Assembly: GCA_964016885.1 (NCBI GenBank)
Contig: OZ024762.1
Coordinates: 28,954,001 to 29,018,000 of the forward strand
Length of the DNA: 64,000 bases
Direction of reading: 5' to 3'
Origin: Eledone cirrhosa
Taxonomy: Eukaryota
Made by a program: the position numbers and the translations under genes. The number at the start of each line of letters is the position of its first letter. Positions within the stretch are counted from its first letter, which is position 1. This document shows positions 1 through 64,000 of this stretch, piece by piece. Below the pieces are notes generated by a model, which was given only the letters and a program-made list of their open reading frames with translations, ran no database searches and was not told where the DNA came from.

Positions 1-348
1 GAAGGATCAGAATGGAGAGAGAGGTGCTCTACCCCAGCAAGTTTTATGAAAGGTGGGTGAAAGTAGGGAGAATGGCCAGAGTGAATGGGTCTTCTCTCTA
101 TATCAGCCTGTAGGTGAAAGAAGAGGAAAAAGAGGAGACGAGGGAAGCACCTACTCTTTGTGCTCCTGAGGAGAAGGGTTGCACATTTTTTCCGGGGTAT
201 GTGCGACCCATGTTGATGCCCCCTCCCTATTGAGGACTTCGTTTGTTGTTGTTATTTCATTGTTATATTTTTGTACTCGTTAATTATATGTAAACTTCCC
301 CCCTTGTATCTGTCCCTACCTTTTGTGCCCTAGTGGCAAATAAAGAAA
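1..348 (+). mobile_element. 3' end (ORF2 C-terminus and 3'UTR) of an upstream Tx1-clade LINE copy
   Basis: 1..348 matches 5780..6127 (offset 5779) with about 4 substitutions; ORF2 stop TAG at 111-113; ends in AATAAAGAAA. Confidence 0.93.
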
Positions 349-350
349 CC

Positions 351-487
351 ACTCTATATATACTATTGTATTTTCACAGTAAAGGCTTTACCTCACATAA
401 TATCTCACATAACATTTACATTACTCTATATATACTATTGTATTTTCACAGTAAAGGCTTTACCTCACATAATATCTCACATAACAT
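351..487. repeat. ~1.9 copies of a 72-bp unit between the two LINEs (internal repeat of a TTAA MITE)
   Basis: ACTCTATATATACTATTGTATTTTCACAG... starts at 351 and 423; same unit at 6130 and 6202; reverse complement resembles the 73-bp unit at 8880-9965. Confidence 0.9.
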
Positions 488-695
488 CTCGTATACGAGA
501 GACGTGTGTTGACGTGTGTGAACAAGCTCGGCTACCGAGTTGGATTTACTTACTCAAAAATGAGTTTTGATTAATTTTTTATACTGTAATATACGTTAAC
601 CCCTTGCCTTGGTCGTCAAACTTTGAGTTTATTTATTTTCGCCCCTTTTTGGGGCGAATTTTCCAGTTAAAAATTATTACGGCAAACTAATAGAA

Positions 696-2438
696 ATGGA
701 TGGAATTTTCACATCTCATCCTAACGAGAAAGCCACGGCCCCTAAGAAAGGTGATACAGAGAAGCTAGAAGCACAAGACTCTAAGTCTTTCCTCCTCACT
801 TCTGCAAAAGAAACATGGAACACGGAATTAAAAGAAAAAATTGTAAAGATGGGTGAAAACCCAGAAAGTCACATAAACGCAGACAAAAACAACAATGACA
901 ATAACAGCAATAGTCACAACACCAACCAAGGAAAAAATAACGATAACACCAAACAAAGCGAACCCACTACTGGTGCCTCCTTTGCACAGGCGGTCCGGAA
1001 AACATAGACCTGCAAGCAACTGGACATTACAACTCTGAGAGAAAAGATGAAGGAAGCGAAACAGTATGTAACTTTCAAAGAAGGAGGAGACTTCACAATC
1101 ACCTCCCCACAAGAAATCAAAAGAGACACGACGCTAAGAACGATATCCTTCAGAACAATTTCCAACATAACAAGGAAACCAACTCAATTATCCCAAAAAG
1201 AGATTGAGCTGGTCCTAAAAAATGTGTGGAGTGATATAGCGTTCATACAAAAAGGGCCACTCTATGGGAATATAACGGTCCTAATGAAGGATCAATTGAC
1301 GGCCAGGAAATACTCTGTGGCGCCAATTGTTTCCAAGCTACATACATTTTTCCCCACATATTTAGGGAAAAGAACGCAGAAGATAAGGGTCTCCGGAATC
1401 CGGCCAAATGCATGCATTTCCTGGGTACTAACAGGATTTTTAGAAGACGAGGACGGAATCCTTTCAGTAGGAGAAGTCACCACAGACGTTTTTGGCGGTT
1501 TGAGCGTGGAGGTTCTGGGCCAAATGAGACCAGAACGAATAGCTAGAATACCACAGAGGGTGTCCCTCGATGGAGAAACATTTATATATATTTCAGCCGA
1601 GGGTAGGAGGCCCATATGTTACTACTGTTCAAGCAGGGGTCATCTAAGGGCTGCTTGTCCTCAATTGACAAAAAAAAAGGCTCTTTTGCCTACACCCCAC
1701 ACACCACCACCGCCACCACCACCACCACCACCTCCACCACCACCACCACCACAACAACAACAAAAACAACACGGAAAAATAACACAAGACACGGCCCCAC
1801 CCAAAACAACTCCCAAAACACACACAAATACAACAAAACCCCAAAATACACCACTACCCGACAGCACGGACGAGGACCCAGCGGAAATGGCACCTAGTGA
1901 CGAAGAGGGGGAACCCTTCCAGCCTGTAAAAAGGAAAAAAAGAAAGCACCACTCGAACATAAACGAAACAAACACACAACCACCAACAAAAACAAAACAA
2001 ACAGAACAAACAAAATCCGCCCCGACCCAAAACATAACACATACAACAAAACGTAAACACACACAAGAACAACAAACAAACACAACACAAATAAAACAGT
2101 ATACATACATTAACACAAATAACAAAGAACTCGTAAAAACAATACACAAAGACCCTTTGGTGGAAACTGAAGGGCAATTCTTTGCAAGCGCGGCCAACAA
2201 ACCGCATTTAAAAATGATAAGACTCCCAATGGACACCTATGCTAAACTAAGAGAGAACTTTCCTGAGGACGTGGGGAAAACATGTACTCGACCCTATAAC
2301 CGCGTCCTCTTGAAACGTTTCCCCACCCACACCTCACCAAACACCCCCACTCCACCACAGAACAACACCCCACCAAACAACCCCTCCAATACGCCCATGG
2401 ATATTGTGCAACCTGCTCCTCAGGAGCCGAACAGGTAG
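696..2438 (+). pseudogene. LINE ORF1 (gag-like, zinc knuckle) with one in-frame stop
   Basis: ORFs 696..1007 and 1047..2438 are in the same frame, split by TAG at 1005-1007; SFAQAV N-terminal motif; CYYCSSRGHLRAAC = CX2CX4HX4C; Pro/Thr/Lys-rich tail. Confidence 0.85.
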
Positions 2439-2459
2439 GTCCTTCCTCTTTTAACCAAC

Positions 2460-5400
2460 ATGGCTGATATAAGAGTTGGGTGTCTGAATGTACGTGGCCT
2501 GGGACTGTCTTGGAAACAAGGCAAATTTTTAAAAGATCTGGTCGCATAGAATGGATGTAATGGCTATTTGCGAGTCCAGGATCAGCAGCGAGCACCAACT
2601 GGCGCCCCTCTTCGACGACTTTGAGATCTTCGCATCTCTCTGTCAACTGGGGGGTGGGGGTGGAGTTGTCGTTCTGCTGCGAAAACACCTGGGCCTCGCC
2701 ATACAGAAGGTGCACCTGGACCCGGAGGGTCGACTGGTGGTTTTAGACGTCGGCAGTAGTGAAAGTGGAGCCCTTAGACTAATAGCTGTGTACGCCCCTT
2801 TTTGGGCAGCGCGGCCGGAATACTTCCAACGTCTGGAAACTTTTCTGGGAACGTCCCGCTCCTTGCTTTTAGTGGGGGACTGGAATGGTATCCTGGATGC
2901 ACGTTGGGACTATGTAGGGGCATGTGCCAATAGAGGGGGGTGTAAAAGCCTCAAAAGGTTAATCGGCCGATTTGACCTGGCCGATAGATATCGACTAGAT
3001 TTTCCGACTGTACCACTATGGACGTGGACCAATCGCAGTGGAACATCTAGGTCGTACCTAGATAGGGTCCTAGTTAGAGAGAACGATAGGGACACATTTA
3101 GCTGTCCAAAAATGTTCATGGTTGACTATTCGGATCACAAGTTAGTGACCTGCATAGCCAACCTTGATAGAACCCATAGACAGGGACCCGGTTACTGGAA
3201 GCTGAACTTGTCCTTACCGAGAAGCAAAGCTTACAGTAAACGGATTAGCACGTTAGTTAAGCAGAGTTTGACAGGGGCAATTGTCAACAACAGGTGGTGG
3301 AGCTCTCTTAAGAGAGCAATTAGAATAGAATCGATAGGTTTTAGTCAGGAATTAGCAAGGGATAGGAACAAGACGGAAAGAGAATTAGTAGATAGAGTAG
3401 AAGAGGCGATTAGGAGTGGCAATGTAGCCGGCGTGCTGGCATCAAGAATGGTCTTAGACCAGTTCTTTGAGGTGAAGCATGAAGGCTGCGTTGTCAGGAG
3501 TAAAATACGTGCTCTGGGTAATGAGTGAGCCAAAGCTGTGAGCTGGGCCCGAGTGACAGAGGCAAAAAGTGGGAACAAGTCCACGATTCGGTCTTTGAAG
3601 GACCAGGATGGGCGTGTGATCCTTGAACCTGGGCAGATGTGTGGGGCCTTTCAGCGGCACTTTGCACGACTGTTCGAGAGGGGCGGCGCGCCGGGTGAGA
3701 CTATGGATTTCAATCCATACCTCGACGGTCTGCCGCGCCTCTCGGACGCGGAGGCGTAGTCCTGCGAAAGGACGATTTCAGCTGCTGAGATAGGGGCGGC
3801 GCTGAGCCAATGCGGCAAACGCAAATCCCCGGGTCTCAATGGTCTACCATACGAGCTATATGTAGCGATGCCGGACTTGTTCTCCGATATCCTCGAAGCG
3901 GTCTACTGCAACTGGCAGCAGAACGGGAGAATTCCCAGTTCTGTGACCAAGGGCGTAGTTACGCTGGTGAGGAAGGATGAGAACAAGGGGGATGACATAA
4001 GTAACTTCAGGCCCATAACTCTGCTAAATACAGAGTTAAAGATTTTGGCCAAGGTGTTAGCGAAGAGGTTGGCGCTTGTCGTTGGAAACCTGGTGGGAGA
4101 AGCGCAGACATGCGCAATCCCGTCCAGGTCCATTCACGACAATCTCCACCTTATGCGATACATCATAGAGAGGGTAGGGAATGAACCCGGCTTTGGTGGG
4201 GCCCTGATCAACTTGGATCAATCTAAAGCTTTCGATAGGGTTGACCATCGTTACCTGGATGCAGTGCTCGCGGCGGCAGGCTTCGGACCCGTTTTCAGGG
4301 GTTGGATTGCTGCGATGCACAGCAGCAACGTCTGTTCAAGGGTCAAGGTGAACGGCCACCTCTCGGAGCCGTTCCAAATCATGCAATCCATCCAACAGGG
4401 ATGCCCTCTCTCCTCCCTACTGTATGTGCTGGCTCTTGAGCCACTACTGCGGAAGTTGGAGCGGTTGCAGGGCATCCCTTTGGAACCGGGATTGCAGAAA
4501 GCGGCGTCGGCCTACGCCGATGTGACAGTAATGATGTCGAAAACCTCGCAAATCGGTGAGATCGGCACCTTACTGGAGGAATATGAAAGGTTTACAGGAG
4601 CCAAGCTGAACCGGGACAAGTCCGTCGGTTTGCAACTCGGAACATGGAGAGGCAAACCGATGCCCTCCAACGACGTCGTCGGACGCTGGACGGAGGGCCC
4701 GGTGGAGCTGCTTGGGGTCTGGTTCGGACCAGACCTCCAGGTGGAGAAAAACTGGAACGAGGTAACGGCCAGGGTGTTTGCACTCACCCAGAAGTGGGCC
4801 CAGTGCAAACTATCCCTGAAAGGTCGAGCGGAGGTGGCGAATACTTATATAGCATCCGTCATCTACTACCGCTTGACCGTCGTGCCTTGCCCAGTGAAAA
4901 GACTCGCCAAAATGGAGTGCGCGCTGTTCCAATTTCTTTGGAACAAGCGGACCCCTTTGGTGAGGAGATCCATCTGCTGTCAACACCCTTCGAAAGGAGG
5001 GCTGGGGATATCATGGCTAAAGATGCGTAAACACGCATTAAGGCTACGGCACCTCCAGGTATTCCTCACCGGTCAACCGGTGTGGGCCCCGTTTGTGAGG
5101 CGAGCCTTTCCCAGACTCGTCTCGCTCACCGAGCTGCAATCCTGGGTCAAGCAAAGACCGAGAAAAGTGGGCGACTGGCACATTGAATGTGCCCAGGCGC
5201 TCACGGCCCTCTGGAAAGCGGACCCGGCAATCAGTGGAGACTCCACCTCGACATTCTATAGAGGGTTGGTACGCAGCAGGTGCGATGATGCTCTCGGAGA
5301 AGCTCTAGGCATGGAGGAAGATGAACTGGCCAGTCTGTTCGGTAGGACGTTTGGCCCTGGACCGATGGACAACTTCCAAAAGTCCCTGGCTTGGCAGTGC

Positions 5401-5892
5401 TACCGAGGGGCTCTACCCGTTCGAGACAAGCTCCACAGGCATGGGAGCCTGGGTAGAGATCCTTTGAATAAGATCTGTCCGAGATGCGTGCATGATGACG
5501 AAACCGTTGTGCACGCATTCGTACACTGCCCAGGCATTGCTGACCTGTGGGGCTATGTGGAACGACTACTGTCGAAGGTGGGACCAATCCGGTTGACCAC
5601 CGAGTCCATTGTCGCGATCAAACCGCCTCCCCCTTTCAAAAACGAAGGAGAGGCGGTTTTTCTCTGTGATATAGCCATGGCTAAAGAAGTTGTATGGTGG
5701 ACGAGGCTGAAAGGGCTGAGGTCAGACACCTTTCTCTCCGGCCAACAACTGGTCCCCTTTTTCAAATACCATTTTAAAAGAAGGATCAGAATGGAGAGAG
5801 AGGTGCTCTACCCCAGCAAGTTTTATGAAAGGTGGGTGAAAGTAGGGAGAATGGCCAGAGTGAATGGGTCTTCTCTCTATATCAGCCTGTAG
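2460..5892 (+). pseudogene. LINE ORF2 (AP endonuclease, reverse transcriptase, zinc-binding domain), disrupted
   Basis: MADIRVGCLNVRGL start at 2460, frameshift near 2550; APE motifs VYAP, GDWN, SYLDRV, SDH; in-frame stops at 3526-3528 and 3757-3759; KSPGLNGLPYELY, FRPITLLN, LDQSKAFDRV, QGCPLS; YADV in place of YADD; CPRC...H...HC. Confidence 0.92.
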
Positions 5893-6129
5893 GTGAAAGA
5901 AGAGGAAAAAGAGGAGACGAGGGAAGCACCTACTCTTTGTGCTCCTGAGGAGAAGGGTTGCACATTTTTTCCAGGGTGTGTGCGACCCATGTTAATGCCC
6001 CCTCCCTATTGAGGACTTCGTTTGTTGTTGTTATTTCATTGTTATATTTTTGTACTTGTTAATTATATGTAAACTTCCCCCCTTGTATCTGTCCCTACCT
6101 TTTGTGCCCTAGTGGCAAATAAAGAAACC

Positions 6130-6636
6130 ACTCTATATATACTATTGTATTTTCACAGTAAAGGCTTTACCTCACATAATATCTCACATAACATTTACAT
6201 TACTCTATATATACTATTGTATTTTCACAGTAAAGGCTTTACCTCATAATTATATCACATAAGGGTTTTTTATATAGGCACAGGTCAGCAATTTTGGGGT
6301 AGGGGAACGTCGATTAAATCGACCCCAGTGAGTGACTGGTACTTTATTTTATCAACCCCATAAGGATGAAAGGCAAAGTTAACCTCGGCGGGATTGAACT
6401 AAAATCATAAAGGGCCGTAACTCTATGCGGCAAAGCCTGGCGTCCGACCCTCTACCGATACTGCCAATCCACCGCCCTCATAATTATCTCACATAATATC
6501 GAATCTATGAGATTTTGATGTTATTTATTTTGAGAACAATACCTTAATATAAGTATGAGTGTCCAGTTACAGCCAGTTTGAATAGAAAGAGTTGAGAAAA
6601 TGCTGGCCGAATACAACCGGTTTAAATGCTAAAGGG
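6130..6636 (-). mobile_element. Remainder of the host TTAA (piggyBac-like) MITE that carries the LINEs
   Basis: Two 72-bp units, then (after a SINE) sequence collinear with 60810-61021, ending TAAATGCTAAAGGG followed by TTAA (6637-6640). Confidence 0.75.
6263..6475 (-). mobile_element. tRNA-headed SINE (family A) with ~21-bp target-site duplication
   Basis: Reverse complement of GGCGGTGGATTGGCAGTATCGG...GCCTTTCATCCTTA...GATAAAATAAAGTACCAG; flanked by CCTCATAATTAT(A/C)TCACATAA on both sides. Confidence 0.8.
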
Positions 6637-6871
6637 TTAATTCTAAATTTGGCACAATTTTTTATGATGAATTTTTTACGAGTAAGAGGCCTCATAACAT
6701 AACTAGCACAGGGCTTCATGTGCCCTAAATCTTGCACTGGTCCAAGCCCATGTTTGCCAATCACTTTTTGACTAAACTTTACCCAAACCTCCCTCCTCCT
6801 CACCACCATCACCACCACCACCACCACCAAATACCATTGCTATTTGTTTTTTGTTTTAACTTTCTTACCAG

Positions 6872-7072
6872 GTTTTTCTGCAGCACAAAATAAATTCTCA
6901 ATAATAGTGTTGGTATCAAATGACAAAAAACACAGAATATGTAAGAAGATTTCCAATCTAGAGAAGACAAAAGTTATTGATGTGCAATGTTCTAGTCCTG
7001 TTAAGGGCAACAAAATCACAATAATTCTGCTGTCAGGACCTAGCCTTAGCATGTGTGAAGTGGAGGTCTTTC
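6872..7072 (+). CDS. Exon: C-terminal part of an F-type lectin / galactose-binding-like domain
   Basis: Polypyrimidine tract + ACCAG acceptor (alternative CTGCAG gives start 6884); encodes ...ICKKISNLEKTKVIDVQCSSPVKGNKITIILLSGPSLSMCEVEVF; donor C|GTAAGT, phase 1. L/MCEVEVF is the typical ending of this fold. Confidence 0.8.
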
Positions 7073-7689
7073 GTAAGTATATAGATACCTTTATACCTTT
7101 AACATAAATCAGGATAGAACCAGTTTAAAACTAGTTAGATCATTACTGAACAGAGTATTTGATACATGGGTTAGTAAGGGTAAAAGGTAAAGAGATCCTT
7201 CGGTCACGAATGTCCATTGAATTTGAGTCTAGAAAGTTCCCCTCCAAGGCACAAGTCTAGGCAAGGTTGTTTTGTAGAAGACCAGCAGTAGCCCATGCAT
7301 AACAGCCTCCCCTCTCTATGCCACTGATATTGTCCAAGGGAAAGGCAATGGCCGATACAGCTTGGCACCAGTGACATCGCAACCTATTTCCACAGCTGAG
7401 TGAACTGGAGCAACGTGAAATAAAGTGTCTTGCTCAAGAACACAACACAAAGCCCGCGGTAGTAGAGCATGGCTATTTTATAAAGAGCAAGAGCTCAGCC
7501 AGCATGTCCTTTCTCTTTATAATATACCTTTAACATATATACATATATATTAGGGTGTTTCATATTTATAGGGAAACAGGTTTTAGTTGAAATCATCTCA
7601 TGTCGATTATGCTCTGAATTCATTTGACATAAAAACTACAAAAACACAAACACGAGGAGATACAAAAATATTTAGGAGTTGCACAGTTT

Positions 7690-7940
7690 GGTGCATTGCC
7701 TAGTGGTAAGGGTGTTGGACTTAGAATCATAATGTCATGGGTTCGATTCCTGAGCTGGGTTAGATGTTGTGTTCTTGAGCAAAACACTTCACTTCACATT
7801 GCTCCAGTATACTCAGCTGAAAATGAGTACCAGTAATAGCTGGAGGTTTAACCCTGTGATGGACTGGTGTCCTGTCCAGGGGGGAATCTTGTACTCCCAG
7901 TCGCTTCACGCCATGAAACAGAGATAAGCACCAGCCTAAC
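7690..7940 (+). mobile_element. tRNA-headed SINE (family B, CORE-like centre)
   Basis: A-box-like TGCCTAGTGG, B-box GGTTCGATTCC, then TGTTGTGTTCTTGAGCAAAACACTT...TTGCTCCAGT...ACTCAGCTG; related copies near 7380-7450 and 8110-8285 on the - strand. Confidence 0.7.
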
Positions 7941-8745
7941 GAAAAATATATTGTATTATATAGCTGAAAATGAGTACCAGTAATAGCTGGAGGTTTAACA
8001 CTGTGATGGACTGGTGTCCTGTCCAGCGAGGTTGTTGTTGTTACAGCTCACACATATGCAGGTTTAGCTGGCCTCCTCCAAGGTATATCTCGTTGGAGGT
8101 GTCTAGGGTAATTTAATGATAGGGACCCCAGTCCTATCATTTCATTTCTACAGCTGATTAAACTGGAGCAATGTGAAATAAAGTGTCTTGCTCAAGGAAA
8201 CAACACATCACCTGGTCCGAGAATTGAACTCACAACCTTTCGATTGCAAGCCAATGCTCTAACCACTAAGCCATGTGCCTTCACAGCAAGGTGTCTTGTA
8301 CTTCAAGTTGCTTCATGCCATGAAACCGAGATAAGCATTGGCCTAACAAGCCTTCTGGTTTAAGACAGACTTTTTTAGACAGTGTGATGCTTTTCCAATG
8401 CCATGCCAAAAAAAAAAAAAAATGAATAAGATTTTACTTGTTGATTATAACCAGTTTGAATTTTTGTGCATTTTCATCCATTTTCATCTATGTTCTTGCA
8501 GGAGACAATTCTAAATGAAAAAGAAATGAACCGTAAACTTAAAGTGGAATAAGGGCAGTTTCAGGTGGTTTGGAATGTAACTTAACAAAGGTTCTTACAT
8601 GAAATTAGATGGAAGATTTTTAGATAATATAAAGGCTTTGGAATAAACAATTTTGTAGCATAGAACCTGGGGCAGTTCAGGTGGTTTGGAATATAACTTA
8701 ACAAAGGTTCTTAAATGAAATTATAATGGAATGTAAACAGTTTAA

Positions 8746-9972
8746 CCCTTTAGCATTTAAACTGGCCATATCCGGCCAGAATTCTCTAACCTCTGTTCAA
8801 ATCAGCTGCAACTGGCCACTCATACTGATGTTAAGGTTTTCTTCTCAAAATAAATAATATTAAAATCTTGTAGATTCAATATTATGTGAGATAATTATGT
8901 GAGGTAAAGCATTTACCATGAAAATACAATAGTAAATACAGGGTAATGTAAATGTTATGTGAGATAATTATGTGAGGTAAAGCCTTTACCATGAAAATAC
9001 AATAGTAAATACAGAGTAATGTAAATGTTATGTGAGATAATTATGTGAGGTAAAGCCTTTACCATGAAAATACAATAGTAAATACAGAGTAATGTAAATG
9101 TTATGTGAGATAATTATGTGAGGTAAAGCCTTTACCATGAAAATACAATAGTAAATACAGAGTAATGTAAATGTTATGTGAGATAATTATGTGAGGTAAA
9201 GCCTTTACCATGAAAATACAATAGTAAATACAGGGTAATGTAAATAATTATGTGAGGTAAAGCCTTTACCATGAAAATACAATAGTAAATACAGAGTAAT
9301 GTAAATGCTATGTGAGATAATTGTGTGAGGTAAAGCCTTTACCATGAAAATACAATAGTAAATACAGAGTAATGTAAATGCTATGTGAGATAATTATGTG
9401 AGGTAAAGCCTTTACCATGAAAATACAATAGTAAATACAGGGTAATGTAAATGTTATGTGAGATAATTATGTGAGGTAAAGCCTTTACCATGAAAATACA
9501 ATAGTAAATACAGGGTAATGTAAATGTTATGTGAGATAATTATGTGAGGTAAAGCCTTTACCATGAAAATACAATAGTAAATACAGGGTAATGTAAATGT
9601 TATGTGAGATAATTATGTGAGGTAAAGCCTTTACCATGAAAATACAATAGTAAATACAGGGTAATGTAAATGTTATGTGAGATAATTATGTGAGGTAAAG
9701 CCTTTACCATGAAAATACAATAGTAAATACAGAGTAATGTAAATGCTATGTGAGATAATTATGTGAGGTAAAGCCTTTACCATGAAAATACAATAGTAAA
9801 TACAGGGTAATGTAAATGTTATGTGAGATAATTATGTGAGGTAAAGCCTTTACCATGAAAATACAATAGTAAATACAGGGTAATGTAAATGTTATGTGAG
9901 ATAATTATGTGAGGTAAAGCCTTTACCATGAAAATACAATAGTAAATACAGGGTAATGTAAATGCTAAAGGG
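8746..9972 (+). mobile_element. TTAA (piggyBac-like) MITE with expanded internal tandem repeat
   Basis: TTAA|CCCTTTAGCATTTA ... TAAATGCTAAAGGG|TTAA: perfect 14-bp terminal inverted repeats and TTAA duplication. Confidence 0.85.
8880..9965. repeat. 73-bp minisatellite, ~15 copies, inside the MITE
   Basis: GTAATGTAAATGTTATGTGAGATAATTATGTGAGGTAAAGCCTTTACCATGAAAATACAATAGTAAATACAG(A/G) recurs at 8943, 9016 and onward. Confidence 0.95.
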
Positions 9973-10009
9973 TTAAAATAAACAGCATTGTCAAAGTGCA
10001 GATTGAAAT

Positions 10010-10390
10010 AATTGTTTCTACTGTTGGCACAAGGCCAGCAATTTGAAGGGAAGGGGGAAAGTCGATTTAAATGACCCCAGTGTGTGACTGGTACTTTATT
10101 TTATCGACCCCGTAAGGATGAAAGGCCAAGCTAACTTTGGCGGGTTTTGAACTCAGAATGGAAAGGGTCGTAACTCAATACCGCAAAGCATGGTGTTCGA
10201 CACTCTCACGATACTGCCAATCCACCGCCCTTGATTAAAATAATGGTTCCTTATATAGGCACAAGACCCCGTAAGGATGAAAAGCAAAGTTAACCTCGGC
10301 GGGATTTGAACTCAGATCATAAAGGGCCATAACTTTATGCCGCAAAGCATGGTGTTCGATGCTCCACCGATTCTGCCAATCCACTGCCCT
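10010..10390 (-). mobile_element. Two adjacent family-A SINEs (second internally deleted)
   Basis: Both match 6263-6475 and end ...CTGCCAATCCACCGCCC / ...CCACTGCCC. Confidence 0.75.
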
Positions 10391-10427
10391 AGATTGAAAT
10401 AATGACTAAGATTGTTTGTCTTTCTAG

Positions 10428-10562
10428 AATGTCTCCCTGGATTCTATGGAAGAAATTGTAAAGAAGAGTGCAACAACTGCAGAAAGACATGTGATCAATT
10501 GACTGGCAAATGTGTGACTGGATGTAAAGATGGATATATTGATGTGAATAACACTTGTAAAG
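10428..10562 (+). CDS. EGF-like exon 1 (135 bp)
   Basis: TTTCTAG| ... |GTGAGT; CLPGFYGRNCKEECNNCRKTCDQLTGKCVTGCKDGYIDVNNTCK. Confidence 0.92.
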
Positions 10563-11230
10563 GTGAGTGGTGGTGGGGGTGGAGTGTAGGTGGTTGTCAT
10601 GGTTATAGTGGGAGTGGAGTGTTGGTGGCTGTTGTGGTTATAGTGGGAGTGGAGTGGAGGTGGTGGTGGAGTGGAGGTGGCTGTCATGGTTATAGTGGGA
10701 GTGGAGTGTAGGTGGTGCTGGAGTGGAGGTGTTGGTGGTGCTGGAGTGTAGGTAGTTGTGATGGTGGTGGAGTGTAGGTGGCTGTTGTGGTTTTAGTGGG
10801 AGTGGGGTGTAGGAGGTGGTGGTGACGGTGGTGGTGGAGTGTAGGTAGTTGTGGTGGTGAGGATGGTGTTGGTGGAGTGTAGGTGGCTGTCGTGGTTATA
10901 GTGGGAGGGGAGTGTAGGTGGTGGTGGAGTGGAGGTGTTGGTGGTGGAGTGTAGGTAGTTGTGCTGGTGGTGGTGAGGATGGTGTTGGTGGAGTGTAGGT
11001 GGCTGTCGTGGTTTTAGTGGGAGTGGAGTGTAGGTGGTGGTGGAGTGGAGGTGTTGGTGGTGGTGAGGATGATGTTGGTGGTGGTGATGGTGTTGGTGGA
11101 GTGTAGGTGGTGATGGTGGTGGTGGAGTGGAGGTAGTTGTGGTGGTGGTGGTGAGGAGGATGCTGTTTTGTTGTTGTTGGTGTGGTGGTGGTGGTGGTGC
11201 TGCTGCTGCTGGTGATAGTGGTGGTGGTAT
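10563..11230. repeat. Complex (GGT)/(GGAGT)-rich low-complexity tract
   Basis: Degenerate GGTGGTGGAGTGTA units directly after the donor; related tract at ~17290-17580. Confidence 0.85.
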
Positions 11231-11311
11231 TGCATATTGTAGTAGGTATTGTTGATGTTGTTTAGCCCCAGGTAAGCCAACATCCAACAGACCTGCCAAG
11301 AGTGGTCTCAG

Positions 11312-11530
11312 ATGGTGCTTGGAACATAACTTAACAAAGGTTGTTAGTATTGTAAGAACAAGGTCCACATCTGGCAGTTTGGTATCAAAAGGGTTAAGAT
11401 GGTATTTGGAACATAACTTAACAAAGGTTGTTAGTATTGTTAGAACAAGGTCCACATCTGGCAGTTTGGTATCGAAACGGTTAAGATGGTATTTGGAACA
11501 TAACTTAACAAAGGTCCTTAGTATTGTAAG
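11312..11530. repeat. 87-bp tandem repeat, ~2.5 copies (again at ~17665-17883)
   Basis: GGAACATAACTTAACAAAGGTTGTTAGTATTGT...GGTATCAAAAGGGTTAAGATGGTATTT at 11321, 11408, 11495. Confidence 0.85.
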
Positions 11531-11642
11531 GGTTGATTAATCCTATTAATCCTTTGTATTCTTACTCAGTTGAACCTCATTTTTTTCACAAATGTTTAAT
11601 GAGATAAAAGAGCAGAGGTTTTCTCATGATCTTTCATTGTAG

Positions 11643-11780
11643 AATGTCCAGAGGGGAAATTTGGACCAAACTGTGGCAACACATGCCCCTGTGCTGACAA
11701 CAGCAGGTGTAACAAACAGACAGGTGTGTGTTCAAGTGGGGGATGTGCTGCTGGTTATGAAGGTAGCAATTGTCAGACAG
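11643..11780 (+). CDS. EGF-like exon 2 (138 bp)
   Basis: CATTGTAG| ... CAG|GTAAGT; CPEGKFGPNCGNTCPCADNSRCNKQTGVCSSGGCAAGYEGSNCQT. Confidence 0.93.
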
Positions 11781-11844
11781 GTAAGTGGTGTAGTATAGCT
11801 TTTTTTGTAACATAATATATTGTGTCCAGACAATAGTAGGTGCT

Positions 11845-12080
11845 TATCCCATTTTTATGGTGTGGAACGACTGAGAGTACAAGACTCCTCCCTGGACAGG
11901 ACGCCAATCCATCGTGGGGTCAAAACCCCAGCTATTGCTGGTACTCGTTTTCAGCTGAGTATACTGGAGCAGCGTGAAATGAAGTGTTTTGCTCAAGAAT
12001 ACAACACACAACTCAGCCCAGGAATCGAACCCATGACATTATGATTGTAAGTCCAACACCCTTACCACTAGGCCACACAC
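11845..12080 (-). mobile_element. Family-B SINE (duplicate at ~18200-18435)
   Basis: Reverse complement of 7690-7900: CAGCTGAGTATACTGGAGC...GCTCAAGAA...GGAATCGAACC...TTACCACTAGGC. Confidence 0.75.
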
Positions 12081-12171
12081 CTCCACTATGCATGTGCATC
12101 TGTCTGTATAATTGTCTCTTCTTCTTCTTCATCCTCATGTTTTCTGTTGTTGTTGCTTTATTCCATTGCAG

Positions 12172-12309
12172 TGTGTGCATCTGGTTCATTTGGTCCTAAC
12201 TGCAAGTATATGTGCCACTGTGCAGACAACAGTAAATGTAATATAGTGTCAGAGATATGTTCAAGTGGAGGATGTGCAGTTGGTTACAAGGGAAGTAACT
12301 GCCAGACAG
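12172..12309 (+). CDS. EGF-like exon 3 (138 bp)
   Basis: CATTGCAG| ... CAG|GTTAGT; CASGSFGPNCKYMCHCADNSKCNIVSEICSSGGCAVGYKGSNCQT. Confidence 0.92.
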
Positions 12310-12445
12310 GTTAGTAACCTACCACCAGATAGCGTTGTTTACACAACCATCCCTTCATACAACAACACTGTTTAAATGTTGAGAATCAATGAGTCCTTAA
12401 TTTTTTTTTATATCAAACCACATAAGACTGCCCCTGCTTCTAGGG

Positions 12446-12764
12446 CAGGGGCATGTAGCAGGCGGCCCGTGGGCCACAATCCGCCCTGCCAGACCAGTCA
12501 AAGTGGCCCGCGGTGACCATTTTAAATGTTTACCTTGTAGGCCTATTTACAATTTTTTTCATAACCGTAATACAATTTTCTGTTAGTTGACCTATACTAA
12601 AGGGCTTCACTGATAGGGTTGTGTGTGTTATACTTTCCCAGTTCCATGTTATGGAAAGAAGTTGTGGTGAATCTTCGGAATAGTGCTTAATAAATATTAA
12701 TAGCCCTAATAATTGTTCCAATGTTCAAAAGTGGCCCGCCAATGGAATATGTTGCACACCCCTG
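12446..12764. mobile_element. hAT (Charlie-like) MITE
   Basis: CAGGGG...CCCCTG termini, GGCCCG subterminal motifs, perfect 8-bp TSD TTCTAGGG at 12438-12445 and 12765-12772. Confidence 0.88.
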
Positions 12765-13644
12765 TTCTAGGGTACAAAATTGTTTAGTTTAAAGTGGTTA
12801 TGTATGTATGTATATATGTACATATGTACATATGTCAGGTGACCAGTTGGTGCTACTGGTAACATGTATCCCAGTACAACCTGTCTCATGGTCGGGTCGT
12901 TGGCGACTGAAATGGTAACCCCACCAAGGTTTCTTAGTGAGGAGGGTGACTTTGGACATCCTGCAGGACTAAAAACAAAACCTGTGAAAGGGCAACGGAG
13001 CTTTTAAGTGTCAATGGCCATCCAAAATCACCGGGAGAGATGACCCCTTAGCCTTTGTCAAGGCAGAATTCTAGAAGGAAAACTCTGATATAACACCTAC
13101 AACCCTGATGGTATCCAATGATGTTGACTTGTTCTTCTTTTTGGTAAATATCATCTTAGTTAAGAGAGTGGGACTGGCTTTGTGCAGTGCCTTTGCTCAC
13201 TATAAAAGTTTCACGGCACAGGCATTGCTTTATATCTGGAGATCTCTCTGTACAGGAATTTTCAAGTCGCTGGCTGGACTAAAAAGTCACTTTTGTTCAG
13301 CGCATCGGTAGGGGTTCTCCTACATGGATATAAAGTAGTGGCCGTACTCGAAAACGAGTTGGCAGCCACCATGTACATATGTATGTATGTTAAATGGTAC
13401 AATCAGCACTCATTTAACTGGATAGACAGAAGAAGAAACACAGCACTATCCGAAATTATGCTAAATCATAAGGAGGCTAAAACAGAACCAGGTACAGTAC
13501 TCGTTTTCTTGGCGTATTCTCACAAATGCATTTCCATATTTATGCGAATCCTTTTTCATGTGGCTGTGATCTCTGTACAACGGAAGCTCAACACATTATT
13601 AATAGGAGACAGGAAGTAATTAACAAAGGCTCTGACCACTTTAA

Positions 13645-13857
13645 CCTTTAGCATTTAAACCGGCCATATCCGGCCAGAATTCTCTCACCTTTTTCTGTTC
13701 AAACCAGCCGTAACTGGCTGCTCATACTTATGTTAAGGTATTGTTCTCAAAATAAATAATATCAAAATCTTGTGTATTTGATATTATGTGAGATTATTAT
13801 GTGAGGTAAAGACTTTACAGAGAAAATACATTACAGAGTAATGTAAATGCTAAAGAG
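13645..13857 (+). mobile_element. Short copy of the TTAA MITE (single internal unit); duplicate at 20000..20212
   Basis: TTAA|CCTTTAGCATTTA ... TAAATGCTAAAGAG|TTAA; collinear with 8746-8970. Confidence 0.8.
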
Positions 13858-14618
13858 TTAATACTTGTATGCATAAAATATCTAAAACTTTCCTTAGATT
13901 AGATAGTTAACACATTCCATGCTAACTTCCACCTAGAGCTGAACATAATGACTAAATCTATACATTTAATGCATCCTTACATAGTTACACAAGAATCACC
14001 TTCTCTAATAATACACAGCCTGGATATATAGCTATGTAGTTCAAACAAATAAACAAAGTTCAAGTAAACAAAAAAATAAGTAGATTATTCGAACAAATTC
14101 TTTAACATATAGGAACGGGGGTTGGGGTGATGACTGACCCCTCTGGTAATTTGATACCTTAACCTACTTAGCATCCCTAGTATGTCAGCAACAATAGCAC
14201 CTCCTGCTTCATATCTGCCTACTAGAATAGCCATCCAAACCATATAACAACTGGACAGGAATGCAAACACAACTCTAACCCCCACTCCTTGGTAGCATAT
14301 CAAAAACAAAATAAAAGAACACAAATTTCAACTTGTCTGAAGAGAACATGTCAGAAAGTTATTATGCAACCGCTCTGACATCTTCGAAATACGTATAACA
14401 GAATTATGTAATAAACAGAAGTTGTACACTGTAAATGTGGTTGGTGTTAGGAAGGGCCTCCAGGGGTAAAAAACCTACCAAAGACAGTTCTGTACAAGCA
14501 AGACACGGTCTCCAGACCAATCTCACCTCAAGTGGAACAAAACCATCTAATCCAGACTAGTGTGGAAGATGGATGTTAAACAATGATGATGATGATGATG
14601 ATGATAACCATGATGATG

Positions 14619-14975
14619 ATCATCATCATCATTTTACGTCCGCTTTTCCCTGCTTGCAAGGGTGGGACGGGTCCTATACAGCACAGCATCTCTCCATTCA
14701 TCACAGTCCTTCGTCATCTCCTCCATGAGCTTCAGCAATCTGAGGTCAGATCTCACCACCTCCGTCCATGATTTTCGTTGCCTTCCTCTACTGCATCTTC
14801 TTTCTACTGGGATTTCTTGGCACTTCTTTACCCAGCAGTCATCCTCCATGCGCATCATATGTCCATACCAACGCAGTCTTCTCTCCCACACACTACAGCT
14901 TATCCCTATTATACACAATTTCTTTCTCAACTCGTCTATGCTTGCTCATTCATGCACATTGACATTGCGCATCCA
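14619..14975 (-). mobile_element. 5'-truncated RTE LINE fragment, tail-to-tail with another RTE-type tail (~14425-14605, +)
   Basis: Minus-strand peptide ERRLRWYGHMMRMEDDCWVKKC...RGRQRKSW; ends GGACGTAAAATGATGATGAT. Confidence 0.85.
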
Positions 14976-15150
14976 ATGATGATGATGATATATAGTATTG
15001 AGGCATTATTTTGCTGCTGGATGTCCTTCTTGATGCCAAACTATTTTAGGCTCTTTCTACAACATGCAGGGTTATAGAGTTACTATTGTAAATGGGATAC
15101 ACTCAAAGGATGAAAGATAACAACTCTGAAATTTGAATTAATTAAACTCA

Positions 15151-15722
15151 CCGTATTTCCCGGCGTCAAAGACGCTACTTTTACTAAAATAAGTCTCAAA
15201 AATCTACCTTGCATCCTGGAGGCCGAAAGTTGTTTATTATTTTTCTTCAAAGGGCGGTGAATTGGCAGTATCGGTAGAGGGTCGGACGCCATGCTTTGAC
15301 GCATAGAGTTACAGCACTTGCCATTCTGAGTTCAAATCCTGCCAAGGTTAACTTTGCCTTTCATCCTTACGGAGTCGATAAAATAAAGTACCAGTAATGT
15401 ACTGGGTGATTGCTGGCCTTGTGCCAATAGTAGAAACAATTACTTTTCTTCAAATTCAAAGAGCGGTGGATTGGCAGTATCGGTCTGACGCCATGCTTTG
15501 CAGCAAAGAGTTACGTCCCTTTATGGTCTGAGTTCAAATCCCGCCGAGGTTAACTTTGCCATTCATCCTTACAGGGTCGATAAAATAAAGTACCAGTAAA
15601 ACACTGGAATAATTGCTGGCCTTGTGCCAAAAGTAGAAACAATTATTTTTTTTCAAATTTTTGGTTGTCAGAATTAGGGTGTGTCCTCGAGGACGAAGTG
15701 TCTTCGGCGTCAGGAAATACAG
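15151..15722. mobile_element. Tc1/mariner-like MITE carrying two nested family-A SINEs (~15252-15440, ~15461-15645)
   Basis: Imperfect inverted termini CCGTATTTCCCGGCG / CGTCAGGAAATACAG followed by TA; two tandem SINE copies inside. Confidence 0.6.
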
Positions 15723-15750
15723 TAATTACATATTGAAGTTGTTTTCTCAG

Positions 15751-15888
15751 GATGTGCCCATGGCATGTTTGGTGTCAACTGTGTGAAGAAGTGCCACTGT
15801 CTGAATAATGGCAAATGTTACTCTGACAATGGTATCTGCATCAATGGAAGGTGCTCACCTGGTTACAGGGGACACAGCTGCCAGTCAA
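15751..15888 (+). CDS. EGF-like exon 4 (138 bp, divergent type)
   Basis: TTTTCTCAG| ... A|GTAAGT; CAHGMFGVNCVKKCHCLNNGKCYSDNGICINGRCSPGYRGHSCQS. Confidence 0.93.
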
Positions 15889-15917
15889 GTAAGTTTTTAT
15901 CTGTTTACCCTTTAGAG

Positions 15918-17290
15918 AGGGAAGAGACAGGGACCACGACAGTATTTAGGGACTCACTGATTGGTGGAAGAGAAGAGACAGGGACCACGACAGTATTTAG
16001 GGACTCACTGATTGGTGGAAGAGAAGAGACAGGGACCACAACAGTATTAAGGGACTCACTGATTGGTGGAAGAGAAGAGACATGGACCACGACAGTATTA
16101 AGGGACTCACTGATTGGTGGAAGAGAAGAGACAGGGACCACAACAGTATTAAGGGACTCACTGATTGGTGGAAGAGAAGAGACAGGGACCATGATAGTAT
16201 TTAGGGACTCACTGATTGGTGGAAGAGAAGAGACAGGGACCACAACAGTATTAAGGGACTCACTGATTGGTGGAAGAGAAGAGACATGGACCACGACAGT
16301 ATTAAGGGACTCACTGATTGGTGGAAGAGAAGAGACAGGGACCATGATAGTATTTAGGGACTCACTGATTGGTGGAAGAGAAGAGACAGGGACCACAACA
16401 GTATTAAGGGACTCACTGATTGGTGGAAGAGAAGAGACAGGGACCACGGCAGTATTAAGGGACTCACTGATTGGTGGAAGAGAAGAGACAGAGACCACGA
16501 CAGTATTAAGGGACTCACTGATTGGTGGAAGAGAAGAGACAGGGACCACGACAGTATTAAGGGACTCACTGATTGGTGGAAGAGAAGAGACATGGACCAC
16601 GACAGTATTAAGGGACTCACTGATTGGTGGAAGAGAAGAGACAGGGACCATGATAGTATTTAGGGACTCACTGATTGGTGGAAGAGAAGAGACAGGGACC
16701 ACAACAGTATTAAGGGACTCACTGATTGGTGGAAGAGAAGAGACAGGGACCACGACAGTATTAAGGGACTCACTGATTGGTGGAAGAGAAGAGACAGGGA
16801 CCACAACAGTATTAAGGGACTCACTGATTGGTGGAAGAGAAGAGACAGGGACTACGGCAGTATTAAGGGACTCACTGATTGGTGGAAGAGAAGTAAGGGA
16901 CAGGAACCATGACAGTATTTAGGGACTCACTGATTGGTGGAAGAGAAGGAACAGGGACCAGAACAGTATTTAGGGTCCCCTAGATTGATGGAAAGGAAGG
17001 AAGGGACAGTAACCATTGCAATATTTAGGGTCTCCAAAATTAGTGGAAGGAATGGGAAGGTACTACAACAGTATTTAGGGTCTCCAAGATTACTGGAGGG
17101 AGGAACAGGAACCATGACAGTATTTAGGGACTCCCAGATTGGTGGAAGAGAAGGGACATGGACCACAACAGTATTTAGGGTCTCTCAGGTTGGTGGAAGA
17201 GAAAGGACAGTGACCATTACAATATTTAGGGTCTACAAGATTGGTGAAGTAATGGAATGGGACCACAACAGTATTTTGGATCTCCCAGAT
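15918..17290. repeat. 51-bp minisatellite, ~20 homogeneous copies then ~7 degenerate ones
   Basis: GAAGAGACAGGGACCACGACAGTATTAAGGGACTCACTGATTGGTGGAAGA; gives the 17-aa periodic ORFs. Confidence 0.95.
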
Positions 17291-17995
17291 GGTGGTGGTG
17301 ATGATGATGGTGGTGCTGGTGGTCGTGGTGGTGATGGTGATGGTGATGATGATGATGGTGGTGGTGGTGGTGATGGTGGTGGTGGTGGTGGTGGTGGTGT
17401 TGGTGGAGTGTAGGTGGCTGTCGTGGTTATAGTGGGAGTGGAGTGTAGGTGGTGATGGTGGTGGTGGAGTGGAGGTAGTTGTGGTGGTGGTGAGGAGGAG
17501 GATGCTGGTTTTGTTGTTGTTGGTGGTGTGGTGGTGGTGGTGCTGCTGCTGCTGCTGGTGATAGTGGTAGTGGTGGTGGTATTGCATATTGTAGTAGGTA
17601 TTGTTGATGTTGTTTAGCCCCCAGGTAAGCCAACATCCAACAGACCTGCCAAGAGTGGTCTCAGATGGTGCTTGGAACATAACTTAACAAAGGTTGTTAG
17701 TATTGTAAGAACAAGGTCCACATCTGGCAGTTTGGTATCAAAAGGGTTAAGATGGTATTTGGAACATAACTTAACAAAGGTTGTTAGTATTGTAAGAACA
17801 AGGTCCACATCTGGCAGTTTGGTATCAAAACGGTTAAGATGGTATTTGGAACATAACTTAACAAAGGTCCTTAGTATTGTAAGGGTTGATTAATCCTATT
17901 AATCCTTTGTATTCTTACTCAGTTGAACCTCATTTTTTTTACAAATGTTTAGTGAGATAAAAGAGCAGAGGTTTTCTCATGATCTTTCATTGTAG

Positions 17996-18133
17996 AATGT
18001 CCAGAGGGGAAATTTGGACCAAACTGTGGCAACACATGCCCCTGTGCTGACAACAGCAGGTGTAACAAACAGACAGGTGTGTGTTCAAGTGGAGGATGTG
18101 CTGCTGGTTATGAAGGTAGCAACTGTCAGACAG
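17996..18133 (+). CDS. EGF-like exon 5 (138 bp, duplicate of exon 2)
   Basis: Same splice sites and same peptide as 11643..11780; the differences seen are synonymous (GGG/GGA, AAT/AAC). Confidence 0.92.
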
Positions 18134-18524
18134 GTAAGTTGTGTAGTATAGCTTTTTTTGTAACATAATATATTGTGTCCAGACAATAGTAGGTGCTTAT
18201 CCCATTTTTATGGTGTGAAATGACTGAGAGTACAAGACTCCTCCCTGGACAGGACGCCAATCCATCGTGGGGTCAAAACCCCAGCTATTGCTGGTACTCG
18301 TTTTCAGCTGAGTATACTGGAGCAGCGTGAAATGAAGTGTTTTGCTCAAGAATACAACACACAACTCAGCCCAGGAATCGAACCCATGACATTATGATTG
18401 TAAGTCCAACACCCTTACCACTAGGCCACACACCTCCACTATGCATGTGCATCTGTCTGTATAATTGTCTCTTCTTCTTCTTCATCCTCATGTTTTCTGT
18501 TGTTGTTGCTTTATTCCATTGCAG

Positions 18525-18662
18525 TGTGTGCATCTGGTTCATTTGGTCCTAACTGCAAGTATATGTGCCACTGTGCAGACAACAGTAAATGTAATATAGT
18601 GTCAGGGATATGTTCAAGTGGAGGATGTGCAGTTGGTTACAAGGGAAGTAACTGCCAGACAG
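18525..18662 (+). CDS. EGF-like exon 6 (138 bp, duplicate of exon 3)
   Basis: GCAG| ... AG|GTTAGT; as exon 3 but VSGIC instead of VSEIC. Confidence 0.92.
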
Positions 18663-21240
18663 GTTAGTAACCTACCACCAGATAGCGTTGTTTACACAAC
18701 CATCCCTTCATACAACAACACTGTTTAAATGTTGAGAATCAATGAGTCCTTAATTTTTTTTACATCAAACCACATAAGACTGCCCCTGCTTCTAGGGCAG
18801 GGGCATGTAGCAGGCGGCCCGTGGGCCACAATCCGCCCTGCCAGACCAGTCAAAGTGGCCCGCGGTGACCATTTTCAATGTTTACCTTGTAGGCCTATTT
18901 ACAATTTTTTTCATAACCGTAATACAATTTTCTGTTAGTTGACCTATACTAAAGGGCTTCACTGATAGGGTTATGTGTGTTATACTTTCCCAGTTCCATG
19001 TTATGGAAAGAAGTTGTGGTGAATCTTCGGAATAGTGCTTAATAAATAATAATAGCCCTAATAATTGTTCCAATGTTCAAAAGTGGCCCGCCAATGGAAT
19101 ATGTTGCACACCCCTGTTCTAGGGTACAAAATTGTTTAGTTTAAAGTGGTTATGTATGTATGTATATATGTACATATGTACATATGTCAGGTCACCAGTT
19201 GGTGCTACTGGTAACATGTATCCCAGTACAACCTGTCTCATGGTCGGGTCGTTGGCGACTGAAATGGTAACCCCACCAAGGTTTCTTGGTGAGGAGGGTG
19301 ACTTTGGACATCCTGCAGGACTAAAAACAAAACCTGTGAAAGGGCAACGGAGCTTTTAAGTATCAATGGCCATCCAAAATCACCGGGAGAGATGACCCCT
19401 TAGCCTTTCTCAAGGCAGAATTCTAGGAGAAGGAAAACTCTAATATTACACCTGCAACCCTGATGGTATCCAATGATGTTGACTTGTTCTTCCTTTTGGT
19501 AAATATCATCTTAGTTAAGAGAGTGGGACTGGCTTTGTGCAGTGCCTTTGCTCACTATAAAAGCTTCACGGCACAAGCATTGCTTTATATCTGGAGATCT
19601 CTCTGTACAGGAATTTTCAAGTCACTGGCTGGACTAAAAAGTCACTATTGTTCAGCGCATCGGTAGGGGTTCTCCTACATGGATATAAAGTAGTGGCCGT
19701 ACTCGAAAACGAGTTGGCAGCCACCATGTACATATGTATGTATGTTAAATGGTACAATCAGCACTCATTTAACTGGATAGACAGAAGAAGAAGCACAGTG
19801 CTATCTGAAATTATGCTAAATCATAAGGAGGCTAAAACAGAACCAGGTACAGTACTCGTTTTCTTGGCGTATTCTCACAAATGCATTTCCATATTTATGC
19901 GAATCCTTTTTCATGTGGCTGTGATCTCTGTACAACGGAAGCTCAACACATTATTAATAGGAGACAGGAAGTAATTAACAAAGGCTCTGACCACTTTAAC
20001 CTTTAGCATTTAAACCGGCCATATCCGGCCAGAATTCTCTCACCTTTTTCTGTTCAAACCAGCCGTAACTGGCTGCTCATACTTATGTTAAGGTATTGTT
20101 CTCAAAATAAATAATATCAAAATCTTGTTGATTTGATATTATGTGAGATTATTATGTGAGGTAAAGACTTTACAGAGAAAATACATTACAGAGTAATGTA
20201 AATGCTAAAGAGTTAATACTTGTATGCATAAAATATCTAAAACTTTCCTTAGATTAGATAGTTAACACATTCCATGCTAACTTCCACCTAGAGCTGAACA
20301 TAATGACTAAATCTATACATTTAATGCATCCTTACATAGTTACACAAGAATCACCTTCTCTAATAATACACAGCCTGGATATATAGCTATGTAGTTCAAA
20401 CAAATAAACAAAGTTCAAATAAACAAAAAAATAAGTAGATTATTCGAACAAATTCTTTAACATATATGAACGGGGGGTGGGGTGATGACTGACCCCTCTG
20501 GTAATTTGATACCTTAACCTACTTACCATCCCTAGTATGTCAGCAACAATAGCACCTCCTGCTTCATATCTGCCTACTAGAATAGCCATCCAAACCATAT
20601 AACAACTGGACAGGAATGCAAACACAACTCTAACCCCCAATCCTTGGTAGCATATCAAAAACAAAATAAAAGAACACAAATTTGATGCCTGACCGATTTA
20701 ACTCACTCAATATGCAAATTAGGCTGCTCAGCCGTTAATTTTGATAAGGAAAGAATATACTTTCGAACGTTCAACTATCTGGCAGATGGGTAAACGGTGC
20801 TGATGATAGCTAACAAGCTTGAAACTAGTACATCGTTCCTGTGTCAGTGTTGAACAAAAAGGTGACGTGGTTGCCTTAACACCGTATGGCATAAATTCAG
20901 GCTGTTCAGTTTGTTGACAAACGAACAAAGCGGCGTTATAATAAGCGTCCGCTAAACTGATGCGTGCATATATGTATGTGTACCTGTATGTATATGTGTA
21001 TATATATATATATATGCATGCTACTGTACGTCCGTATACATATATGTATGTACGTATACATACATACTTACATTTAAGTAAGTGCCATACTAAGAGTGAG
21101 AAATGAAATTTCGTTTTCATTTTTTTCAACTTATATATATATACATATATATATATATAACTCTTATCTTATTGAGCCCTCTCCAGATTTTGGTGTTTCT
21201 ATTTATTATTAACTACTCTCTCACTTCTCTCTCTCTCTCT

Positions 21241-21576
21241 ATGGCTTAGTGGTTAGAGCATTGGCCTTGCAATCGAAAGGTTGTGAGTTCAATTCTCAAA
21301 CCGGGTGATGTGTTGTTTCCTTGAGCAAGACACTTTATTTCACATTGCTCCAGTTTACTCAGCTGTAGAAATGAGATGATAGGGACTTGGGCCTCTATCA
21401 TTCCACTGCAAAGTGGTCGTGGAGGTGCCACAGGAAAAAAGCACCCAGCACTCACTGTAAATAAGGTTGGTGGTAGGAAGGGCATCCAGCTGTAGAAATC
21501 AAACCAGAATCAGTTTCCGTCCCACCCTCGCAAGCAGGGAAAAGTGGACGTAAAATGATGATGATGATGATGATGA
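21241..21576 (+). mobile_element. Family-B SINE with RTE-derived 3' tail (copies at ~37126-37455 +, ~39820-40155 +, ~40975-41300 -, ~53865-54200 -)
   Basis: TGGCTTAGTGG A box, GTTCAATTC B box, CCTTGAGCAAGACACTT core, tail GCAAGCAGGGAAAAGTGGACGTAAAA(TGA)n. Confidence 0.85.
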
Positions 21577-21856
21577 TACATATATATTTATATATATATA
21601 TATACATAAAACTCTTATCTTATTGAGCCCTCTCTAGATTTTGGTCTTTGTATTTATTATTAACTACTCTCTCTCTTCTCTCTCTCTCTCTCTGTATATA
21701 TATATGTGTGTGTGTGTGGTGCTGCTGCTGCTGACATACTTAATGATAAAGAAGAAGATATACATTTCATTTTTTTATGTTTTCTTACAGTGTCACATGA
21801 AGCAATTTCTCTGGTCTCACATTTTCAAAATTCAAATAATGTCTACCATGTAAAAT

Positions 21857-22229
21857 ATTATTATGTAATAAACAAGATAAGGCAATTATTCCATTTACCA
21901 GTGGTTTCTTAAAAGCAAAAGGTTTTGCTTTCAATCCTCAGAATGAAAAAATCCTGGTTTGTTTATTGAATTTGGATTTTAAAAAACAAAAATGCAATCT
22001 ATATGAAAGTGAGGCTGGAGAAGGAAGAAGGAAAGGAAAAATAAAATAAAACTACACATGCAAACACACACACAAAAAAACACAAAAGCATACATACACG
22101 CACACACATATATATATATATACATATATACATATACACATATATATATACATACACAAATATACACATACACATACATACACATATACACATACATACA
22201 CGCATACATACACATACACACACACATAT

Positions 22230-22284
<55 letters not shown>

Positions 22285-23245
22285 CATATATATATGTGTG
22301 TACAAGCATACACATACACAAACATAGCCATACACACACACATATATACATACATACATTCACACAATCATACATATATACATACGTACATACATACACA
22401 TACATAAATGCACTCCTCTACATATTCACACACGCAAATAAATATAAGAAAAAATATATATATATATTAAAAAAATTTTTTGACACCGTTACATAAGGCA
22501 GCTAACTGGACAGACACGCGTGGTAAGTAATACACACAAATGCACGGATACATACGTACGAAATCGTAAACACATACACACACTCTCACACATAAATATA
22601 CATATACAAATACATAAACACATACATGCACATACATGCACAAATACGCACACGTATACAATATATACACACACATATGTATATGTAATTATATACACAC
22701 ACACATATATATATATATACATATATATACATAAATATAAACGCACACACACACACATACGTATACATACACACACATATACATACATAGCTAAACAATT
22801 ATACACATACAAATACGTACATATCATAAACACGCACAACCAAATACAAACACAAACACAGACACACATACATATATACATACACACGCATACATATACA
22901 CACATATATATATATACATATATATATATACACATATATATATATATATATATACATACATACATATACATACATATATATACACATGCATACACATACA
23001 CACACACATACATGTGTGTATGTGTAAGACTCAGTCTTAGATAATTCATATGAACCTTACATATACGTATATATAGTAGTAAAGTAATAAAGCAACATAA
23101 GGCAATTATTCCATTCACCAGTGGTTTCTTAAAAGCAAAAAATTTTTCCTTCAATCTTCAGAATGAAAAAAACCCTGGTTTATCCACATATACATACACA
23201 CACACAAATATATACATATATATACACACATACACATACACACAC

Positions 23246-23298
<53 letters not shown>

Positions 23299-23570
23299 CA
23301 TATATACACATATATATATACACACAAATATAGATACACATACACATAGGTATGTGAAGGGCAAGGCAAAAAGAATATATTGGGGGGGGGGGGCATAAGA
23401 AAAGGTAAAATATAAGGGGAGGTAAGGGAGAAAAAAATAAGTAAATATACAAGAGTACAGAACGTAGAATCAGCAAAATAAAAACCGTAGCAGAAGTAAA
23501 GAGCAGGGAAGGAGTTCAAGGCGGTTGATTTATCATAGGAGTGTCAATGTTTTTTTTTTATATTTATGTG

Positions 23571-23625
<55 letters not shown>

Positions 23626-23863
23626 ATGTATGCTTTTGTGTTTTTGTGTGTGTGTTTGCATGTGTAGTTTTATTTTATTTTTCCTTTCCTTCTCCCTTCT
23701 CCAGCCTCACTTTCATATAGTTTGCATTTTTGTTTTTTAAAATCCAAATTCAATAAACAAACCAGGATTTTTTTCATTCTGAGGATTGAAAGCAAAACCT
23801 TTTGCTTTTAAGAAACCACTGGTAAATGGAATAATTGCCTTATGTTGTTTATTACATAATAAT
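21857..23863. mobile_element. Fold-back-like element with ~260-bp inverted arms around (TA/CA)n-rich interior
   Basis: 21857..~22120 is the reverse complement of ~23600..23863; third partial arm at ~23085-23182. Confidence 0.75.
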
Positions 23864-24474
23864 AATTAAGCTCTGTTGCCTACATAGAGCACTCTTTTTT
23901 CCTGGATTTTTCCGACGGAATTACTTCATATATATATATATATATATGTATATATAAGCCGTAGAGCAACTATTGATTAAAATAATGAGTTTCAGAAGAT
24001 CCCGTTAAGGTTGAAAGCAGCTATTCTTTGTTTAAAGAGAGAGAGAAGGAGAATGATATTTTGACGGTCTTCGAGTTTATTCCGAAGTCTGTGCAAAGGA
24101 CTTGCTGTTGATTTCATAACTAAACTTTGGATATTTTAAACAAAAAAACGAAGTTGTAATGGATAATATCGCTGCTATTTCTAGCAGTTAGAAAGACTAC
24201 GTAGAGGTTTTGTAAGGTGGCATTGCAGGTCTAAATTCCATAGTTGTAATAGAATCTGATGTCAGAGGTGGTGGAGATGGTACATTTTGGTCTTCAACAG
24301 TGAAAATGCCTCCATTTCTTTCAGCAATGAATTCTGTGCATTTCTTGGGTCGTCAGTAACCTGGCTTGTGTGGAGATTGTGAAGAGGACCAACTGAAGAG
24401 TGAGGTCTCTGCTTTGAATGTACATATTTCCAGGACACCATACTGTCAGGGTTGGATGCTATGTGCAGTTAAGA

Positions 24475-25550
24475 TAATGTAGTCTTAGATACACTATGCC
24501 TGATAGCCACTAATACTAACTACTGTACTGTATATTAGATAATGTAGTCCTAGATACACTATGCCTGATAGCCACTAATACTAACTACTGTACTGTACAT
24601 TAGATAATGTAGTCCTAGATACACTATCTCTGATAGCCTCTAATAGTGATTACTGTACTGTACATTATGTAATGTAGTCCTAGATACACTATGTCTGGTA
24701 GCCACTAATACTAACTACTACACTGTACAATAGGTAATGTATTCCTAGATACACTATGCCTGATAGCCAGTAATAATAACTACTATATTGTACATTAGAT
24801 AATGTATTCCTAGATACACTATGTCTGATAGCCAGTAATACTAACTACTATATTGTACATTAGATAAGGTAGTCATAGATACACTATGTCTGATAGCCAC
24901 TAATACTAACTACTGTACATTAGGTAATGTAGTCCTAGATACACTATGTCTGATAGCCACTAATACTAACTACTGTACTGTACATTAGATAATGTAGTCC
25001 TAGATATACTATGTCTGATAACCACTAATACTAACTTCTATACTGTACATTAGATAATGTAGTCCTAGATATACTATGTCTGATAGCCACTAATACTAAC
25101 TAATGTACTGTACATTAGATAATGTAGTCCTAGATATACTATGTCTGATAGCCACTAATACTAACTACTGTACTGTACATTAGATAATGTAGTCCTAGAT
25201 ACACTATGTCTGATAGCCACTAATACTAACTACTGTACTGTACATTAGATAATGTAGTCCTAGATACACTATGTCTGATAGCCACTGATACTAACTACTG
25301 TATTGTACATTAGATAATGTAGTCCTAGATACACTATGTCTGATAGTCACTAATACTAACTACTGTACTGTACATTAGATAATGTAGTCCTAGATACACT
25401 ATGTCTTATAGCCAGTAATACTGACTACTGTACTGTACATTAGATAATGTAGTCCTAGATATACTATGTCTGATAACCACTAATACTAACTACTGTACTG
25501 TACATTAGATAATGTAGTCCGAGATACACTATGTCTGATAGTCACTAGTA
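24475..25550. repeat. 65-bp minisatellite, ~16 copies
   Basis: AATGTAGTCCTAGATACACTATGTCTGATAGCCACTAATACTAACTACTGTACTGTACATTAGAT recurs (e.g. 24991, 25056). Confidence 0.95.
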
Positions 25551-26389
25551 TTTACATAGTTCACAGGGAGATTCAGCGAGACAAAACGTGTGACATGCCT
25601 TCCTTTTTAAATACATATAGAATCCATCTTATATTATAATGCGTCTGGGTATTTCATTGACACGTGTACCGTTGACATTGTTCTCAGAGAGATTCAGTGT
25701 GACAATTCTATGTAACAACGTTACCCTATAATTACTGGTACAACTTATTAGTTTTGCCAGCTGGGAGAAATGTTTTGTTCAAGGGGCCAACGCACAGACC
25801 ACCCGGTCTCACGAACCATACGTTCTTGAATTACGCGCTATCACCGCGTAAACCCGGTTTCCTCCACACAAAATACACCAGAATAATTTAATCCGGATTA
25901 ATTCACGAACAAGATTTACAATAAGTCGCTGAGAGTGATCTCCCTTGGCTGACTTTACAATCTTTACTTTTTCCATTAGAAATGAATTTGTTTCATGTCC
26001 GACTGAAAGACTCTGGAGTTTTTACCTGTCTGGGGTTTAATTAATGAGGAATGTTGAGGTATTTATAACAATTATTAATTATTTCATTACTGAGATATCA
26101 TTTGAAGGATTTACTGAAGTTTTTAATTATTAATTATTTTATTAGTAACTTAACATGTGGTTCTTGTATAAAATTATGTTGGAAGATTTTTAAGAAGAAG
26201 CTATGTAACCGGACCCCGTAAAATAGAATCCCTGGCTATGTAGCCGGTAAGAGTGTCAAACACCATGTGTTGCAGCCCTTTATTGTCTGAGTTAAGACAT
26301 TTTAAAATCTTTTCCACCATCAATTGTTAAAAAACAAGTTAAAGTCATTTTGTCGTCCATTTTAACTTACGTTACACTTTAGTTATATA

Positions 26390-29210
26390 TACATCTACTG
26401 TGTTACATACACACACATCTACTGTCTTACATACACACACATCTACTGTGTTACATACACACACATCTACTGTGTTACATACACACACATCTACTGTGTT
26501 ACATACACACACACCTACTGTGTTACATGCACACACATCTACTGTGTTACATACACACATCTACTGTGTTACATATACAGAGATCTACAGTGTTACATAC
26601 ACACACATCTATTGTGTTACATACACACATCTATTGTGTTACATACACACACATCTACTTTGTTACATACACACACATCTACTGTGTTACATGCACACAT
26701 CTACTGTCTTAGATACACACACATCTACTGTCTTACATACACACACATCTACTGGGTTACATACACATACATCTACTGTGTTACATACACACACATCTAT
26801 TGTGTTACATACACACACATCTACTGTGTTACATACACACATCTACTGGGTTATATACGCACACATCTACTGGGTTACATACACACACATCTACTGTGTT
26901 ACATAAACACACATCTACTGTGTTATATACACACACATCTATTGTGTTACATACACACACATCTACTGTGTTACAGACACGCACATCTAATGTGTTACAT
27001 ACCCACACATCTACTGTGTTACATACAAACACATCTACTGTGTTACATACACACACATCTACTGTGTTACATACACACACATCTATTGTGTTATATACAC
27101 ACACATCTATTGTGTTACACACATCTACTGGGTTACATACACTCACATCTACTGAGTTACATACACTCACATCTACTGTGTTACATACACACACATCTAC
27201 TGTGTTAGTTACACACACATCTACTGAGTTACATACACATACATCTACTGTGTTATATACACACACATCTATTGTGTTACATACACACACATCTACTGTG
27301 TTACATACACACACATCTACTGTGTTACATACACACACACCTACTGTATTACATACACACACATCTACTGTGTTACATACACACATCTACTGTGTTACAT
27401 ATACAGAGATCTACAGTGTTACATACACACACATCTATTGTGTTACAATACACACATCTACTGTGTTACATACACACACATCTACTGTGTTACATACACA
27501 CACATCTACTGTGTTACATACACACACATCTACTGTGTTACATACACACACATCTGTGTTATATACACACACATCTATTGTGTTACATACACACACATCT
27601 ACTGTGTTATATACACACACATCTACTGTGTTACATACACACATCTACTATGTTACATACACATACATCTACTGGGTTACATACACACACATCTACTGTG
27701 TTACATACACACACATCTACTGAGTTACATATACAGAGATCTACAGTGTTACATACACACACATCTATTGTGTTACAATACACACATCTGTGTTACATAC
27801 ACACATCTACTATGTTACATACACACACATCTACTGTGTTACATACACACATCTACTGTGTTACATATACAGAGATCTACAGTGTTACATACACACACAT
27901 CTATTGTGTTACATACACACACATCTATTGTGTTACATACACACACATCTACTGTGTTACATACACACACATCTACTGTGTTACATGCACACATCTACTG
28001 TCTTAGATACACACACATCTACTGTCTTACATACACACACATCTACTGGGTTACATACACATACATCTACTGTGTTACATACACACACATCTATTGTGTT
28101 ACATACACACACATCTACTGTGTTACATACACACATCTACTGGGTTATATACGCACACATCTACTGGGTTACATACACACACATCTACTGTGTTACATAA
28201 ACACACATCTACTGTGTTATATACACACACATCTATTGTGTTACATACACACACATCTACTGTGTTACAGACACGCACATCTAATGTGTTACATACCCAC
28301 ACATCTACTGTGTTACATACAAACACATCTACTGTGTTACATACACACACATCTACTGTGTTACATACACACACATCTATTGTGTTATATACACACACAT
28401 CTATTGTGTTACACACATCTACTGGGTTACATACACTCACATCTACTGAGTTACATACACTCACATCTACTGTGTTACATACACACACATCTACTGTGTT
28501 AGTTACACACACATCTACTGATTTACATACACATACATCTACTGTGTTACATACACACACATCTATTGTGTTACATACACACACATCTACTGTGTTACAT
28601 ACACACACATCTACTGTGTTACATACACACACACCTACTGTATTACATACACACACATCTACTGTGTTACATACACACATCTACTGTGTTACATATACAG
28701 AGATCTACAGTGTTACATACACACACATCTATTGTGTTACAATACACACATCTACTGTGTTACATACACACACATCTACTGTGTTACATACACACACATC
28801 TACTGTGTTACATACACACACATCTACTGTGTTACATACACACACATCTACTGTGTTACATACACACACATCTGTGTTATATACACACACATCTATTGTG
28901 TTACATACACACACATCTACTGTGTTATATACACACACATCTACTGTGTTACATACACACATCTACTATGTTACATACACATACATCTACTGGGTTACAT
29001 ACACACACATCTACTGTGTTACATACACACACATCTACTGAGTTACATACACATACATCTACTGGGTTACATACACACACATCTACTGAGTTACATACAC
29101 ACACATGTACTGTGTGATATACACACATCTACTGTGTTATATACACACACATCTACTGTGTTACACACACACACACATCTACTGTGTTACACACACACAC
29201 ACATCTACTC
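26390..29210. repeat. ~24-bp minisatellite with a 1294-bp higher-order duplication
   Basis: ACATCTACTGTGTTACATACACAC; variant pattern at 26800 recurs at 28094. Confidence 0.95.
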
Positions 29211-29769
29211 ATACATATTCATAAATAGACACAATACAAAATATTTATTACATACACACACATCTATGTAATGATTGAGGAATGAATTGGCTGGTGAAAC
29301 GCTATAGCGATGTGTGTGTTGCGTACCTTTAAGGTTTACCGGCTTCGTAGCCTGTTCGAAGATTTTATTATAATTATGAACCTCGTATTTCAATTAATTA
29401 TGAATAATTTGGGCTATTTATCACAATTGTTAGTTAATTACTAACATAGTAACATAACATATGGTTGTTATATAGAATTTCGTTGGAAGACTTTAATTTA
29501 GATAGGAACCATTTCCATATAACGAGAACCTATTTTGGCTGGGTTTCTACCAAAATGGTTAATGAAGAATTTTGAACAATTTACTAAAATTATTATATCA
29601 TTACTAAGATAATGTGTGAATACACAATTATATGTGTGTATATATATATATATATATAGTAATAATAATAAAATTGAAGACTAAAATCCAAAGAGGGCTC
29701 AATAAGGATAAATATATATCAAATATATAAGAACTGTAGAGAAAATATTTATTAAAATAACAGATTAAT

Positions 29770-30110
29770 ATATATATGCACGTATGGATTCACCGAATAT
29801 TTATTATAATATTTATTATAATGTTTGTAAACAAACATCCCGTATTAAGCCGTAGTGTCTAGCAACCACCGTTGCTCGTTTGTTCAACACTGACAAAGGA
29901 ACGCTGTACTAGTTTCAAGCTTGTTAGCTATCGTCAGCAACGTATACCTTCCTGCCAGATTGTTGAACGTATATACTTACCTTATGCATATTAACGGGCT
30001 ACAAACGAGCAACGGTGGTTGCTAGACACTACGGCTTAATACGGGATGTTTGTTTACAAACACACCGAGCATTATAATAAATATTCGGTGAATCCATACG
30101 TGCATATATA
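29770..30110. repeat. Inverted repeat, ~110-bp arms with ~120-bp spacer
   Basis: TGCACGTATGGATTCACCGAATAT...GCAACCACCGTTGCTCGTTTGT vs ACAAACGAGCAACGGTGGTTGC...ATATTCGGTGAATCCATACGTGCA. Confidence 0.85.
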
Positions 30111-30246
30111 TATGTGTGCATGTATGTATATATATATATACATACTACTGTACGTCGGTATGCATATATGTGTGTACGTGTACATACTTATATTTAAGTA
30201 ACAGCCGTACTAAGAGTGGGAAATGAAATATCGTTTCATCTTTTCC

Positions 30247-30301
<55 letters not shown>

Positions 30302-30623
30302 AATATATAAATATACATATGAAATGTAATGTATAAATAACATTTTCTTCTTGTCTCCCACCCTTCAGTTCATTCATCCATATATCTATAATCGCCCAGA
30401 ATCCAAATCCTACTTCATAATTGCTATTCTATAATTCTGTCTGACTGTTCTAAATAATCTTCTCCTCGCTAACTACCCCATACCCCCCCCCCCATTCTCC
30501 AGCTTTATTATTTGGACCAATCACAAGTCAACGGCCTATGCTATCACTTCTGGTTACTTTTCGATATGGTGGATGGACTAAGAAATTTCTGGAGAGTCTG
30601 AAGAATCTGGACACTCGAAGACA

Positions 30624-33105
30624 ATGCCAAAGATAACGACAAATTCACGTCATGCTGCCGGACGAAAGGGCAAGGCCCCCTCCTCTTTGTTGCGGCCGCG
30701 GATGGCCAACATAACCCCAACCCCATCCCCCTCACCCCTCCCTGCGCCCTACCCACCAAACGCAATCCAAAACTTCAGAGTTGGTACCATGAATGTAGGC
30801 ACCTTAAAAGGCCGCTCTAACGAGGTTGTAGAAATGCTTGAACGTAAGGAGATTGATGTTTGCTGTATCCAAGAGACCAGGTGGAGGGGCGGGTCTGCTA
30901 GATTCATTGTGGGTAAAAACGATGCTATAAGCTTTTCTGGCTGGGAAATGACAATGGGCTGGGTGGGGTAGGAATCATGTTAGCAGAAAAATGGGTGGAT
31001 AAGATAATAGACGTAAATAGAGTGAATGACAGAATAATTAAAATAAGACTTGTTCAAAATAGTACTACTGTGACAGCAATATCTGCGTACGCGCCCCAAT
31101 CCGGACTGCCTGGCGCTATAAAAGACAGATTCTATGAGACACTGATGCTCACTACCTCCCAAATAACTGACAGTGACTATATAACTATTGCTGGCGACCT
31201 AAATGGTCACATTGGACAACATTGTGACGGTTATGACGGAATCCACGGAGGCTATGGATTTGGTACTAGAAATGAGGAAGGCTCCAGAACCCTGGAATTC
31301 TGTGACGCAAATAGGCTAACTATCTGTAAGGACGAGACGTACTCGACAGCAGAAGAGGACTATCCTCAGGAGAAAAATATGGAATCTAAAGGACCCCACA
31401 GCCAGAAATAAATTTAAAAGCATATTACTTGATGCTTTCGACAGTAAGGAAGATCATTTAGAGTCGTACAATATAGAGGAACAGTGGGAATTCCTGAAAG
31501 CAAACCTGCTGATGGCGGCAGACGAAGTCTGTGGCCGGAGCAGGCCTATAGGCAGGAGGAGAGTAACATGGTGGTGGAACAGTAAGGTGGAGGAGTCGAT
31601 TAAGGCCAAACAGCCGGTGTTGATGAATGGCTTGTGAGAGCTATACAAGCCATGTATAAAGAAACAGTCAGCAAGGTTAGAATTAACAACGAATATAGTG
31701 AAGAGTTTAGCATAAAATTTGGTGTTCATCAGGGCTCCGTTCTTAGCCCTCTACTATTTATTATTGCCCTTCAGACTATAACAGTGGAGTTCAAGACCGG
31801 CTGCCCATGGGAACTCCTATACGCAGATGATCTAACGCTCATAGCTGAATCAATAGCCGAACTAGAGAAGAAATTCCAAACATGGAAGCATGGCCTAGAA
31901 TCAAAAGGCCTTAAAATTAACCTGTCTAAGACTAAAGTTCTAGTTTGTAGGAAGGAAAATAGGGCGCCAGTCCCATCCGGGAAATGGCCATGCTCAGTGT
32001 GTAGGAAAGGAGTAGGTAGAAACTCCATTTTATGTCCCAAATGCAAAGTATGGGTGCATAAAAGATGTAGTGGGATCACAAGTAAGCTAACTAAGAACAT
32101 AGATTTTATATGTGGCCGGTGCTCTGGTGCAATAAGTAGCAGCAAGTGCCCACAGAATACTAGCTCATTCCATTGCACAGATGGTTCTATAGAAATAGTG
32201 GACAGTTTCCATTACCTGGGTGACAAAATCAGCAGTGGGGGAGGGTGCTCTGAAAGTACAGTAGCTAGAGTCAGAACTGGATGGAAAAAGTTCAGAGAGC
32301 TTATACCACCATTAACCGCTAAAGGGTTCTCCCTAAAAATTAAAGGCAGGTTATACGATGCCTGCATACGAACAGCAATGCTGCATGGCAGTGAGACCTG
32401 AGAGGAACGAAGCTTGCATGCTCCGCTGGATGTGTAATAGTAATATATGTGAACGGCAAAGCATAAACGAACTAAGGGAAAAATTAGAAACAAGAGGGAT
32501 CAGATGTTGTTTACTCGAGAGAAGGCTACGTTGGTATGGTCACGTGATGCGCATGAAAGACGACAGCTGTATAAAAAAGTGCAGAGCACTCAAAGTTGAA
32601 GGGAGCTATGGAGATGTTGGAAGACTTGGGATGAGTTGATAAAAGCTGACCTTGCACAATTGCACCTCTCAAAGGGTATGACACAGGACCATGATCTCTG
32701 GCACTATGCTATCATACAGAAGATCCACCTTCCCATATGAAGGGGCTGAGGCATACATCTAGTATGCACCACCTTCCATCCCATAGACCTTCCACGTTGT
32801 AGTCACCCCACCCTTATATCTACCTCCTCAATTCCCCATGCATCTCACCCACCCAAGTCCCCAAACAACACTATATAAGTGGTCAGCTTGGCGCCACGAC
32901 AATGAATGCCCAATCGACACTGGAAAGTGGTCGTGTTGGTAACATGACTAAAAGAACCCAGTACACATTGTTGTTGGCATTAGGACAACCAGACATAGAA
33001 ATGAAGCCAAAATCAGTTCTGTGTGAGCAAAACATGGTCCTCTGACATGGCTCATCTAACCCATGCTAGCGTGGAAAATGGACGTTGAATGATGAAGATG
33101 ATATC
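30624..33105 (+). mobile_element. RTE-clade LINE, internally deleted and frameshifted (copy 1)
   Basis: APE motifs VGTMNVGTL, CIQETRW, SAYAPQ, AGDLNGH; jumps near 31328, 31613 and 32400; RT GVHQGSVLSP, LLYADD; Cys-rich insert; RLRWYGHVMR; GATGAAGATGAT tail. 5' boundary approximate. Confidence 0.9.
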
Positions 33106-33309
33106 TGCATACACAGGGTCGGTGACAGACTAGCTGGCACCCTAGGCAAGCTGACAATCTGGCACCCTCAAAGGAAAATATCAATTTCAAAATTTATAAA
33201 CAAAAAAATATTTGTTTTATATTTTCACCATGTATTTGTCCCTGTATGAAATAAAACTGAAATATATCTATTTATTTATTTGTTTTAAATTGTTTAATTG
33301 GAGAAATGC

Positions 33310-34055
33310 CCCACTTGAAATCAATGCCCTAGGCAGCTCCACTTGAAATCAATGCCCTAGGCAGTGCCACTTGAAATCAGTGCCCTAGGCAAGGCCACTA
33401 CAAATCAGCGCCCTAGGCAGTGCCACTTGAAATCAGCGCCCTAGGCAGTGCCACTTGAAATCAATGCCCTAGGCAGTGCCCCTTGAAATCTGTGCCCTAG
33501 GCAGTGCCACTTGAAATCAGCGCCCTAGGCAGTGCCACTTGAAATCAATGCCCTAGGCAGTGCCACTTGAAATCAATGCCCTAGGCAGCTCCACTTGAAA
33601 TCAGTGCCCTAGGCAGTGCCACTTAAATTCAGCGCCCTAGGCAGTGCCACTTGAAATCAATGCCCTAGGCAGCTCCACTTGAAATCAGCGCCCTAGGCAG
33701 TGCCACTTGAAATCAATGCCCTAGGCAGTGCCACTTGAAATCAATGCCCTAGGCAGCTCCACTTGAAATCAATGCCCTAGGTAGTGCCACTTGAAATCAA
33801 TGCCCTAGGTAGTGCCACTTGAAATCAATGCCCTAGGCAGTGCCACTTGAAATCAGTGCCCTAGGCAGTGCCCCTTGAAATCAGTGCCACTTGAAATCAG
33901 TGCCCCTTGAAATCAGTGCCCCTTGAAATCAGTGCCCTAGGCAGTGCCACTTGAAATCAGTGCCCTAGGCAGTGCCCCTTGAAATCAATGCCGTAGGCAG
34001 TGCCACTTGAAATCAATGCCCTAGGCAGTGCCACTTGAAATCAGTGCCCTAGGCA
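33310..34055. repeat. 28-bp minisatellite, ~26 copies
   Basis: CCACTTGAAATCAGTGCCCTAGGCAGTG; the GCACCCTAGGCA motif also occurs upstream near a CAGGG start at ~33115 (possible hAT end). Confidence 0.93.
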
Positions 34056-34069
34056 CTTTGTTTCATTGG

Positions 34070-34177
34070 TATGTGTGTGATTGCACCTATGTAAATACCT
34101 GACGTGTGTGTACATGTATATATATATGTGTGTGTGTGTGATTGCACCTATGTAAATACCTGACGTGTGTGTACATG

Positions 34178-34211
<34 letters not shown>

Positions 34212-34367
34212 ATTGCACCTATGTAAATACCTGCCGTGTGTGTACATGTATATATATATATATGTGTGTGTGTGATTGCACCTATGTAAATACCTGACGT
34301 GTGTGTACATATATATATGTGTGTGTGTGTGTGATTGCACCTATGTAAATACCTGACGTGTGTGTAC

Positions 34368-34402
<35 letters not shown>

Positions 34403-34436
34403 ATTGCACCTATGTAAACACCTGACGTGTGTGTAC

Positions 34437-34467
<31 letters not shown>

Positions 34468-34720
34468 ATTGCACCTATGTAAATACCTGACGTGTGTGTA
34501 CATGTATATATATATATATGTGTGTGTGTGTGATTGCACCTATGTAAATACCTGACGTGTGTGTACATGTATATATATATGTGTGTGTGTGTGTGATTGC
34601 ACCTATGTAAATACCTGACGTGTGTGTACATATATATATATATGTGTGTGTGTGTGTGATTGCACCTATGTAAATACCTGCCATGTGTGTACATGTATAT
34701 ATATATATGTGTGTGTGTGT
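34070..34720. repeat. Compound minisatellite (~62-76 bp, variable (TA)n(TG)n), ~10 copies
   Basis: GATTGCACCTATGTAAATACCTGACGTGTGTGTACA followed by (TA)n(TG)n. Confidence 0.92.
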
Positions 34721-34825
34721 ATCTGTTACATTGACGTAAGTTGAAAAACCTCTGTATAGTTTAGTCATTGTCTGTGATGGGTCACCAGTAAAGATAGATA
34801 TCAATCTATGTATATATATGTACAT

Positions 34826-34898
<73 letters not shown>

Positions 34899-34911
34899 CA
34901 TACACACACAC

Positions 34912-36534
34912 AAAGAAACAGTCAGTAAGGTTAGAATTAACAACGAATATAGTGAAGAGTTTAGCGTAAAAGTTGGTGTCCATCAGGGCTCTGTACTTAG
35001 CCCCCTACTATTTATTATTGCCCTTCAGGCTATAACAGAGGAGTTCAAGACCGGCTGCCCATGGGAACTCCTATACGCAGATGATCTAACGCTCATAGCT
35101 GAATCAATGACCGAACTAGAGAAGAAATTCCAAACGTGGAAGCACGGCCTAGAATCAAAAGGCCTTAAAATTAACCTGGCTAAGACTAAAGTTCTAGTTT
35201 GTAGGAAAGAAAATAAGGCGGCGGTCCCATCGGGGAAATGGCCATGCTCAGTGTGTAGGAAAGGCGTAGGTAGAAACTCCATTTTATGTCCCAAATGCAA
35301 AGTATGGGTGCATAAAAGATGTAGTGGGATCACAGGTAAGCTAACTAAGAACATAGATTTTACATGTGGCCGGTGCTCTGGTGCAATAAGTAGCAGCAAG
35401 TGCCCACAAAATACTAGCTCCTTCAACTGCGCAGAGGGTTCTATAGAAATAGTGGACAGCTTCCGTTATCTGGGTGACAAAATCAGCAGTGGGGGAGGGT
35501 GCTCTGAAAGTACAGTAGCTAGAGTCAGAACTGGATGGAAAAAGTTCAGAGAGCTTATACCACTATTAGCCGCTAGAGGGTTCTCCTTAAAAATGAAAGG
35601 CAGGTTATACGATGCCTGCATACGAACAGCAATGCTGCATGGCAGTGAGACCTGGGCATTGTGTGCAGAGGATATACGCAGACTAGAGAGGAACGAAGCT
35701 TGCATGCTCCGCTGGATGTGCAATAGTAATATACGTGAACGTCAAAGCATAAACGAACTAAGGAAAAAATTAGAAATAAGAGGGATCAGATGTTGTTTAC
35801 TCGAGAGAAGGCTACGTTGGTACGGTCACGTGATGCGCATGAAAGACGACAGCTGTATAACAAAGTGCAGGGCAATAAAGATAGACGGTAGCCACGGAGT
35901 AGGCAGACCCAGAAAAACATGGGACGAGCTGATAAATTCCGACCTCACACGCTTACACCTCTCCAAGACAATGTCACTGGACCGAGACCTTTGGCGGTAC
36001 TCAGTAATAGAGAAGACCCGCCTTACCTAAATACAAAGTAAAAACCTACTACAGTCAGTAGGCACCTCTATCAAAACACAGCCCCGTCCCACCACCTCCA
36101 CCCCACCCACACCGCCCCTTTCAATGTAAAGTTATGTTGGTCCCACAACATCCAGGCCGAAACAAATGAGATCGTGTAGGTGTCACGACAAAAAACACAC
36201 AGTCCACGCTGTAAATGTGGCCGTGTAGGCAACACGGTAAAAACCTCCCAGCCCCACACTGTAAATGTGGTTGGTGTTAGGAAGGGCATCCAGCTGTAGA
36301 AAACCCGCCAGACAGTCCACGCTGTAATGTGGCCGTGTAGGCAACACGGTAAAAACCTCCCAGCCCCACACTGTAAATGTGGTTGGTGTTAGGAAGGGCA
36401 TCCAACTGTAGAAAACCCGCCAGACAGTCCTATGCGAGCAAGACAACCACTCTTGCCTCAAGTGGGAAAACCCCCGTCCAAACCCATGCAAGCGTGGAAC
36501 ACGGACGCTAAACCTGATGATGATGATGATGATG

Positions 36535-36535
<1 letters not shown>
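34912..36535 (+). mobile_element. 5'-truncated RTE LINE (copy 2)
   Basis: Open frame through HQGSVLSP, YADD, Cys-rich insert, GRPRKTW to stop at 36030; 3'UTR with internal tandem duplication (~36200-36430); (GAT)n tail. Confidence 0.92.
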
Positions 36536-36568
<33 letters not shown>

Positions 36569-36886
36569 ACACACACACACACATATATATATATACATAC
36601 ACACACACACGCATATATATATATATAGATACACACATACATATATATATATATACATACACACACACATATATATATACATACACACACACATATATAT
36701 ACATACACGCACACACATATATATACATACACACACACACACATATATATATATATACATACACACACATATATATATATATATATATACACATACACAC
36801 ACACACATATATATATACATACACACACACACACATATACGTGTGTGTGTGTCTGTGTATGCATATACTCATATATATATATATAC

Positions 36887-36927
<41 letters not shown>

Positions 36928-37003
36928 AATGAAAAAGTATAGAAATTATTATATATTATATATAATTAACAACAAAGAACGCTTAGAGCATAGGTATATC
37001 TTT

Positions 37004-37056
37004 ACTTGCTGACAGTGTTTCGTCCACACTATAAGTGGGACTCATCAGAGCATAAG
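37004..37056 (-). ncRNA. Minimal type I hammerhead ribozyme motif (Penelope-like-element type)
   Basis: Minus strand reads CUUAUGCU-CUGAUGA-GUCCCAC-UUAUA-GUGUGGAC-GAAAC-ACU-GUC-AGCAAG: intact core, pairable helices I and II, very short helix III, GUC cleavage triplet. Confidence 0.8.
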
Positions 37057-37609
37057 AGTGGATAAGTGGTGTGTTACACACTCCTGATCCTCTCCCTTAT
37101 ATACTATATATTATATATATATACATGGAGGCACATGGCTTAGTGGTTAGAGCATTGGCCTTGCAATCGAAAGGTTGTGAGTTCAATTCTCAGACCAGGT
37201 GATGTGTTGTTTCCTTGAGCGGGACACTTTATTTCACATTGCTCCAGTTTACTCAGCTGTAGAAATGAGATGATAGGGACTGGGGTCACTATCATTCCAC
37301 TGCAAAGTGGTCGTGCAGGTGTCACGGAAAAAAAAGCACCCAGCACTCACTGAAAATGAGGTTGGTGTTAGGAAGAGCATCCAGCCAGAATCAGTTCCCG
37401 TCTCACCCTTGCAAGCAGGGAAAAGTGGACGTAAAATGAAATGATGATGATGATATTTTATCGGTAGAGGATTGGACGCCATGCTTTCCAGCATAGTTAC
37501 CTCCCTTTATGATCTGAGTTCAAATCCTGTCGAGGTTAACTTTGCCTTTCATGCTTACGGGGTCGATAGAATAAAGTACCAGTAATTCACTGGAATAATT
37601 GCTGGCCTT

Positions 37610-39729
37610 TATAGAAGAATAAATGGGAGAAAGACAGTCTCCCCCACATCGAACCAATAGAGGGACCAGCAGTGTTAGTCGAAGGTAGTATAATAAGTAA
37701 GGCAATCAAAAACATGAAGACGGGTAAGGCGGCTGGGCCTTCAGAAATAGTTGCTGAAACGCTGAAAGCTTCTGGAACGGTGGGACACACCATGGTCACC
37801 CGGATAGTAAACCAAATCATACAGAATGAGGTTGTTCCGAAGGACTGGCGTAGCAGCATCATCATTAACTGCTACAAGGGTAAAGGAGATGCCCTAGATA
37901 GGAGTAACTATAGAGGCATTAAATTAATCGACAAGGTCATGAAGGTCACAGAAAAAGTATTGGCGCAACTAATCAGAGAGAGAATTGATCTAGATGAAAT
38001 GCAGTTCGGGTTTGTGTCAGGTAAAAGTACCACAGACGCTCTTTTCATTGTACGACAACTACAGGAGAAGTACCTAGCTAAAAGTAAACCCCCTGTACTT
38101 AGCTTTTGTCGACTTGGAGAAAGCCTTCGACAGAGTTCCCCGTTCCATTATCTGGTGGGCTCTTAGAAAACTCGGTGTTGATGAATGGCTTGTGAGAGCT
38201 ATACAAGCCATGTATAAAGAAACAGTTAGCAAGGTTAGAATTAACAATGAATATAGTGAAGAGTTTAGCATAAAAGTTGGTGTCCATCAAGGCTCTGTTC
38301 TTAGCCCCCTACTATTTATTATTGCCCTTCAGGCTATAACAGAGGAGTTCAAGACCGGCTACCGATGGGAACTCCTATACGCAGATGATCTAACGCTCAT
38401 AGCTGAATCAATGGCCGAACTAGAGAAGAAATTTCAAACATGGAAGCATGGCCTAGAATCAAAAGGCCTTAAAATTAACCTGTCTAAGACTAAAGTTCTA
38501 GTTTGTAAGAAAGAAAATAAGGCGGCGGTCCCTTCCGGGAAGTGGCCATGCTCAGTGTGTAGGAAAGGCGTAGGTAGAACCTCCATTTTATGTCCCAAAT
38601 GCAAAGTATGGGTGCATAAAAGATGTAGTGGGATCACAGGTAAGCTAACTAAGAACATAGATTTTACATGTGACCAGTGCTCTGGTGCAATAAGTAGCAG
38701 CAAGTGCCCACAAAATACTAGTTCTTTCAATTGCGCAGATGGTTCTATAGAAATAGTGGACAGCTTCCGTTACCTGGGTGACAAAATCAGCAGTGGGGGA
38801 GGGTGCTCTGAAAGTACAGTAGCTAGAGTCAGAACTGGATGGAAAAAGTTCAGAGAGCTTATACCAATATTAGCCGCTAAAGGGTTCTCCCTAAAAATGA
38901 AAGGCAGGCTGTATGATGCCTGCATACGAACAGCAATGTTGCATGGCAGTGAGACCTGGGCATTATGTGCAGAGGATATACGCAGACTAGAGAGGAATGA
39001 AGCTTGCATGCTCCGCTGGATGTGTAATAGTAATATACGTGAACGGCAAAGCATAAACGAACTAAGGAAAAAATTAGAAATAAGAGGGATCAGATGTTGT
39101 TTACTCGAGAGAAGGCTACGTTGGTATGGTCACGTGATGCGCATGAAAGACGACAGCTGTATAACAAAGTGCAGGGCAATAAAGATAGACGGTAGCCACG
39201 GAGTAGGCAGACCCAGAAAAACCTGGGACGAGCTGATAAATTCCGACCTCACACACTTACACCTCTCCAAGACAGTGTCACTGGACCGAGACCTTTGGCG
39301 GTACTCAGTAATAGAGAAGACCTGCCTTGCTTATGTACAAAGTGAAACCTACTACAGTCAGTAGGCATATCTAACAAGATGCACCCCCGTCCCACCACCC
39401 CCACCCCATCCACACCGCCCCTTTCCATGTAAAGTTATGTTGGTGCCACAACATCCAGGCCGAAACAAATGAGATCGTGTAGGTGTCACGACAAAAAAAC
39501 ACACAGTCCACGCTGTAATGTGGCCGTGTAGGCAACACGGTAAAAACCTCCCAGCCCCGCACTGTAAATGCGGTTGGTGTTAGGAAGGGCATCCAGCTGT
39601 AGAAAACCCGCCAGACAGTCCTATGCGAGCAATGACAACCACTCTTGCCTCAAGTGGGAAAACTCCCGTCCAAACCCATGCAAGCGTGGAACATGGACGT
39701 TAAACGATGATGATGATGATGATGATGAT
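37610..39729 (+). mobile_element. 5'-truncated RTE LINE (copy 3) with one frameshift near 38090
   Basis: GKAAGPS, SNYRGIKL, QFGF, DLEKAFDRV, YADD, Cys-rich insert, stop at 39364, 3'UTR and (GAT)n tail. Confidence 0.93.
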
Positions 39730-40282
39730 ATATATATATAACTCTTATCTTATTGAGCCCTCTCCAGATTTTGGTGTTTGTATTTATTATTAACTACTCT
39801 CTCACTTCTCTCTCTCTCTATGGCTTAGTGGTTAGAGCATTGGCCTTGCAATCGAAAGGTTGTGAGTTCAATTCTCAAACTGGGTGATGTGTTGTTTCCT
39901 TGAGCAAGACACTTTATTTCACATTGCTCCAGTTTACTCAGCTGTAGAAATGAGATGATAGGGATTGCGGTCCCTATCATTCCACTGCAAAGTGGTCGTG
40001 GAGGTGCCACAGCAAAAAAGCACCCAGCACTCACTGTAAATGAGGTTGGTGTTAGGAAGGACATCCAGCTGTAGAAATCAAGCCAGAATCAGTTTCCGTC
40101 CCACCCTCGCAACCAGGGAAAAGTGGACGTAAAATGATGATGATGATGATGATGATACATATATATATATGTATATATATACATAAAACTCTTATCTTAT
40201 TGAGCCCTCTCTAGGTTTTGGTCTTTGTATTTATTATTAACTACTCTCTCTCTCTTCTCTCTCTTCTCTCTCTCTCTCTCTG

Positions 40283-40314
<32 letters not shown>

Positions 40315-40529
40315 GTGCTGCTGCTGCTGACATACTTAATGATAAAGAAGAAGATATACATTTCATTTTTTAATATTTTCTTTAATGTTTTCTTACAGTG
40401 TCACATGAAGCAATTTCTCTGGTCTCACATTTTCAAAATTCAAATAATGTCTACCATGTAAAATATGAAAATATCAGAAATTAATGTGAATTATTAAATA
40501 TATTTAGACTTCCATATTTTTATTTTCAG

Positions 40530-40667
40530 TCTGTAAAACAGGTAAATTTGGAGCCAACTGTAAATACACATGTCACTGCGCAGATAACAGCAGGTGTAAC
40601 AAAGAGACAGGTGTGTGTTCAGGTGGAGGATGTGCTGCTGGTTATGAAGGTAGCAACTGTCAAACAG
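40530..40667 (+). CDS. EGF-like exon 7 (138 bp)
   Basis: TATTTTCAG| ... CAG|GTAAGT; CKTGKFGANCKYTCHCADNSRCNKETGVCSGGGCAAGYEGSNCQT. Confidence 0.92.
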
Positions 40668-41394
40668 GTAAGTACTGTAGTACAGATTTGTTTCTACCTT
40701 GATATATGAAACAAAACAACAGCAGGTGTAAAAAAACAGACAGAGACAGGTGTGTTGCTGGTTATGATGATATAGATATAATACAGATGATATAGATATA
40801 ATACAGATGATATAGATATAATACAGATGATATAGATATAATACAGATGATATAGATATCATATAGGTTGTAGAGATATAGTATAGATGATATCACTATA
40901 TCATAGATGACAACACTATAATATCATCATCATCTTCGTTTAACGTCCATCTTCCACACCAGCATGGGTTAGACTCATCATCATTTTACGTCCACTTTTC
41001 CCTGGTTGCGAGGGTGGGACGGAAACTGATTCTGGCTTGATTTCTACAGCTGGATGTCCTTCCTAACACCAACCTTATTTTCAGTGAGTACTGGGTGCAT
41101 TCTTGGCACCTCCACGACCAGTTTGCAGTGGAATGATAGGGACCCCAGTCCCTATCATCTCATTTCTACAGCTGAGTAAACTGGAGCAATGTGAAATAAA
41201 GTGTCTTGCTCAAGGAAACAACACATCACCCGGTCTGAGAATTGAACTCACAACCTTTCGATTGCAAGGCCAATGCTCTAACCATTAAGCTATGTGCCAC
41301 CATATATATAGATGATATAATTATGATATTTATTATCTTGTATAGTGTTATATGTTGCTATAATTGTCATTGTTCTCATATTTAATACCCACAG

Positions 41395-41531
41395 TCTGTA
41401 AACAGGTAAATTTGGACCCAACTGTAAATACACATGACACTGTGCTGATAACAGCAGGTGTAACAAAGAGACAGGTGTGTGTTCTAGTGGAGGATGTGCT
41501 GTTGGTTATGAAGGTAGCAACTGTCAGACAG
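41395..41531 (+). pseudogene. Damaged EGF exon copy (137 bp)
   Basis: Splice sites intact, but 1-bp deletion (TGTAAACAGG vs TGTAAAACAGG) and TGT>TGA at a conserved Cys. Confidence 0.85.
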
Positions 41532-41694
41532 GTAAGTGGTGTAGTATAGCTTTGTTTCTAACTTAATATATTGGGTTATTACATGGAAGGGAAACATGTA
41601 TGCTACATGTGTTAGAAGTGACATGATTTATCGGAGCAAGGAGCTGTCCTTCGACCGCATACTCATGCAGAACATTCCATATTTTTATTTTCAG

Positions 41695-41849
41695 GGTGTA
41701 AAACAGGTAAATTTGGACCTAACTGTAAACACACATGTCACTGTACTAACAACAGCAGGTGTAACAAACAGCTAGATGTAACACAGAGACAGGTGTGTGT
41801 TCCAGTGAAGTGTGTGGTGATGGTTATGAAGATAGCAACTGTAAGACAG
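41695..41849 (+). pseudogene. Damaged EGF exon copy (155 bp)
   Basis: Acceptor TTTTCAG; CKTGKFGPNCKHTCHCTNNSRCNKQ then a 17-bp internal duplication shifts the frame; donor replaced by GTGTGT. Confidence 0.8.
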
Positions 41850-41899
41850 GTGTGTTACAGTAGAGGGTGTGGTGCTGGTTATGAAGAAGTGGTACATAG

Positions 41900-42570
41900 T
41901 TTCTGTTACTTGCAGTGGAGGAAGGTGTTCTGAAAGCACAGTAGCCAGTGTGAGAATGGGTTGAAGAAAGTTCAGTGAGCTACTAAATCCCCACCCCTCA
42001 CCCATGCCCCTAAATCTACCTCCTCAATACCCATGCAACTGCCCTACTCAAGTCCCCAGTCCACGCTGTAAAGTGGTTGTGATAGTGCCACAACGAAAAT
42101 GCCCAGCCCACACTATAAAGTGGTCATGTTGGTGACACAAAATGTGCCCAGCCCTCATTGTAAAGTGGTTGTGACAGTGCCACAACAAAATGTGCCCAGC
42201 CCACACTATAAAGTGCTTGTGATAGTGCCACAACAAAAAGTGCCTAGCCCACACTATAAAGTGCTTGTGATAGTGCCACAACAAAAAGTGCCCAGCACAC
42301 ACTGTAAAATGGTTGTGATAATGCCACAACAAAAAGTGCTCAGCTCTCATTGTAAAGTGGCCAAGTTGGTGACACAACAAAAAGTGCCCAGTCCACACTG
42401 TAAAGTGGTTGGCATTTGGAAGGGCATCCAGCCATCAAAACCAATCCCAAATCAGTTCTGCATAAGCAAGACATGGCCATCTGACCCAACTTTTCTCACA
42501 ATGGGACAGTATATCTAACCCATGCTAGCATAGAAAATGGACATTAAATGGTAATGATGAGGATGATGAT
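41900..42570 (+). mobile_element. Deleted RTE remnant whose 3'UTR contains a 45-48-bp tandem repeat (~42055-42410)
   Basis: 41913-41985 matches the SGGGCSEST...WKKF coding segment; CCCAGCCCACACTATAAAGTG... repeated about 7 times; GGACATTAAATGGTAATGATGA tail. Confidence 0.7.
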
Positions 42571-42632
42571 TATCTTGTATAGTGTTATATGTTGTTGTTG
42601 TTGTCATTGTTCTCATATTTTTATTTCCACAG

Positions 42633-42770
42633 TCTGTAGAAATGGTATATTTGGAGCCAACTGTGGCAACACATGTCACTGTGTTGACAACAGTAAATGT
42701 AACAAACAGTCAGGTATGTGTTCTAGTGGAGGATGTACTGCTGGTTATGAAGGTAGCAACTGTCAGACAG
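42633..42770 (+). CDS. EGF-like exon 8 (138 bp)
   Basis: TTTCCACAG| ... CAG|GTAAGT; CRNGIFGANCGNTCHCVDNSKCNKQSGMCSSGGCTAGYEGSNCQT. Confidence 0.93.
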
Positions 42771-43054
42771 GTAAGTGGTGTAGTATAGCTTTGTTTATAA
42801 CTTAATATAGTGGGTCAAGACAACAGCAGGTGTAACATACAGAGAGGTGTAACAAACAGCGAGATGTAACACAGAGACAGGTGTGTGTTCCAATGAAGTG
42901 TGTTGTGTAGTATAGCTTAGTCTGTAGCTTAATATATTGAAACAAAACAACATCAGGTGTAACATAGAGACAGGTGTATGTTCTAGTGGAGGATGTGCTG
43001 CTGGTTATGAAGCTGGCAACTGTCAGAGAGTTAAGTAGTATAGTAATTAAACTT

Positions 43055-44175
43055 TCTATTACCATATTTCTAATGAAAGACACTGTATATGTCATTAACC
43101 CTTTCATTACCATATTTCTAATGAAAGACACTATATATGTCATTAACCCTTTCATTACCATATATCTAATGAAAGACACTGTCTATGTCATTAACCCTTT
43201 CATTACCATATTTCTAATGAAAGACACTACCTATGTCATTAACCCTTTCATTACCATATTTCTAATGAAAGACACTACCTATGTCATTAACCCTTTCATT
43301 ACCATATATCTAATGAAAGACACTGTATATGTCATTAACCCTTTCATTACAATATTTCTAATGAAAGACACTGTCTATGTCATTAACCCTTTCATTACCA
43401 TATATCTAATGAAAGACACTGTATATGTCATTAACCCTTTCATTACCATATTTCTAGTGAAAGACACTGTATATGGCATTAACCCTTTCATTACCATATT
43501 TCTAGTGAAAGACACTGTCTATGTCATTAACCCTTTCATTACCATATTTCTAATGAAGGACACTATATATGTCATTAACCCTTTCATTACCATATTTCTA
43601 ATGAAGGACACTGTCTATGTCATTAACCCTTTCATTACCATATATCTAATGAAAGACACTGTATATGTCATTCACCCTTTCATTACCATATATCTAATGA
43701 AAGATACTGTCTATGTCATTAACCCTTTCATTACCATATTTCTAATGAAAGACACTCTATGTCATTAACCCTTTCATTACCATATTTCTAATGAAAGACA
43801 CTGTCTATGTCATTAACCCTTTCATTACCATATTTCTAATGAAGGACACTGTATATGTCATTAACCCTTTCATTACCATATTTCTAATGAAGGACACTGT
43901 CTATGTCATTAACCCTTTCATTACCATATATCTAATGAAAGACACTGTATATGTCATTCACCCTTTCATTACCATATATCTAATGAAAGATACTGTCTAT
44001 GTCATTAACCCTTTCATTACCATATTTCTAATGAAAGACACTCTATGTCATTAAGCCTTTCATTACCATATTTCTAATGAAAGACACTGCCTGTGTCATT
44101 AACCCTTTCATTACCATATATCTAATGAAAGACACTGTCTATGTCATTAACCCTTTCATTACCATATTTCTAATA
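43055..44175. repeat. 48-bp minisatellite, ~23 copies
   Basis: GTCATTAACCCTTTCATTACCATATTTCTAATGAAAGACACTGTCTAT. Confidence 0.95.
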
Positions 44176-44541
44176 AGGTAAGTAATGTAGCATAACTTTG
44201 TTGTAGCATAATATATTGAAACAAAACAACAGCAGGTGTAACTTAGAGACAGGTGTGTGTTCCTATTGAAAGTGTGACATCGCAACTCATTTCTATAGCT
44301 GAGTATCTTGAGCAACATGAAATAAAGTGAGTTGTACAAGAACACAAAACACAGCAAGATTCAGGCATCGAACTCACAACTTTATGATTGTAAGCCTGAC
44401 GCTCTTACCACTAATCCTTGCGCCTTCAATAGATATAATATAGAGGAATAGATATAGTATAGCTATAGATATAATATAGGTTGTAGGGATAGAGTACAGA
44501 TGATATAGATATAAAATAGTTGATATCACTATAGTATAGAT

Positions 44542-46450
44542 TAGGGGTCATTAAATCCCTGGCCCATAGGCCACATCTGGCCCACGGGCCACATCTGACC
44601 TGCCGACAGGTTTCAATCTTAGACTAAGCAATCTCCTGAAAAAGTGTTCTGAATTATTTGGGATTAAAATACCAACTAGAGAACACGTCTAACCTCAAGA
44701 CTCACTTAACTGAACGTAATGTTTTAATGTGACAGTAAGAAACAATCAAACTCAGAGAGATAGAATAGTCAGACATCGAGGTCAAAGAGACTGTGTGTGT
44801 GTATTCGTGTATATATGTACATACATAGTATCTGTATGGCAGGGATGTGAAATGACCCAGACTTACCTAAAAATGTCAGTATGTCTGACATAGTTATTTC
44901 ATTTCATCCTCAAAATTGTTCATTTTAGTTAACTGTCTGGTAGTAAAACATCTGTAAGGGACTGTATTTGATAATAATCAATGTTTATTTATTTTTCTAT
45001 GTTAAAAGTGTTCAGTATTATTAGAAGTAAATATGTTCAATGAACAAATGGCAACCCTGGTTTAAATACACTACCAGGTGTCATGGCTTTGTCAGAGTTT
45101 ATTAAAATTGTCAGAGTATTTTATTATATTACTGCATTCATTTTTACATATGTTCTCATTACTTATTTGATATCATGGCCTGCCGACGAGACACTACATA
45201 GCAATGTGGCTTGCTGACAAGACACTACATAGCTATGTGACCTGCCGATGAGACACTGCATAGCTATGTGGCCTGCTGGTGAGACACTCCATAGCTATGT
45301 GGCCTGCTGACAAGACACTACATAGCTATGTGGCCTGCTGAGGAGACACTACATAGCAATGTGGCCTGCTGGTGAGACACTGCATAGCTATGTGTCCTGC
45401 TGACGAGACACTACATAGCTATGTGACCTGCTGGTGAGACACTGCATAGCTATGTGTCCTGCTGACAAGACACTGCATAGCTATGTGGCCTGCTGACGAG
45501 ACACTACATAGCTATGTGGCCTGCTGGTGAGACACTCTATAGCTATGTGGCCTGCTGACGAGACACTACATAGCTATGTGGCCTGCTGGTGAGACACTAC
45601 ATAGCTATGTGGCCTGCTGACGAGACACTACATAGCTATGTGGCCTGCTGGTGAGACACTGCATAGCTATGTGACCTGCTGACGAGACACTGCATAGCAA
45701 TGTGGCCTGCTGGTGAGACACTCCATAGCTATGTGGCCTGCTGGTGAGACACTGCATAGCTATGTGACCTGCTGACAAGACACTCCATAGCTATGTGGCC
45801 TGCTGACAAGACACTGCATAGCTATGTGGCCTGCTGCTGAAACACTGCATCGCTATGTGGCCTGCTGACAAGACACTGTATAGCAATGTGGCCTGCTGGT
45901 GAGACACTCCATAGCTATGTAGCCTGCTGAAAAGACACTACATAGCTACGTGGCCTGCTGGTGAGACACTCCATAGCTATGTGGCCTGCTGACAAGACAC
46001 TGTATAGCAATGTGGCCTGCTGACAAGACACTCCATAGCTATGTGGCCTGCTGACAAGACACTGTATAGCTATGTGGCCTGCTGGTGAGACACTCCATAG
46101 CTATGTGGCCTGCTGACAAGACACTGTATAGCAATGTGGCCTGCTGACAAGACACTCCATAGCAATGTGGCCTGCTGACAAGACACTACATAGCTATGTG
46201 GCCTGCTGACAAGACACTGTATAGCAATGTGGCCTGCTGACAAGACACTCCATAGCAATGTGGCCTGCTGACAAGACACTACATAGCTATGTGGCCTGCT
46301 TGACAAGACACTGTATAGCAATGTGAGCAACTGACAAGACACTTCCCAACAATGTGGCCTGCCAGTGAGACACTGCATAGCAATGTGACCTGCCTGTGTG
46401 AGACTCCATAGCAATGTGGCCCGCACACCCCAAAAGGATGCCGACTTCTG
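44542..46450. mobile_element. Non-autonomous hAT element with internal 31-bp minisatellite (~45178-46420, ~40 copies)
   Basis: TAGGGGTC ... GACTTCTG termini, GGCCC(A/G)C subterminal motifs, 8-bp TSD GTATAGAT at 44534-44541 and 46451-46458; unit TGGCCTGCTGACAAGACACTACATAGCTATG. Confidence 0.85.
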
Positions 46451-46558
46451 GTATAGATGACAACACTATAATATATATGATATAATATTGTGATATTTAT
46501 TATCTTGTATAGTGTAAATGTTGTTATAATTGTCATTGTTCTCATATTTTATTTCCAG

Positions 46559-46696
46559 TCTGTAAATCAGGTAAATTTGGAGCCAACTGTGGCAACACAT
46601 GTCACTGTGCTGACAACAGTAAATGTAACAAACAGACAGGTGTGTGTTCTAGTGGAGGATGTGCTGCTGGTTATGAAGGTAGCAACTGTCAGAGAG
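46559..46696 (+). pseudogene. EGF exon copy with intact frame but mutated donor
   Basis: ATTTCCAG acceptor; CKSGKFGANCGNTCHCADNSKCNKQTGVCSSGGCAAGYEGSNCQR; ends GAG|TTAAAT instead of CAG|GTAAGT. Confidence 0.7.
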
Positions 46697-46719
46697 TTAA
46701 ATAGTATAGTAATTAAACT

Positions 46720-47462
46720 TTCTATTACCATATATCTAATGAAAGACACTGTATATGTCATTAACCCTTTCATTACCATATTTCCAATGAAAGACACTGT
46801 CTATGTCATTAACCCTTTCATTACCATATTTCTAATGAAAGACACTGTCTATGTCATTAACCCTTTCATTACAATATTTCTAATGAAAGACACTACCTAT
46901 ATCATTAACCCTTTCATTACCATATTTCTAGTGAAAGACACTGTCTATGTCATTAACCCCTTCATTACCATATTTCTAATGAAAGACACTGTCTATGTCA
47001 TTAACCCTTTCATTACAATACTTCTAATGAAAGACACTACCTATATCATTAACCCTTTCATTACCATATTTCTAGTGAAAGACACTGTCTATGTCATTAA
47101 CCCTTTCATTACCATATTTCTACTGAAAGACACTGTCTATGTCATTAACCCTTTCATTACCATATTTCTAATGAAGGACACTGTCTATGTCATTAACCCT
47201 TTCATTACCATATTTCTAATGAAAGACACTGTATATGTCATTAACCCTTTAATTACCATATTGCCAATGAAAGACACTGTCTATGTCATTAACCCCTTCA
47301 TTATTATATTTCTAATTAAAGACACTACCTATGTTATTAACCCCTTCATTACTATATTTCTAATGAAAGACACTGTCTATGTCATTAACCCTTTCATTAC
47401 CATATTTCTAATGAAAGACACTGTCTATGTCATTAACCCTTTCATTACCATATTTCTAATAA
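46720..47462. repeat. 48-bp minisatellite, ~15 copies
   Basis: Same unit as 43055-44175. Confidence 0.95.
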
Positions 47463-47827
47463 GGTAAGTGATGTAGCATAACTTTGTTGTAGCATAATAT
47501 ATTGAAACAAATAAACAGCAGGTGTAACTTAGAGACAGGTGTGTGTTCCCATTGAAAGTGTGACATCACAACTCATTTCTATAGCTGAGTATCTTGAGCA
47601 ACATGAAATAAAGTGACTTGTTCAAGAACACAAAACACAGCAAGATTCAGGCATCGAACTCACAACTTTATGATTGTAAGCCTGACGCTCTTACCACTAA
47701 TCCTTGCGCCTTCAATAGATATAATATAGAGGAATAGATATAGTACAGCTATAGATATAATATAGGTTGTAGGGATATAGTACAGATGATATAGATATAA
47801 AATAGTTGATATCACTATAGTATAGAT

Positions 47828-50800
47828 TAGGGGTCATTAAATCCCTGGCCCGTGGGAACATCTAGCCCGCGGGCCACATCTGGCCTGCCGACAGGTTTCA
47901 ATCTTAGACTAAGCGATCCCTGAAAAAGTGTTCTGAATTATTTGGGATTAAAATACCAACTAGAGAACACGTCTAACCTCAAGACTCACTTAACTGAACG
48001 TAATGTTTTAATGTGACAGTAAGAAACAATCAAACTCAGAGAGATAGAATAGTCAGACATCGAGGTCAAAGGGACTGTGTGTGTGTATTCATGTATATAT
48101 GTACATACATAGTATCTGTATGGCAGTGATGTGAAATGACCCAGACTTACCTAAAAAAGTCAGTATGTCTGACATAGTTATTTCATTTCATCCTCAAAAT
48201 TGTTCATTTTAGTTAACTGTCTGGTAGCAAAATATCTGTAAGGGTTTGTATTTGATAATAATCAATGTTTATTTATTTTTCTATGTTAAAAGTGTTCAGT
48301 ATTATTAGAAGTAAATATGTTCAATGAACAAATGGCAACCCTGGTTTAAATACACTGTCAGGTGTCATGGCTTTGTCAGAGTTTATTAAAAATGTCAGAG
48401 TATTTTATTATATTACTGCATTCATTTTTACATATGTTCTCATTACTTATTTGATATCATGGCCTGCCGACGAGACACTACATAGTTATGTGACTTGCTG
48501 ACGAGACACTACATAGCTATGTGGCCTGCTGACAAGACACTACATAGCTATGTGGCCTGCTGACAAAACACTACATAGCTATGTGGCTTGCTGACAAGAC
48601 ACTACATAGCTATGTGGCCTGCTGACGAGACACTGCATAGCTATGTGGCCTGCTGACAAGACACTACATAGCTATGTGGCCTGCTGGTGAGACACTCCAT
48701 AGCTATGTGGCCTGCTGGTGAGACACTACATAGCTATGTGGCCTGCTGGTGAGACACTGCATAGCTATGTGGCCTGCTGGTGAGACACTGCATAGCTATG
48801 TGGCCTGCTGGTGAGACAATGCATAGCTATGTGGCCTGCTGACAAGACACTGCATAGCAATGTGGCCTGCTGACAAGACACTGCATAGCAATGTGGCCTG
48901 CTGGTGAGACACTGCATAGCTATGTGGCCTGCTGGTGAGACACTCCATAGCAATGTGGCCTGTTGGTGAGACACTCCATAGCAATGTGGCCTGCTGACAA
49001 GACACTACATAGCTATGTGGCCTGCTGGTGAGACACTCCATAGCTATGTGATCTGCTGGTGAGACACTCCATAGCTATGTGGCCTACTGGTGAGACACTA
49101 CATAGCAATGTGGCCTGCTGGTGAGACACTACATAGCAATGTGGCCTGCTGGTGAGACACTCCATAGCAATGTGGCCTGCTGACAAGACACTACATAGCT
49201 ATGTGGCCTGCTGGTGAGACACTCCATAGCTATATGATCTGGTGGTGAGACACTCCATAGCTATGTGGCCTGCTGGTGAGACACTGCATAGCTATGTGGC
49301 CTGCTGACAAGACACTGCATAGCTATGTGGCCTGCTGGTGAGACACTGCATAGCTATGTGGCCTGCTGGTGAGACACTCCATAGCTATGTGGCCTGCTGA
49401 CAAGACACTGCATAGCAATGTGGCCTGCTGACAAGACACTACATAGCTATGTGGCCTGCTGGTGAGAAACTGCATAGCAATATGGCCTGCTGACAAGACA
49501 CTACATAGCAATGTGGCCTGCTGGTGAGACACTACATAGCAATGCGGCCTGCTGGTGAGACACTGTATAGCTATGTGGCCTGCTGACAAGACACTACATA
49601 GCTATGTGGCCTGCTGGTGAGACACTCCATAGCTATGTGGCCTGCTGACAAGACACTGCATAGCAATGTGGCCTGCTGGTGAGACACTGCATAGCAATGT
49701 GGCCTGCTGGTGAGACACTGCATAGCAATGTGGCCTGCTGACAAGACACTACATAGCTATGTGGACTGCTGGTGAGAAACTGCATAGCAATATGGCCTGC
49801 TGACAAGACACTCTATAGCAATGTGGCCTGCTGACAAGACACTGTATAGCTATGTGGCCTGCTGACAAGACACTACATAGCTATGTGGACTGCTGGTGAG
49901 AAACTGCATAGCAATATGGCCTGCTGACAAGACACTCTATAGCAATGTGGCCTGCTGACAAGACACTGTATAGCTATGTGGCCTGCTGACAAGACACTGC
50001 ATAGCTATGTGGCCTGCTGGTGAGACACTCCATAGCTATGTGGCCTGCTGACAAGACATTCCATAGCTATGTGGCCTGCTGGTGAGACACTCCATAGCAA
50101 TATGGCCTGCTGACAAGACACTGTATAGCTATGTGGCCTGCTGACAAGACACTGTATAGCTATGTGGCCTGCTGGTGAGACACTCCATAGCTATGTGGCC
50201 TGCTGACAGGACACTGTATAGCTATGTGGCCTGCTGACAAGACACTGTATAGCTATGTGGCCTGCTGGTGAGACACTCCATAGCTATGTGGCCTGCTGAC
50301 AAGACACTGTATTGCAATGTGAGCAACTGACAAGACACTTCGTAACAATGTGGCCTGCTGGTGAGACACTGCATAGCTATGTGGCCTGCTCGTGAGACAC
50401 TGCATAGCTATGTGGCCTGCTGGTGAGACACTGCATAGCTATGTGGCCTGCCGACAAGACACTCCATAGCTATGTGGCCTGCTGACGAGACACTGCATAG
50501 CTATGTGGCCTGCTGGTGAGACACTACATAGCAATATGGCCTGCTGGTGAGACACTGCATAGCTATGTGGCCTGCTGACAAGACACTGCATAGCTATGTG
50601 GCCTGCTGGTGAGACACTGCATAGCTATGTGGCCTGCTGGTGAGACACTGCATAGCTATGTGGCCTGCTGGTGAGACACTGCATAGCTATGTGGCCTGCT
50701 GGTGAGACACTCCATAGCTATGTGGCCTGCTGACAAGACACTGCATAGCAATGTGGCCTGCTGACAAGACACTACATAGCTATGTGGCCTGCTGGTGAGA

Positions 50801-51531
50801 AACTGCATAGCAATATGGCCTGCTGACAAGACACTACATAGCAATGTGGCCTGCTGGTGAGACACTACATAGCAATGTGGCCTGCTGGTGAGACACTGCA
50901 TAGCAATGTGGCCTGCTGGTGAGACACTCCATAGCTATGTGGCCTGCTGACAAGACACTGCATAGCAATATGGCCTGCTGACAAGACACTGTATAGCTAT
51001 GTGGCCTGCTGGTGAGACACTACATAGCTATGTGGCCTGCTGGTGAGACACTGCATAGCAATGTGGCCTGCTGGTGAGACACTCCATAGCTATGTGGCCT
51101 GCTGACAAGACACTCTATAGCAATGTGGCCTGCTGACAAGACACTGCATAGCAATGTGGCCTGCTGACAAGACACTGCATAGCTATGTGGCCTGCTGGCG
51201 AGACACTCCATAGCTATGTGGCCTGCTGACAAGACACTCCATAGCTATGTGGCCTGCTGGTGAGACACTCCATAGCAATATGGCCTGCTGACAAGACACT
51301 GTATAGCTATGTGGCCTGCTGACAAGACACTGTATAGCAATGTGGCCTGCTGGTGAGACACTCCATAGCTATGTGGCCTGCTGACAAGACACTGTATAAC
51401 AATGTGAGCAACTGACAAGACACTTCGTAACAACGTGGCCTGCCAGTGAGACACTGCATAGAAATGTGGCCTGCCTGTGTGACACTCCATAGCAATGTGG
51501 CCCGCACACCCCAAAAGGATGCCGACCTCTG
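47828..51531. mobile_element. Second copy of the hAT element; 31-bp array expanded (~48460-51500, ~98 copies)
   Basis: Same termini and same TSD GTATAGAT (47820-47827, 51532-51539). Confidence 0.85.
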
Positions 51532-51639
51532 GTATAGATGACAACACTATAATATAGATGATATAATATTGTGATATTTATTATCTTGTATAGTGTAAAT
51601 GTTGTTATAATTGTCATTGTTCTCATATTTTATTTCCAG

Positions 51640-51777
51640 TCTGTAAATCAGGTAAATTTGGAGCCAACTGTGGCAACACATGTCACTGTGCTGACAACAG
51701 TAAATGTAACAAACAGACAGGTGTGTGTTCTAGTGGAGGATGTGCTGCTGGTTATGAAGGTAGCAACTGTCAGACAG
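51640..51777 (+). CDS. EGF-like exon 9 (138 bp)
   Basis: ATTTCCAG| ... CAG|GTATAT; CKSGKFGANCGNTCHCADNSKCNKQTGVCSSGGCAAGYEGSNCQT. Confidence 0.88.
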
Positions 51778-51792
51778 GTATATGGTGTAGTA

Positions 51793-53475
51793 ATTAACCC
51801 TTTCATTACCATATTTCTAATGAAAGACACTGTCTATGTCATTAACCCTTTCATTACCACATTTCTAATAAAAGACACTGTCTATGTCATTAACCCTTTC
51901 ATTACCACATTTCTAATGAAAGACACTGTCTATGTCATTAACCCTTTCATTACCATATTTCTAATGAAAGACACTGTCTATGTCAGAGGAGAGGAACCTT
52001 TTTACCATTAGAGGCCACATTTAAATTAGGCAGTAATAAAGGAGGCCGCATAAGTTGATATACCTATAAATGCGACTTTTGTGAAATTATTATAGTTTTT
52101 GTATAGTTTTATAGTCATTTATTATTTAACATAAAAAGTTACAACATAAAATATTTTTGTATTCACATAATTATAAAGAAATACAATAGAAAAATAATAA
52201 TATTAAGTTAAAAAAACTAATATAGCAAAAATACGTAAAATAATTTTAAAATCCGATGGAAAATTCAAGTTAGTCGGATATTTGCATTTGTTTCTTGCTT
52301 GAAAGTAATTGAATATTTGGATTAAGGTTTAATGACATAGACTATGTCATTAAACCTTTCATTACCAAGTTTCTACTTAAAGACACTGTCTCTGTCATTA
52401 ACCCTTTCATTACCATATCTCTACTTAAAGACACTGTCTATATCATTTAATCTTTCTTTACCATATTTCTACTTAAAGACACTGTCTATGTCATTAATCC
52501 TTTCATTACCATATTTCTACTTAAAGACACTGTCTATGTCATTAAACCTTTCATTACCATATTTCTACTTAAAGACACTGTCTATGTCATTAAACCTTTC
52601 ATTACCATATCTCTACTTAAAGACACTGTCTATGTCATTAACCCTTTCATTACCATATTTCTACTTAAAGACACTGTCTATGTCATTAAACCTTTCATTA
52701 CCATATTTCTACTTGAAGACACTGTCTATGTCATTAAACCTTTCATTACCAAGTTCCTACTTAAAGACACTGTCTATGTCATTAAACCTTTCATTACATA
52801 TTTCTACTTAAAGACACTGTCTATGTGATTAAACCTTTCATTACCATATTTCTACTTAAAGACACTGTCTATGTCATTAAACCTTTCATTACCATATTTC
52901 TACTTGAAGACACTGTCTATGTCATTAAACCTTTCATTACCAAGTTCCTACTTAAAGACACTGTCTATGTCATTAAACCTTTCATTACATATTTCTACTT
53001 AAAGACACTGTCTATGTCATTAAACCTTTCATTACATATTTCTACTTAAAGACACTGTCTATGTCATTAACCCTTTCATTACATATCTCTACTTAAAGAC
53101 ACTGTCTATGTCATTAAACCTTTCATTACCATATTTCTACTTAAAGACACTGTCTATGTCATTAAACCTTTCATTACCATATTTCTACTTAAAGACACTG
53201 TCTATGTCATTAAACCTTTCATTACCAAGTTCCTACTTAAAGACACTGTCTATGTCATTAAACCTTTCATTACATATTTCTACTTAAAGACACTGTCTAT
53301 GTAATTAAACCTTTCATTACATATTTCTACTTAAAGACACTGTCTATGTCATTAACATTTTCATTACATATCTCTACTTAAAGACACTGTCTATGTTATT
53401 AACCCTTTCATTACATATCTCTACTTAAAGACACTGTCTATATCATTAACCCTTTCATTACCATATTTCTACTTA
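51793..53475. repeat. 47/48-bp minisatellite in two blocks split by a ~350-bp AT-rich insertion (~51985-52340)
   Basis: About 4 original units, then ~24 variant units GTCATTAAACCTTTCATTACCATATTTCTACTTAAAGACACTGTCTAT. Confidence 0.92.
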
Positions 53476-53550
53476 ATCAAAAAGGTTAATAATTCTAAAT
53501 ATTATATCTTGAAATTGTTCAAACTGTTTACATTACATTTCATATTACAG

Positions 53551-53688
53551 CCTGTCACATTGGTAAATTTGGAGCTAACTGTAAACACACATGCCACTGT
53601 GCTGATAATAACAGGTGTAACAAACAGACAGGTATGTGTTCTAGTGGAGGATGTACTGCTGGTTATGAAGGTAGCAACTGTCAGACAG
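53551..53688 (+). CDS. EGF-like exon 10 (138 bp)
   Basis: ATATTACAG| ... CAG|GTAAGT; CHIGKFGANCKHTCHCADNNRCNKQTGMCSSGGCTAGYEGSNCQT. Confidence 0.92.
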
Positions 53689-54379
53689 GTAAGTGGTGTA
53701 GTATAGCTTTGTTTCTAACATGATATATTGAGTCAAGATGACAGTAGGTGTAACACACAGCTAGGTGTAACACAGAGACAGGTGTGTGTTTTAGTGGAAA
53801 GTGTAGTGCTGGTTATGAAGGTAACACCTGTGAGACAGGTAGATTTAAACTGTTTTGGAGCTACAATCATCATCATCATCATTTTACGTCTGCTTTTCCT
53901 TGCTTACAAGGGTGGGACGGAAACTGATTCTGGCTTGATTTCTACAGCTGGATGCCCTTCCTAACACCAGCCTCATTTACAGTGAGTATTGGGTGTTTTT
54001 TGCCGTGGCACCTCCAGGACCACTTTGCAGTGGAATGATATTGACCCCAGTCCCTATCATCTCATTTCTACAGCTGAGTAAACTGGAGCAATGTGAAATA
54101 AAGTGTCTTGCTCAAGGAAACAACACATCACCCGGTCTGAGAATTGAACTCACAACCTTTCGATTGCAAGGCCAATGCTCTAACTTCTAAGCTATGTGCT
54201 TACAATATAAAGGGGATATTATAGCCTCATGAATATATAGTATAACATTGGTATGGAGTGTAGAGAATCGGCAAGTATATAGACATAATATCGATGTTAC
54301 GGAAATCATATAGATTGTATAGATATAGTATGGATTATATATAGTTTAGGTCATACCACTGGAGTATAAAATAATATAA

Positions 54380-55095
54380 TAATGAAATTATTGTGTACAG
54401 TGCTCAGGTGCACTACAACTCATCAAAGGTGCATGTATAGTACATAGAATAATGTTTAAATGTCAGGAAAAGGAACAGTGTATGAGTCATGGAATACATG
54501 TGTGCGTGTGTATGGAAGGGGGGACATCAGGTGCAGTGTTGACGAATCTCAGGAAGCATAGAGGTTTTAAAGGATGCAGTGTCTCGACAGCTAACAACTG
54601 ATGCAGGTAGTTTATTCCATGGAGGTTTTAAAGGATGCAGTGTCTCGACAGCTAACAACTGATGCAGGTAGTTTATTCCATGGAGGTTGTAAAGGATGTA
54701 GTGTCTCGACAGCTAACAACTGATGCAAGTAGTTTGTTCCATGGAGGTTGTAAAGGATGTAGTGTCTCGACAGCTAACAACTGATCCAGGTAGTTTGTTC
54801 CATGGAGGTTTTAAAGGATGCAGTGTCTCGACAACTAACAACTGATGCAGGTAGTTTGTTCCATGGAGGTTTTAAAGGATGTAGTGTCTCGACAGCTAAC
54901 AACTGATGCAGGCAGTTTGTTCCATGGAGGTTTTAAAGGATGCAGTGTCTCGACAGCTAACAACTGATGCAGGTAGTTTGTTCCATGCTTCAGCAACTCG
55001 GAGCTTGAAAAAATGATTCCGAAAGTCATGGGAGCTGTGCTGTTTTCTGACTTTGTAGGCATATCCATGGGTGTTAGAAACATGGAAATTAAGAT
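54380..55095 (-). mobile_element. CR1-like LINE 3' fragment with a 61-bp tandem amplification (~54561-54987, ~7 copies)
   Basis: Minus peptide NTHGYAYKVRKQHSSHDFRNHFFKLRVAEAWNKLPASVVSCRDTASFK matches the CR1-group ORF2 C-terminus; the 3'UTR recurs at ~61390-61580 (+) ending in (ATT)n. Confidence 0.8.
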
Positions 55096-55351
55096 GATAC
55101 AAATATAGTTCAGATGATATAGATATAGTATAGATGACAACGCTATAATATAGATGATAGAATTGTGGTAGCTATCCCTTTCATCCCAACAGGGTTGATA
55201 AAATGAAGTACCAGTCACACACTGGGGTCGATTTAATTGATTTTCTCCTCCCCTAAAATTGCTGGCCTTGTGCCTAAATCAGAAAGCATTATCTTGTATA
55301 GTGTTATATGTTGTTGTTATTGTCATTGTTCTCATATTTTTATTTCCACAG

Positions 55352-55489
55352 TCTGTAGAAATGGAAAATTTGGAGCCAACTGTGGCAACACATGTTACTG
55401 TGCTGACAACAGTAAATGTAACAAACAGACAGGTGTGTGTTCTAGAGGAGGATGTACTGCTGGTTATGAAGGTAGAAACTGTCAGCCAG
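55352..55489 (+). CDS. EGF-like exon 11 (138 bp)
   Basis: TTTCCACAG| ... CAG|GTAAGC; CRNGKFGANCGNTCYCADNSKCNKQTGVCSRGGCTAGYEGRNCQP. Confidence 0.92.
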
Positions 55490-55574
55490 GTAAGCTTTGT
55501 TTGCTACTTAATATATTTAGTCAAGATGATAGTAGGTGTAAGACAGAGACAGGTGTGTGTTCCAGTGGAAGGTG

Positions 55575-58500
55575 TGTTCCTGGTTATAAGGTAGCAGCTG
55601 TCAGACAGGTGTGTTACAGTAGATGGTGTGGTCCTGGTTATAAAGTAGCACCTGTCAGACAGGTGTGTTACAGTAGATGGTGTGGTCCTGGTTATAAGGT
55701 AGCACCTGTCAGACAGGTGTGTTACAGTAGATGGTGTGGTCCTGGTTATAAGGTAGCAGCTGTCAGACAGGTGTGTTACAGTAGATGGTGTGGTCCTGGT
55801 TATAAAGTAGCACCTGTCAGACAGGTGTGTTACAGTAGATGGTGTGGTCCTGGTTATAAGGTAGCACCTGTCAGACAGGTGTGTTACAGTAGATGGTGTG
55901 GTCCTGGTTATAAGGTAGCAGCTGTCAGACAGGTGTGTTACAGTAGATGGTGTGGTCCTGGTTATAAAGTAGCACCTGTCAGACAGGTGTGTTACAGTAG
56001 ATGGTGTGGTCCTGGTTATAAGGTAGCACCTGTCAGACAGGTGTGTTACAGTAGATGGTGTGGTCCTGGTTATAAGGTAGCACCTGTCAGACAGGTGTGT
56101 TACAGTAGATGGTGTGGTCCTGGTTATAAGGTAGCAGCTGTCAGACAGGTGTGTTACAGTAGATGGTGTGGTCCTGGTTATAAAGTAGCACCTGTCAGAC
56201 AGGTGTGTTACAGTAGATGGTGTGGTCCTGGTTATAAGGTAGCAGCTGTCAGACAGGTGTGTTACAGTAGATGGTGTGGTCCTGGTTATAAAGTAGCACC
56301 TGTCAGACAGGTGTGTTACAGTAGATGGTGTGGTCCTGGTTATAAGGTAGCACCTGTCAGACAGGTGTGTTACAGTAGATGGTGTGGTCCTGGTTATAAG
56401 GTAGCACCTGTCAGACAGGTGTGTTACAGTAGATGGTGTGGTCCTGGTTATAAGGTATCATCTATCAGACAGGTGTGTTACAGTAGATGGTGTGGTCCTG
56501 GTTATAAGGTAGCACCTGTCAGACAGGTGTGTTACAGTAGATGGTGAAGTCCTGGTTATAAGGTAGCACCTGTCAGACAGGTGTGTTACAGTAGATGGTG
56601 TGGTCCTGGTTATAAGGTAGCACCTGTCAGACAGGTGTGTTACAGTAGATGGTGTGATCCTGGTTATAAGGTATCATCTATCAGACAGGTGTGTTACAGT
56701 AGATGGTGTGGTCCTGGTTATAAGGTATCATCTATCAGACAGGTGTGTTACAGTAGATGGTGTGGTCCTGGTTATAAGGTAGCAGCTGTCAGACAGGTGT
56801 GTTACAGTAGATGGTGTGGTCCTGGTTATAAAGTAGCACCTGTCAGACAGGTGTGTTACAGTAGATGGTGAAGTCCTGGTTATAAGGTAGCACCTGTCAG
56901 ACAGGTGTGTTACAGTAGATGGTGTGGTCCTGGTTATAAGGTAGCACCTGTCAGACAGGTGTGTTACAGTAGATGGTGTGGTCCTGGTTATAAGGTAGCA
57001 CCTGTCAGACACGTGTGTTACAGTAGATGGTGTGATCCTGGTTATAAGGTATCATCTATCAGACAGGTGTGTTACAGTAGATGGTGTGGTCCTGGTTATA
57101 AGGTAGCACCTGTCAGACAGGTGTGTTACAGTAGATGGTGAAGTTCTGGTTATAAGGTAGCACCTGTCAGACAGGTGTGTTACAGTAGATGGTGTGGTCC
57201 TGGTTATAAGGTAGCAGCTGTCAGACAGGTGTGTTACAGTAGATGGTGTGGTCCTGGTTATAAAGTAGCACCTGTCAGACAGGTGTGTTACAGTAGATGG
57301 TGAAGTCCTGGTTATAAGGTAGCACCTGTCAGACAGGTGTGTTACAGTAGATGGTGTGGTCCTGGTTATAATGTAGCACCTGTCAGACAGGTGTGTTACA
57401 GTAGATGGTGTGGTCCTGGTTATATGGTAGCAGCTGTCAGACAGGTGTGTTACAGTAGATGGTGTGATCCTGGTTATAAGGTAGCACCTGTCAGACAGGT
57501 GTGTTACAGTAGATGGTGTGGTCCTGGTTATAAGGTATCATCTATCAGACAGGTGTGTTACAGTAGATGGTGTGGTCCTGGTTATAATGTAGCACCTGTC
57601 AGACAGGTGTGTTACAGTAGATGGTGTGGTCCTGGTTATATGGTAGCAGCTGTCAGACAGGTGTGTTACAGTAGATGGTGTGGTCCTGGTTATAAGGTAG
57701 CACCTGTCAGACAGGTGTGTTACAGTAGATGGTGTGGTCCTGGTTATAAGGTAGCACCTGTCAGACAGTTGTGTTACAGTAGATGGTGTGGTCCTGGTTA
57801 TAAGGTAGCACCTGTCAGACAGGTGTGTTACAGTAGATGGTGTGGTGCTGGTTATAAAGTAGCACCTGTCAGACAGGTGTGTTACAGTAGATGGTGAAGT
57901 CCTGGTTATAAGGTAGCACCTGTCAGACAGGTGTGTTACAGTAGCTGCTGTGGTCCTGGTTATAATGTAGCACCTGTCAGGCAGGTGTGTTACAGTAGAT
58001 GGTGTGGTCCTGGTTATATGGTAGCAGCTGTCAGACAGGTGTGTTACAGTAGATGGTGTGATCCTGGTTATAAGGTAGCACCTGTCAGACAGGTGTGTTA
58101 CAGTAGATGGTCTGGTCCTGGTTATAAGGTATCATCTATCAGACAGGTGTGTTACAGTAGATGGTGTGGTCCTGGTTATAATGTAGCACCTGTCAGACAG
58201 GTGTGTTACAGTAGATGGTGTGGTCCTGGTTATATGGTAGCAGCTGTCAGACAGGTGTGTTACAGTAGATGGTGTGGTCCTGGTTATAAGGTAGCACCTG
58301 TCAGACAGGTGTGTTACAGTAGATGGTGTGGTCCTGGTTATAAGGTAGCACCTGTCAGACAGTTGTGTTACAGTAGATGGTGTGGTCCTGGTTATAAGGT
58401 AGCAGCTGTCAGACAGGTGTGTTACAGTAGATGGTGTGGTCCTGGTTATAAGGTAGCACCTGTCAGACACGTGTGTTACACTAGATGGTGTGATCCTGGT

Positions 58501-60580
58501 TATAAGGTATCATCTATCAGACAGGTGTGTTACAGTAGATGGTGTGGTCCTGGTTATAAGGTAGCACCTGTCAGACAGGTGTGTTACAGTAGATGGTGAA
58601 GTCCTGGTTATAAGGTAGCACCTGTCAGACAGGTGTGTTACAGTAGATGGTGTGGTCCTGGTTATAAGGTAGCAGCTGTCAGACAGGTGTGTTACAGTAG
58701 ATGGTGTGGTCCTGGTTATAAAGTAGCACCTGTCAGACAGGTGTGTTACAGTAGATGGTGAAGTCCTGGTTATAAGTTAGCACCTGTCAGACAGGTGTGT
58801 TACAGTAGATGGTGTGGTCCTGGTTATAATGTAGCACCTGTCAGACAGGTGTGTTACAGTAGATGGTGTGGTCCTGGTTATATGGTAGCAGCTGTCAGAC
58901 AGGTGTGTTACAGTAGATGGTGTGATCCTGGTTATAAGGTAGCACCTGTCAGACAGGTGTGTTACAGTAGATGGTGTTGTCCTGGTTATAAGGTATCATC
59001 TATCAGACAGGTGTGTTACAGTAGATGGTGTGGTCCTGGTTATAATGTAGCACCTGTCAGACAGGTGTGTTACAGTAGATGGTGTGGTCCTGGTTATATG
59101 GTAGCAGCTGTCAGACAGGTGTGTTACAGTAGATGGTGTGGTCCTGGTTATAAGGTAGCACCTGTCAGACAGGTGTGTTACAGTAGATGGTGTGGTCCTG
59201 GTTATAAGGTAGCACCTGTCAGACAGTTGTGTCACAGTAGATGGTGTGGTCCTGGTTATAAGGTAGCACCTGTCAGACAGGTGTGTTACAGTAGATGGTG
59301 TGGTGCTGGTCATAAAGTAGCACCTGTCAGACAGGTGTGTTACAGTAGATGGTGAAGTCCTGGTTATAAGGTAGCACCTGTCAGACAGGTGTGTTACAGT
59401 AGATGCTGTGGTCCTGGTTATAATGTAGCACCTGTCAGGCAGGTGTGTTACAGTAGATGGTGTGGTCCTGGTTATATGGTAGCAGCTGTCAGACAGGTGT
59501 GTTACAGTAGATGGTGTGATCCTGGTTATAAGGTAGCACCTGTCAGACAGGTGTGTTACAGTAGATGGTCTGGTCCTGGTTATAAGGTATCATCTATCAG
59601 ACAGGTGTGTTACAGTAGATGGTGTGGTCCTGGTTATAATGTAGCACCTGTCAGACAGGTGTGTTACAGTAGATGGTGTGGTCCTGGTTATATGGTAGCA
59701 GCTGTCAGACAGGTGTGTTACAGTAGATGGTGTGGTCCTGGTTATAAGGTAGCACCTGTCAGACAGGTGTGTTACAGTAGATGGTGTGGTCCTGGTTATA
59801 AGGTAGCACCTGTCAGACAGTTGTGTTACAGTAGATGGTGTGGTCCTGGTTATAAGGTAGCAGCTGTCAGACAGGTGTGTTACAGTAGATGGTGTGGTCC
59901 TGGTTATATGGTAGTACCTGTCAGACAGTTGTGTTACAGTAGATGGTGTGGTCCTGGTTATAAGGTAGCAGCTGTCAGACAGGTGTGTTACAGTAGATGG
60001 TGTGGTCCTGGTTATAAGGTATCATCTTTCAGACAGGTGTGTTACAGTAGATGGTGTGGTCCTGGTTATAAGGTAGCAGCTGTCAGACAGGTGTGTTACA
60101 GTAGATGGTGTGGTCCTGGTTATTAGGTAGCACCTGTCAGACAGGTGTGTTACAGTAGATGGTGTGGTCCTGGTTATAAGGTAGCACATGTCAGACAGGT
60201 GTCTTACAGTAGATGCTGTGGTCCTGGTTATAAGGTATCATCTATCAGACAGGTGTGTTACAGTAGAAGGTGTGGTCCTGGTTATAAGGTAGCAGCTGTC
60301 AGACAGGTGTGTTACAGTAGATGGTGTGATCCTGGTTATAAGGTAGCACCTGTCAGACAGGTGTGTTACAGTAGATGGTGTTGTCCTGGTTATAAGGTAT
60401 CATCTATCAGACAAGTGTGTTACAGTAGATAGTGTAGTCCTGGTTATAAGGTAGCACCTGTCAGACAGGTGTGTTACAGTAGATGGTGTGGTCCTGGTTA
60501 TAAGGTATCATCTGTCAGACAGGTGTGTTACAGTAGATGGTGTGGTCCTGGTTATAAGGTAGCACCTGTCAGACACGTGT
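55575..60580 (+). repeat. 54-bp minisatellite (~93 copies) derived from the 3' half of the EGF exon
   Basis: Unit ACAGGTGTGTTACAGTAGATGGTGTGGTCCTGGTTATAAGGTAGCACCTGTCAG aligns with exon ACAGGTGTGTGTTCTAGTGGAGGATGTGCTGCTGGTTATGAAGGTAGCAACTGTCAG. Confidence 0.95.
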
Positions 60581-60809
60581 GTGCTCTTTTGTAGTTCTAT
60601 TTCTTTAGAAAATCTACCAGACAAATGGATGAATGTCCTCTTCAGTCATGATGAAATGTATCCAGTAACATCTGAGAGGTCAGTAGCTCCGATTAAGTTC
60701 TGAGTCGGTCTCTGTTGACACATCCCACTCTTGGTTACAGGGGAAGTGAATGTTAAATGTTCATCATGAGGAAGATGTGAGTAGCAGGGGCAGTAGAGTT
60801 ACAGATTAA

Positions 60810-61021
60810 CCCTTTAGCATTTACACTACTTCATATACACTATTATATTTTCACAGTAAAGGCTTTATCTCATATAATTATCTCACATAATATCAAATCT
60901 ATGAGATTTTGATATTATCTATTTTGAGAACAATACCTTAACATAAGTATGAGCAGCCAGTTATGGCTGGTTTGAACAGAAAGAAGTGAGAGAATTGTGG
61001 CCGGTTTAAATTCTAAAGGTT
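60810..61021 (-). mobile_element. Short TTAA MITE copy, reverse orientation, no LINE inside
   Basis: TTAA|CCCTTTAGCATTTACAC... TAAATTCTAAAGGTT|TTAA; collinear with 6200-6636 minus the SINE. Confidence 0.8.
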
Positions 61022-61584
61022 TTAATGGGTTGTGATTTTGAGTTCTTTTTTAAAACGGTATTCAAATCCCACCAAAATCAACTTTTTCTGTCATACTTTT
61101 GGAGTAGATAGAATAATATAGCAGTGAAATACCATGCAATGGACTAGCATCCTGTCCAGGTGTGGGGAATACAGTGGACTCTGCTCAGTGTGATACCTAC
61201 CGACAGTTAGAAGGACTGGGCTGTTGAATATACAAAAACAAAAAATGTCTAAAGTGTGTCTCGAGTGCTGAGGGTCATCAGGCCAGTGCTATCTATGGCA
61301 TGAAGTGACTTAAAATACAAAACTTCCCCTGGACAGGGCACCAGTCCATCCCAAGGTTAAATCACCAGCTATTACTGGCACTGATCTCCAAGCTTCCTGA
61401 AATTCGCCAACACTACACCTGATATCCCTCCTCCATACACACGTACATATGTTTATCATGACTCATACACTGTTCATTTTCCTGACATTTGTTCATTATT
61501 CTATGCGCTTTACATGCACCTTTGATGAGTTATAGTGCACCTGAGCACTGTACACAATAATTTCACTATTATTATTATTATACT

Positions 61585-61900
61585 GGAGCGGTGGATTGTC
61601 AGTATTGGTAGAGAGTCGGACGCCATGCTTTGAAGCATAGAGTTACGTCCCTTTATGATCTGAGTTCAAATCCCACCAAGGTTAACTTTGCATTTCATCC
61701 TTACGGGGTCGATAAAATATAGTACCAGTAATGTACTGGGAAATTGCTGGCCTTGTGTCAAAAGTAGAAACAATTATTATTATACTGGAGCAACATGAAT
61801 GGAAATACTTTTGCTCAAGAACACAACACACAACCTAGTTGAGGAATAGAACTCACAACATTATGATTGTAAGTCCAACACCCTTACCACAAGGCCACAC
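61585..61900. mobile_element. Family-A SINE (+, ~61585-61775) followed by family-B SINE part (-, ~61780-61900)
   Basis: Matches 15461-15645 and 11960-12080 respectively. Confidence 0.7.
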
Positions 61901-61943
61901 AAATACACACCAAAATATATATTTGTTATTGATTGATTTGTAG

Positions 61944-62081
61944 GATGTAAGAGAGGAAAATTTGGACCAAACTGTCGAAACATGTGTCATTGTGCTGACA
62001 AGAGTAAATGTAAGCCACAGACTGGTAGCTGCTCTAATGGAGGATGTGCTCCTGGATATGAAGGTGGCAACTGTCAGACAG
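61944..62081 (+). CDS. EGF-like exon 12 (138 bp)
   Basis: GATTTGTAG| ... CAG|GTAAGT; CKRGKFGPNCRNMCHCADKSKCKPQTGSCSNGGCAPGYEGGNCQT. Confidence 0.92.
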
Positions 62082-62137
62082 GTAAGTGGTGTACTATCAT
62101 CATCATAAATATCATCATTGTTATTATCATCATCATC

Positions 62138-63365
62138 ACCACTACCACCACTACCACCACCACTACCACCACCACCACCACTACCACCACCACCAGCTCC
62201 ACCACTACCCCCACCACCACCACCACTACCACCACCACTACCACACCACCACCACTACCACCACTACCACCACTACCCCCACCACCACCACCACTACCAC
62301 CACTACCACACCACCACCACTACCACCACTACCACCACCACCATCACCACCACCACTACCACCACTGCCATTACCACCCCCACACCACTACTACCACAAA
62401 CACTACCACCACCACCACCACCACTACCATCACCACCACCACTACCATCATCACCATCATCACCACCACCACCACTACCACCACTGCCATTACCACCACC
62501 ACTACCACCACTGCCATTACCACCACCACTACCACCACTGCCACTACCACCACCACCACCACTACTACCACCACCACCACTACCACCACTGCCACTACCA
62601 CGACCACCACCACCACCACTACCTCCACTACCAACACCACCACTACCACCACCACTACCACCACCACCACCTCCACCACCACCACCACTACCACCACTAC
62701 CACCACCACCACCACCACCACCACCACTACCACCACCACCACCACTGCCACTACCACCACAACTACCACCACCACCACCACCACCACCACTACAACCACC
62801 ATCACCACTACCACCACCAACACTACCACCACCACTACCATCACCACCACCAATGCCACCACCACTACCACCACCACTACCACTACTACCACCACCACCA
62901 CTACCACCACTGCCACTACCACGACCACCACCACCACCACTACCTCCACTACCAACACCACCACTACCACCACTACCACCACCACCTCCACCACCACCAC
63001 CACTACCACCACCACCACTACCACCACCACCAGCACTACCACCACCACCACTACCACCACCACCAGCACTACCACCACCACCACTACCACCACCACCACT
63101 ACCACTACTACCACCACCACCACCACCACAACCATCACCAACACTACCACCACCATCACCACTACCACTACCACCACTGCCACTACCACTACCACCACTG
63201 CCATTACCACCACCACCCTACCACCACTACCACCACCACCACCACTGCCACTACCGCCACCACCACCACATCCACTACCGCCACCACCACCACCACATCG
63301 ACCACCACCACCACTACCACCACCACCATCACCACCACCTCCACTACCACCACCACCACCACTAT
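62138..63365. repeat. (ACC/ACT)n trinucleotide tract, ~1.2 kb
   Basis: ACCACCACTACC...; gives poly-Thr, poly-Pro, poly-His and poly-Val frames. Confidence 0.95.
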
Positions 63366-63414
63366 TGTTGATGATGGTTGCTGTTGTAGTTATTGATGTT
63401 TACTGTTATTCTTG

Positions 63415-64000
63415 TACATTCTCTACATTTCACATCTCACACAATTCACATCTATATTTCACATTATACAATCCACACCTTTACATTTCACATATCCTAC
63501 ATTTCACATCACCTACATTTCACATCTCTTACATTTCACATCCTTACATTTCACATCTCCTGCATTTCACATCTCCTACATTTCACATCTCCTACATTTC
63601 ACATCTCCTACATTTCACATCTCTTACATTTCACATCTACATTTCACATCTACATTTCACATCTCCTACATTTCACATCTCTTACATTTCACATCTCCTA
63701 CATTTCACATCTCTTACATTTCACATCCTTACATTTCACATCTCCTACATTTCACATCTCCTACATTTCACATCTACATTTCACATCTCCTACATTTCAC
63801 ATCACCTACATTTCACATCTCTTACATTTCACATCCTTACATTTCACATCTCTTACATTTCACATCTCCTACATTTCACATCTCCTACATTTCACATCTC
63901 CTACATTTAACATCTCCTACATTTCACATCTCTTACATTTCACATCTCCTACATTTCACATCTCTTACATTTCACATCTCTTACATTTCACATCTCCTAC
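63415..64000. repeat. ~16-bp minisatellite running off the window
   Basis: ACATTTCACATCTC(C/T)T repeated. Confidence 0.95.

Follow-up and report, generated by a model that had tools for sequence, protein, structure and literature searches.

A young, probably Tx1-clade LINE family at one fixed base of a piggyBac-like MITE repeat, with 5' ends probably completed by RNA-borne target sequence

In Xenopus, the LINE Tx1L occupies a tandem repeat internal to the element Tx1D, with a target duplication of about 23 bp. Published work describes Tx1L as a sequence-specific APE-type LINE and Tx1D as a non-autonomous piggyBac element (PMC4494074, PMC1950540, PMC6719617), and places other transposon-targeting Tx1 families in crocodilians. 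According to PMC4494074, the crocodilian Tx1-Mar, Tx1-9_AMi and SINEU-3 favour a DNA transposon (Mariner or Harbinger) as their target, insert sequentially in tandem and have sister groups on microsatellites, and transcription from the flanking transposon was raised as a possibility. The same source lists the Tx1 families Kibi and Koshi, flanked by (TC)n and (TTC)n, respectively. For R2 elements, whose 5' junctions are uniform, the explanation put forward is that cDNA derived from the target pairs with the target upstream; in springtail R2, the junctions consistently lack 7 bp (PMC3774820).

The locus described here contains a comparable arrangement. The window, that is, the whole stretch of 64,000 nucleotides that was analysed, holds two head-to-tail LINEs (LINE1 and LINE2) within the tandem repeat of a MITE, together with LINE-free copies of the same host element:

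1..350, + strand: LINE1 3' end, comprising the ORF2 C-terminus and a 3' UTR closing in AAATAAAGAAA-CC
351..422, + strand: one whole 72-bp MITE repeat unit, its first base abutting the LINE1 3' end
423..487, + strand: 65-bp unit "-1" preceding LINE2, of which at least the last 25 bases are, family-wide, a probable element-borne target copy
488..6129, + strand: LINE2, full length at 5,642 bp, disabled
696..2438, + strand: LINE2 ORF1, about 580 aa, with one CCHC zinc knuckle and an in-frame stop at 1005-1007
2460..5892, + strand: LINE2 ORF2, with APE endonuclease, RT and C-terminal zinc finger
6130..6262, + strand: two repeat units downstream of LINE2, the 3' junction being the first base of the unit
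6263..6478, strand unassigned: unrelated SINE-like short dispersed repeat inserted in the last unit and apparently duplicating about 20 bp
6479..6640, + strand: right arm of the host MITE, with TIR at 6623-6636 and TTAA at 6637-6640
about 8742..9976, - strand: LINE-free host MITE of 15 units, its ends matching an autonomous piggyBac
near 13.64-13.86 kb and 19.99-20.21 kb, - strand: short LINE-free host MITE copies
60806..61026, + strand: LINE-free host MITE with one unit

Most of what a sequence-only reading had reported about these junctions was reproduced. Both LINEs end in AAATAAAGAAA-CC-ACTCTATATATAC, with CC at 349-350 and 6128-6129 and the unit beginning at 351 and 6130, so that the 3' ends do join the repeat at the identical base. 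The estimate of about four substitutions between them proved to be exactly four when window positions 1-348 were set against 5780-6127 (at 194, 199, 215 and 278). On re-reading, the LINE2 5' junction again falls directly after ...CACATAACAT, ending at 487, and the reported identity of 423-487 with 6130-6194 holds. The four LINE-free MITE copies were also found in four places; since those at 13.6 and 20.0 kb have identical flanks, these two are counted as one insertion. Reading upstream of the window, as had been suggested, revealed the whole of LINE1 (5,631 bp, starting at G000:C23:28948720), preceded by 14 repeat units, and the left end of the MITE 3.4 kb upstream. ORF1 of LINE1 is open and its ORF2 has one stop, while ORF2 of LINE2 shifts frame early on, contains two stops and has a disrupted YADD motif.

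The genome search bears out the suggestion that a site-specific LINE has inserted into tandem repeats of a TTAA-flanked MITE. Of 413 exact LINE 3' ends genome-wide, 333 join the 72-bp unit at one and the same base, and 295 of 305 5' ends come directly after CACATAACAT. Exact empty target sites number about 29,656 in 3.0 Gb, or roughly one per 100,000 bases, and the proportion of 3' ends in register is therefore far above chance. With a query that stopped 330 bp short of the junction, a 3' end could be recognised at 28 of 30 loci, and every one of these 28 joins the start of the unit. Among 60 further loci, 24 belonged to the LINE family and join the unit without exception; relatives or fragments made up the remaining 36, and TATC follows 35 of them. 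Where sampled, the exceptions among 3' ends were nearly all related families closing in (TATC)n. In PMC4494074, a LINE is regarded as target-specific when more than 20% of its flanks are of one type, and the present family falls within that class. About 300 young LINE copies thus occupy one exact base of the MITE tandem repeat.

The host MITE has TTAA flanks and TIRs beginning CCC. The same genome contains an intact piggyBac of 2,575 bp with a PF13843 transposase in a 561-aa open frame, and the left end of the MITE is identical to it at 21 of 22 bases and the right end at 16 of 16. Because its ends match this intact 2.6-kb element, the host is classified, on sequence grounds, as a non-autonomous piggyBac, in agreement with the proposed parallel to Tx1D.

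The LINE is an L1-group APE-type non-LTR retrotransposon, with an N-terminal APE domain, an RT, a C-terminal zinc finger, a separate ORF1 and no LTRs. ORF2, 1,145 aa long in intact copies, contains the Pfam domains PF03372, PF00078 and PF13966; its best PDB match is human L1 ORF2p (E 2e-53), with R2 behind it at 2e-22. An RNA-binding domain and a CCHC knuckle are characteristic of Tx1-clade ORF1 proteins. The single CCHC knuckle of ORF1 here (E 0.007) falls short of the Pfam cut-off, and its Atlas neighbours are CCHC, RRM or ZCCHC3-like, features not unique to Tx1. No named Tx1 protein occurred among 89 homologues, 10 clusters and the Atlas rows; the family likely belongs to the Tx1 clade, a placement made from domain layout rather than from a tree. 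Copies are about 1% diverged, some being only 0-5 substitutions from each other, and both ORFs are open in 11 of 76 full-length copies. Insertion is mostly full length (23 of 24 copies); the sister family is likewise mostly full length, which makes any contrast in truncation between them weak. The literature searched yielded no account of this LINE family, nor of any LINE targeting a MITE in molluscs, cephalopods included, although Repbase, subscription papers and supplements could already contain the family.

A single chance insertion might have been spread passively, whether the composite moved as a piggyBac or was copied in tandem or segmental duplications. Such duplication does occur: some clusters contain true tandem duplicates (copies 3-5 of cluster C1; copies 1, 3 and 4 of C10), and the window locus itself has segmental duplicates, L133 and L146. 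However, across 38 loci (703 pairs), the host arms differ by a median of 14.6% and the LINEs by 1.5%, with no correlation between the two (rho 0.05), and only one of the 703 pairs, a segmental duplicate, has an arm in common. Because the arms are about 15% apart and the LINEs 1.5%, the copies must have inserted independently, and passive spread, already refuted for the family, deserves almost no credence. A composite transposon in which LINE and MITE move as one was rejected on the same figures. The two LINEs in the window are 98.1% identical, but LINE1 carries 48 variants and LINE2 60, of which 13 are in common; they are not sisters in the tree and their lesions differ, which disposes of a simple tandem duplication of the window pair. 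The duplicate L133 was considered as an empty site for LINE1 and found uninformative: sequence is deleted at its 5' junction, and the duplicate itself may be collapsed or recombinant.

For the 5' end, the choice had been framed as either a 65-bp target-site duplication or a 7-bp target deletion. Neither model fits: private variants are not common to units -1 and +1, truncated copies bear short duplications, and the constant 5' junction is apparently passed on as part of the element. A true 65-bp duplication would explain the identity of the two window segments, and six variants are indeed common to units -1 and +1 only. Variants exclusive to units -1 and -2 are commoner (11 cases), and of the 32 unit +1 variants in 22 young copies, just 7 recur in unit -1, five of the seven being array-fixed at one locus. 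This explanation is largely refuted and very improbable.

The upstream unit of full-length copies is chimeric: positions 1-40 follow the local array, whereas 41-65 have the standard sequence. Where a variant is common to both neighbouring units, unit -1 never keeps it at positions 41-65 (0 of 13 cases), whereas controls keep it in 19 of 36 (p=6e-4). Array-fixed variants are kept there in 0 of 9 cases (8 loci), against 89 of 100 in controls, and at positions 1-40 in 18 of 27. These tests cover 8-13 loci, and variants of one locus are not independent. Probable duplicates or mis-placed junctions were left out: L145 and L117 from the test of sharing among units -1, +1 and -2, additionally L120 from the both-neighbour and young-copy tests, and then L133 from the array-fixed test. 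In L229, unit -1 is without a deletion present in 18 of 18 other units, and in L165 a standard unit lies amid an array whose other units are all short (10 of 10). At the 3' junction, array-common variants at positions 1-20 are kept in 6 of 8 cases, leaving out L269, whose downstream array is inverted. Some units -1 nevertheless have variants at 41-65 (25 listed), including 12-bp deletions that unit +1 also has in L127 and L136; replacement is therefore not universal, or slippage recurs.

The chimeric unit suggests that the LINE RNA likely carries target sequence that anneals to finish the 5' junction. A uniform 5' junction and element-borne target sequence, the marks of R2-like homologous 5' joining, are both found here by genomic inference. 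No ribozyme was matched in Rfam for window positions 400-760 (four rows at E 1.4-7, far under threshold), and the fold of the 5' region has z = -2.1. Alternatively, the nuclease could cut the top strand 7 nt upstream and produce a real 7-bp deletion, the standard 25 bp then reflecting selection of matching targets rather than RNA-borne sequence. The near-constant junction, the mostly local positions 1-40 and the truncated copy L151, joined at full-length position 65, would all suit such a cut; RNA-borne annealing would have to explain L151 by an internal deletion or by template jumping. However, the other four of the five 5'-truncated junctions have duplications of 2, 6, 9 and 13 bp (L268, L272, L226 and L267), one of them in a single-unit MITE, and a lone standard unit would have to pre-exist where 18/18, 12/12 or 10/10 others are variant. 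A deletion of this kind is accordingly unlikely. Gene conversion between LINE copies could instead have homogenised the junction-proximal repeat after insertion. Local exchange or duplication among tandem copies and the four rare variants common to LINE1 and LINE2 speak for it, and it still weighs in part against RNA-borne annealing; but the effect is confined to one side, most local variants lying 17-18 bp from the 3' junction being retained, and very young copies (L229, L223) already show it. It is rather improbable as the general explanation.

With good confidence, then, the family is read as a young APE-RT LINE, likely of the Tx1 clade, at a fixed base of the piggyBac MITE repeat, the 5' ends of its full-length copies likely finished by upstream annealing of RNA-borne target sequence. 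Reverse transcription would be primed by an endonuclease nick in the bottom strand near TTTACATT/ACTC, with the top strand broken 2-13 nt further along. Transcription would start in the upstream MITE array, so that the repeat sequence carried on the RNA would measure from 25 to at least 65 nt. The cDNA end could then anneal to the upstream target, mostly one unit back, leaving a constant junction and an apparent loss of 7 bp. Because further sites are left after each insertion, tandem LINE trains grow by fresh insertions as well as by local duplication.

Close relatives of the family are flanked by (TATC)n, and a 145-aa tree, modestly supported and with an outgroup that is distant, places the family within the lineages that end in (TATC)n. 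The target-switch families are 69-88% identical in the ORF2 C-terminus. Between the piggyBac-MITE family and the (TATC)n family, about 28% of endonuclease residues differ as against 14% of RT residues, and the hairpin loop differs at just two residues. MITE targeting appears to derive from (TATC)n targeting, a shift that the TCTATATATAC motif in the unit may have aided. As the nearest relatives end in (TATC)n, a separate origin of piggyBac-MITE targeting is suggested, in a family with intact young copies. The fuller scenario is offered tentatively, the balance tipping slightly against it: a recent switch of an APE LINE from (TATC)n to a piggyBac MITE, independent of Xenopus Tx1L, with transcription from the host array, the repeat as 5' homology arm, and base-exact full-length 5.6-kb copies that rewrite the host repeat.

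If this is true, intact copies exist in one genome alongside close relatives on the old target and offer a natural comparison of a LINE before and after retargeting. The manner in which APE-type LINEs change target becomes testable, as does the way in which LINE 5' junctions are completed, with variant-marked arrays as a natural record of crossovers. A site-specific element with mostly full-length insertions is also relevant to RNA-templated gene insertion.

Among the known systems, Tx1L in Tx1D is likewise an APE-type site-specific LINE within a non-autonomous piggyBac family. The host sequence here differs from Tx1D, the animal is apparently an invertebrate, and the unit upstream of full-length copies is chimeric, where Tx1L has a plain duplication. 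Tx1-Mar, Tx1-9_AMi and SINEU-3 share the transposon target, the tandem insertions and the microsatellite sister groups; their host is old and their preference often partial, whereas the junction here is base-exact, the copies young and ORFs intact. Kibi and Koshi resemble the (TATC)n sister families in being microsatellite-flanked, but on other repeats, and the present family has apparently moved from a microsatellite to a complex 72-bp unit. R2 has comparably uniform 5' junctions, with target-derived sequence proposed to anneal upstream, which here is a genomic inference. R2 differs in its rDNA target, restriction-like nuclease and HDV-like ribozyme, in contrast to the APE nuclease and transposon target of a LINE without an Rfam ribozyme match.

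The sequence-only reading had placed two head-to-tail LINEs at one position of a repeat, and its coordinates proved correct when the window was read again. Both 3' junctions are identical, with AAATAAAGAAA-CC followed by the first base of the 72-bp unit at 351 and 6130. The 3' ends of the upstream LINE1 and the downstream LINE2 differ at 4 of 348 positions, matching the estimate of about four substitutions, and the visible 5' end of LINE2 stands directly after CACATAACAT, at 487, where it had been placed. The unit is indeed the internal repeat of a TTAA-flanked MITE; four LINE-free MITE copies lie in the window as counted, although two are duplicates of each other. Upstream of the window, which occupies G000:C23:28954001-29018000 of the 3.0-Gb assembly, the anticipated further LINE sequence and other MITE end were both located: LINE1 is full length (98.1% identity to LINE2) and preceded by 14 units, and the left MITE end lies 3.4 kb before it, with a separate insertion between. 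An AG/GT-bounded open frame at window 6871-7072, ending in LSMCEVEVF, is exon-like, and the composite may therefore be intronic; a Pfam search of this segment gave no match of note. Many other long minisatellite arrays (units of 24, 28, 31, 48, 54 and 65 bp) occupy window 24472-60582. Further MITE-borne arrays are likely among them, because the 48-bp unit contains TTAACCCTTTCATTACC, which resembles a piggyBac end.

The LINE is about 5.65 kb long. It encodes an ORF1 of about 580 aa with a single CCHC knuckle and an ORF2 of 1,145 aa with APE, RT and a C-terminal zinc finger, whose closest solved structure is human L1 ORF2p (E 2e-53). We take this domain layout to be compatible with the Tx1 label, and the element is probably a member of the Tx1 clade; no named Tx1 protein occurred among the homologues, clusters and Atlas rows searched. 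Across 99 copies, divergence from the majority base has a median of 0.85%, with one group near-identical, and both frames are open in 11 of the 76 full-length copies examined. In LINE2, ORF1 is interrupted by a stop, and ORF2 by a frameshift and two stops, its YADD motif also being broken; LINE1 shows a single stop in ORF2, different from those of LINE2. In one copy (L164) the two frames are joined into 1,740 aa. Large internal deletions that keep both ends occur in many copies (L101, L118, L125, L143, L162, L169, L170, L260, L279), several with short microhomology.

When the LINE ends were searched genome-wide, as the idea of a transposon-targeting LINE had called for, most were found in the same register of the unit. 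An exact 24-mer of the 3' end occurs 413 times and is followed by NN-ACTCTATAT in 333 cases, and an exact 20-mer of the 5' end is preceded by CACATAACAT at 295 of its 305 occurrences. Empty sites number 29,656. Another query stopped 330 bp short of the 3' junction; the 3' end was recognisable in 28 of its 30 loci and joined the unit start in all 28, the unit continuing for only 17 bp in one and being a short-unit variant in another. A further sample, enriched for exceptions, comprised 60 previously unexamined loci among the first 100 listed 3' ends. It held 24 members of the family, each of them joined to the unit; the 5' end is intact in 23. The remaining 36 loci are related elements or fragments with long matches about 80% identical, TATC following the 3' end in 35 and also standing at the 5' junction in 25. 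Given this identity and these flanks, the sampled exceptions belong to other families. The element is almost certainly a site-specific LINE of a piggyBac MITE. At three loci (L070, L116, L263) the unit is broken by other sequences directly after ACTCTATATATACTA, which suggests a second element with a preference for this repeat.

The host was identified through a transposase search of the genome, which found intact piggyBacs:

L284-L299 (e.g. L288:973-3547): intact 2,575-bp piggyBac, several copies with a 561-aa transposase frame

The ends of this family are common to the MITE (left 21/22 bases, right 16/16), and the host is therefore a non-autonomous piggyBac; the 2,575-bp family is its likely mobiliser. 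A second piggyBac family has the ends CCCTTTCGTTACCA.

The pair could also have arisen by local tandem duplication of a single insertion. However, LINE1 carries 48 variants and LINE2 60, only 13 being common to both, including 4 rare ones, and the tree of copies does not pair the two LINEs as sisters. Genuine tandem duplicates at other loci differ at only 2-10 sites, and trains of five and six copies consist of such duplicates plus unrelated copies. Across 38 loci with a visible right MITE arm, median divergence is 14.6% for the host arms vs 1.5% for the 3' 800 bp of the LINE, without correlation. An arm is shared in only 1 of 703 locus pairs, which stems from segmental duplication of the window locus. 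Independent insertion at different loci is thus shown, and an old duplication behind the window pair would be improbable. Segmental duplicates of LINE-MITE loci, the window locus among them, include L133 (C27), L146 (C16), L093 and L120; those of the window locus differ in unit number. Two further loci, L117 (461-1236) and L118, have in common an upstream segment composed of the first 148 bp of the LINE, about 560 bp of unassigned sequence and a standard 65-bp unit, although their downstream arrays are very different; this segment possibly moved within one longer transcript.

Of the two target-site outcomes first envisaged, a 65-bp duplication is rejected. Only 7 of 32 variants of the unit downstream of the LINE (+1) also occur in the unit upstream (-1) in 22 young copies, and sharing of unit -1 variants is confined to unit +1 in 6 cases and to unit -2 in 11. 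Instead, unit -1 of full-length copies is a chimera. At 100 loci, neighbour-shared variants are retained in it at positions 21-40 in 14/26 cases vs 29/48 in controls, and at positions 41-65 in 0/13 vs 19/36 (p = 6e-4). At 112 loci, array-fixed variants, meaning those carried by 75% or more of the other units, are retained in 18/27 cases at positions 1-40 and in 0/9 (from 8 loci) at 41-65, where control units retain 89/100. Individual loci show the same structure: in L223 five local variants persist at 17-28 and two, at 41 and 46, are gone, unit -1 of L229 lacks a deletion present in 18/18 other units, and L165 has a complete standard unit amid an array of short units. Counter-evidence is provided by 25 variants present at 41-65 of units -1 and by two 12-bp deletions common to units -1 and +1. 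By the 3' junction, array-common variants at positions 1-20 are retained in 6/8 cases (L269 set aside). Five truncated 5' ends were found. Four begin 2, 6, 9 and 13 bases into the unit (L268, in a single-unit MITE; L272; L226; and L267, with an inversion and filler), which represents a short duplication, and the fifth (L151) has its junction at unit position 65. A sixth truncated copy, L146, is interrupted by satellite and hence has no usable 5' junction. Older copies (median divergence 2.4%) have the target's TT as their 3' dinucleotide and younger ones (0.95%) have CC, which suggests that the dinucleotide was first target-derived and later inherited by the element.

In the proposed mechanism, a bottom-strand nick near TTTACATT/ACTC would prime reverse transcription, and the top strand would be broken a few bases downstream of it. 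The RNA would start within the upstream array, bearing 25 to at least 65 nt of repeat, and the completed cDNA would anneal to target sequence upstream, in most cases one unit back, and replace its end. This scheme would account for a 5' junction that is constant and seems to lack 7 bp, and perhaps for truncation being rare. RNA-borne 5' homology is, in our assessment, quite probable. The same joining scheme has been proposed for R2 elements whose RNA retains upstream 28S sequence (PMC3774820). An Rfam search for a ribozyme at the LINE 5' end matched no family. The 5' end carries a hairpin (window 479-509), a 12-bp palindrome in which target-derived bases pair with element bases; the 5' ends of the main sister, a related (TATC)n-flanked family, likewise combine both in TCTATC-TT-GATAGA. 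These hairpins may be a trace of a 5' end that arose by folding back.

Several LINE lineages ending in (TATC)n are 69-88% identical in the ORF2 C-terminus, and a tree built from 145 aa, with unnamed outgroups and copies >93% identical thinned to two, places the MITE family among them; the alignment is short and the support modest. A motif similar to TATC, TCTATATATAC, stands at the unit start. Compared with the main sister, the endonuclease is 72% identical, RT 86% and ORF1 about 35%, and two residues of the hairpin loop differ. Taken together, nesting, motif and identities indicate that MITE targeting is likely derived and recent, and descent from (TATC)n targeting is fairly probable. The (TATC)n-flanked families (L230-L261 and others, e.g. 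G000:C3:91961790-91968790) form a radiation, with head-to-tail nesting in many cases. The main sister measures about 5.7 kb and has 45 exact 5' junctions, and its sampled copies are mostly interior to large chromosomes; the MITE family clusters near ends.

The strategy of a LINE targeting a transposon is already known. Tx1 has been described within Tx1D of Xenopus (PMC4494074; PMC6719617; PMC1950540), which is likewise a non-autonomous piggyBac (PMC4494074), and crocodilian Tx1 families occur in Mariner, Harbinger and LTR elements (PMC4494074); PMC3747384 offers further background. The Octopus vulgaris annotation reports 13 recently active L1-Tx1 families, in the available text without target analysis (PMC13282606). 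No description of the present family was found in the literature searched, a scope outside which Repbase and supplements lay. What the Eledone system adds to these known cases is a likely separate origin of MITE targeting, a recent target switch and evidence that an APE-type LINE joins its 5' end by homology.

Follow-up and report, generated by a model that had tools for sequence, protein, structure and literature searches.

A lectin and EGF exon array in Eledone cirrhosa is probably a decaying copy of the middle of an intact receptor gene

The window, the whole 64,000-nucleotide stretch of Eledone cirrhosa DNA analysed here, carries part of a lectin domain followed by a long series of EGF-type exons, some intact and some broken. 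A preliminary description read this series as a receptor gene expanding by birth and death of frame-symmetric exons, and the question is whether the locus is such a gene. We found that a lectin and EGF receptor growing in this way does exist in the genome, on contig C22 (hereafter the parent), and that the window itself is without signal-peptide, membrane and tail exons. The window probably covers the central part of a segmental copy, headless and tailless, of the intact C22 gene, a decaying non-coding duplicate that would have spread by repeat recombination. Since it is missing both signal peptide and membrane anchor and is one of about 25–30 near-identical middle pieces, it is likely a decaying duplicate and not a diversifying immune receptor.

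All features given here lie on the forward strand. The window contains 12 intact EGF-type exons bounded by AG and GT, all of phase 1-1, 11 of 138 bp and one of 135 bp, together with three dead ones, as had been described. The 135-bp exon (10428–10562) corresponds to C22:1683093 in the parent. The 138-bp exons, with parent positions in brackets, are 11643–11780 (1684009; its His-to-Pro change is common to nine copies), 12172–12309 (1684537), the divergent 15751–15888 (1687617), 40530–40667 (1694682), 42633–42770 (1696697), 51640–51777 (1700390/1703355), 53551–53688 (1704137), 55352–55489 (1705628) and 61944–62081 (1707268), and two more, 17996–18133 and 18525–18662, lie in a tandem duplicate. 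Two separate tandem duplications are indeed present, 10939–14328 against 17290–20683 (96.8% identity) and 43421–46952 against 46704–51985. Among the dead exons, 41395–41531 is broken by a 1-nt deletion and a stop, 41695–41849 by a 17-nt insertion, and 46559–46696 by a dead donor (TT). The high similarity ascribed to most exons holds for seven of the eleven 138-bp exons, which form a close family (83–99% pairwise identity), but not for 61944 (59–81% like the others), for 12172 and 18525 (99% to each other, 59–74% to the rest) or for 15751, which stands most apart (54–60%). Variation is not confined to residues 2–5 and 11–15, as positions 17, 24, 25, 28, 31 and 41 also show four residues, and the supposedly fixed C-terminal motif varies in exon 15751. 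A candidate extra exon starting CVATR proved spurious.

The lectin exon that precedes the array encodes only the second half of an F-type domain (6884–7072; 189 nt, phase 1-1, acceptor common to the parent), the first half lying about 10.5 kb upstream of the window. An extra AG upstream, which would start the exon at 6872, is a copy-specific variant found in 12 of 23 copies. The intron splitting the lectin domain measures 17,106 nt in the window copy versus 2,652 nt in the parent. It contains a LINE retrotransposon at 488–6129 (ORFs for a zinc-knuckle ORF1, an endonuclease and a reverse transcriptase; Pfam RVT_1 E = 3.7e-23), the second of a tandem pair that is absent from the parent gene. Between the last two exons, 93 copies of a 54-bp minisatellite (55555–60582) derive from the 3′ half of an EGF exon; the parent has only one to two units. 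A span that measures 26.9 kb in the parent covers 55.2 kb in the window.

The parent is modelled as 64 exons (9,105 nt, 3,034 aa), all with AG/GT boundaries and without an internal stop; its intact exons were chosen by a filter that excludes stops, so this picture is biased toward clean. The predicted protein carries a signal peptide, an F-type lectin domain and 55 EGF modules, crosses the membrane by one helix and ends in a tail of YxxM repeats. Judged by hydropathy alone, there are only two hydrophobic peaks (residues 5–24 and 2828–2847), as expected of a signal peptide and a single membrane helix. EGF/Tie2-type repeats and a galactose-binding/fucolectin signature are both found. Pfam EGF matches to single exons are weak, and one homologue matches Tie2; the 8-cysteine spacing is identical in 50 of the parent's 50 138-bp exons, so the pattern is not chance. 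An 18-exon block consists of internal duplicates that are 94–98.7% identical. In the 24 young exons omega is about 0.46 and no cysteine has been lost versus 9.3 expected, so that, judging from these substitutions, the young stalk exons are under purifying selection.

Comparison with the parent separates the two halves of the birth-and-death claim. In the parent exon birth does take place, and what is seen of it in the window is the parent's stalk growth by unequal crossing-over. Because every stalk exon is of phase 1-1, the stalk can lengthen or shorten without a frame break, and unequal exchange among these exons would change its length with the frame kept. Most exon death in the window is copy-specific: the parent counterpart of 41395 (1695510) is intact, both counterparts of 46559 (1700390 and 1703355) have intact donors, and only that of 41695 (1695811) is likewise dead. 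The duplication of 10939–14328 at 17290–20683 is absent in the parent.

It could still be supposed that the window is a whole receptor gene in its own right, expressed and made diverse as exons arise, die or are skipped. The preliminary description of its exons, splice sites and frame holds, and a 200-N gap lies directly 5′ of the copy, so its start is unseen and the gap could conceal a leader. Gap-free units on C23, C16, C20 and C27, however, have no leader exons and begin at one common repeat junction. We searched for the membrane and cytoplasmic exons anticipated downstream, and none follows: the 21 parent EGF exons beyond 1707268 are missing, the last EGF exon is succeeded by spacer, and the next unit begins 112.5 kb on from this one. 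That the parent has intact counterparts of two of the three dead exons also speaks against a complete gene. Across the assembly, the signal-peptide exon has one match (of one candidate), the membrane exon one match (two of two candidates scored), exon 2 one full match (among 40 of 793 candidates scored), the tail exon one full match and a stop-truncated 93% relic, and the first EGF exon outside the unit one match (of one candidate). Inner exons have 24, 27, 27 and 29 matches, the parent counted, and the lectin second exon occurs in 24 copies. Full signal-peptide, membrane and tail exons thus occur on C22 only, and the window copy has neither of the first two. These single-copy searches already largely refute the complete-gene reading, which we consider very unlikely.

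The copied piece of the parent is an internal segment of about 75 kb (C22:1,669,018 to about 1,744,800) joined to a transposon-rich spacer. The resulting unit of 100–140 kb, whole or partial, occurs on C16, C19, C20, C23 and C27, either singly or arranged head to tail in arrays, with smaller scraps on C26. Arrays end within satellites or at gaps that adjoin them. The copies are 1.7–2.2% (about 2%) apart from the parent; in them exons are lost, duplicated or broken, and satellites and LINEs have been added. The window copy has retained introns, high identity to a complete parent and missing gene ends.

Could the copies be assembly artefacts, either uncollapsed haplotypes or misplaced contigs? 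Several copies on C20 and C27 are only 0–0.05% apart, one pair is identical over the compared sites, C16 is an unplaced 810-kb scaffold, and there are gaps at some array ends. Against this, the 23 copies include about 12 lineages more than 0.1% apart, where a diploid single gene gives two; copies 1.7–2.2% from the parent carry private deletions, LINE insertions and stops; and satellite junctions are gap-free at several ends. An artefact is therefore highly improbable, although the exact copy number and chromosome placement are uncertain. A word search of sequencing runs with window positions 51540–51880 gave shares of 0.72–0.88 in DNA runs and 0.06 in four presumed-RNA runs. The DNA runs support copies in other samples only weakly, because the parent alone contains 201 of the 311 words and the best run may be the source sample. 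Two presumed-RNA and two other runs gave 0 contigs for the parent membrane exon and repeat scraps for the juxtamembrane exon, informative neither way.

We propose that ectopic recombination at an LTR-like repeat lifted the piece from the parent once, and that unequal exchange in satellite-rich DNA then spread it. A giant Helitron transduction, with the unit copied by rolling circle from a Helitron in the spacer, would be another route. Most units do contain a young element (Pfam PIF1 E = 2.5e-62, Helitron_like_N E = 4.4e-61), 33 of the best 40 genome matches lie in amplicon regions, and a second terminus behind the element is altered in some copies. However, the upstream flank is one and the same in 13 of 13 amplicon copies examined, while three of three dispersed copies have flanks of their own; the Helitron therefore inserted once and rides as a passenger. 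Copies moreover start at many unrelated points, and the element is lost from the window's unit. The pattern of Helitron transduplication, with units ending at 5′ TC and 3′ CTRR and new flanks at each insertion, was not found. As the driver of copying the Helitron is refuted for the copies examined, and this route is extremely improbable overall.

If the copies are decaying duplicates, their exons should look neutral, and in part they do. Among 156 of 161 scored exon copies (five were dropped for uncertain orthology) we counted 64 amino-acid-changing or stop changes against 19 silent ones (omega about 1.07), with six stops, two dead donors and frameshifts; the lectin exon donor is dead in 11 of 23 copies. 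Yet variant density in the copy exons is about half that in introns: 19 variants versus 37 expected from the copy introns under a trinucleotide model (P = 0.0009), with seven singletons versus 16.6 expected. Cysteine losses number five versus 10.7 expected. The deficit stayed after low-complexity flanks, transposon paralogy, base context and clustering were each considered as artefactual sources. This exon–intron gap in supposedly dead copies is a puzzle: either the copies have a hidden function, or the mutation rate of former exons differs.

The deficit is a reason to ask whether the copies are functional, as transcribed head-to-tail arrays giving very long lectin and EGF chains or trans-spliced variants, as sources of small RNAs, or as templates for conversion of the parent. 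Because all unit exons are of phase 1-1, the last EGF exon of one unit could splice in frame to the next unit. The window copy, with its dead exons skipped, has an open chain of 22 exons and 1,069 aa, and four-gamete patterns show exchange among copies. Weighing on the other side are the neutral ratio of amino-acid-changing to silent substitutions, the stops and the dead lectin donors; leader and membrane exons are found nowhere outside the parent, and at only about 2% from it the copies have little diversity to offer. We regard functional copies as unlikely. In a stronger form, which we hold to be decidedly unlikely, the satellite-embedded arrays would be a selected bank of transcribed ectodomain cassettes, either joined in frame by splicing of one unit to the next, or trans-spliced onto the leader and membrane exons of the parent, or serving as templates for small RNAs or gene conversion that tune the 55-module recognition receptor. 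Such a bank would explain exon mutation at half the intron rate, and could yield up to 14 lectin heads per chain on C20. A selected RNA gene in the spacer was dropped as a candidate, as Rfam gave only two weak tRNA-like matches among 12 loci.

Taking the copies as decaying duplicates, about 25–30 apparent lectin and EGF receptor loci reduce to one gene and its fragments, a caution for claims of expanded recognition-receptor families in molluscs. Human pericentromeric regions offer an example of gene fragments carried by segmental duplication (duplicons) close to satellite DNA. The copies resemble them in being intron-containing partial genes, 98% or more identical, with mosaic ends, interchromosomal swapping and decay; they differ in that all exons are frame-symmetric and in the unexplained exon variant deficit. 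Literature searches at listing level returned no report of such duplicons in cephalopods, nor any description of this locus in work on octopus fucolectins, EGF clusters, segmental duplication and satellites, or draper phagocytosis in cephalopods.

The parent is a predicted type I receptor whose F-type lectin head is non-canonical and sits on a stalk; with its 55 EGF modules this stalk would measure perhaps 150–200 nm if extended (a rough estimate). The first lectin exon resembles eel agglutinin and FBP32 (phmmer: 3cqo E = 2e-8, 2j22 7.6e-7, 1k12 3.1e-5), and Pfam PF22633 matches the half domain at E = 5e-5, below its curated cut-off. The lectin region of homologue P0112 matches 1k12 (E = 2.8e-7); its predicted fold (mean pLDDT 39) is too poor to identify the N-terminal domain. 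The cation motif of F-type lectins, h2DGx (PMC5712786), is present in the parent as AVDGN. Fucose is bound by a basic triad, His52, Arg79 and Arg86 of eel agglutinin, printed as HX24RXDX4R/K (PMC5712786). The parent has His278 and a Lys at +34, with Asn/Tyr at the Arg79 place. Fucose binding is doubtful because this triad is incomplete, and F-type domains with such deviant triads have been described (PMC5712786).

The last 200 residues hold five YxxM motifs, 0 NPxY and 0 YxxL/I; the modelled tail stops about 185 aa after the membrane, and a longer alternative 3′ end is possible. Presumably the five YxxM motifs would recruit PI3K when phosphorylated and so signal. The parent's role is most plausibly glycan recognition and engulfment by haemocytes, and for cephalopods it is a concrete candidate receptor for engulfment or for recognising glycans. 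Draper, MEGF10 and CED-1 combine a long 8-cysteine EGF-type array, a single membrane helix and a tyrosine-motif tail with EMI, NPxY and YxxL. The parent shares the array, the helix and the tyrosine-motif tail; unlike them it has no NPxY, no YxxL and no EMI detected in four N-terminal exons scanned singly, and carries an F-type lectin domain instead. HMG-box matches on the tail fell below cut-off and were discarded, an ESM Atlas search with the tail gave scores of 0.81 or less only, and word-indexed protein searches found no orthologue of the parent.

The closest architecture is that of Biomphalaria 'scavenger class F-like' subgroup 1B, which the parent matches in having a signal peptide, a single membrane helix, EGF-type repeats with a galactose-binding/fucolectin signature, and a cytosolic region that carries no recognised domain. 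The parent differs in its 55 EGF modules and 3,034 aa, its unusually long stalk, its five-YxxM tail and the amplification of the gene's middle as fragments. In snails this receptor class is tied to parasite resistance (PMC12297450, PMC13712769), and the parent would be an unusually long member, whose stalk still lengthens as exons are duplicated and whose tail repeats the YxxM motif. The molluscan MEGF/GBD receptor tyrosine phosphatases (subgroup 1C; B. sudanica SudRes1, PMC12297450; Octopus vulgaris CAI9733300.1), as outlined there, have the parent's order of N-terminal EGF, EGF, lectin, EGF and membrane helix, and CAI9733300.1 is about 38% identical over the lectin half-domain. Unlike that subgroup so outlined, the parent ends without a phosphatase domain (no PTP match in the two tail exons scanned). 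Among named proteins, the lectin exon has its closest single-domain matches in Octopus 'protein draper' XP_029644740.2 and 'fucolectin-5' XP_052834030.1 (40–46% identity; both names are automatic annotations); these have exon-sized modules as in the parent, yet are much shorter and show paralogue-level identity.

The window holds an internal segment of a larger gene whose intact form, here called the parent, lies on C22, another contig of the same assembly. The window exons are real and the window's fate is ordinary. An exhaustive AG..GT scan of the window (G000:C23:28,954,001–29,018,000, part of a 3.0-Gb genome) found intact phase 1-1 exons at the places implied by the preliminary description, 11 of 138 bp and one of 135 bp, together with its three dead exons: a 1-nt deletion and a stop disable 41395, a 17-nt insertion interrupts 41695, and the donor of 46559 is dead. 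The proposed tandem duplication is likewise borne out by internal duplications. The similarity claimed for the exons holds for seven of the eleven 138-bp exons, which are 83–99% alike, but the remaining four diverge further, and variation extends over more of the exon than the few clustered positions first described. Much of the span assigned to the gene (55.2 kb, against 26.9 kb in the parent) is satellite, and 55555–60582 is a 54-bp minisatellite of 93 copies whose source is the 3′ half (the end) of an EGF exon. The parent has only one or two of these 54-bp units, and two copies on contig C16 have dozens. Another exon-derived repeat, of ~38 bp, lies at C22:1,712,600–1,713,080.

On C22 the exons extend in both directions beyond the copied part. 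The parent model, predicted from DNA, comprises 64 exons (1,662,610–1,792,563; 9,105 nt) with no internal stops and GT-AG introns throughout. The predicted order is a signal peptide, an EGF module, two exons of an unassigned domain, an EGF module and a two-exon lectin domain, followed by 53 more EGF modules (55 in all), one membrane helix and a ~185-aa tail. One EGF exon (C22:1,761,361–1,761,543) is 183 nt long and carries an in-frame, glycine-rich microsatellite insert. The predicted tail contains YEEF, YDEM, three EYEVM, EYGVM and YENE; YxxM is a docking site for PI3K p85. The YxxM motifs of the tail exon (L059:6305–6625) are carried by a 33-bp tandem repeat; alleles may therefore differ in how many signalling motifs they encode.

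In layout the parent is like Draper/MEGF10, although it does not show the features that define those proteins, and it may have a role in engulfment. The closest named single-domain protein matches to the lectin exon come from Octopus species, which points to a cephalopod source. The first lectin exon has matches among solved F-type lectins. Compared with the F-type lectin motif in PMC5712786, the parent lectin carries the cation motif, and His and Lys occupy two of its three fucose-binding positions; the middle Arg is absent. Only if the exon starts at the 6884 acceptor does this Lys have the spacing of the eel lectin, a point in favour of that acceptor. Biomphalaria subgroup 1B (PMC13712769) equals the predicted parent in architecture, and the phosphatase-bearing relatives (PMC12297450) have the same architecture with a phosphatase added. 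Both the receptor class and the genomic feature of gene-fragment amplicons are already known. The parent is modestly interesting. Literature searches at listing level returned no published description of a stalk of 55 modules that ends in a YxxM-repeat tail and whose middle is amplified ~25–30-fold.

Genome searches, whose copy counts for the lectin and EGF exons are lower bounds, found the second lectin exon in at least 24 copies with 95–100% amino-acid identity (three on C16, 14 on C20, one each on C22 and C23, and five on C27), the first lectin exon and the EGF exon preceding the lectin domain in at least 27 each, and the EGF exon that closes the C23 unit in at least 29, including four on C19. 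The first lectin exon has at least 11 further old paralogues at 31–42% identity, mostly clustered on C2 (230.4–233.1 Mb, 257–262 Mb and 314–315 Mb) and also at C17:40.2 Mb, which probably represent the remaining members of the receptor family. The signal-peptide exon, the membrane exon and the first EGF exon beyond the amplified part each have a single genome match, as does exon 2 (40 of 793 candidates scored, the remainder being short repeat matches). The tail exon has one full match plus an early-stopping 93% relic, isolated at C22:10,452,040–10,452,236 and covering the exon start only.

Our sample covers the C23 unit, the greater part of two C16 units and, for 20 further copies, 10-kb stretches at each of two positions. 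Copies diverge by 1.7–2.2% from the parent and by 0–1.3% from the window; among the 23 there are ~12 lineages more than 0.1% apart, and one pair is identical. The 156 exon copies compared (5 of 161 were left out because their orthology was uncertain) show 64 distinct changes that alter an amino acid or create a stop, against 19 silent ones; with a neutral silent share of 0.24 from the intron spectrum, this gives an omega of ~1.07. Disabling changes comprise six stops, two dead donors and several frameshifts, and the lectin-exon donor, intact in parent and window, is dead in 11 of 23 copies. In contrast, the parent's 24 young exons, picked by an intactness filter tolerating six of eight cysteines, have an omega of ~0.46 (P=0.003), with no cysteines lost against 9.3 expected. 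Within the parent, a block of 18 exons is made up of duplicates 94–98.7% identical, and only three of these exons are left in one C16 copy. Set against the decay of the copies, the parental omega and the duplicate block place exon birth under constraint in the parent; of the birth-and-death array originally proposed, birth therefore stands for the parent, whereas most death in the window is copy-specific.

One anomaly runs against a purely neutral reading of the copies. Their exons carry 19 variants against 37 expected from their introns (simple repeats masked, base context corrected; P=0.0009), namely 12 missense, two stop, four silent and one at a junction. Other comparisons point in the same direction, and five cysteine losses are seen against 10.7 expected, a shortfall that likewise counts against neutrality. 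Protein-level selection is one reading of this deficit, but missense and silent variants are both low, so a lower mutation rate or exon homogenisation fits better, on a silent count too small to decide.

The window's unit begins behind a 200-N gap, ~11.6 kb upstream, carries 20 intact EGF exons and departs from the parent sequence inside a LINE at window +79,601. A second C23 unit starts 112.5 kb further on and ends in satellite at ~+117,000. Of 40 parent EGF exons in the span of the window's unit, 15 are intact, two broken and 23 missing, and five extra duplicates have been added. Two of the parent exons are missing from the region of a 22-kb intron, which is occupied by several young RTE-like LINE pieces, 88–96% alike (30917–39621). 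The lectin intron has grown from 2,652 to 17,106 nt through LINE insertion. Tandem LINEs with a zinc-knuckle ORF1 (488–6129 and an upstream twin) lie inside its 72-bp repeat, with two in each C23 unit; several arrays begin or end exactly at this element, presumably Tx1-like and possibly target-specific.

In gap-free units on C23, C16, C20 and C27, the parent sequence begins at ~C22:1,669,000–1,670,300, after a common spacer, in an LTR-like repeat adjoining gypsy-like frames. The longer units leave it at ~C22:1,744,800; the C23 type is short of ~35 kb by comparison, a loss that probably arose by recombination between two LINEs. Each array end examined falls within satellite or at a gap adjoining it, and partial copies start at unrelated points. 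Breakpoints in repeats, mosaic ends and four-gamete patterns among copies suggest that the units would have spread by ectopic and unequal recombination. Similar C2H2 zinc-finger exon relics flank the C23 array on both sides (window −45,300 and +139,000) and loosely support its placement. A copy on C19 (35.40–35.41 Mb), without lectin exons, opens with a single parent EGF exon repeated in tandem three times.

The unit spacer contains a complete young Helitron, whose family is also dispersed (98–99% identity over a 400-bp probe). We considered this element as the driver of spread and rejected it: all 13 amplicon copies examined have the same upstream flank, which marks it as a passenger, and the three dispersed copies examined each have flanks of their own. 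At C16:538,837–545,200 the Rep-helicase frame of the Helitron is 1,036 aa long, and a short non-autonomous copy adjoins the element in head-to-tail order.

Follow-up and report, generated by a model that had tools for sequence, protein, structure and literature searches.

The window analysed here, a stretch of 64,000 nucleotides from Eledone cirrhosa, carries on its forward strand a series of EGF-like exons belonging to a single host gene. In gene order, an EGF exon is followed by a two-exon F5/8-type domain and then by approximately 20 laminin-type EGF exons. These host exons are phase 1-1 modules with eight cysteines, about 20 of which lie between window position 10428 and a point 11.7 kb past the window end. 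The domain order is shared with molluscan F5/8-type-C plus multi-EGF (MEGF6/10/11-like) proteins, and the named relatives are MEGF-like proteins of Mya arenaria and Liolophura and EGF proteins of amphioxus. By contrast with the F5/8-type-C multi-EGF proteins, the 264 kb examined revealed neither a transmembrane nor a phosphatase exon (tblastn with 150 proteins, a search with 16 proteins at relaxed settings, and a hydrophobicity scan), which is weak evidence of absence, and the resemblance is a likeness that does not fix the subfamily. A homologue search with a single exon returned nothing. As a separate observation, and a greater oddity than the array itself, the lectin-EGF gene unit as a whole (110-170 kb) has undergone recent multiplication; its copies occupy at least five contigs and differ in their number of exons.

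One of the EGF-like exons, which has a weak match to Pfam EGF_STAB1-2 (E 8e-4, below the cut-off), is followed in its downstream intron by a long tandem array. The main features of this region are:

55352..55489, + strand: EGF-like exon of 138 nt, phase 1-1, eight cysteines, canonical AG acceptor and GT donor
55354..56547, + strand: read-through frame of 397 codons plus TGA (56545), judged incidental
55490..55524, + strand: authentic donor and intron start
55553..55608, + strand: lead unit of the array, 56 bp, carrying the 1-nt deletion described below and lacking the 2-nt one
55609..60576, + strand: 92 tandem 54-bp units, ten of them with a stop in the Cys frame
56959..59874, + strand: 27-unit block in two copies of 1458 bp each, with 7 mismatches; 20 of the 27 unit pairs are identical
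61944..62081, + strand: following EGF exon (phase 1-1), to which the upstream exon is expected to be spliced

The initial annotation had placed a tandem minisatellite of about 5 kb at 55490..60580, and both TRF (period of 54 bp, 93.1 copies and 94% matches at 55555-60582) and splitting into units recover it. The array at 55553-60576 is made of the single lead unit and 92 gap-free 54-mers, which fall into 31 unit types, and it begins 63 nt past the authentic donor. Both the lead unit and the last unit are distinct from the units of the body. A 27-unit higher-order repeat had also been described, and at a lag of 27 units 22 of 65 unit pairs are indeed identical, a value reached by none of 5000 shuffles; for instance, the units at 57337 and 58795 are identical, and those at 57931 and 59389 are 1 nt apart. 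The lag-27 signal therefore stands, but what produces it is a single block duplication, with copies at 56959-58416 and 58417-59874. In higher-order-repeat satellites of the alpha-satellite type, a multi-unit block is repeated many times and is common to several arrays. Here one block occurs twice, and in the ten other arrays of more than 60 units the best lag is never 27 (lags of 11 to 109 were seen), so this class was rejected.

The sequence of the unit points to the exons of its own gene. When aligned with the last 57 nt of the exons at 51640 and 17996, the 54-mer gives 46/54 identities with one gap of 2 and one of 1 (score 31), far above the scores of 2000 shuffles per target (mean -12, maximum 2-6), as expected from the proposal that the unit is a 57-bp exon stretch with deletions of 1 and 2 nt. 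The adjacent exon at 55352 gives 42/54 identities. This exon also contains a 9-bp direct repeat, one copy of which lies inside the exon and the other across the donor, 57 nt apart, and the 54-mer consists of exon sequence only, plus a GT regenerated through this direct repeat. It had been further proposed that the net loss of three nucleotides keeps the unit in the Cys frame of the exon. That is so for 11 of the 18 codons, but the other seven are frame-shifted and the last cysteine of the exon is lost. Taken at the level of sequence, these comparisons support the descent of the 54-bp unit from the EGF exons of the host gene.

Between the exon and the array lies another kind of copy. Using a probe of about 134 bp, formed by 86 nt of exon end and 48 nt of intron start, matches were found in approximately three tandem copies at 42685-43045, once after the exon at 53551 and once at the start of the array (55525-55610). 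These copies, which we call echoes, and their relatives in the window are:

41695..41886, + strand: disrupted exon joined to an echo with two copies (at 41793 and 41850, the second with the 2-nt deletion)
42685..43045, + strand: exon 3' end and intron start in about three repeats, of the mirage type, with a period of about 134 bp
44176..44262 and 47462..47548, + strand: further echo pieces
53741..53841, + strand: echo with one 57-bp copy (53782), following the exon at 53551-53688
55525..55552, + strand: echo head, a decayed exon copy from about exon position 54 that lacks the acceptor (probe 2-88 matches 55525-55610, 83%, E 2e-19)
60577..60604, + strand: echo tail, a weak and decayed likeness to the donor and intron start that ends the array (probe 23-114 matches 60516-60604, 75%, mostly over the last unit)

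The intermediates that had been claimed at 55527-55610 and 41850-41886 were thus found, at 55525-55610 and 41774-41886. Besides the 2-nt deletion, the copy at 41850 has five substitutions in common with the 54-mer that are absent from the aligned exons, according to an alignment read by eye. Three 57-bp copies are present in other paralogues (L053-L055), and the 57-nt spacing of the direct repeat in the exon equals the unit length, 57 bp, of the echoes with two and three copies. In the paralogue on contig C22, the same intron holds a pair of units of 56 and 54 bp, although this two-unit array may be the product of a collapse rather than a relic. As the unit shares 44-45 of its 54 positions with the full-length echoes, and so is no closer to them than to the exon consensus type (46/54), the case for a route through the echoes rests on their position and on the derived sites shared in a 38-nt fragment.

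Matches to the unit and to the exon flank, at 95-100% identity, are present on contigs C16, C20, C22, C23 and C27. Two boundary patterns gave 23 and 22 places, the union of which is 25 loci, and all 25 were compared. The exact 22-nt junction between units occurs 1452 times in the genome (242 forward and 1210 reverse), and the 25 loci of the gene family account for all 242 and 1210; diverged copies that lack the 22-mer would be missed by this exact match. The unit thus exists elsewhere in the genome, within its own gene family. Since every exact match sits in these loci and none outside them, a dispersed satellite family was rejected as its origin. In 22 of the 25 copies the array lies in the same intron next to an intact exon, and in the remaining three the exon or its donor has been lost by deletion or fusion. 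For instance, in the copy at 14.94 Mb of C27, the 5' part of the exon runs directly into the lead unit with loss of the donor, and the short direct repeat described above marks this deletion as well. Across the paralogues, the arrays range from 2 to 273 units (the latter being 14.7 kb), while their 800-bp 3' flanks are 0-13 nt apart, that is, 0-1.6%.

We consider it very probable that the array is an intronic minisatellite whose unit, matching the last 57 bp of the host EGF exons, was probably formed through two non-coding steps and probably does not serve a coding function. Because an echo flanks both ends of the array and similar echoes follow other exons, the array is best read as an expansion inside an intronic copy of an exon edge that lacks an acceptor. 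Consequently, the exon-to-satellite birth proposed in the initial annotation holds as regards exon ancestry, but the unit would come from this non-coding copy, not straight from the coding exon. In the first step, about 86 nt of exon end and about 48 nt of intron start, the two parts that make up the echoes, would have been duplicated into the intron without an acceptor. In the second, slippage or unequal crossover between the 9-bp repeats would have doubled the 57-bp piece inside the echo, and the change from 57 to 54 bp would reflect the loss of 2 nt from a GT run and of 1 nt near a short purine run. In a third step, amplification of the entire gene to at least 25 copies would have spread the echo with it. 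Unequal exchange could then have altered each array independently, giving the range of lengths described above and leaving private block duplications behind. Splicing of the intron is predicted to proceed as usual, joining the exon at its own donor to the EGF exon that follows. The open Cys frame would, in turn, be a remnant of the open frame of the exon after the net loss of 3 nt.

If this reading is correct, one gene family gives an exceptionally full record of how a minisatellite is born: it contains the exon of origin with its direct repeats, stages of one, two and three copies, the two deletions and 25 replicate arrays. As the arrays span 2-273 units and their flanks are at most 1.6% apart, rates of expansion and collapse are measurable from them without population data.

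One alternative, which we regard as very unlikely, is that the many paralogues and their differing array lengths are partly artefacts of assembly, caused by over-expanded or misplaced contigs. Assembly errors are possible because some of the copies are nearly identical: six have identical 800-bp 3' flanks, seven arrays of 33 units are only 0-5 nt apart, and C16 is a short contig of 0.81 Mb. Most copies, however, can be told apart by their flank, array length, variants and exon content. Additionally, three sequencing runs from one sample were inspected at 55000-55720, and we take them to be DNA, since they cover intron and exon alike and contain no exon-exon joints. In these DNA-like runs, a contig with the upstream flank of the exon has a depth of 640-787, compared with 8-11 at the locus of an RNA polymerase subunit, and this, although depth cannot be equated with copy number, suggests a higher number of copies, not a lower one. 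These results hint that the amplification of the gene is real and perhaps larger than assembled.

A second alternative is that the array, although non-coding, alters splicing, either through competition of its many donor-like sites with the true donor or through a length that favours exon skipping, so that the number of EGF modules would be tuned or the transcript sent to decay. The donor-like sites that had been noted in each unit are present, 151 of them downstream of the true donor, and the exons, being symmetric (phase 1-1), can be skipped; in the C27 copy at 14.94 Mb, moreover, the deletion of the true donor leaves the unit sites as the only ones. However, both donor-like motifs were inherited from within the exons, where they are already present, and the true donor is close to consensus. 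The function suggested for these sites as cryptic donors also fits poorly with their frame, as 150 of the 151 would shift it, the sole exception being located immediately ahead of the lead unit, and no acceptor with a pyrimidine tract is present in the array. Furthermore, amphioxus mirages, a comparable type of repeat, are reported not to disturb splicing (PMC3087553). We consider an effect on splicing very improbable.

The least probable of the alternatives, and in our view a highly implausible one, is that the array is partly coding, with intron retention in some gene copies extending a truncated and possibly secreted lectin-EGF protein by some 18 repeats rich in Cys, Gly and Tyr. The observation behind it was accurate. 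The frame is open from the exon through the donor, the lead unit and 17 full units to the stop at 56545. The unit length is a multiple of three and, as internal length changes amount to only three of the 11 long arrays' worth, most units are in phase. In fact, the frame is kept in four of the 22 exon-bearing copies, from two lineages, with 397 aa in the window and 437 aa in each of three copies on C20. By contrast, it is lost within two units in the other 18, the closest exon-bearing relatives of the window copy among them: in 11 the second unit has lost 1 bp, in one it contains a TGA, and in six a 17-bp insertion precedes the lead unit. In frame-broken copies the first stop was found at unit 16, 16, 21 or 31, and since these copies thus also have 15-30 stop-free units at their 5' end, a stop-free lead needs no selection.

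The variation among units likewise looks neutral. Across 1993 of the 2040 units (those at frameshift edges were dropped), 229 (11%) contain a stop, and the 93 distinct variants divide into 68 missense, 16 silent and 9 nonsense changes, against 115, 35 and 12 possible (Fisher p 0.13). By codon position these variants are distributed 32/30/31, while 12 exons give 32/29/52, with an excess at the third position. On the antisense strand a stretch of 301 aa is open, about as long as that of the sense strand (330 aa), and chance open frames are common: some open plus-strand frame appeared in 73% of 20000 trials with a shuffled 54-mer and is present in all five of the window's other long arrays with periods of 24, 48 or 51. 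No credible Pfam family was found for the tail; the matches of the repeat translation to IN_DBD_C (integrase) and anaphylatoxin were discarded, as their scores are sums over repeats and no single stretch passes. With 18 of 22 frames broken, stops in 11% of the units and no third-position excess, a coding tandem repeat (VNTR protein) was rejected. The proposal that the Cys frame was kept for a repeat-tail isoform is accordingly not borne out, and the repeat, as far as its sequence can tell, gives no sign of coding for protein.

It is conceivable, at a very low probability, that in the four read-through copies or in the fused C27 copy the repeat has come back into the transcript, producing truncated lectin-EGF isoforms with a Cys-rich tail or exon skipping that depends on array length. 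If this were true, a full cycle from exon to satellite and back to exon would be diversifying a recognition protein.

The array seems to give rise neither to a protein nor to an element of a new kind, and it may be regarded as a well-resolved variant of a type of repeat that is already known. No description of it or of the gene family was found in the literature searched, which left out most subscription papers. The "mirage" minisatellites of amphioxus (Adh3 and the globins BflGb6 and BflGb9) are described in PMC3087553 as exon-intron boundaries copied in tandem, in arrays of variable length that are reported to leave splicing undisturbed. As in these, the tandem copies derive from an exon edge and lie in the neighbouring intron, carry splice-like signals, are unstable in length and have boundary units that escape homogenisation. 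The array sits beside the copied boundary in 22 of 25 copies, its length varies across the paralogues and its boundary units are divergent. The 134-bp echoes, which span the exon-intron boundary, are of the same donor-side type as BflGb9. Unlike a mirage unit, the 54-mer is an exon-only sub-piece of the echo, lies 63 nt from the donor and was fixed by two deletions; additionally, the arrays reach 273 units, compared with the 3-6 given for BflGb6 in PMC3087553, and are replicated across 25 paralogues. Because it contains exon sequence plus only the GT of the direct repeat, the 54-mer is, strictly, a mirage derivative.

Other minisatellites have been proposed to originate from short direct repeats of 5-10 bp, as in the Haber and Louis model and in microhomology-mediated tandem duplication (PMC6947457 and PMC13167724), and the duplication mechanism proposed above follows this model. 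The present case resembles these models in that a single-copy segment, flanked by 9-bp repeats at a spacing equal to the unit length, would have been duplicated and then expanded under neutral evolution. It differs from their cases in that the template is a copy of the end of a protein-coding exon and that stages with one, two, three and many copies are found in one family. Finally, vertebrate megasatellites have been attributed to exon-intron duplication in bioRxiv 10.1101/2021.07.19.452908, and the host EGF exons, as a young tandem series of exon plus intron, are comparable to them, whereas the repeats of megasatellites stay coding and the 54-mer is intronic and bears no sign of coding.

The host gene, which joins an F5/8-type domain to a series of EGF exons, is present in at least 25 copies that are 95-100% identical, lie on several contigs of the assembly and vary in exon number. 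They are distributed as follows:

C20:3.56-5.23 Mb, 14 copies
C27:13.57-15.50 Mb, six copies
C16:0.50-0.76 Mb, three copies
C22:1.71 Mb, one copy
C23, within the window, one copy

The C20 copies form a repeating unit with a spacing of about 70-210 kb, and related exons are also found at C19:35.4 Mb. Read depth hints that the genome holds more copies than have been assembled.

The C22 copy (L041-L042, C22:1.703-1.723 Mb) has diverged, and is a candidate for the least decayed of the family: it has 18 open EGF exons within 20 kb and numerous short introns, and its array intron carries only a pair of units, of 56 and 54 bp. In the C27 copy at 14.94 Mb (L018), the lead unit is joined to the 5′ part of the exon at the 9-bp repeat, the true donor is deleted and the frame stops after 57 codons. 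A separate echo, consisting of three copies of the 57-bp piece, lies downstream of a different EGF exon in three other stretches (L053:2572-2740, L054 and L055); this exon is missing from the window's gene copy.

Three exons of the window are broken:

41394-41531
41695-41886, fused to an echo
46559-46696

Of the remaining two, one has a frameshift and a stop and the other lacks a GT donor; all three are phase 1-1 modules that can be skipped. The stretch comprising window positions ~1-6200 and flanking loci L030 and L035-L036 has LINE-type retrotransposon frames between the two F5/8 exons and, about 112 kb downstream, a second gene start; the F5/8 exon of this second start holds a stop, and no EGF series follows it in the region covered.

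Tandem repeats make up 44% of the window, and in the surrounding 264 kb their share is 45%. Further intronic arrays in the window have periods of 24, 28, 31, 48, 51, 61, 63-65 and 73. Minisatellites have been copied along with exon-plus-intron modules in two recent internal duplications within the window:

11310-12835 and 17663-19187
43052-46700 and 46718-51985
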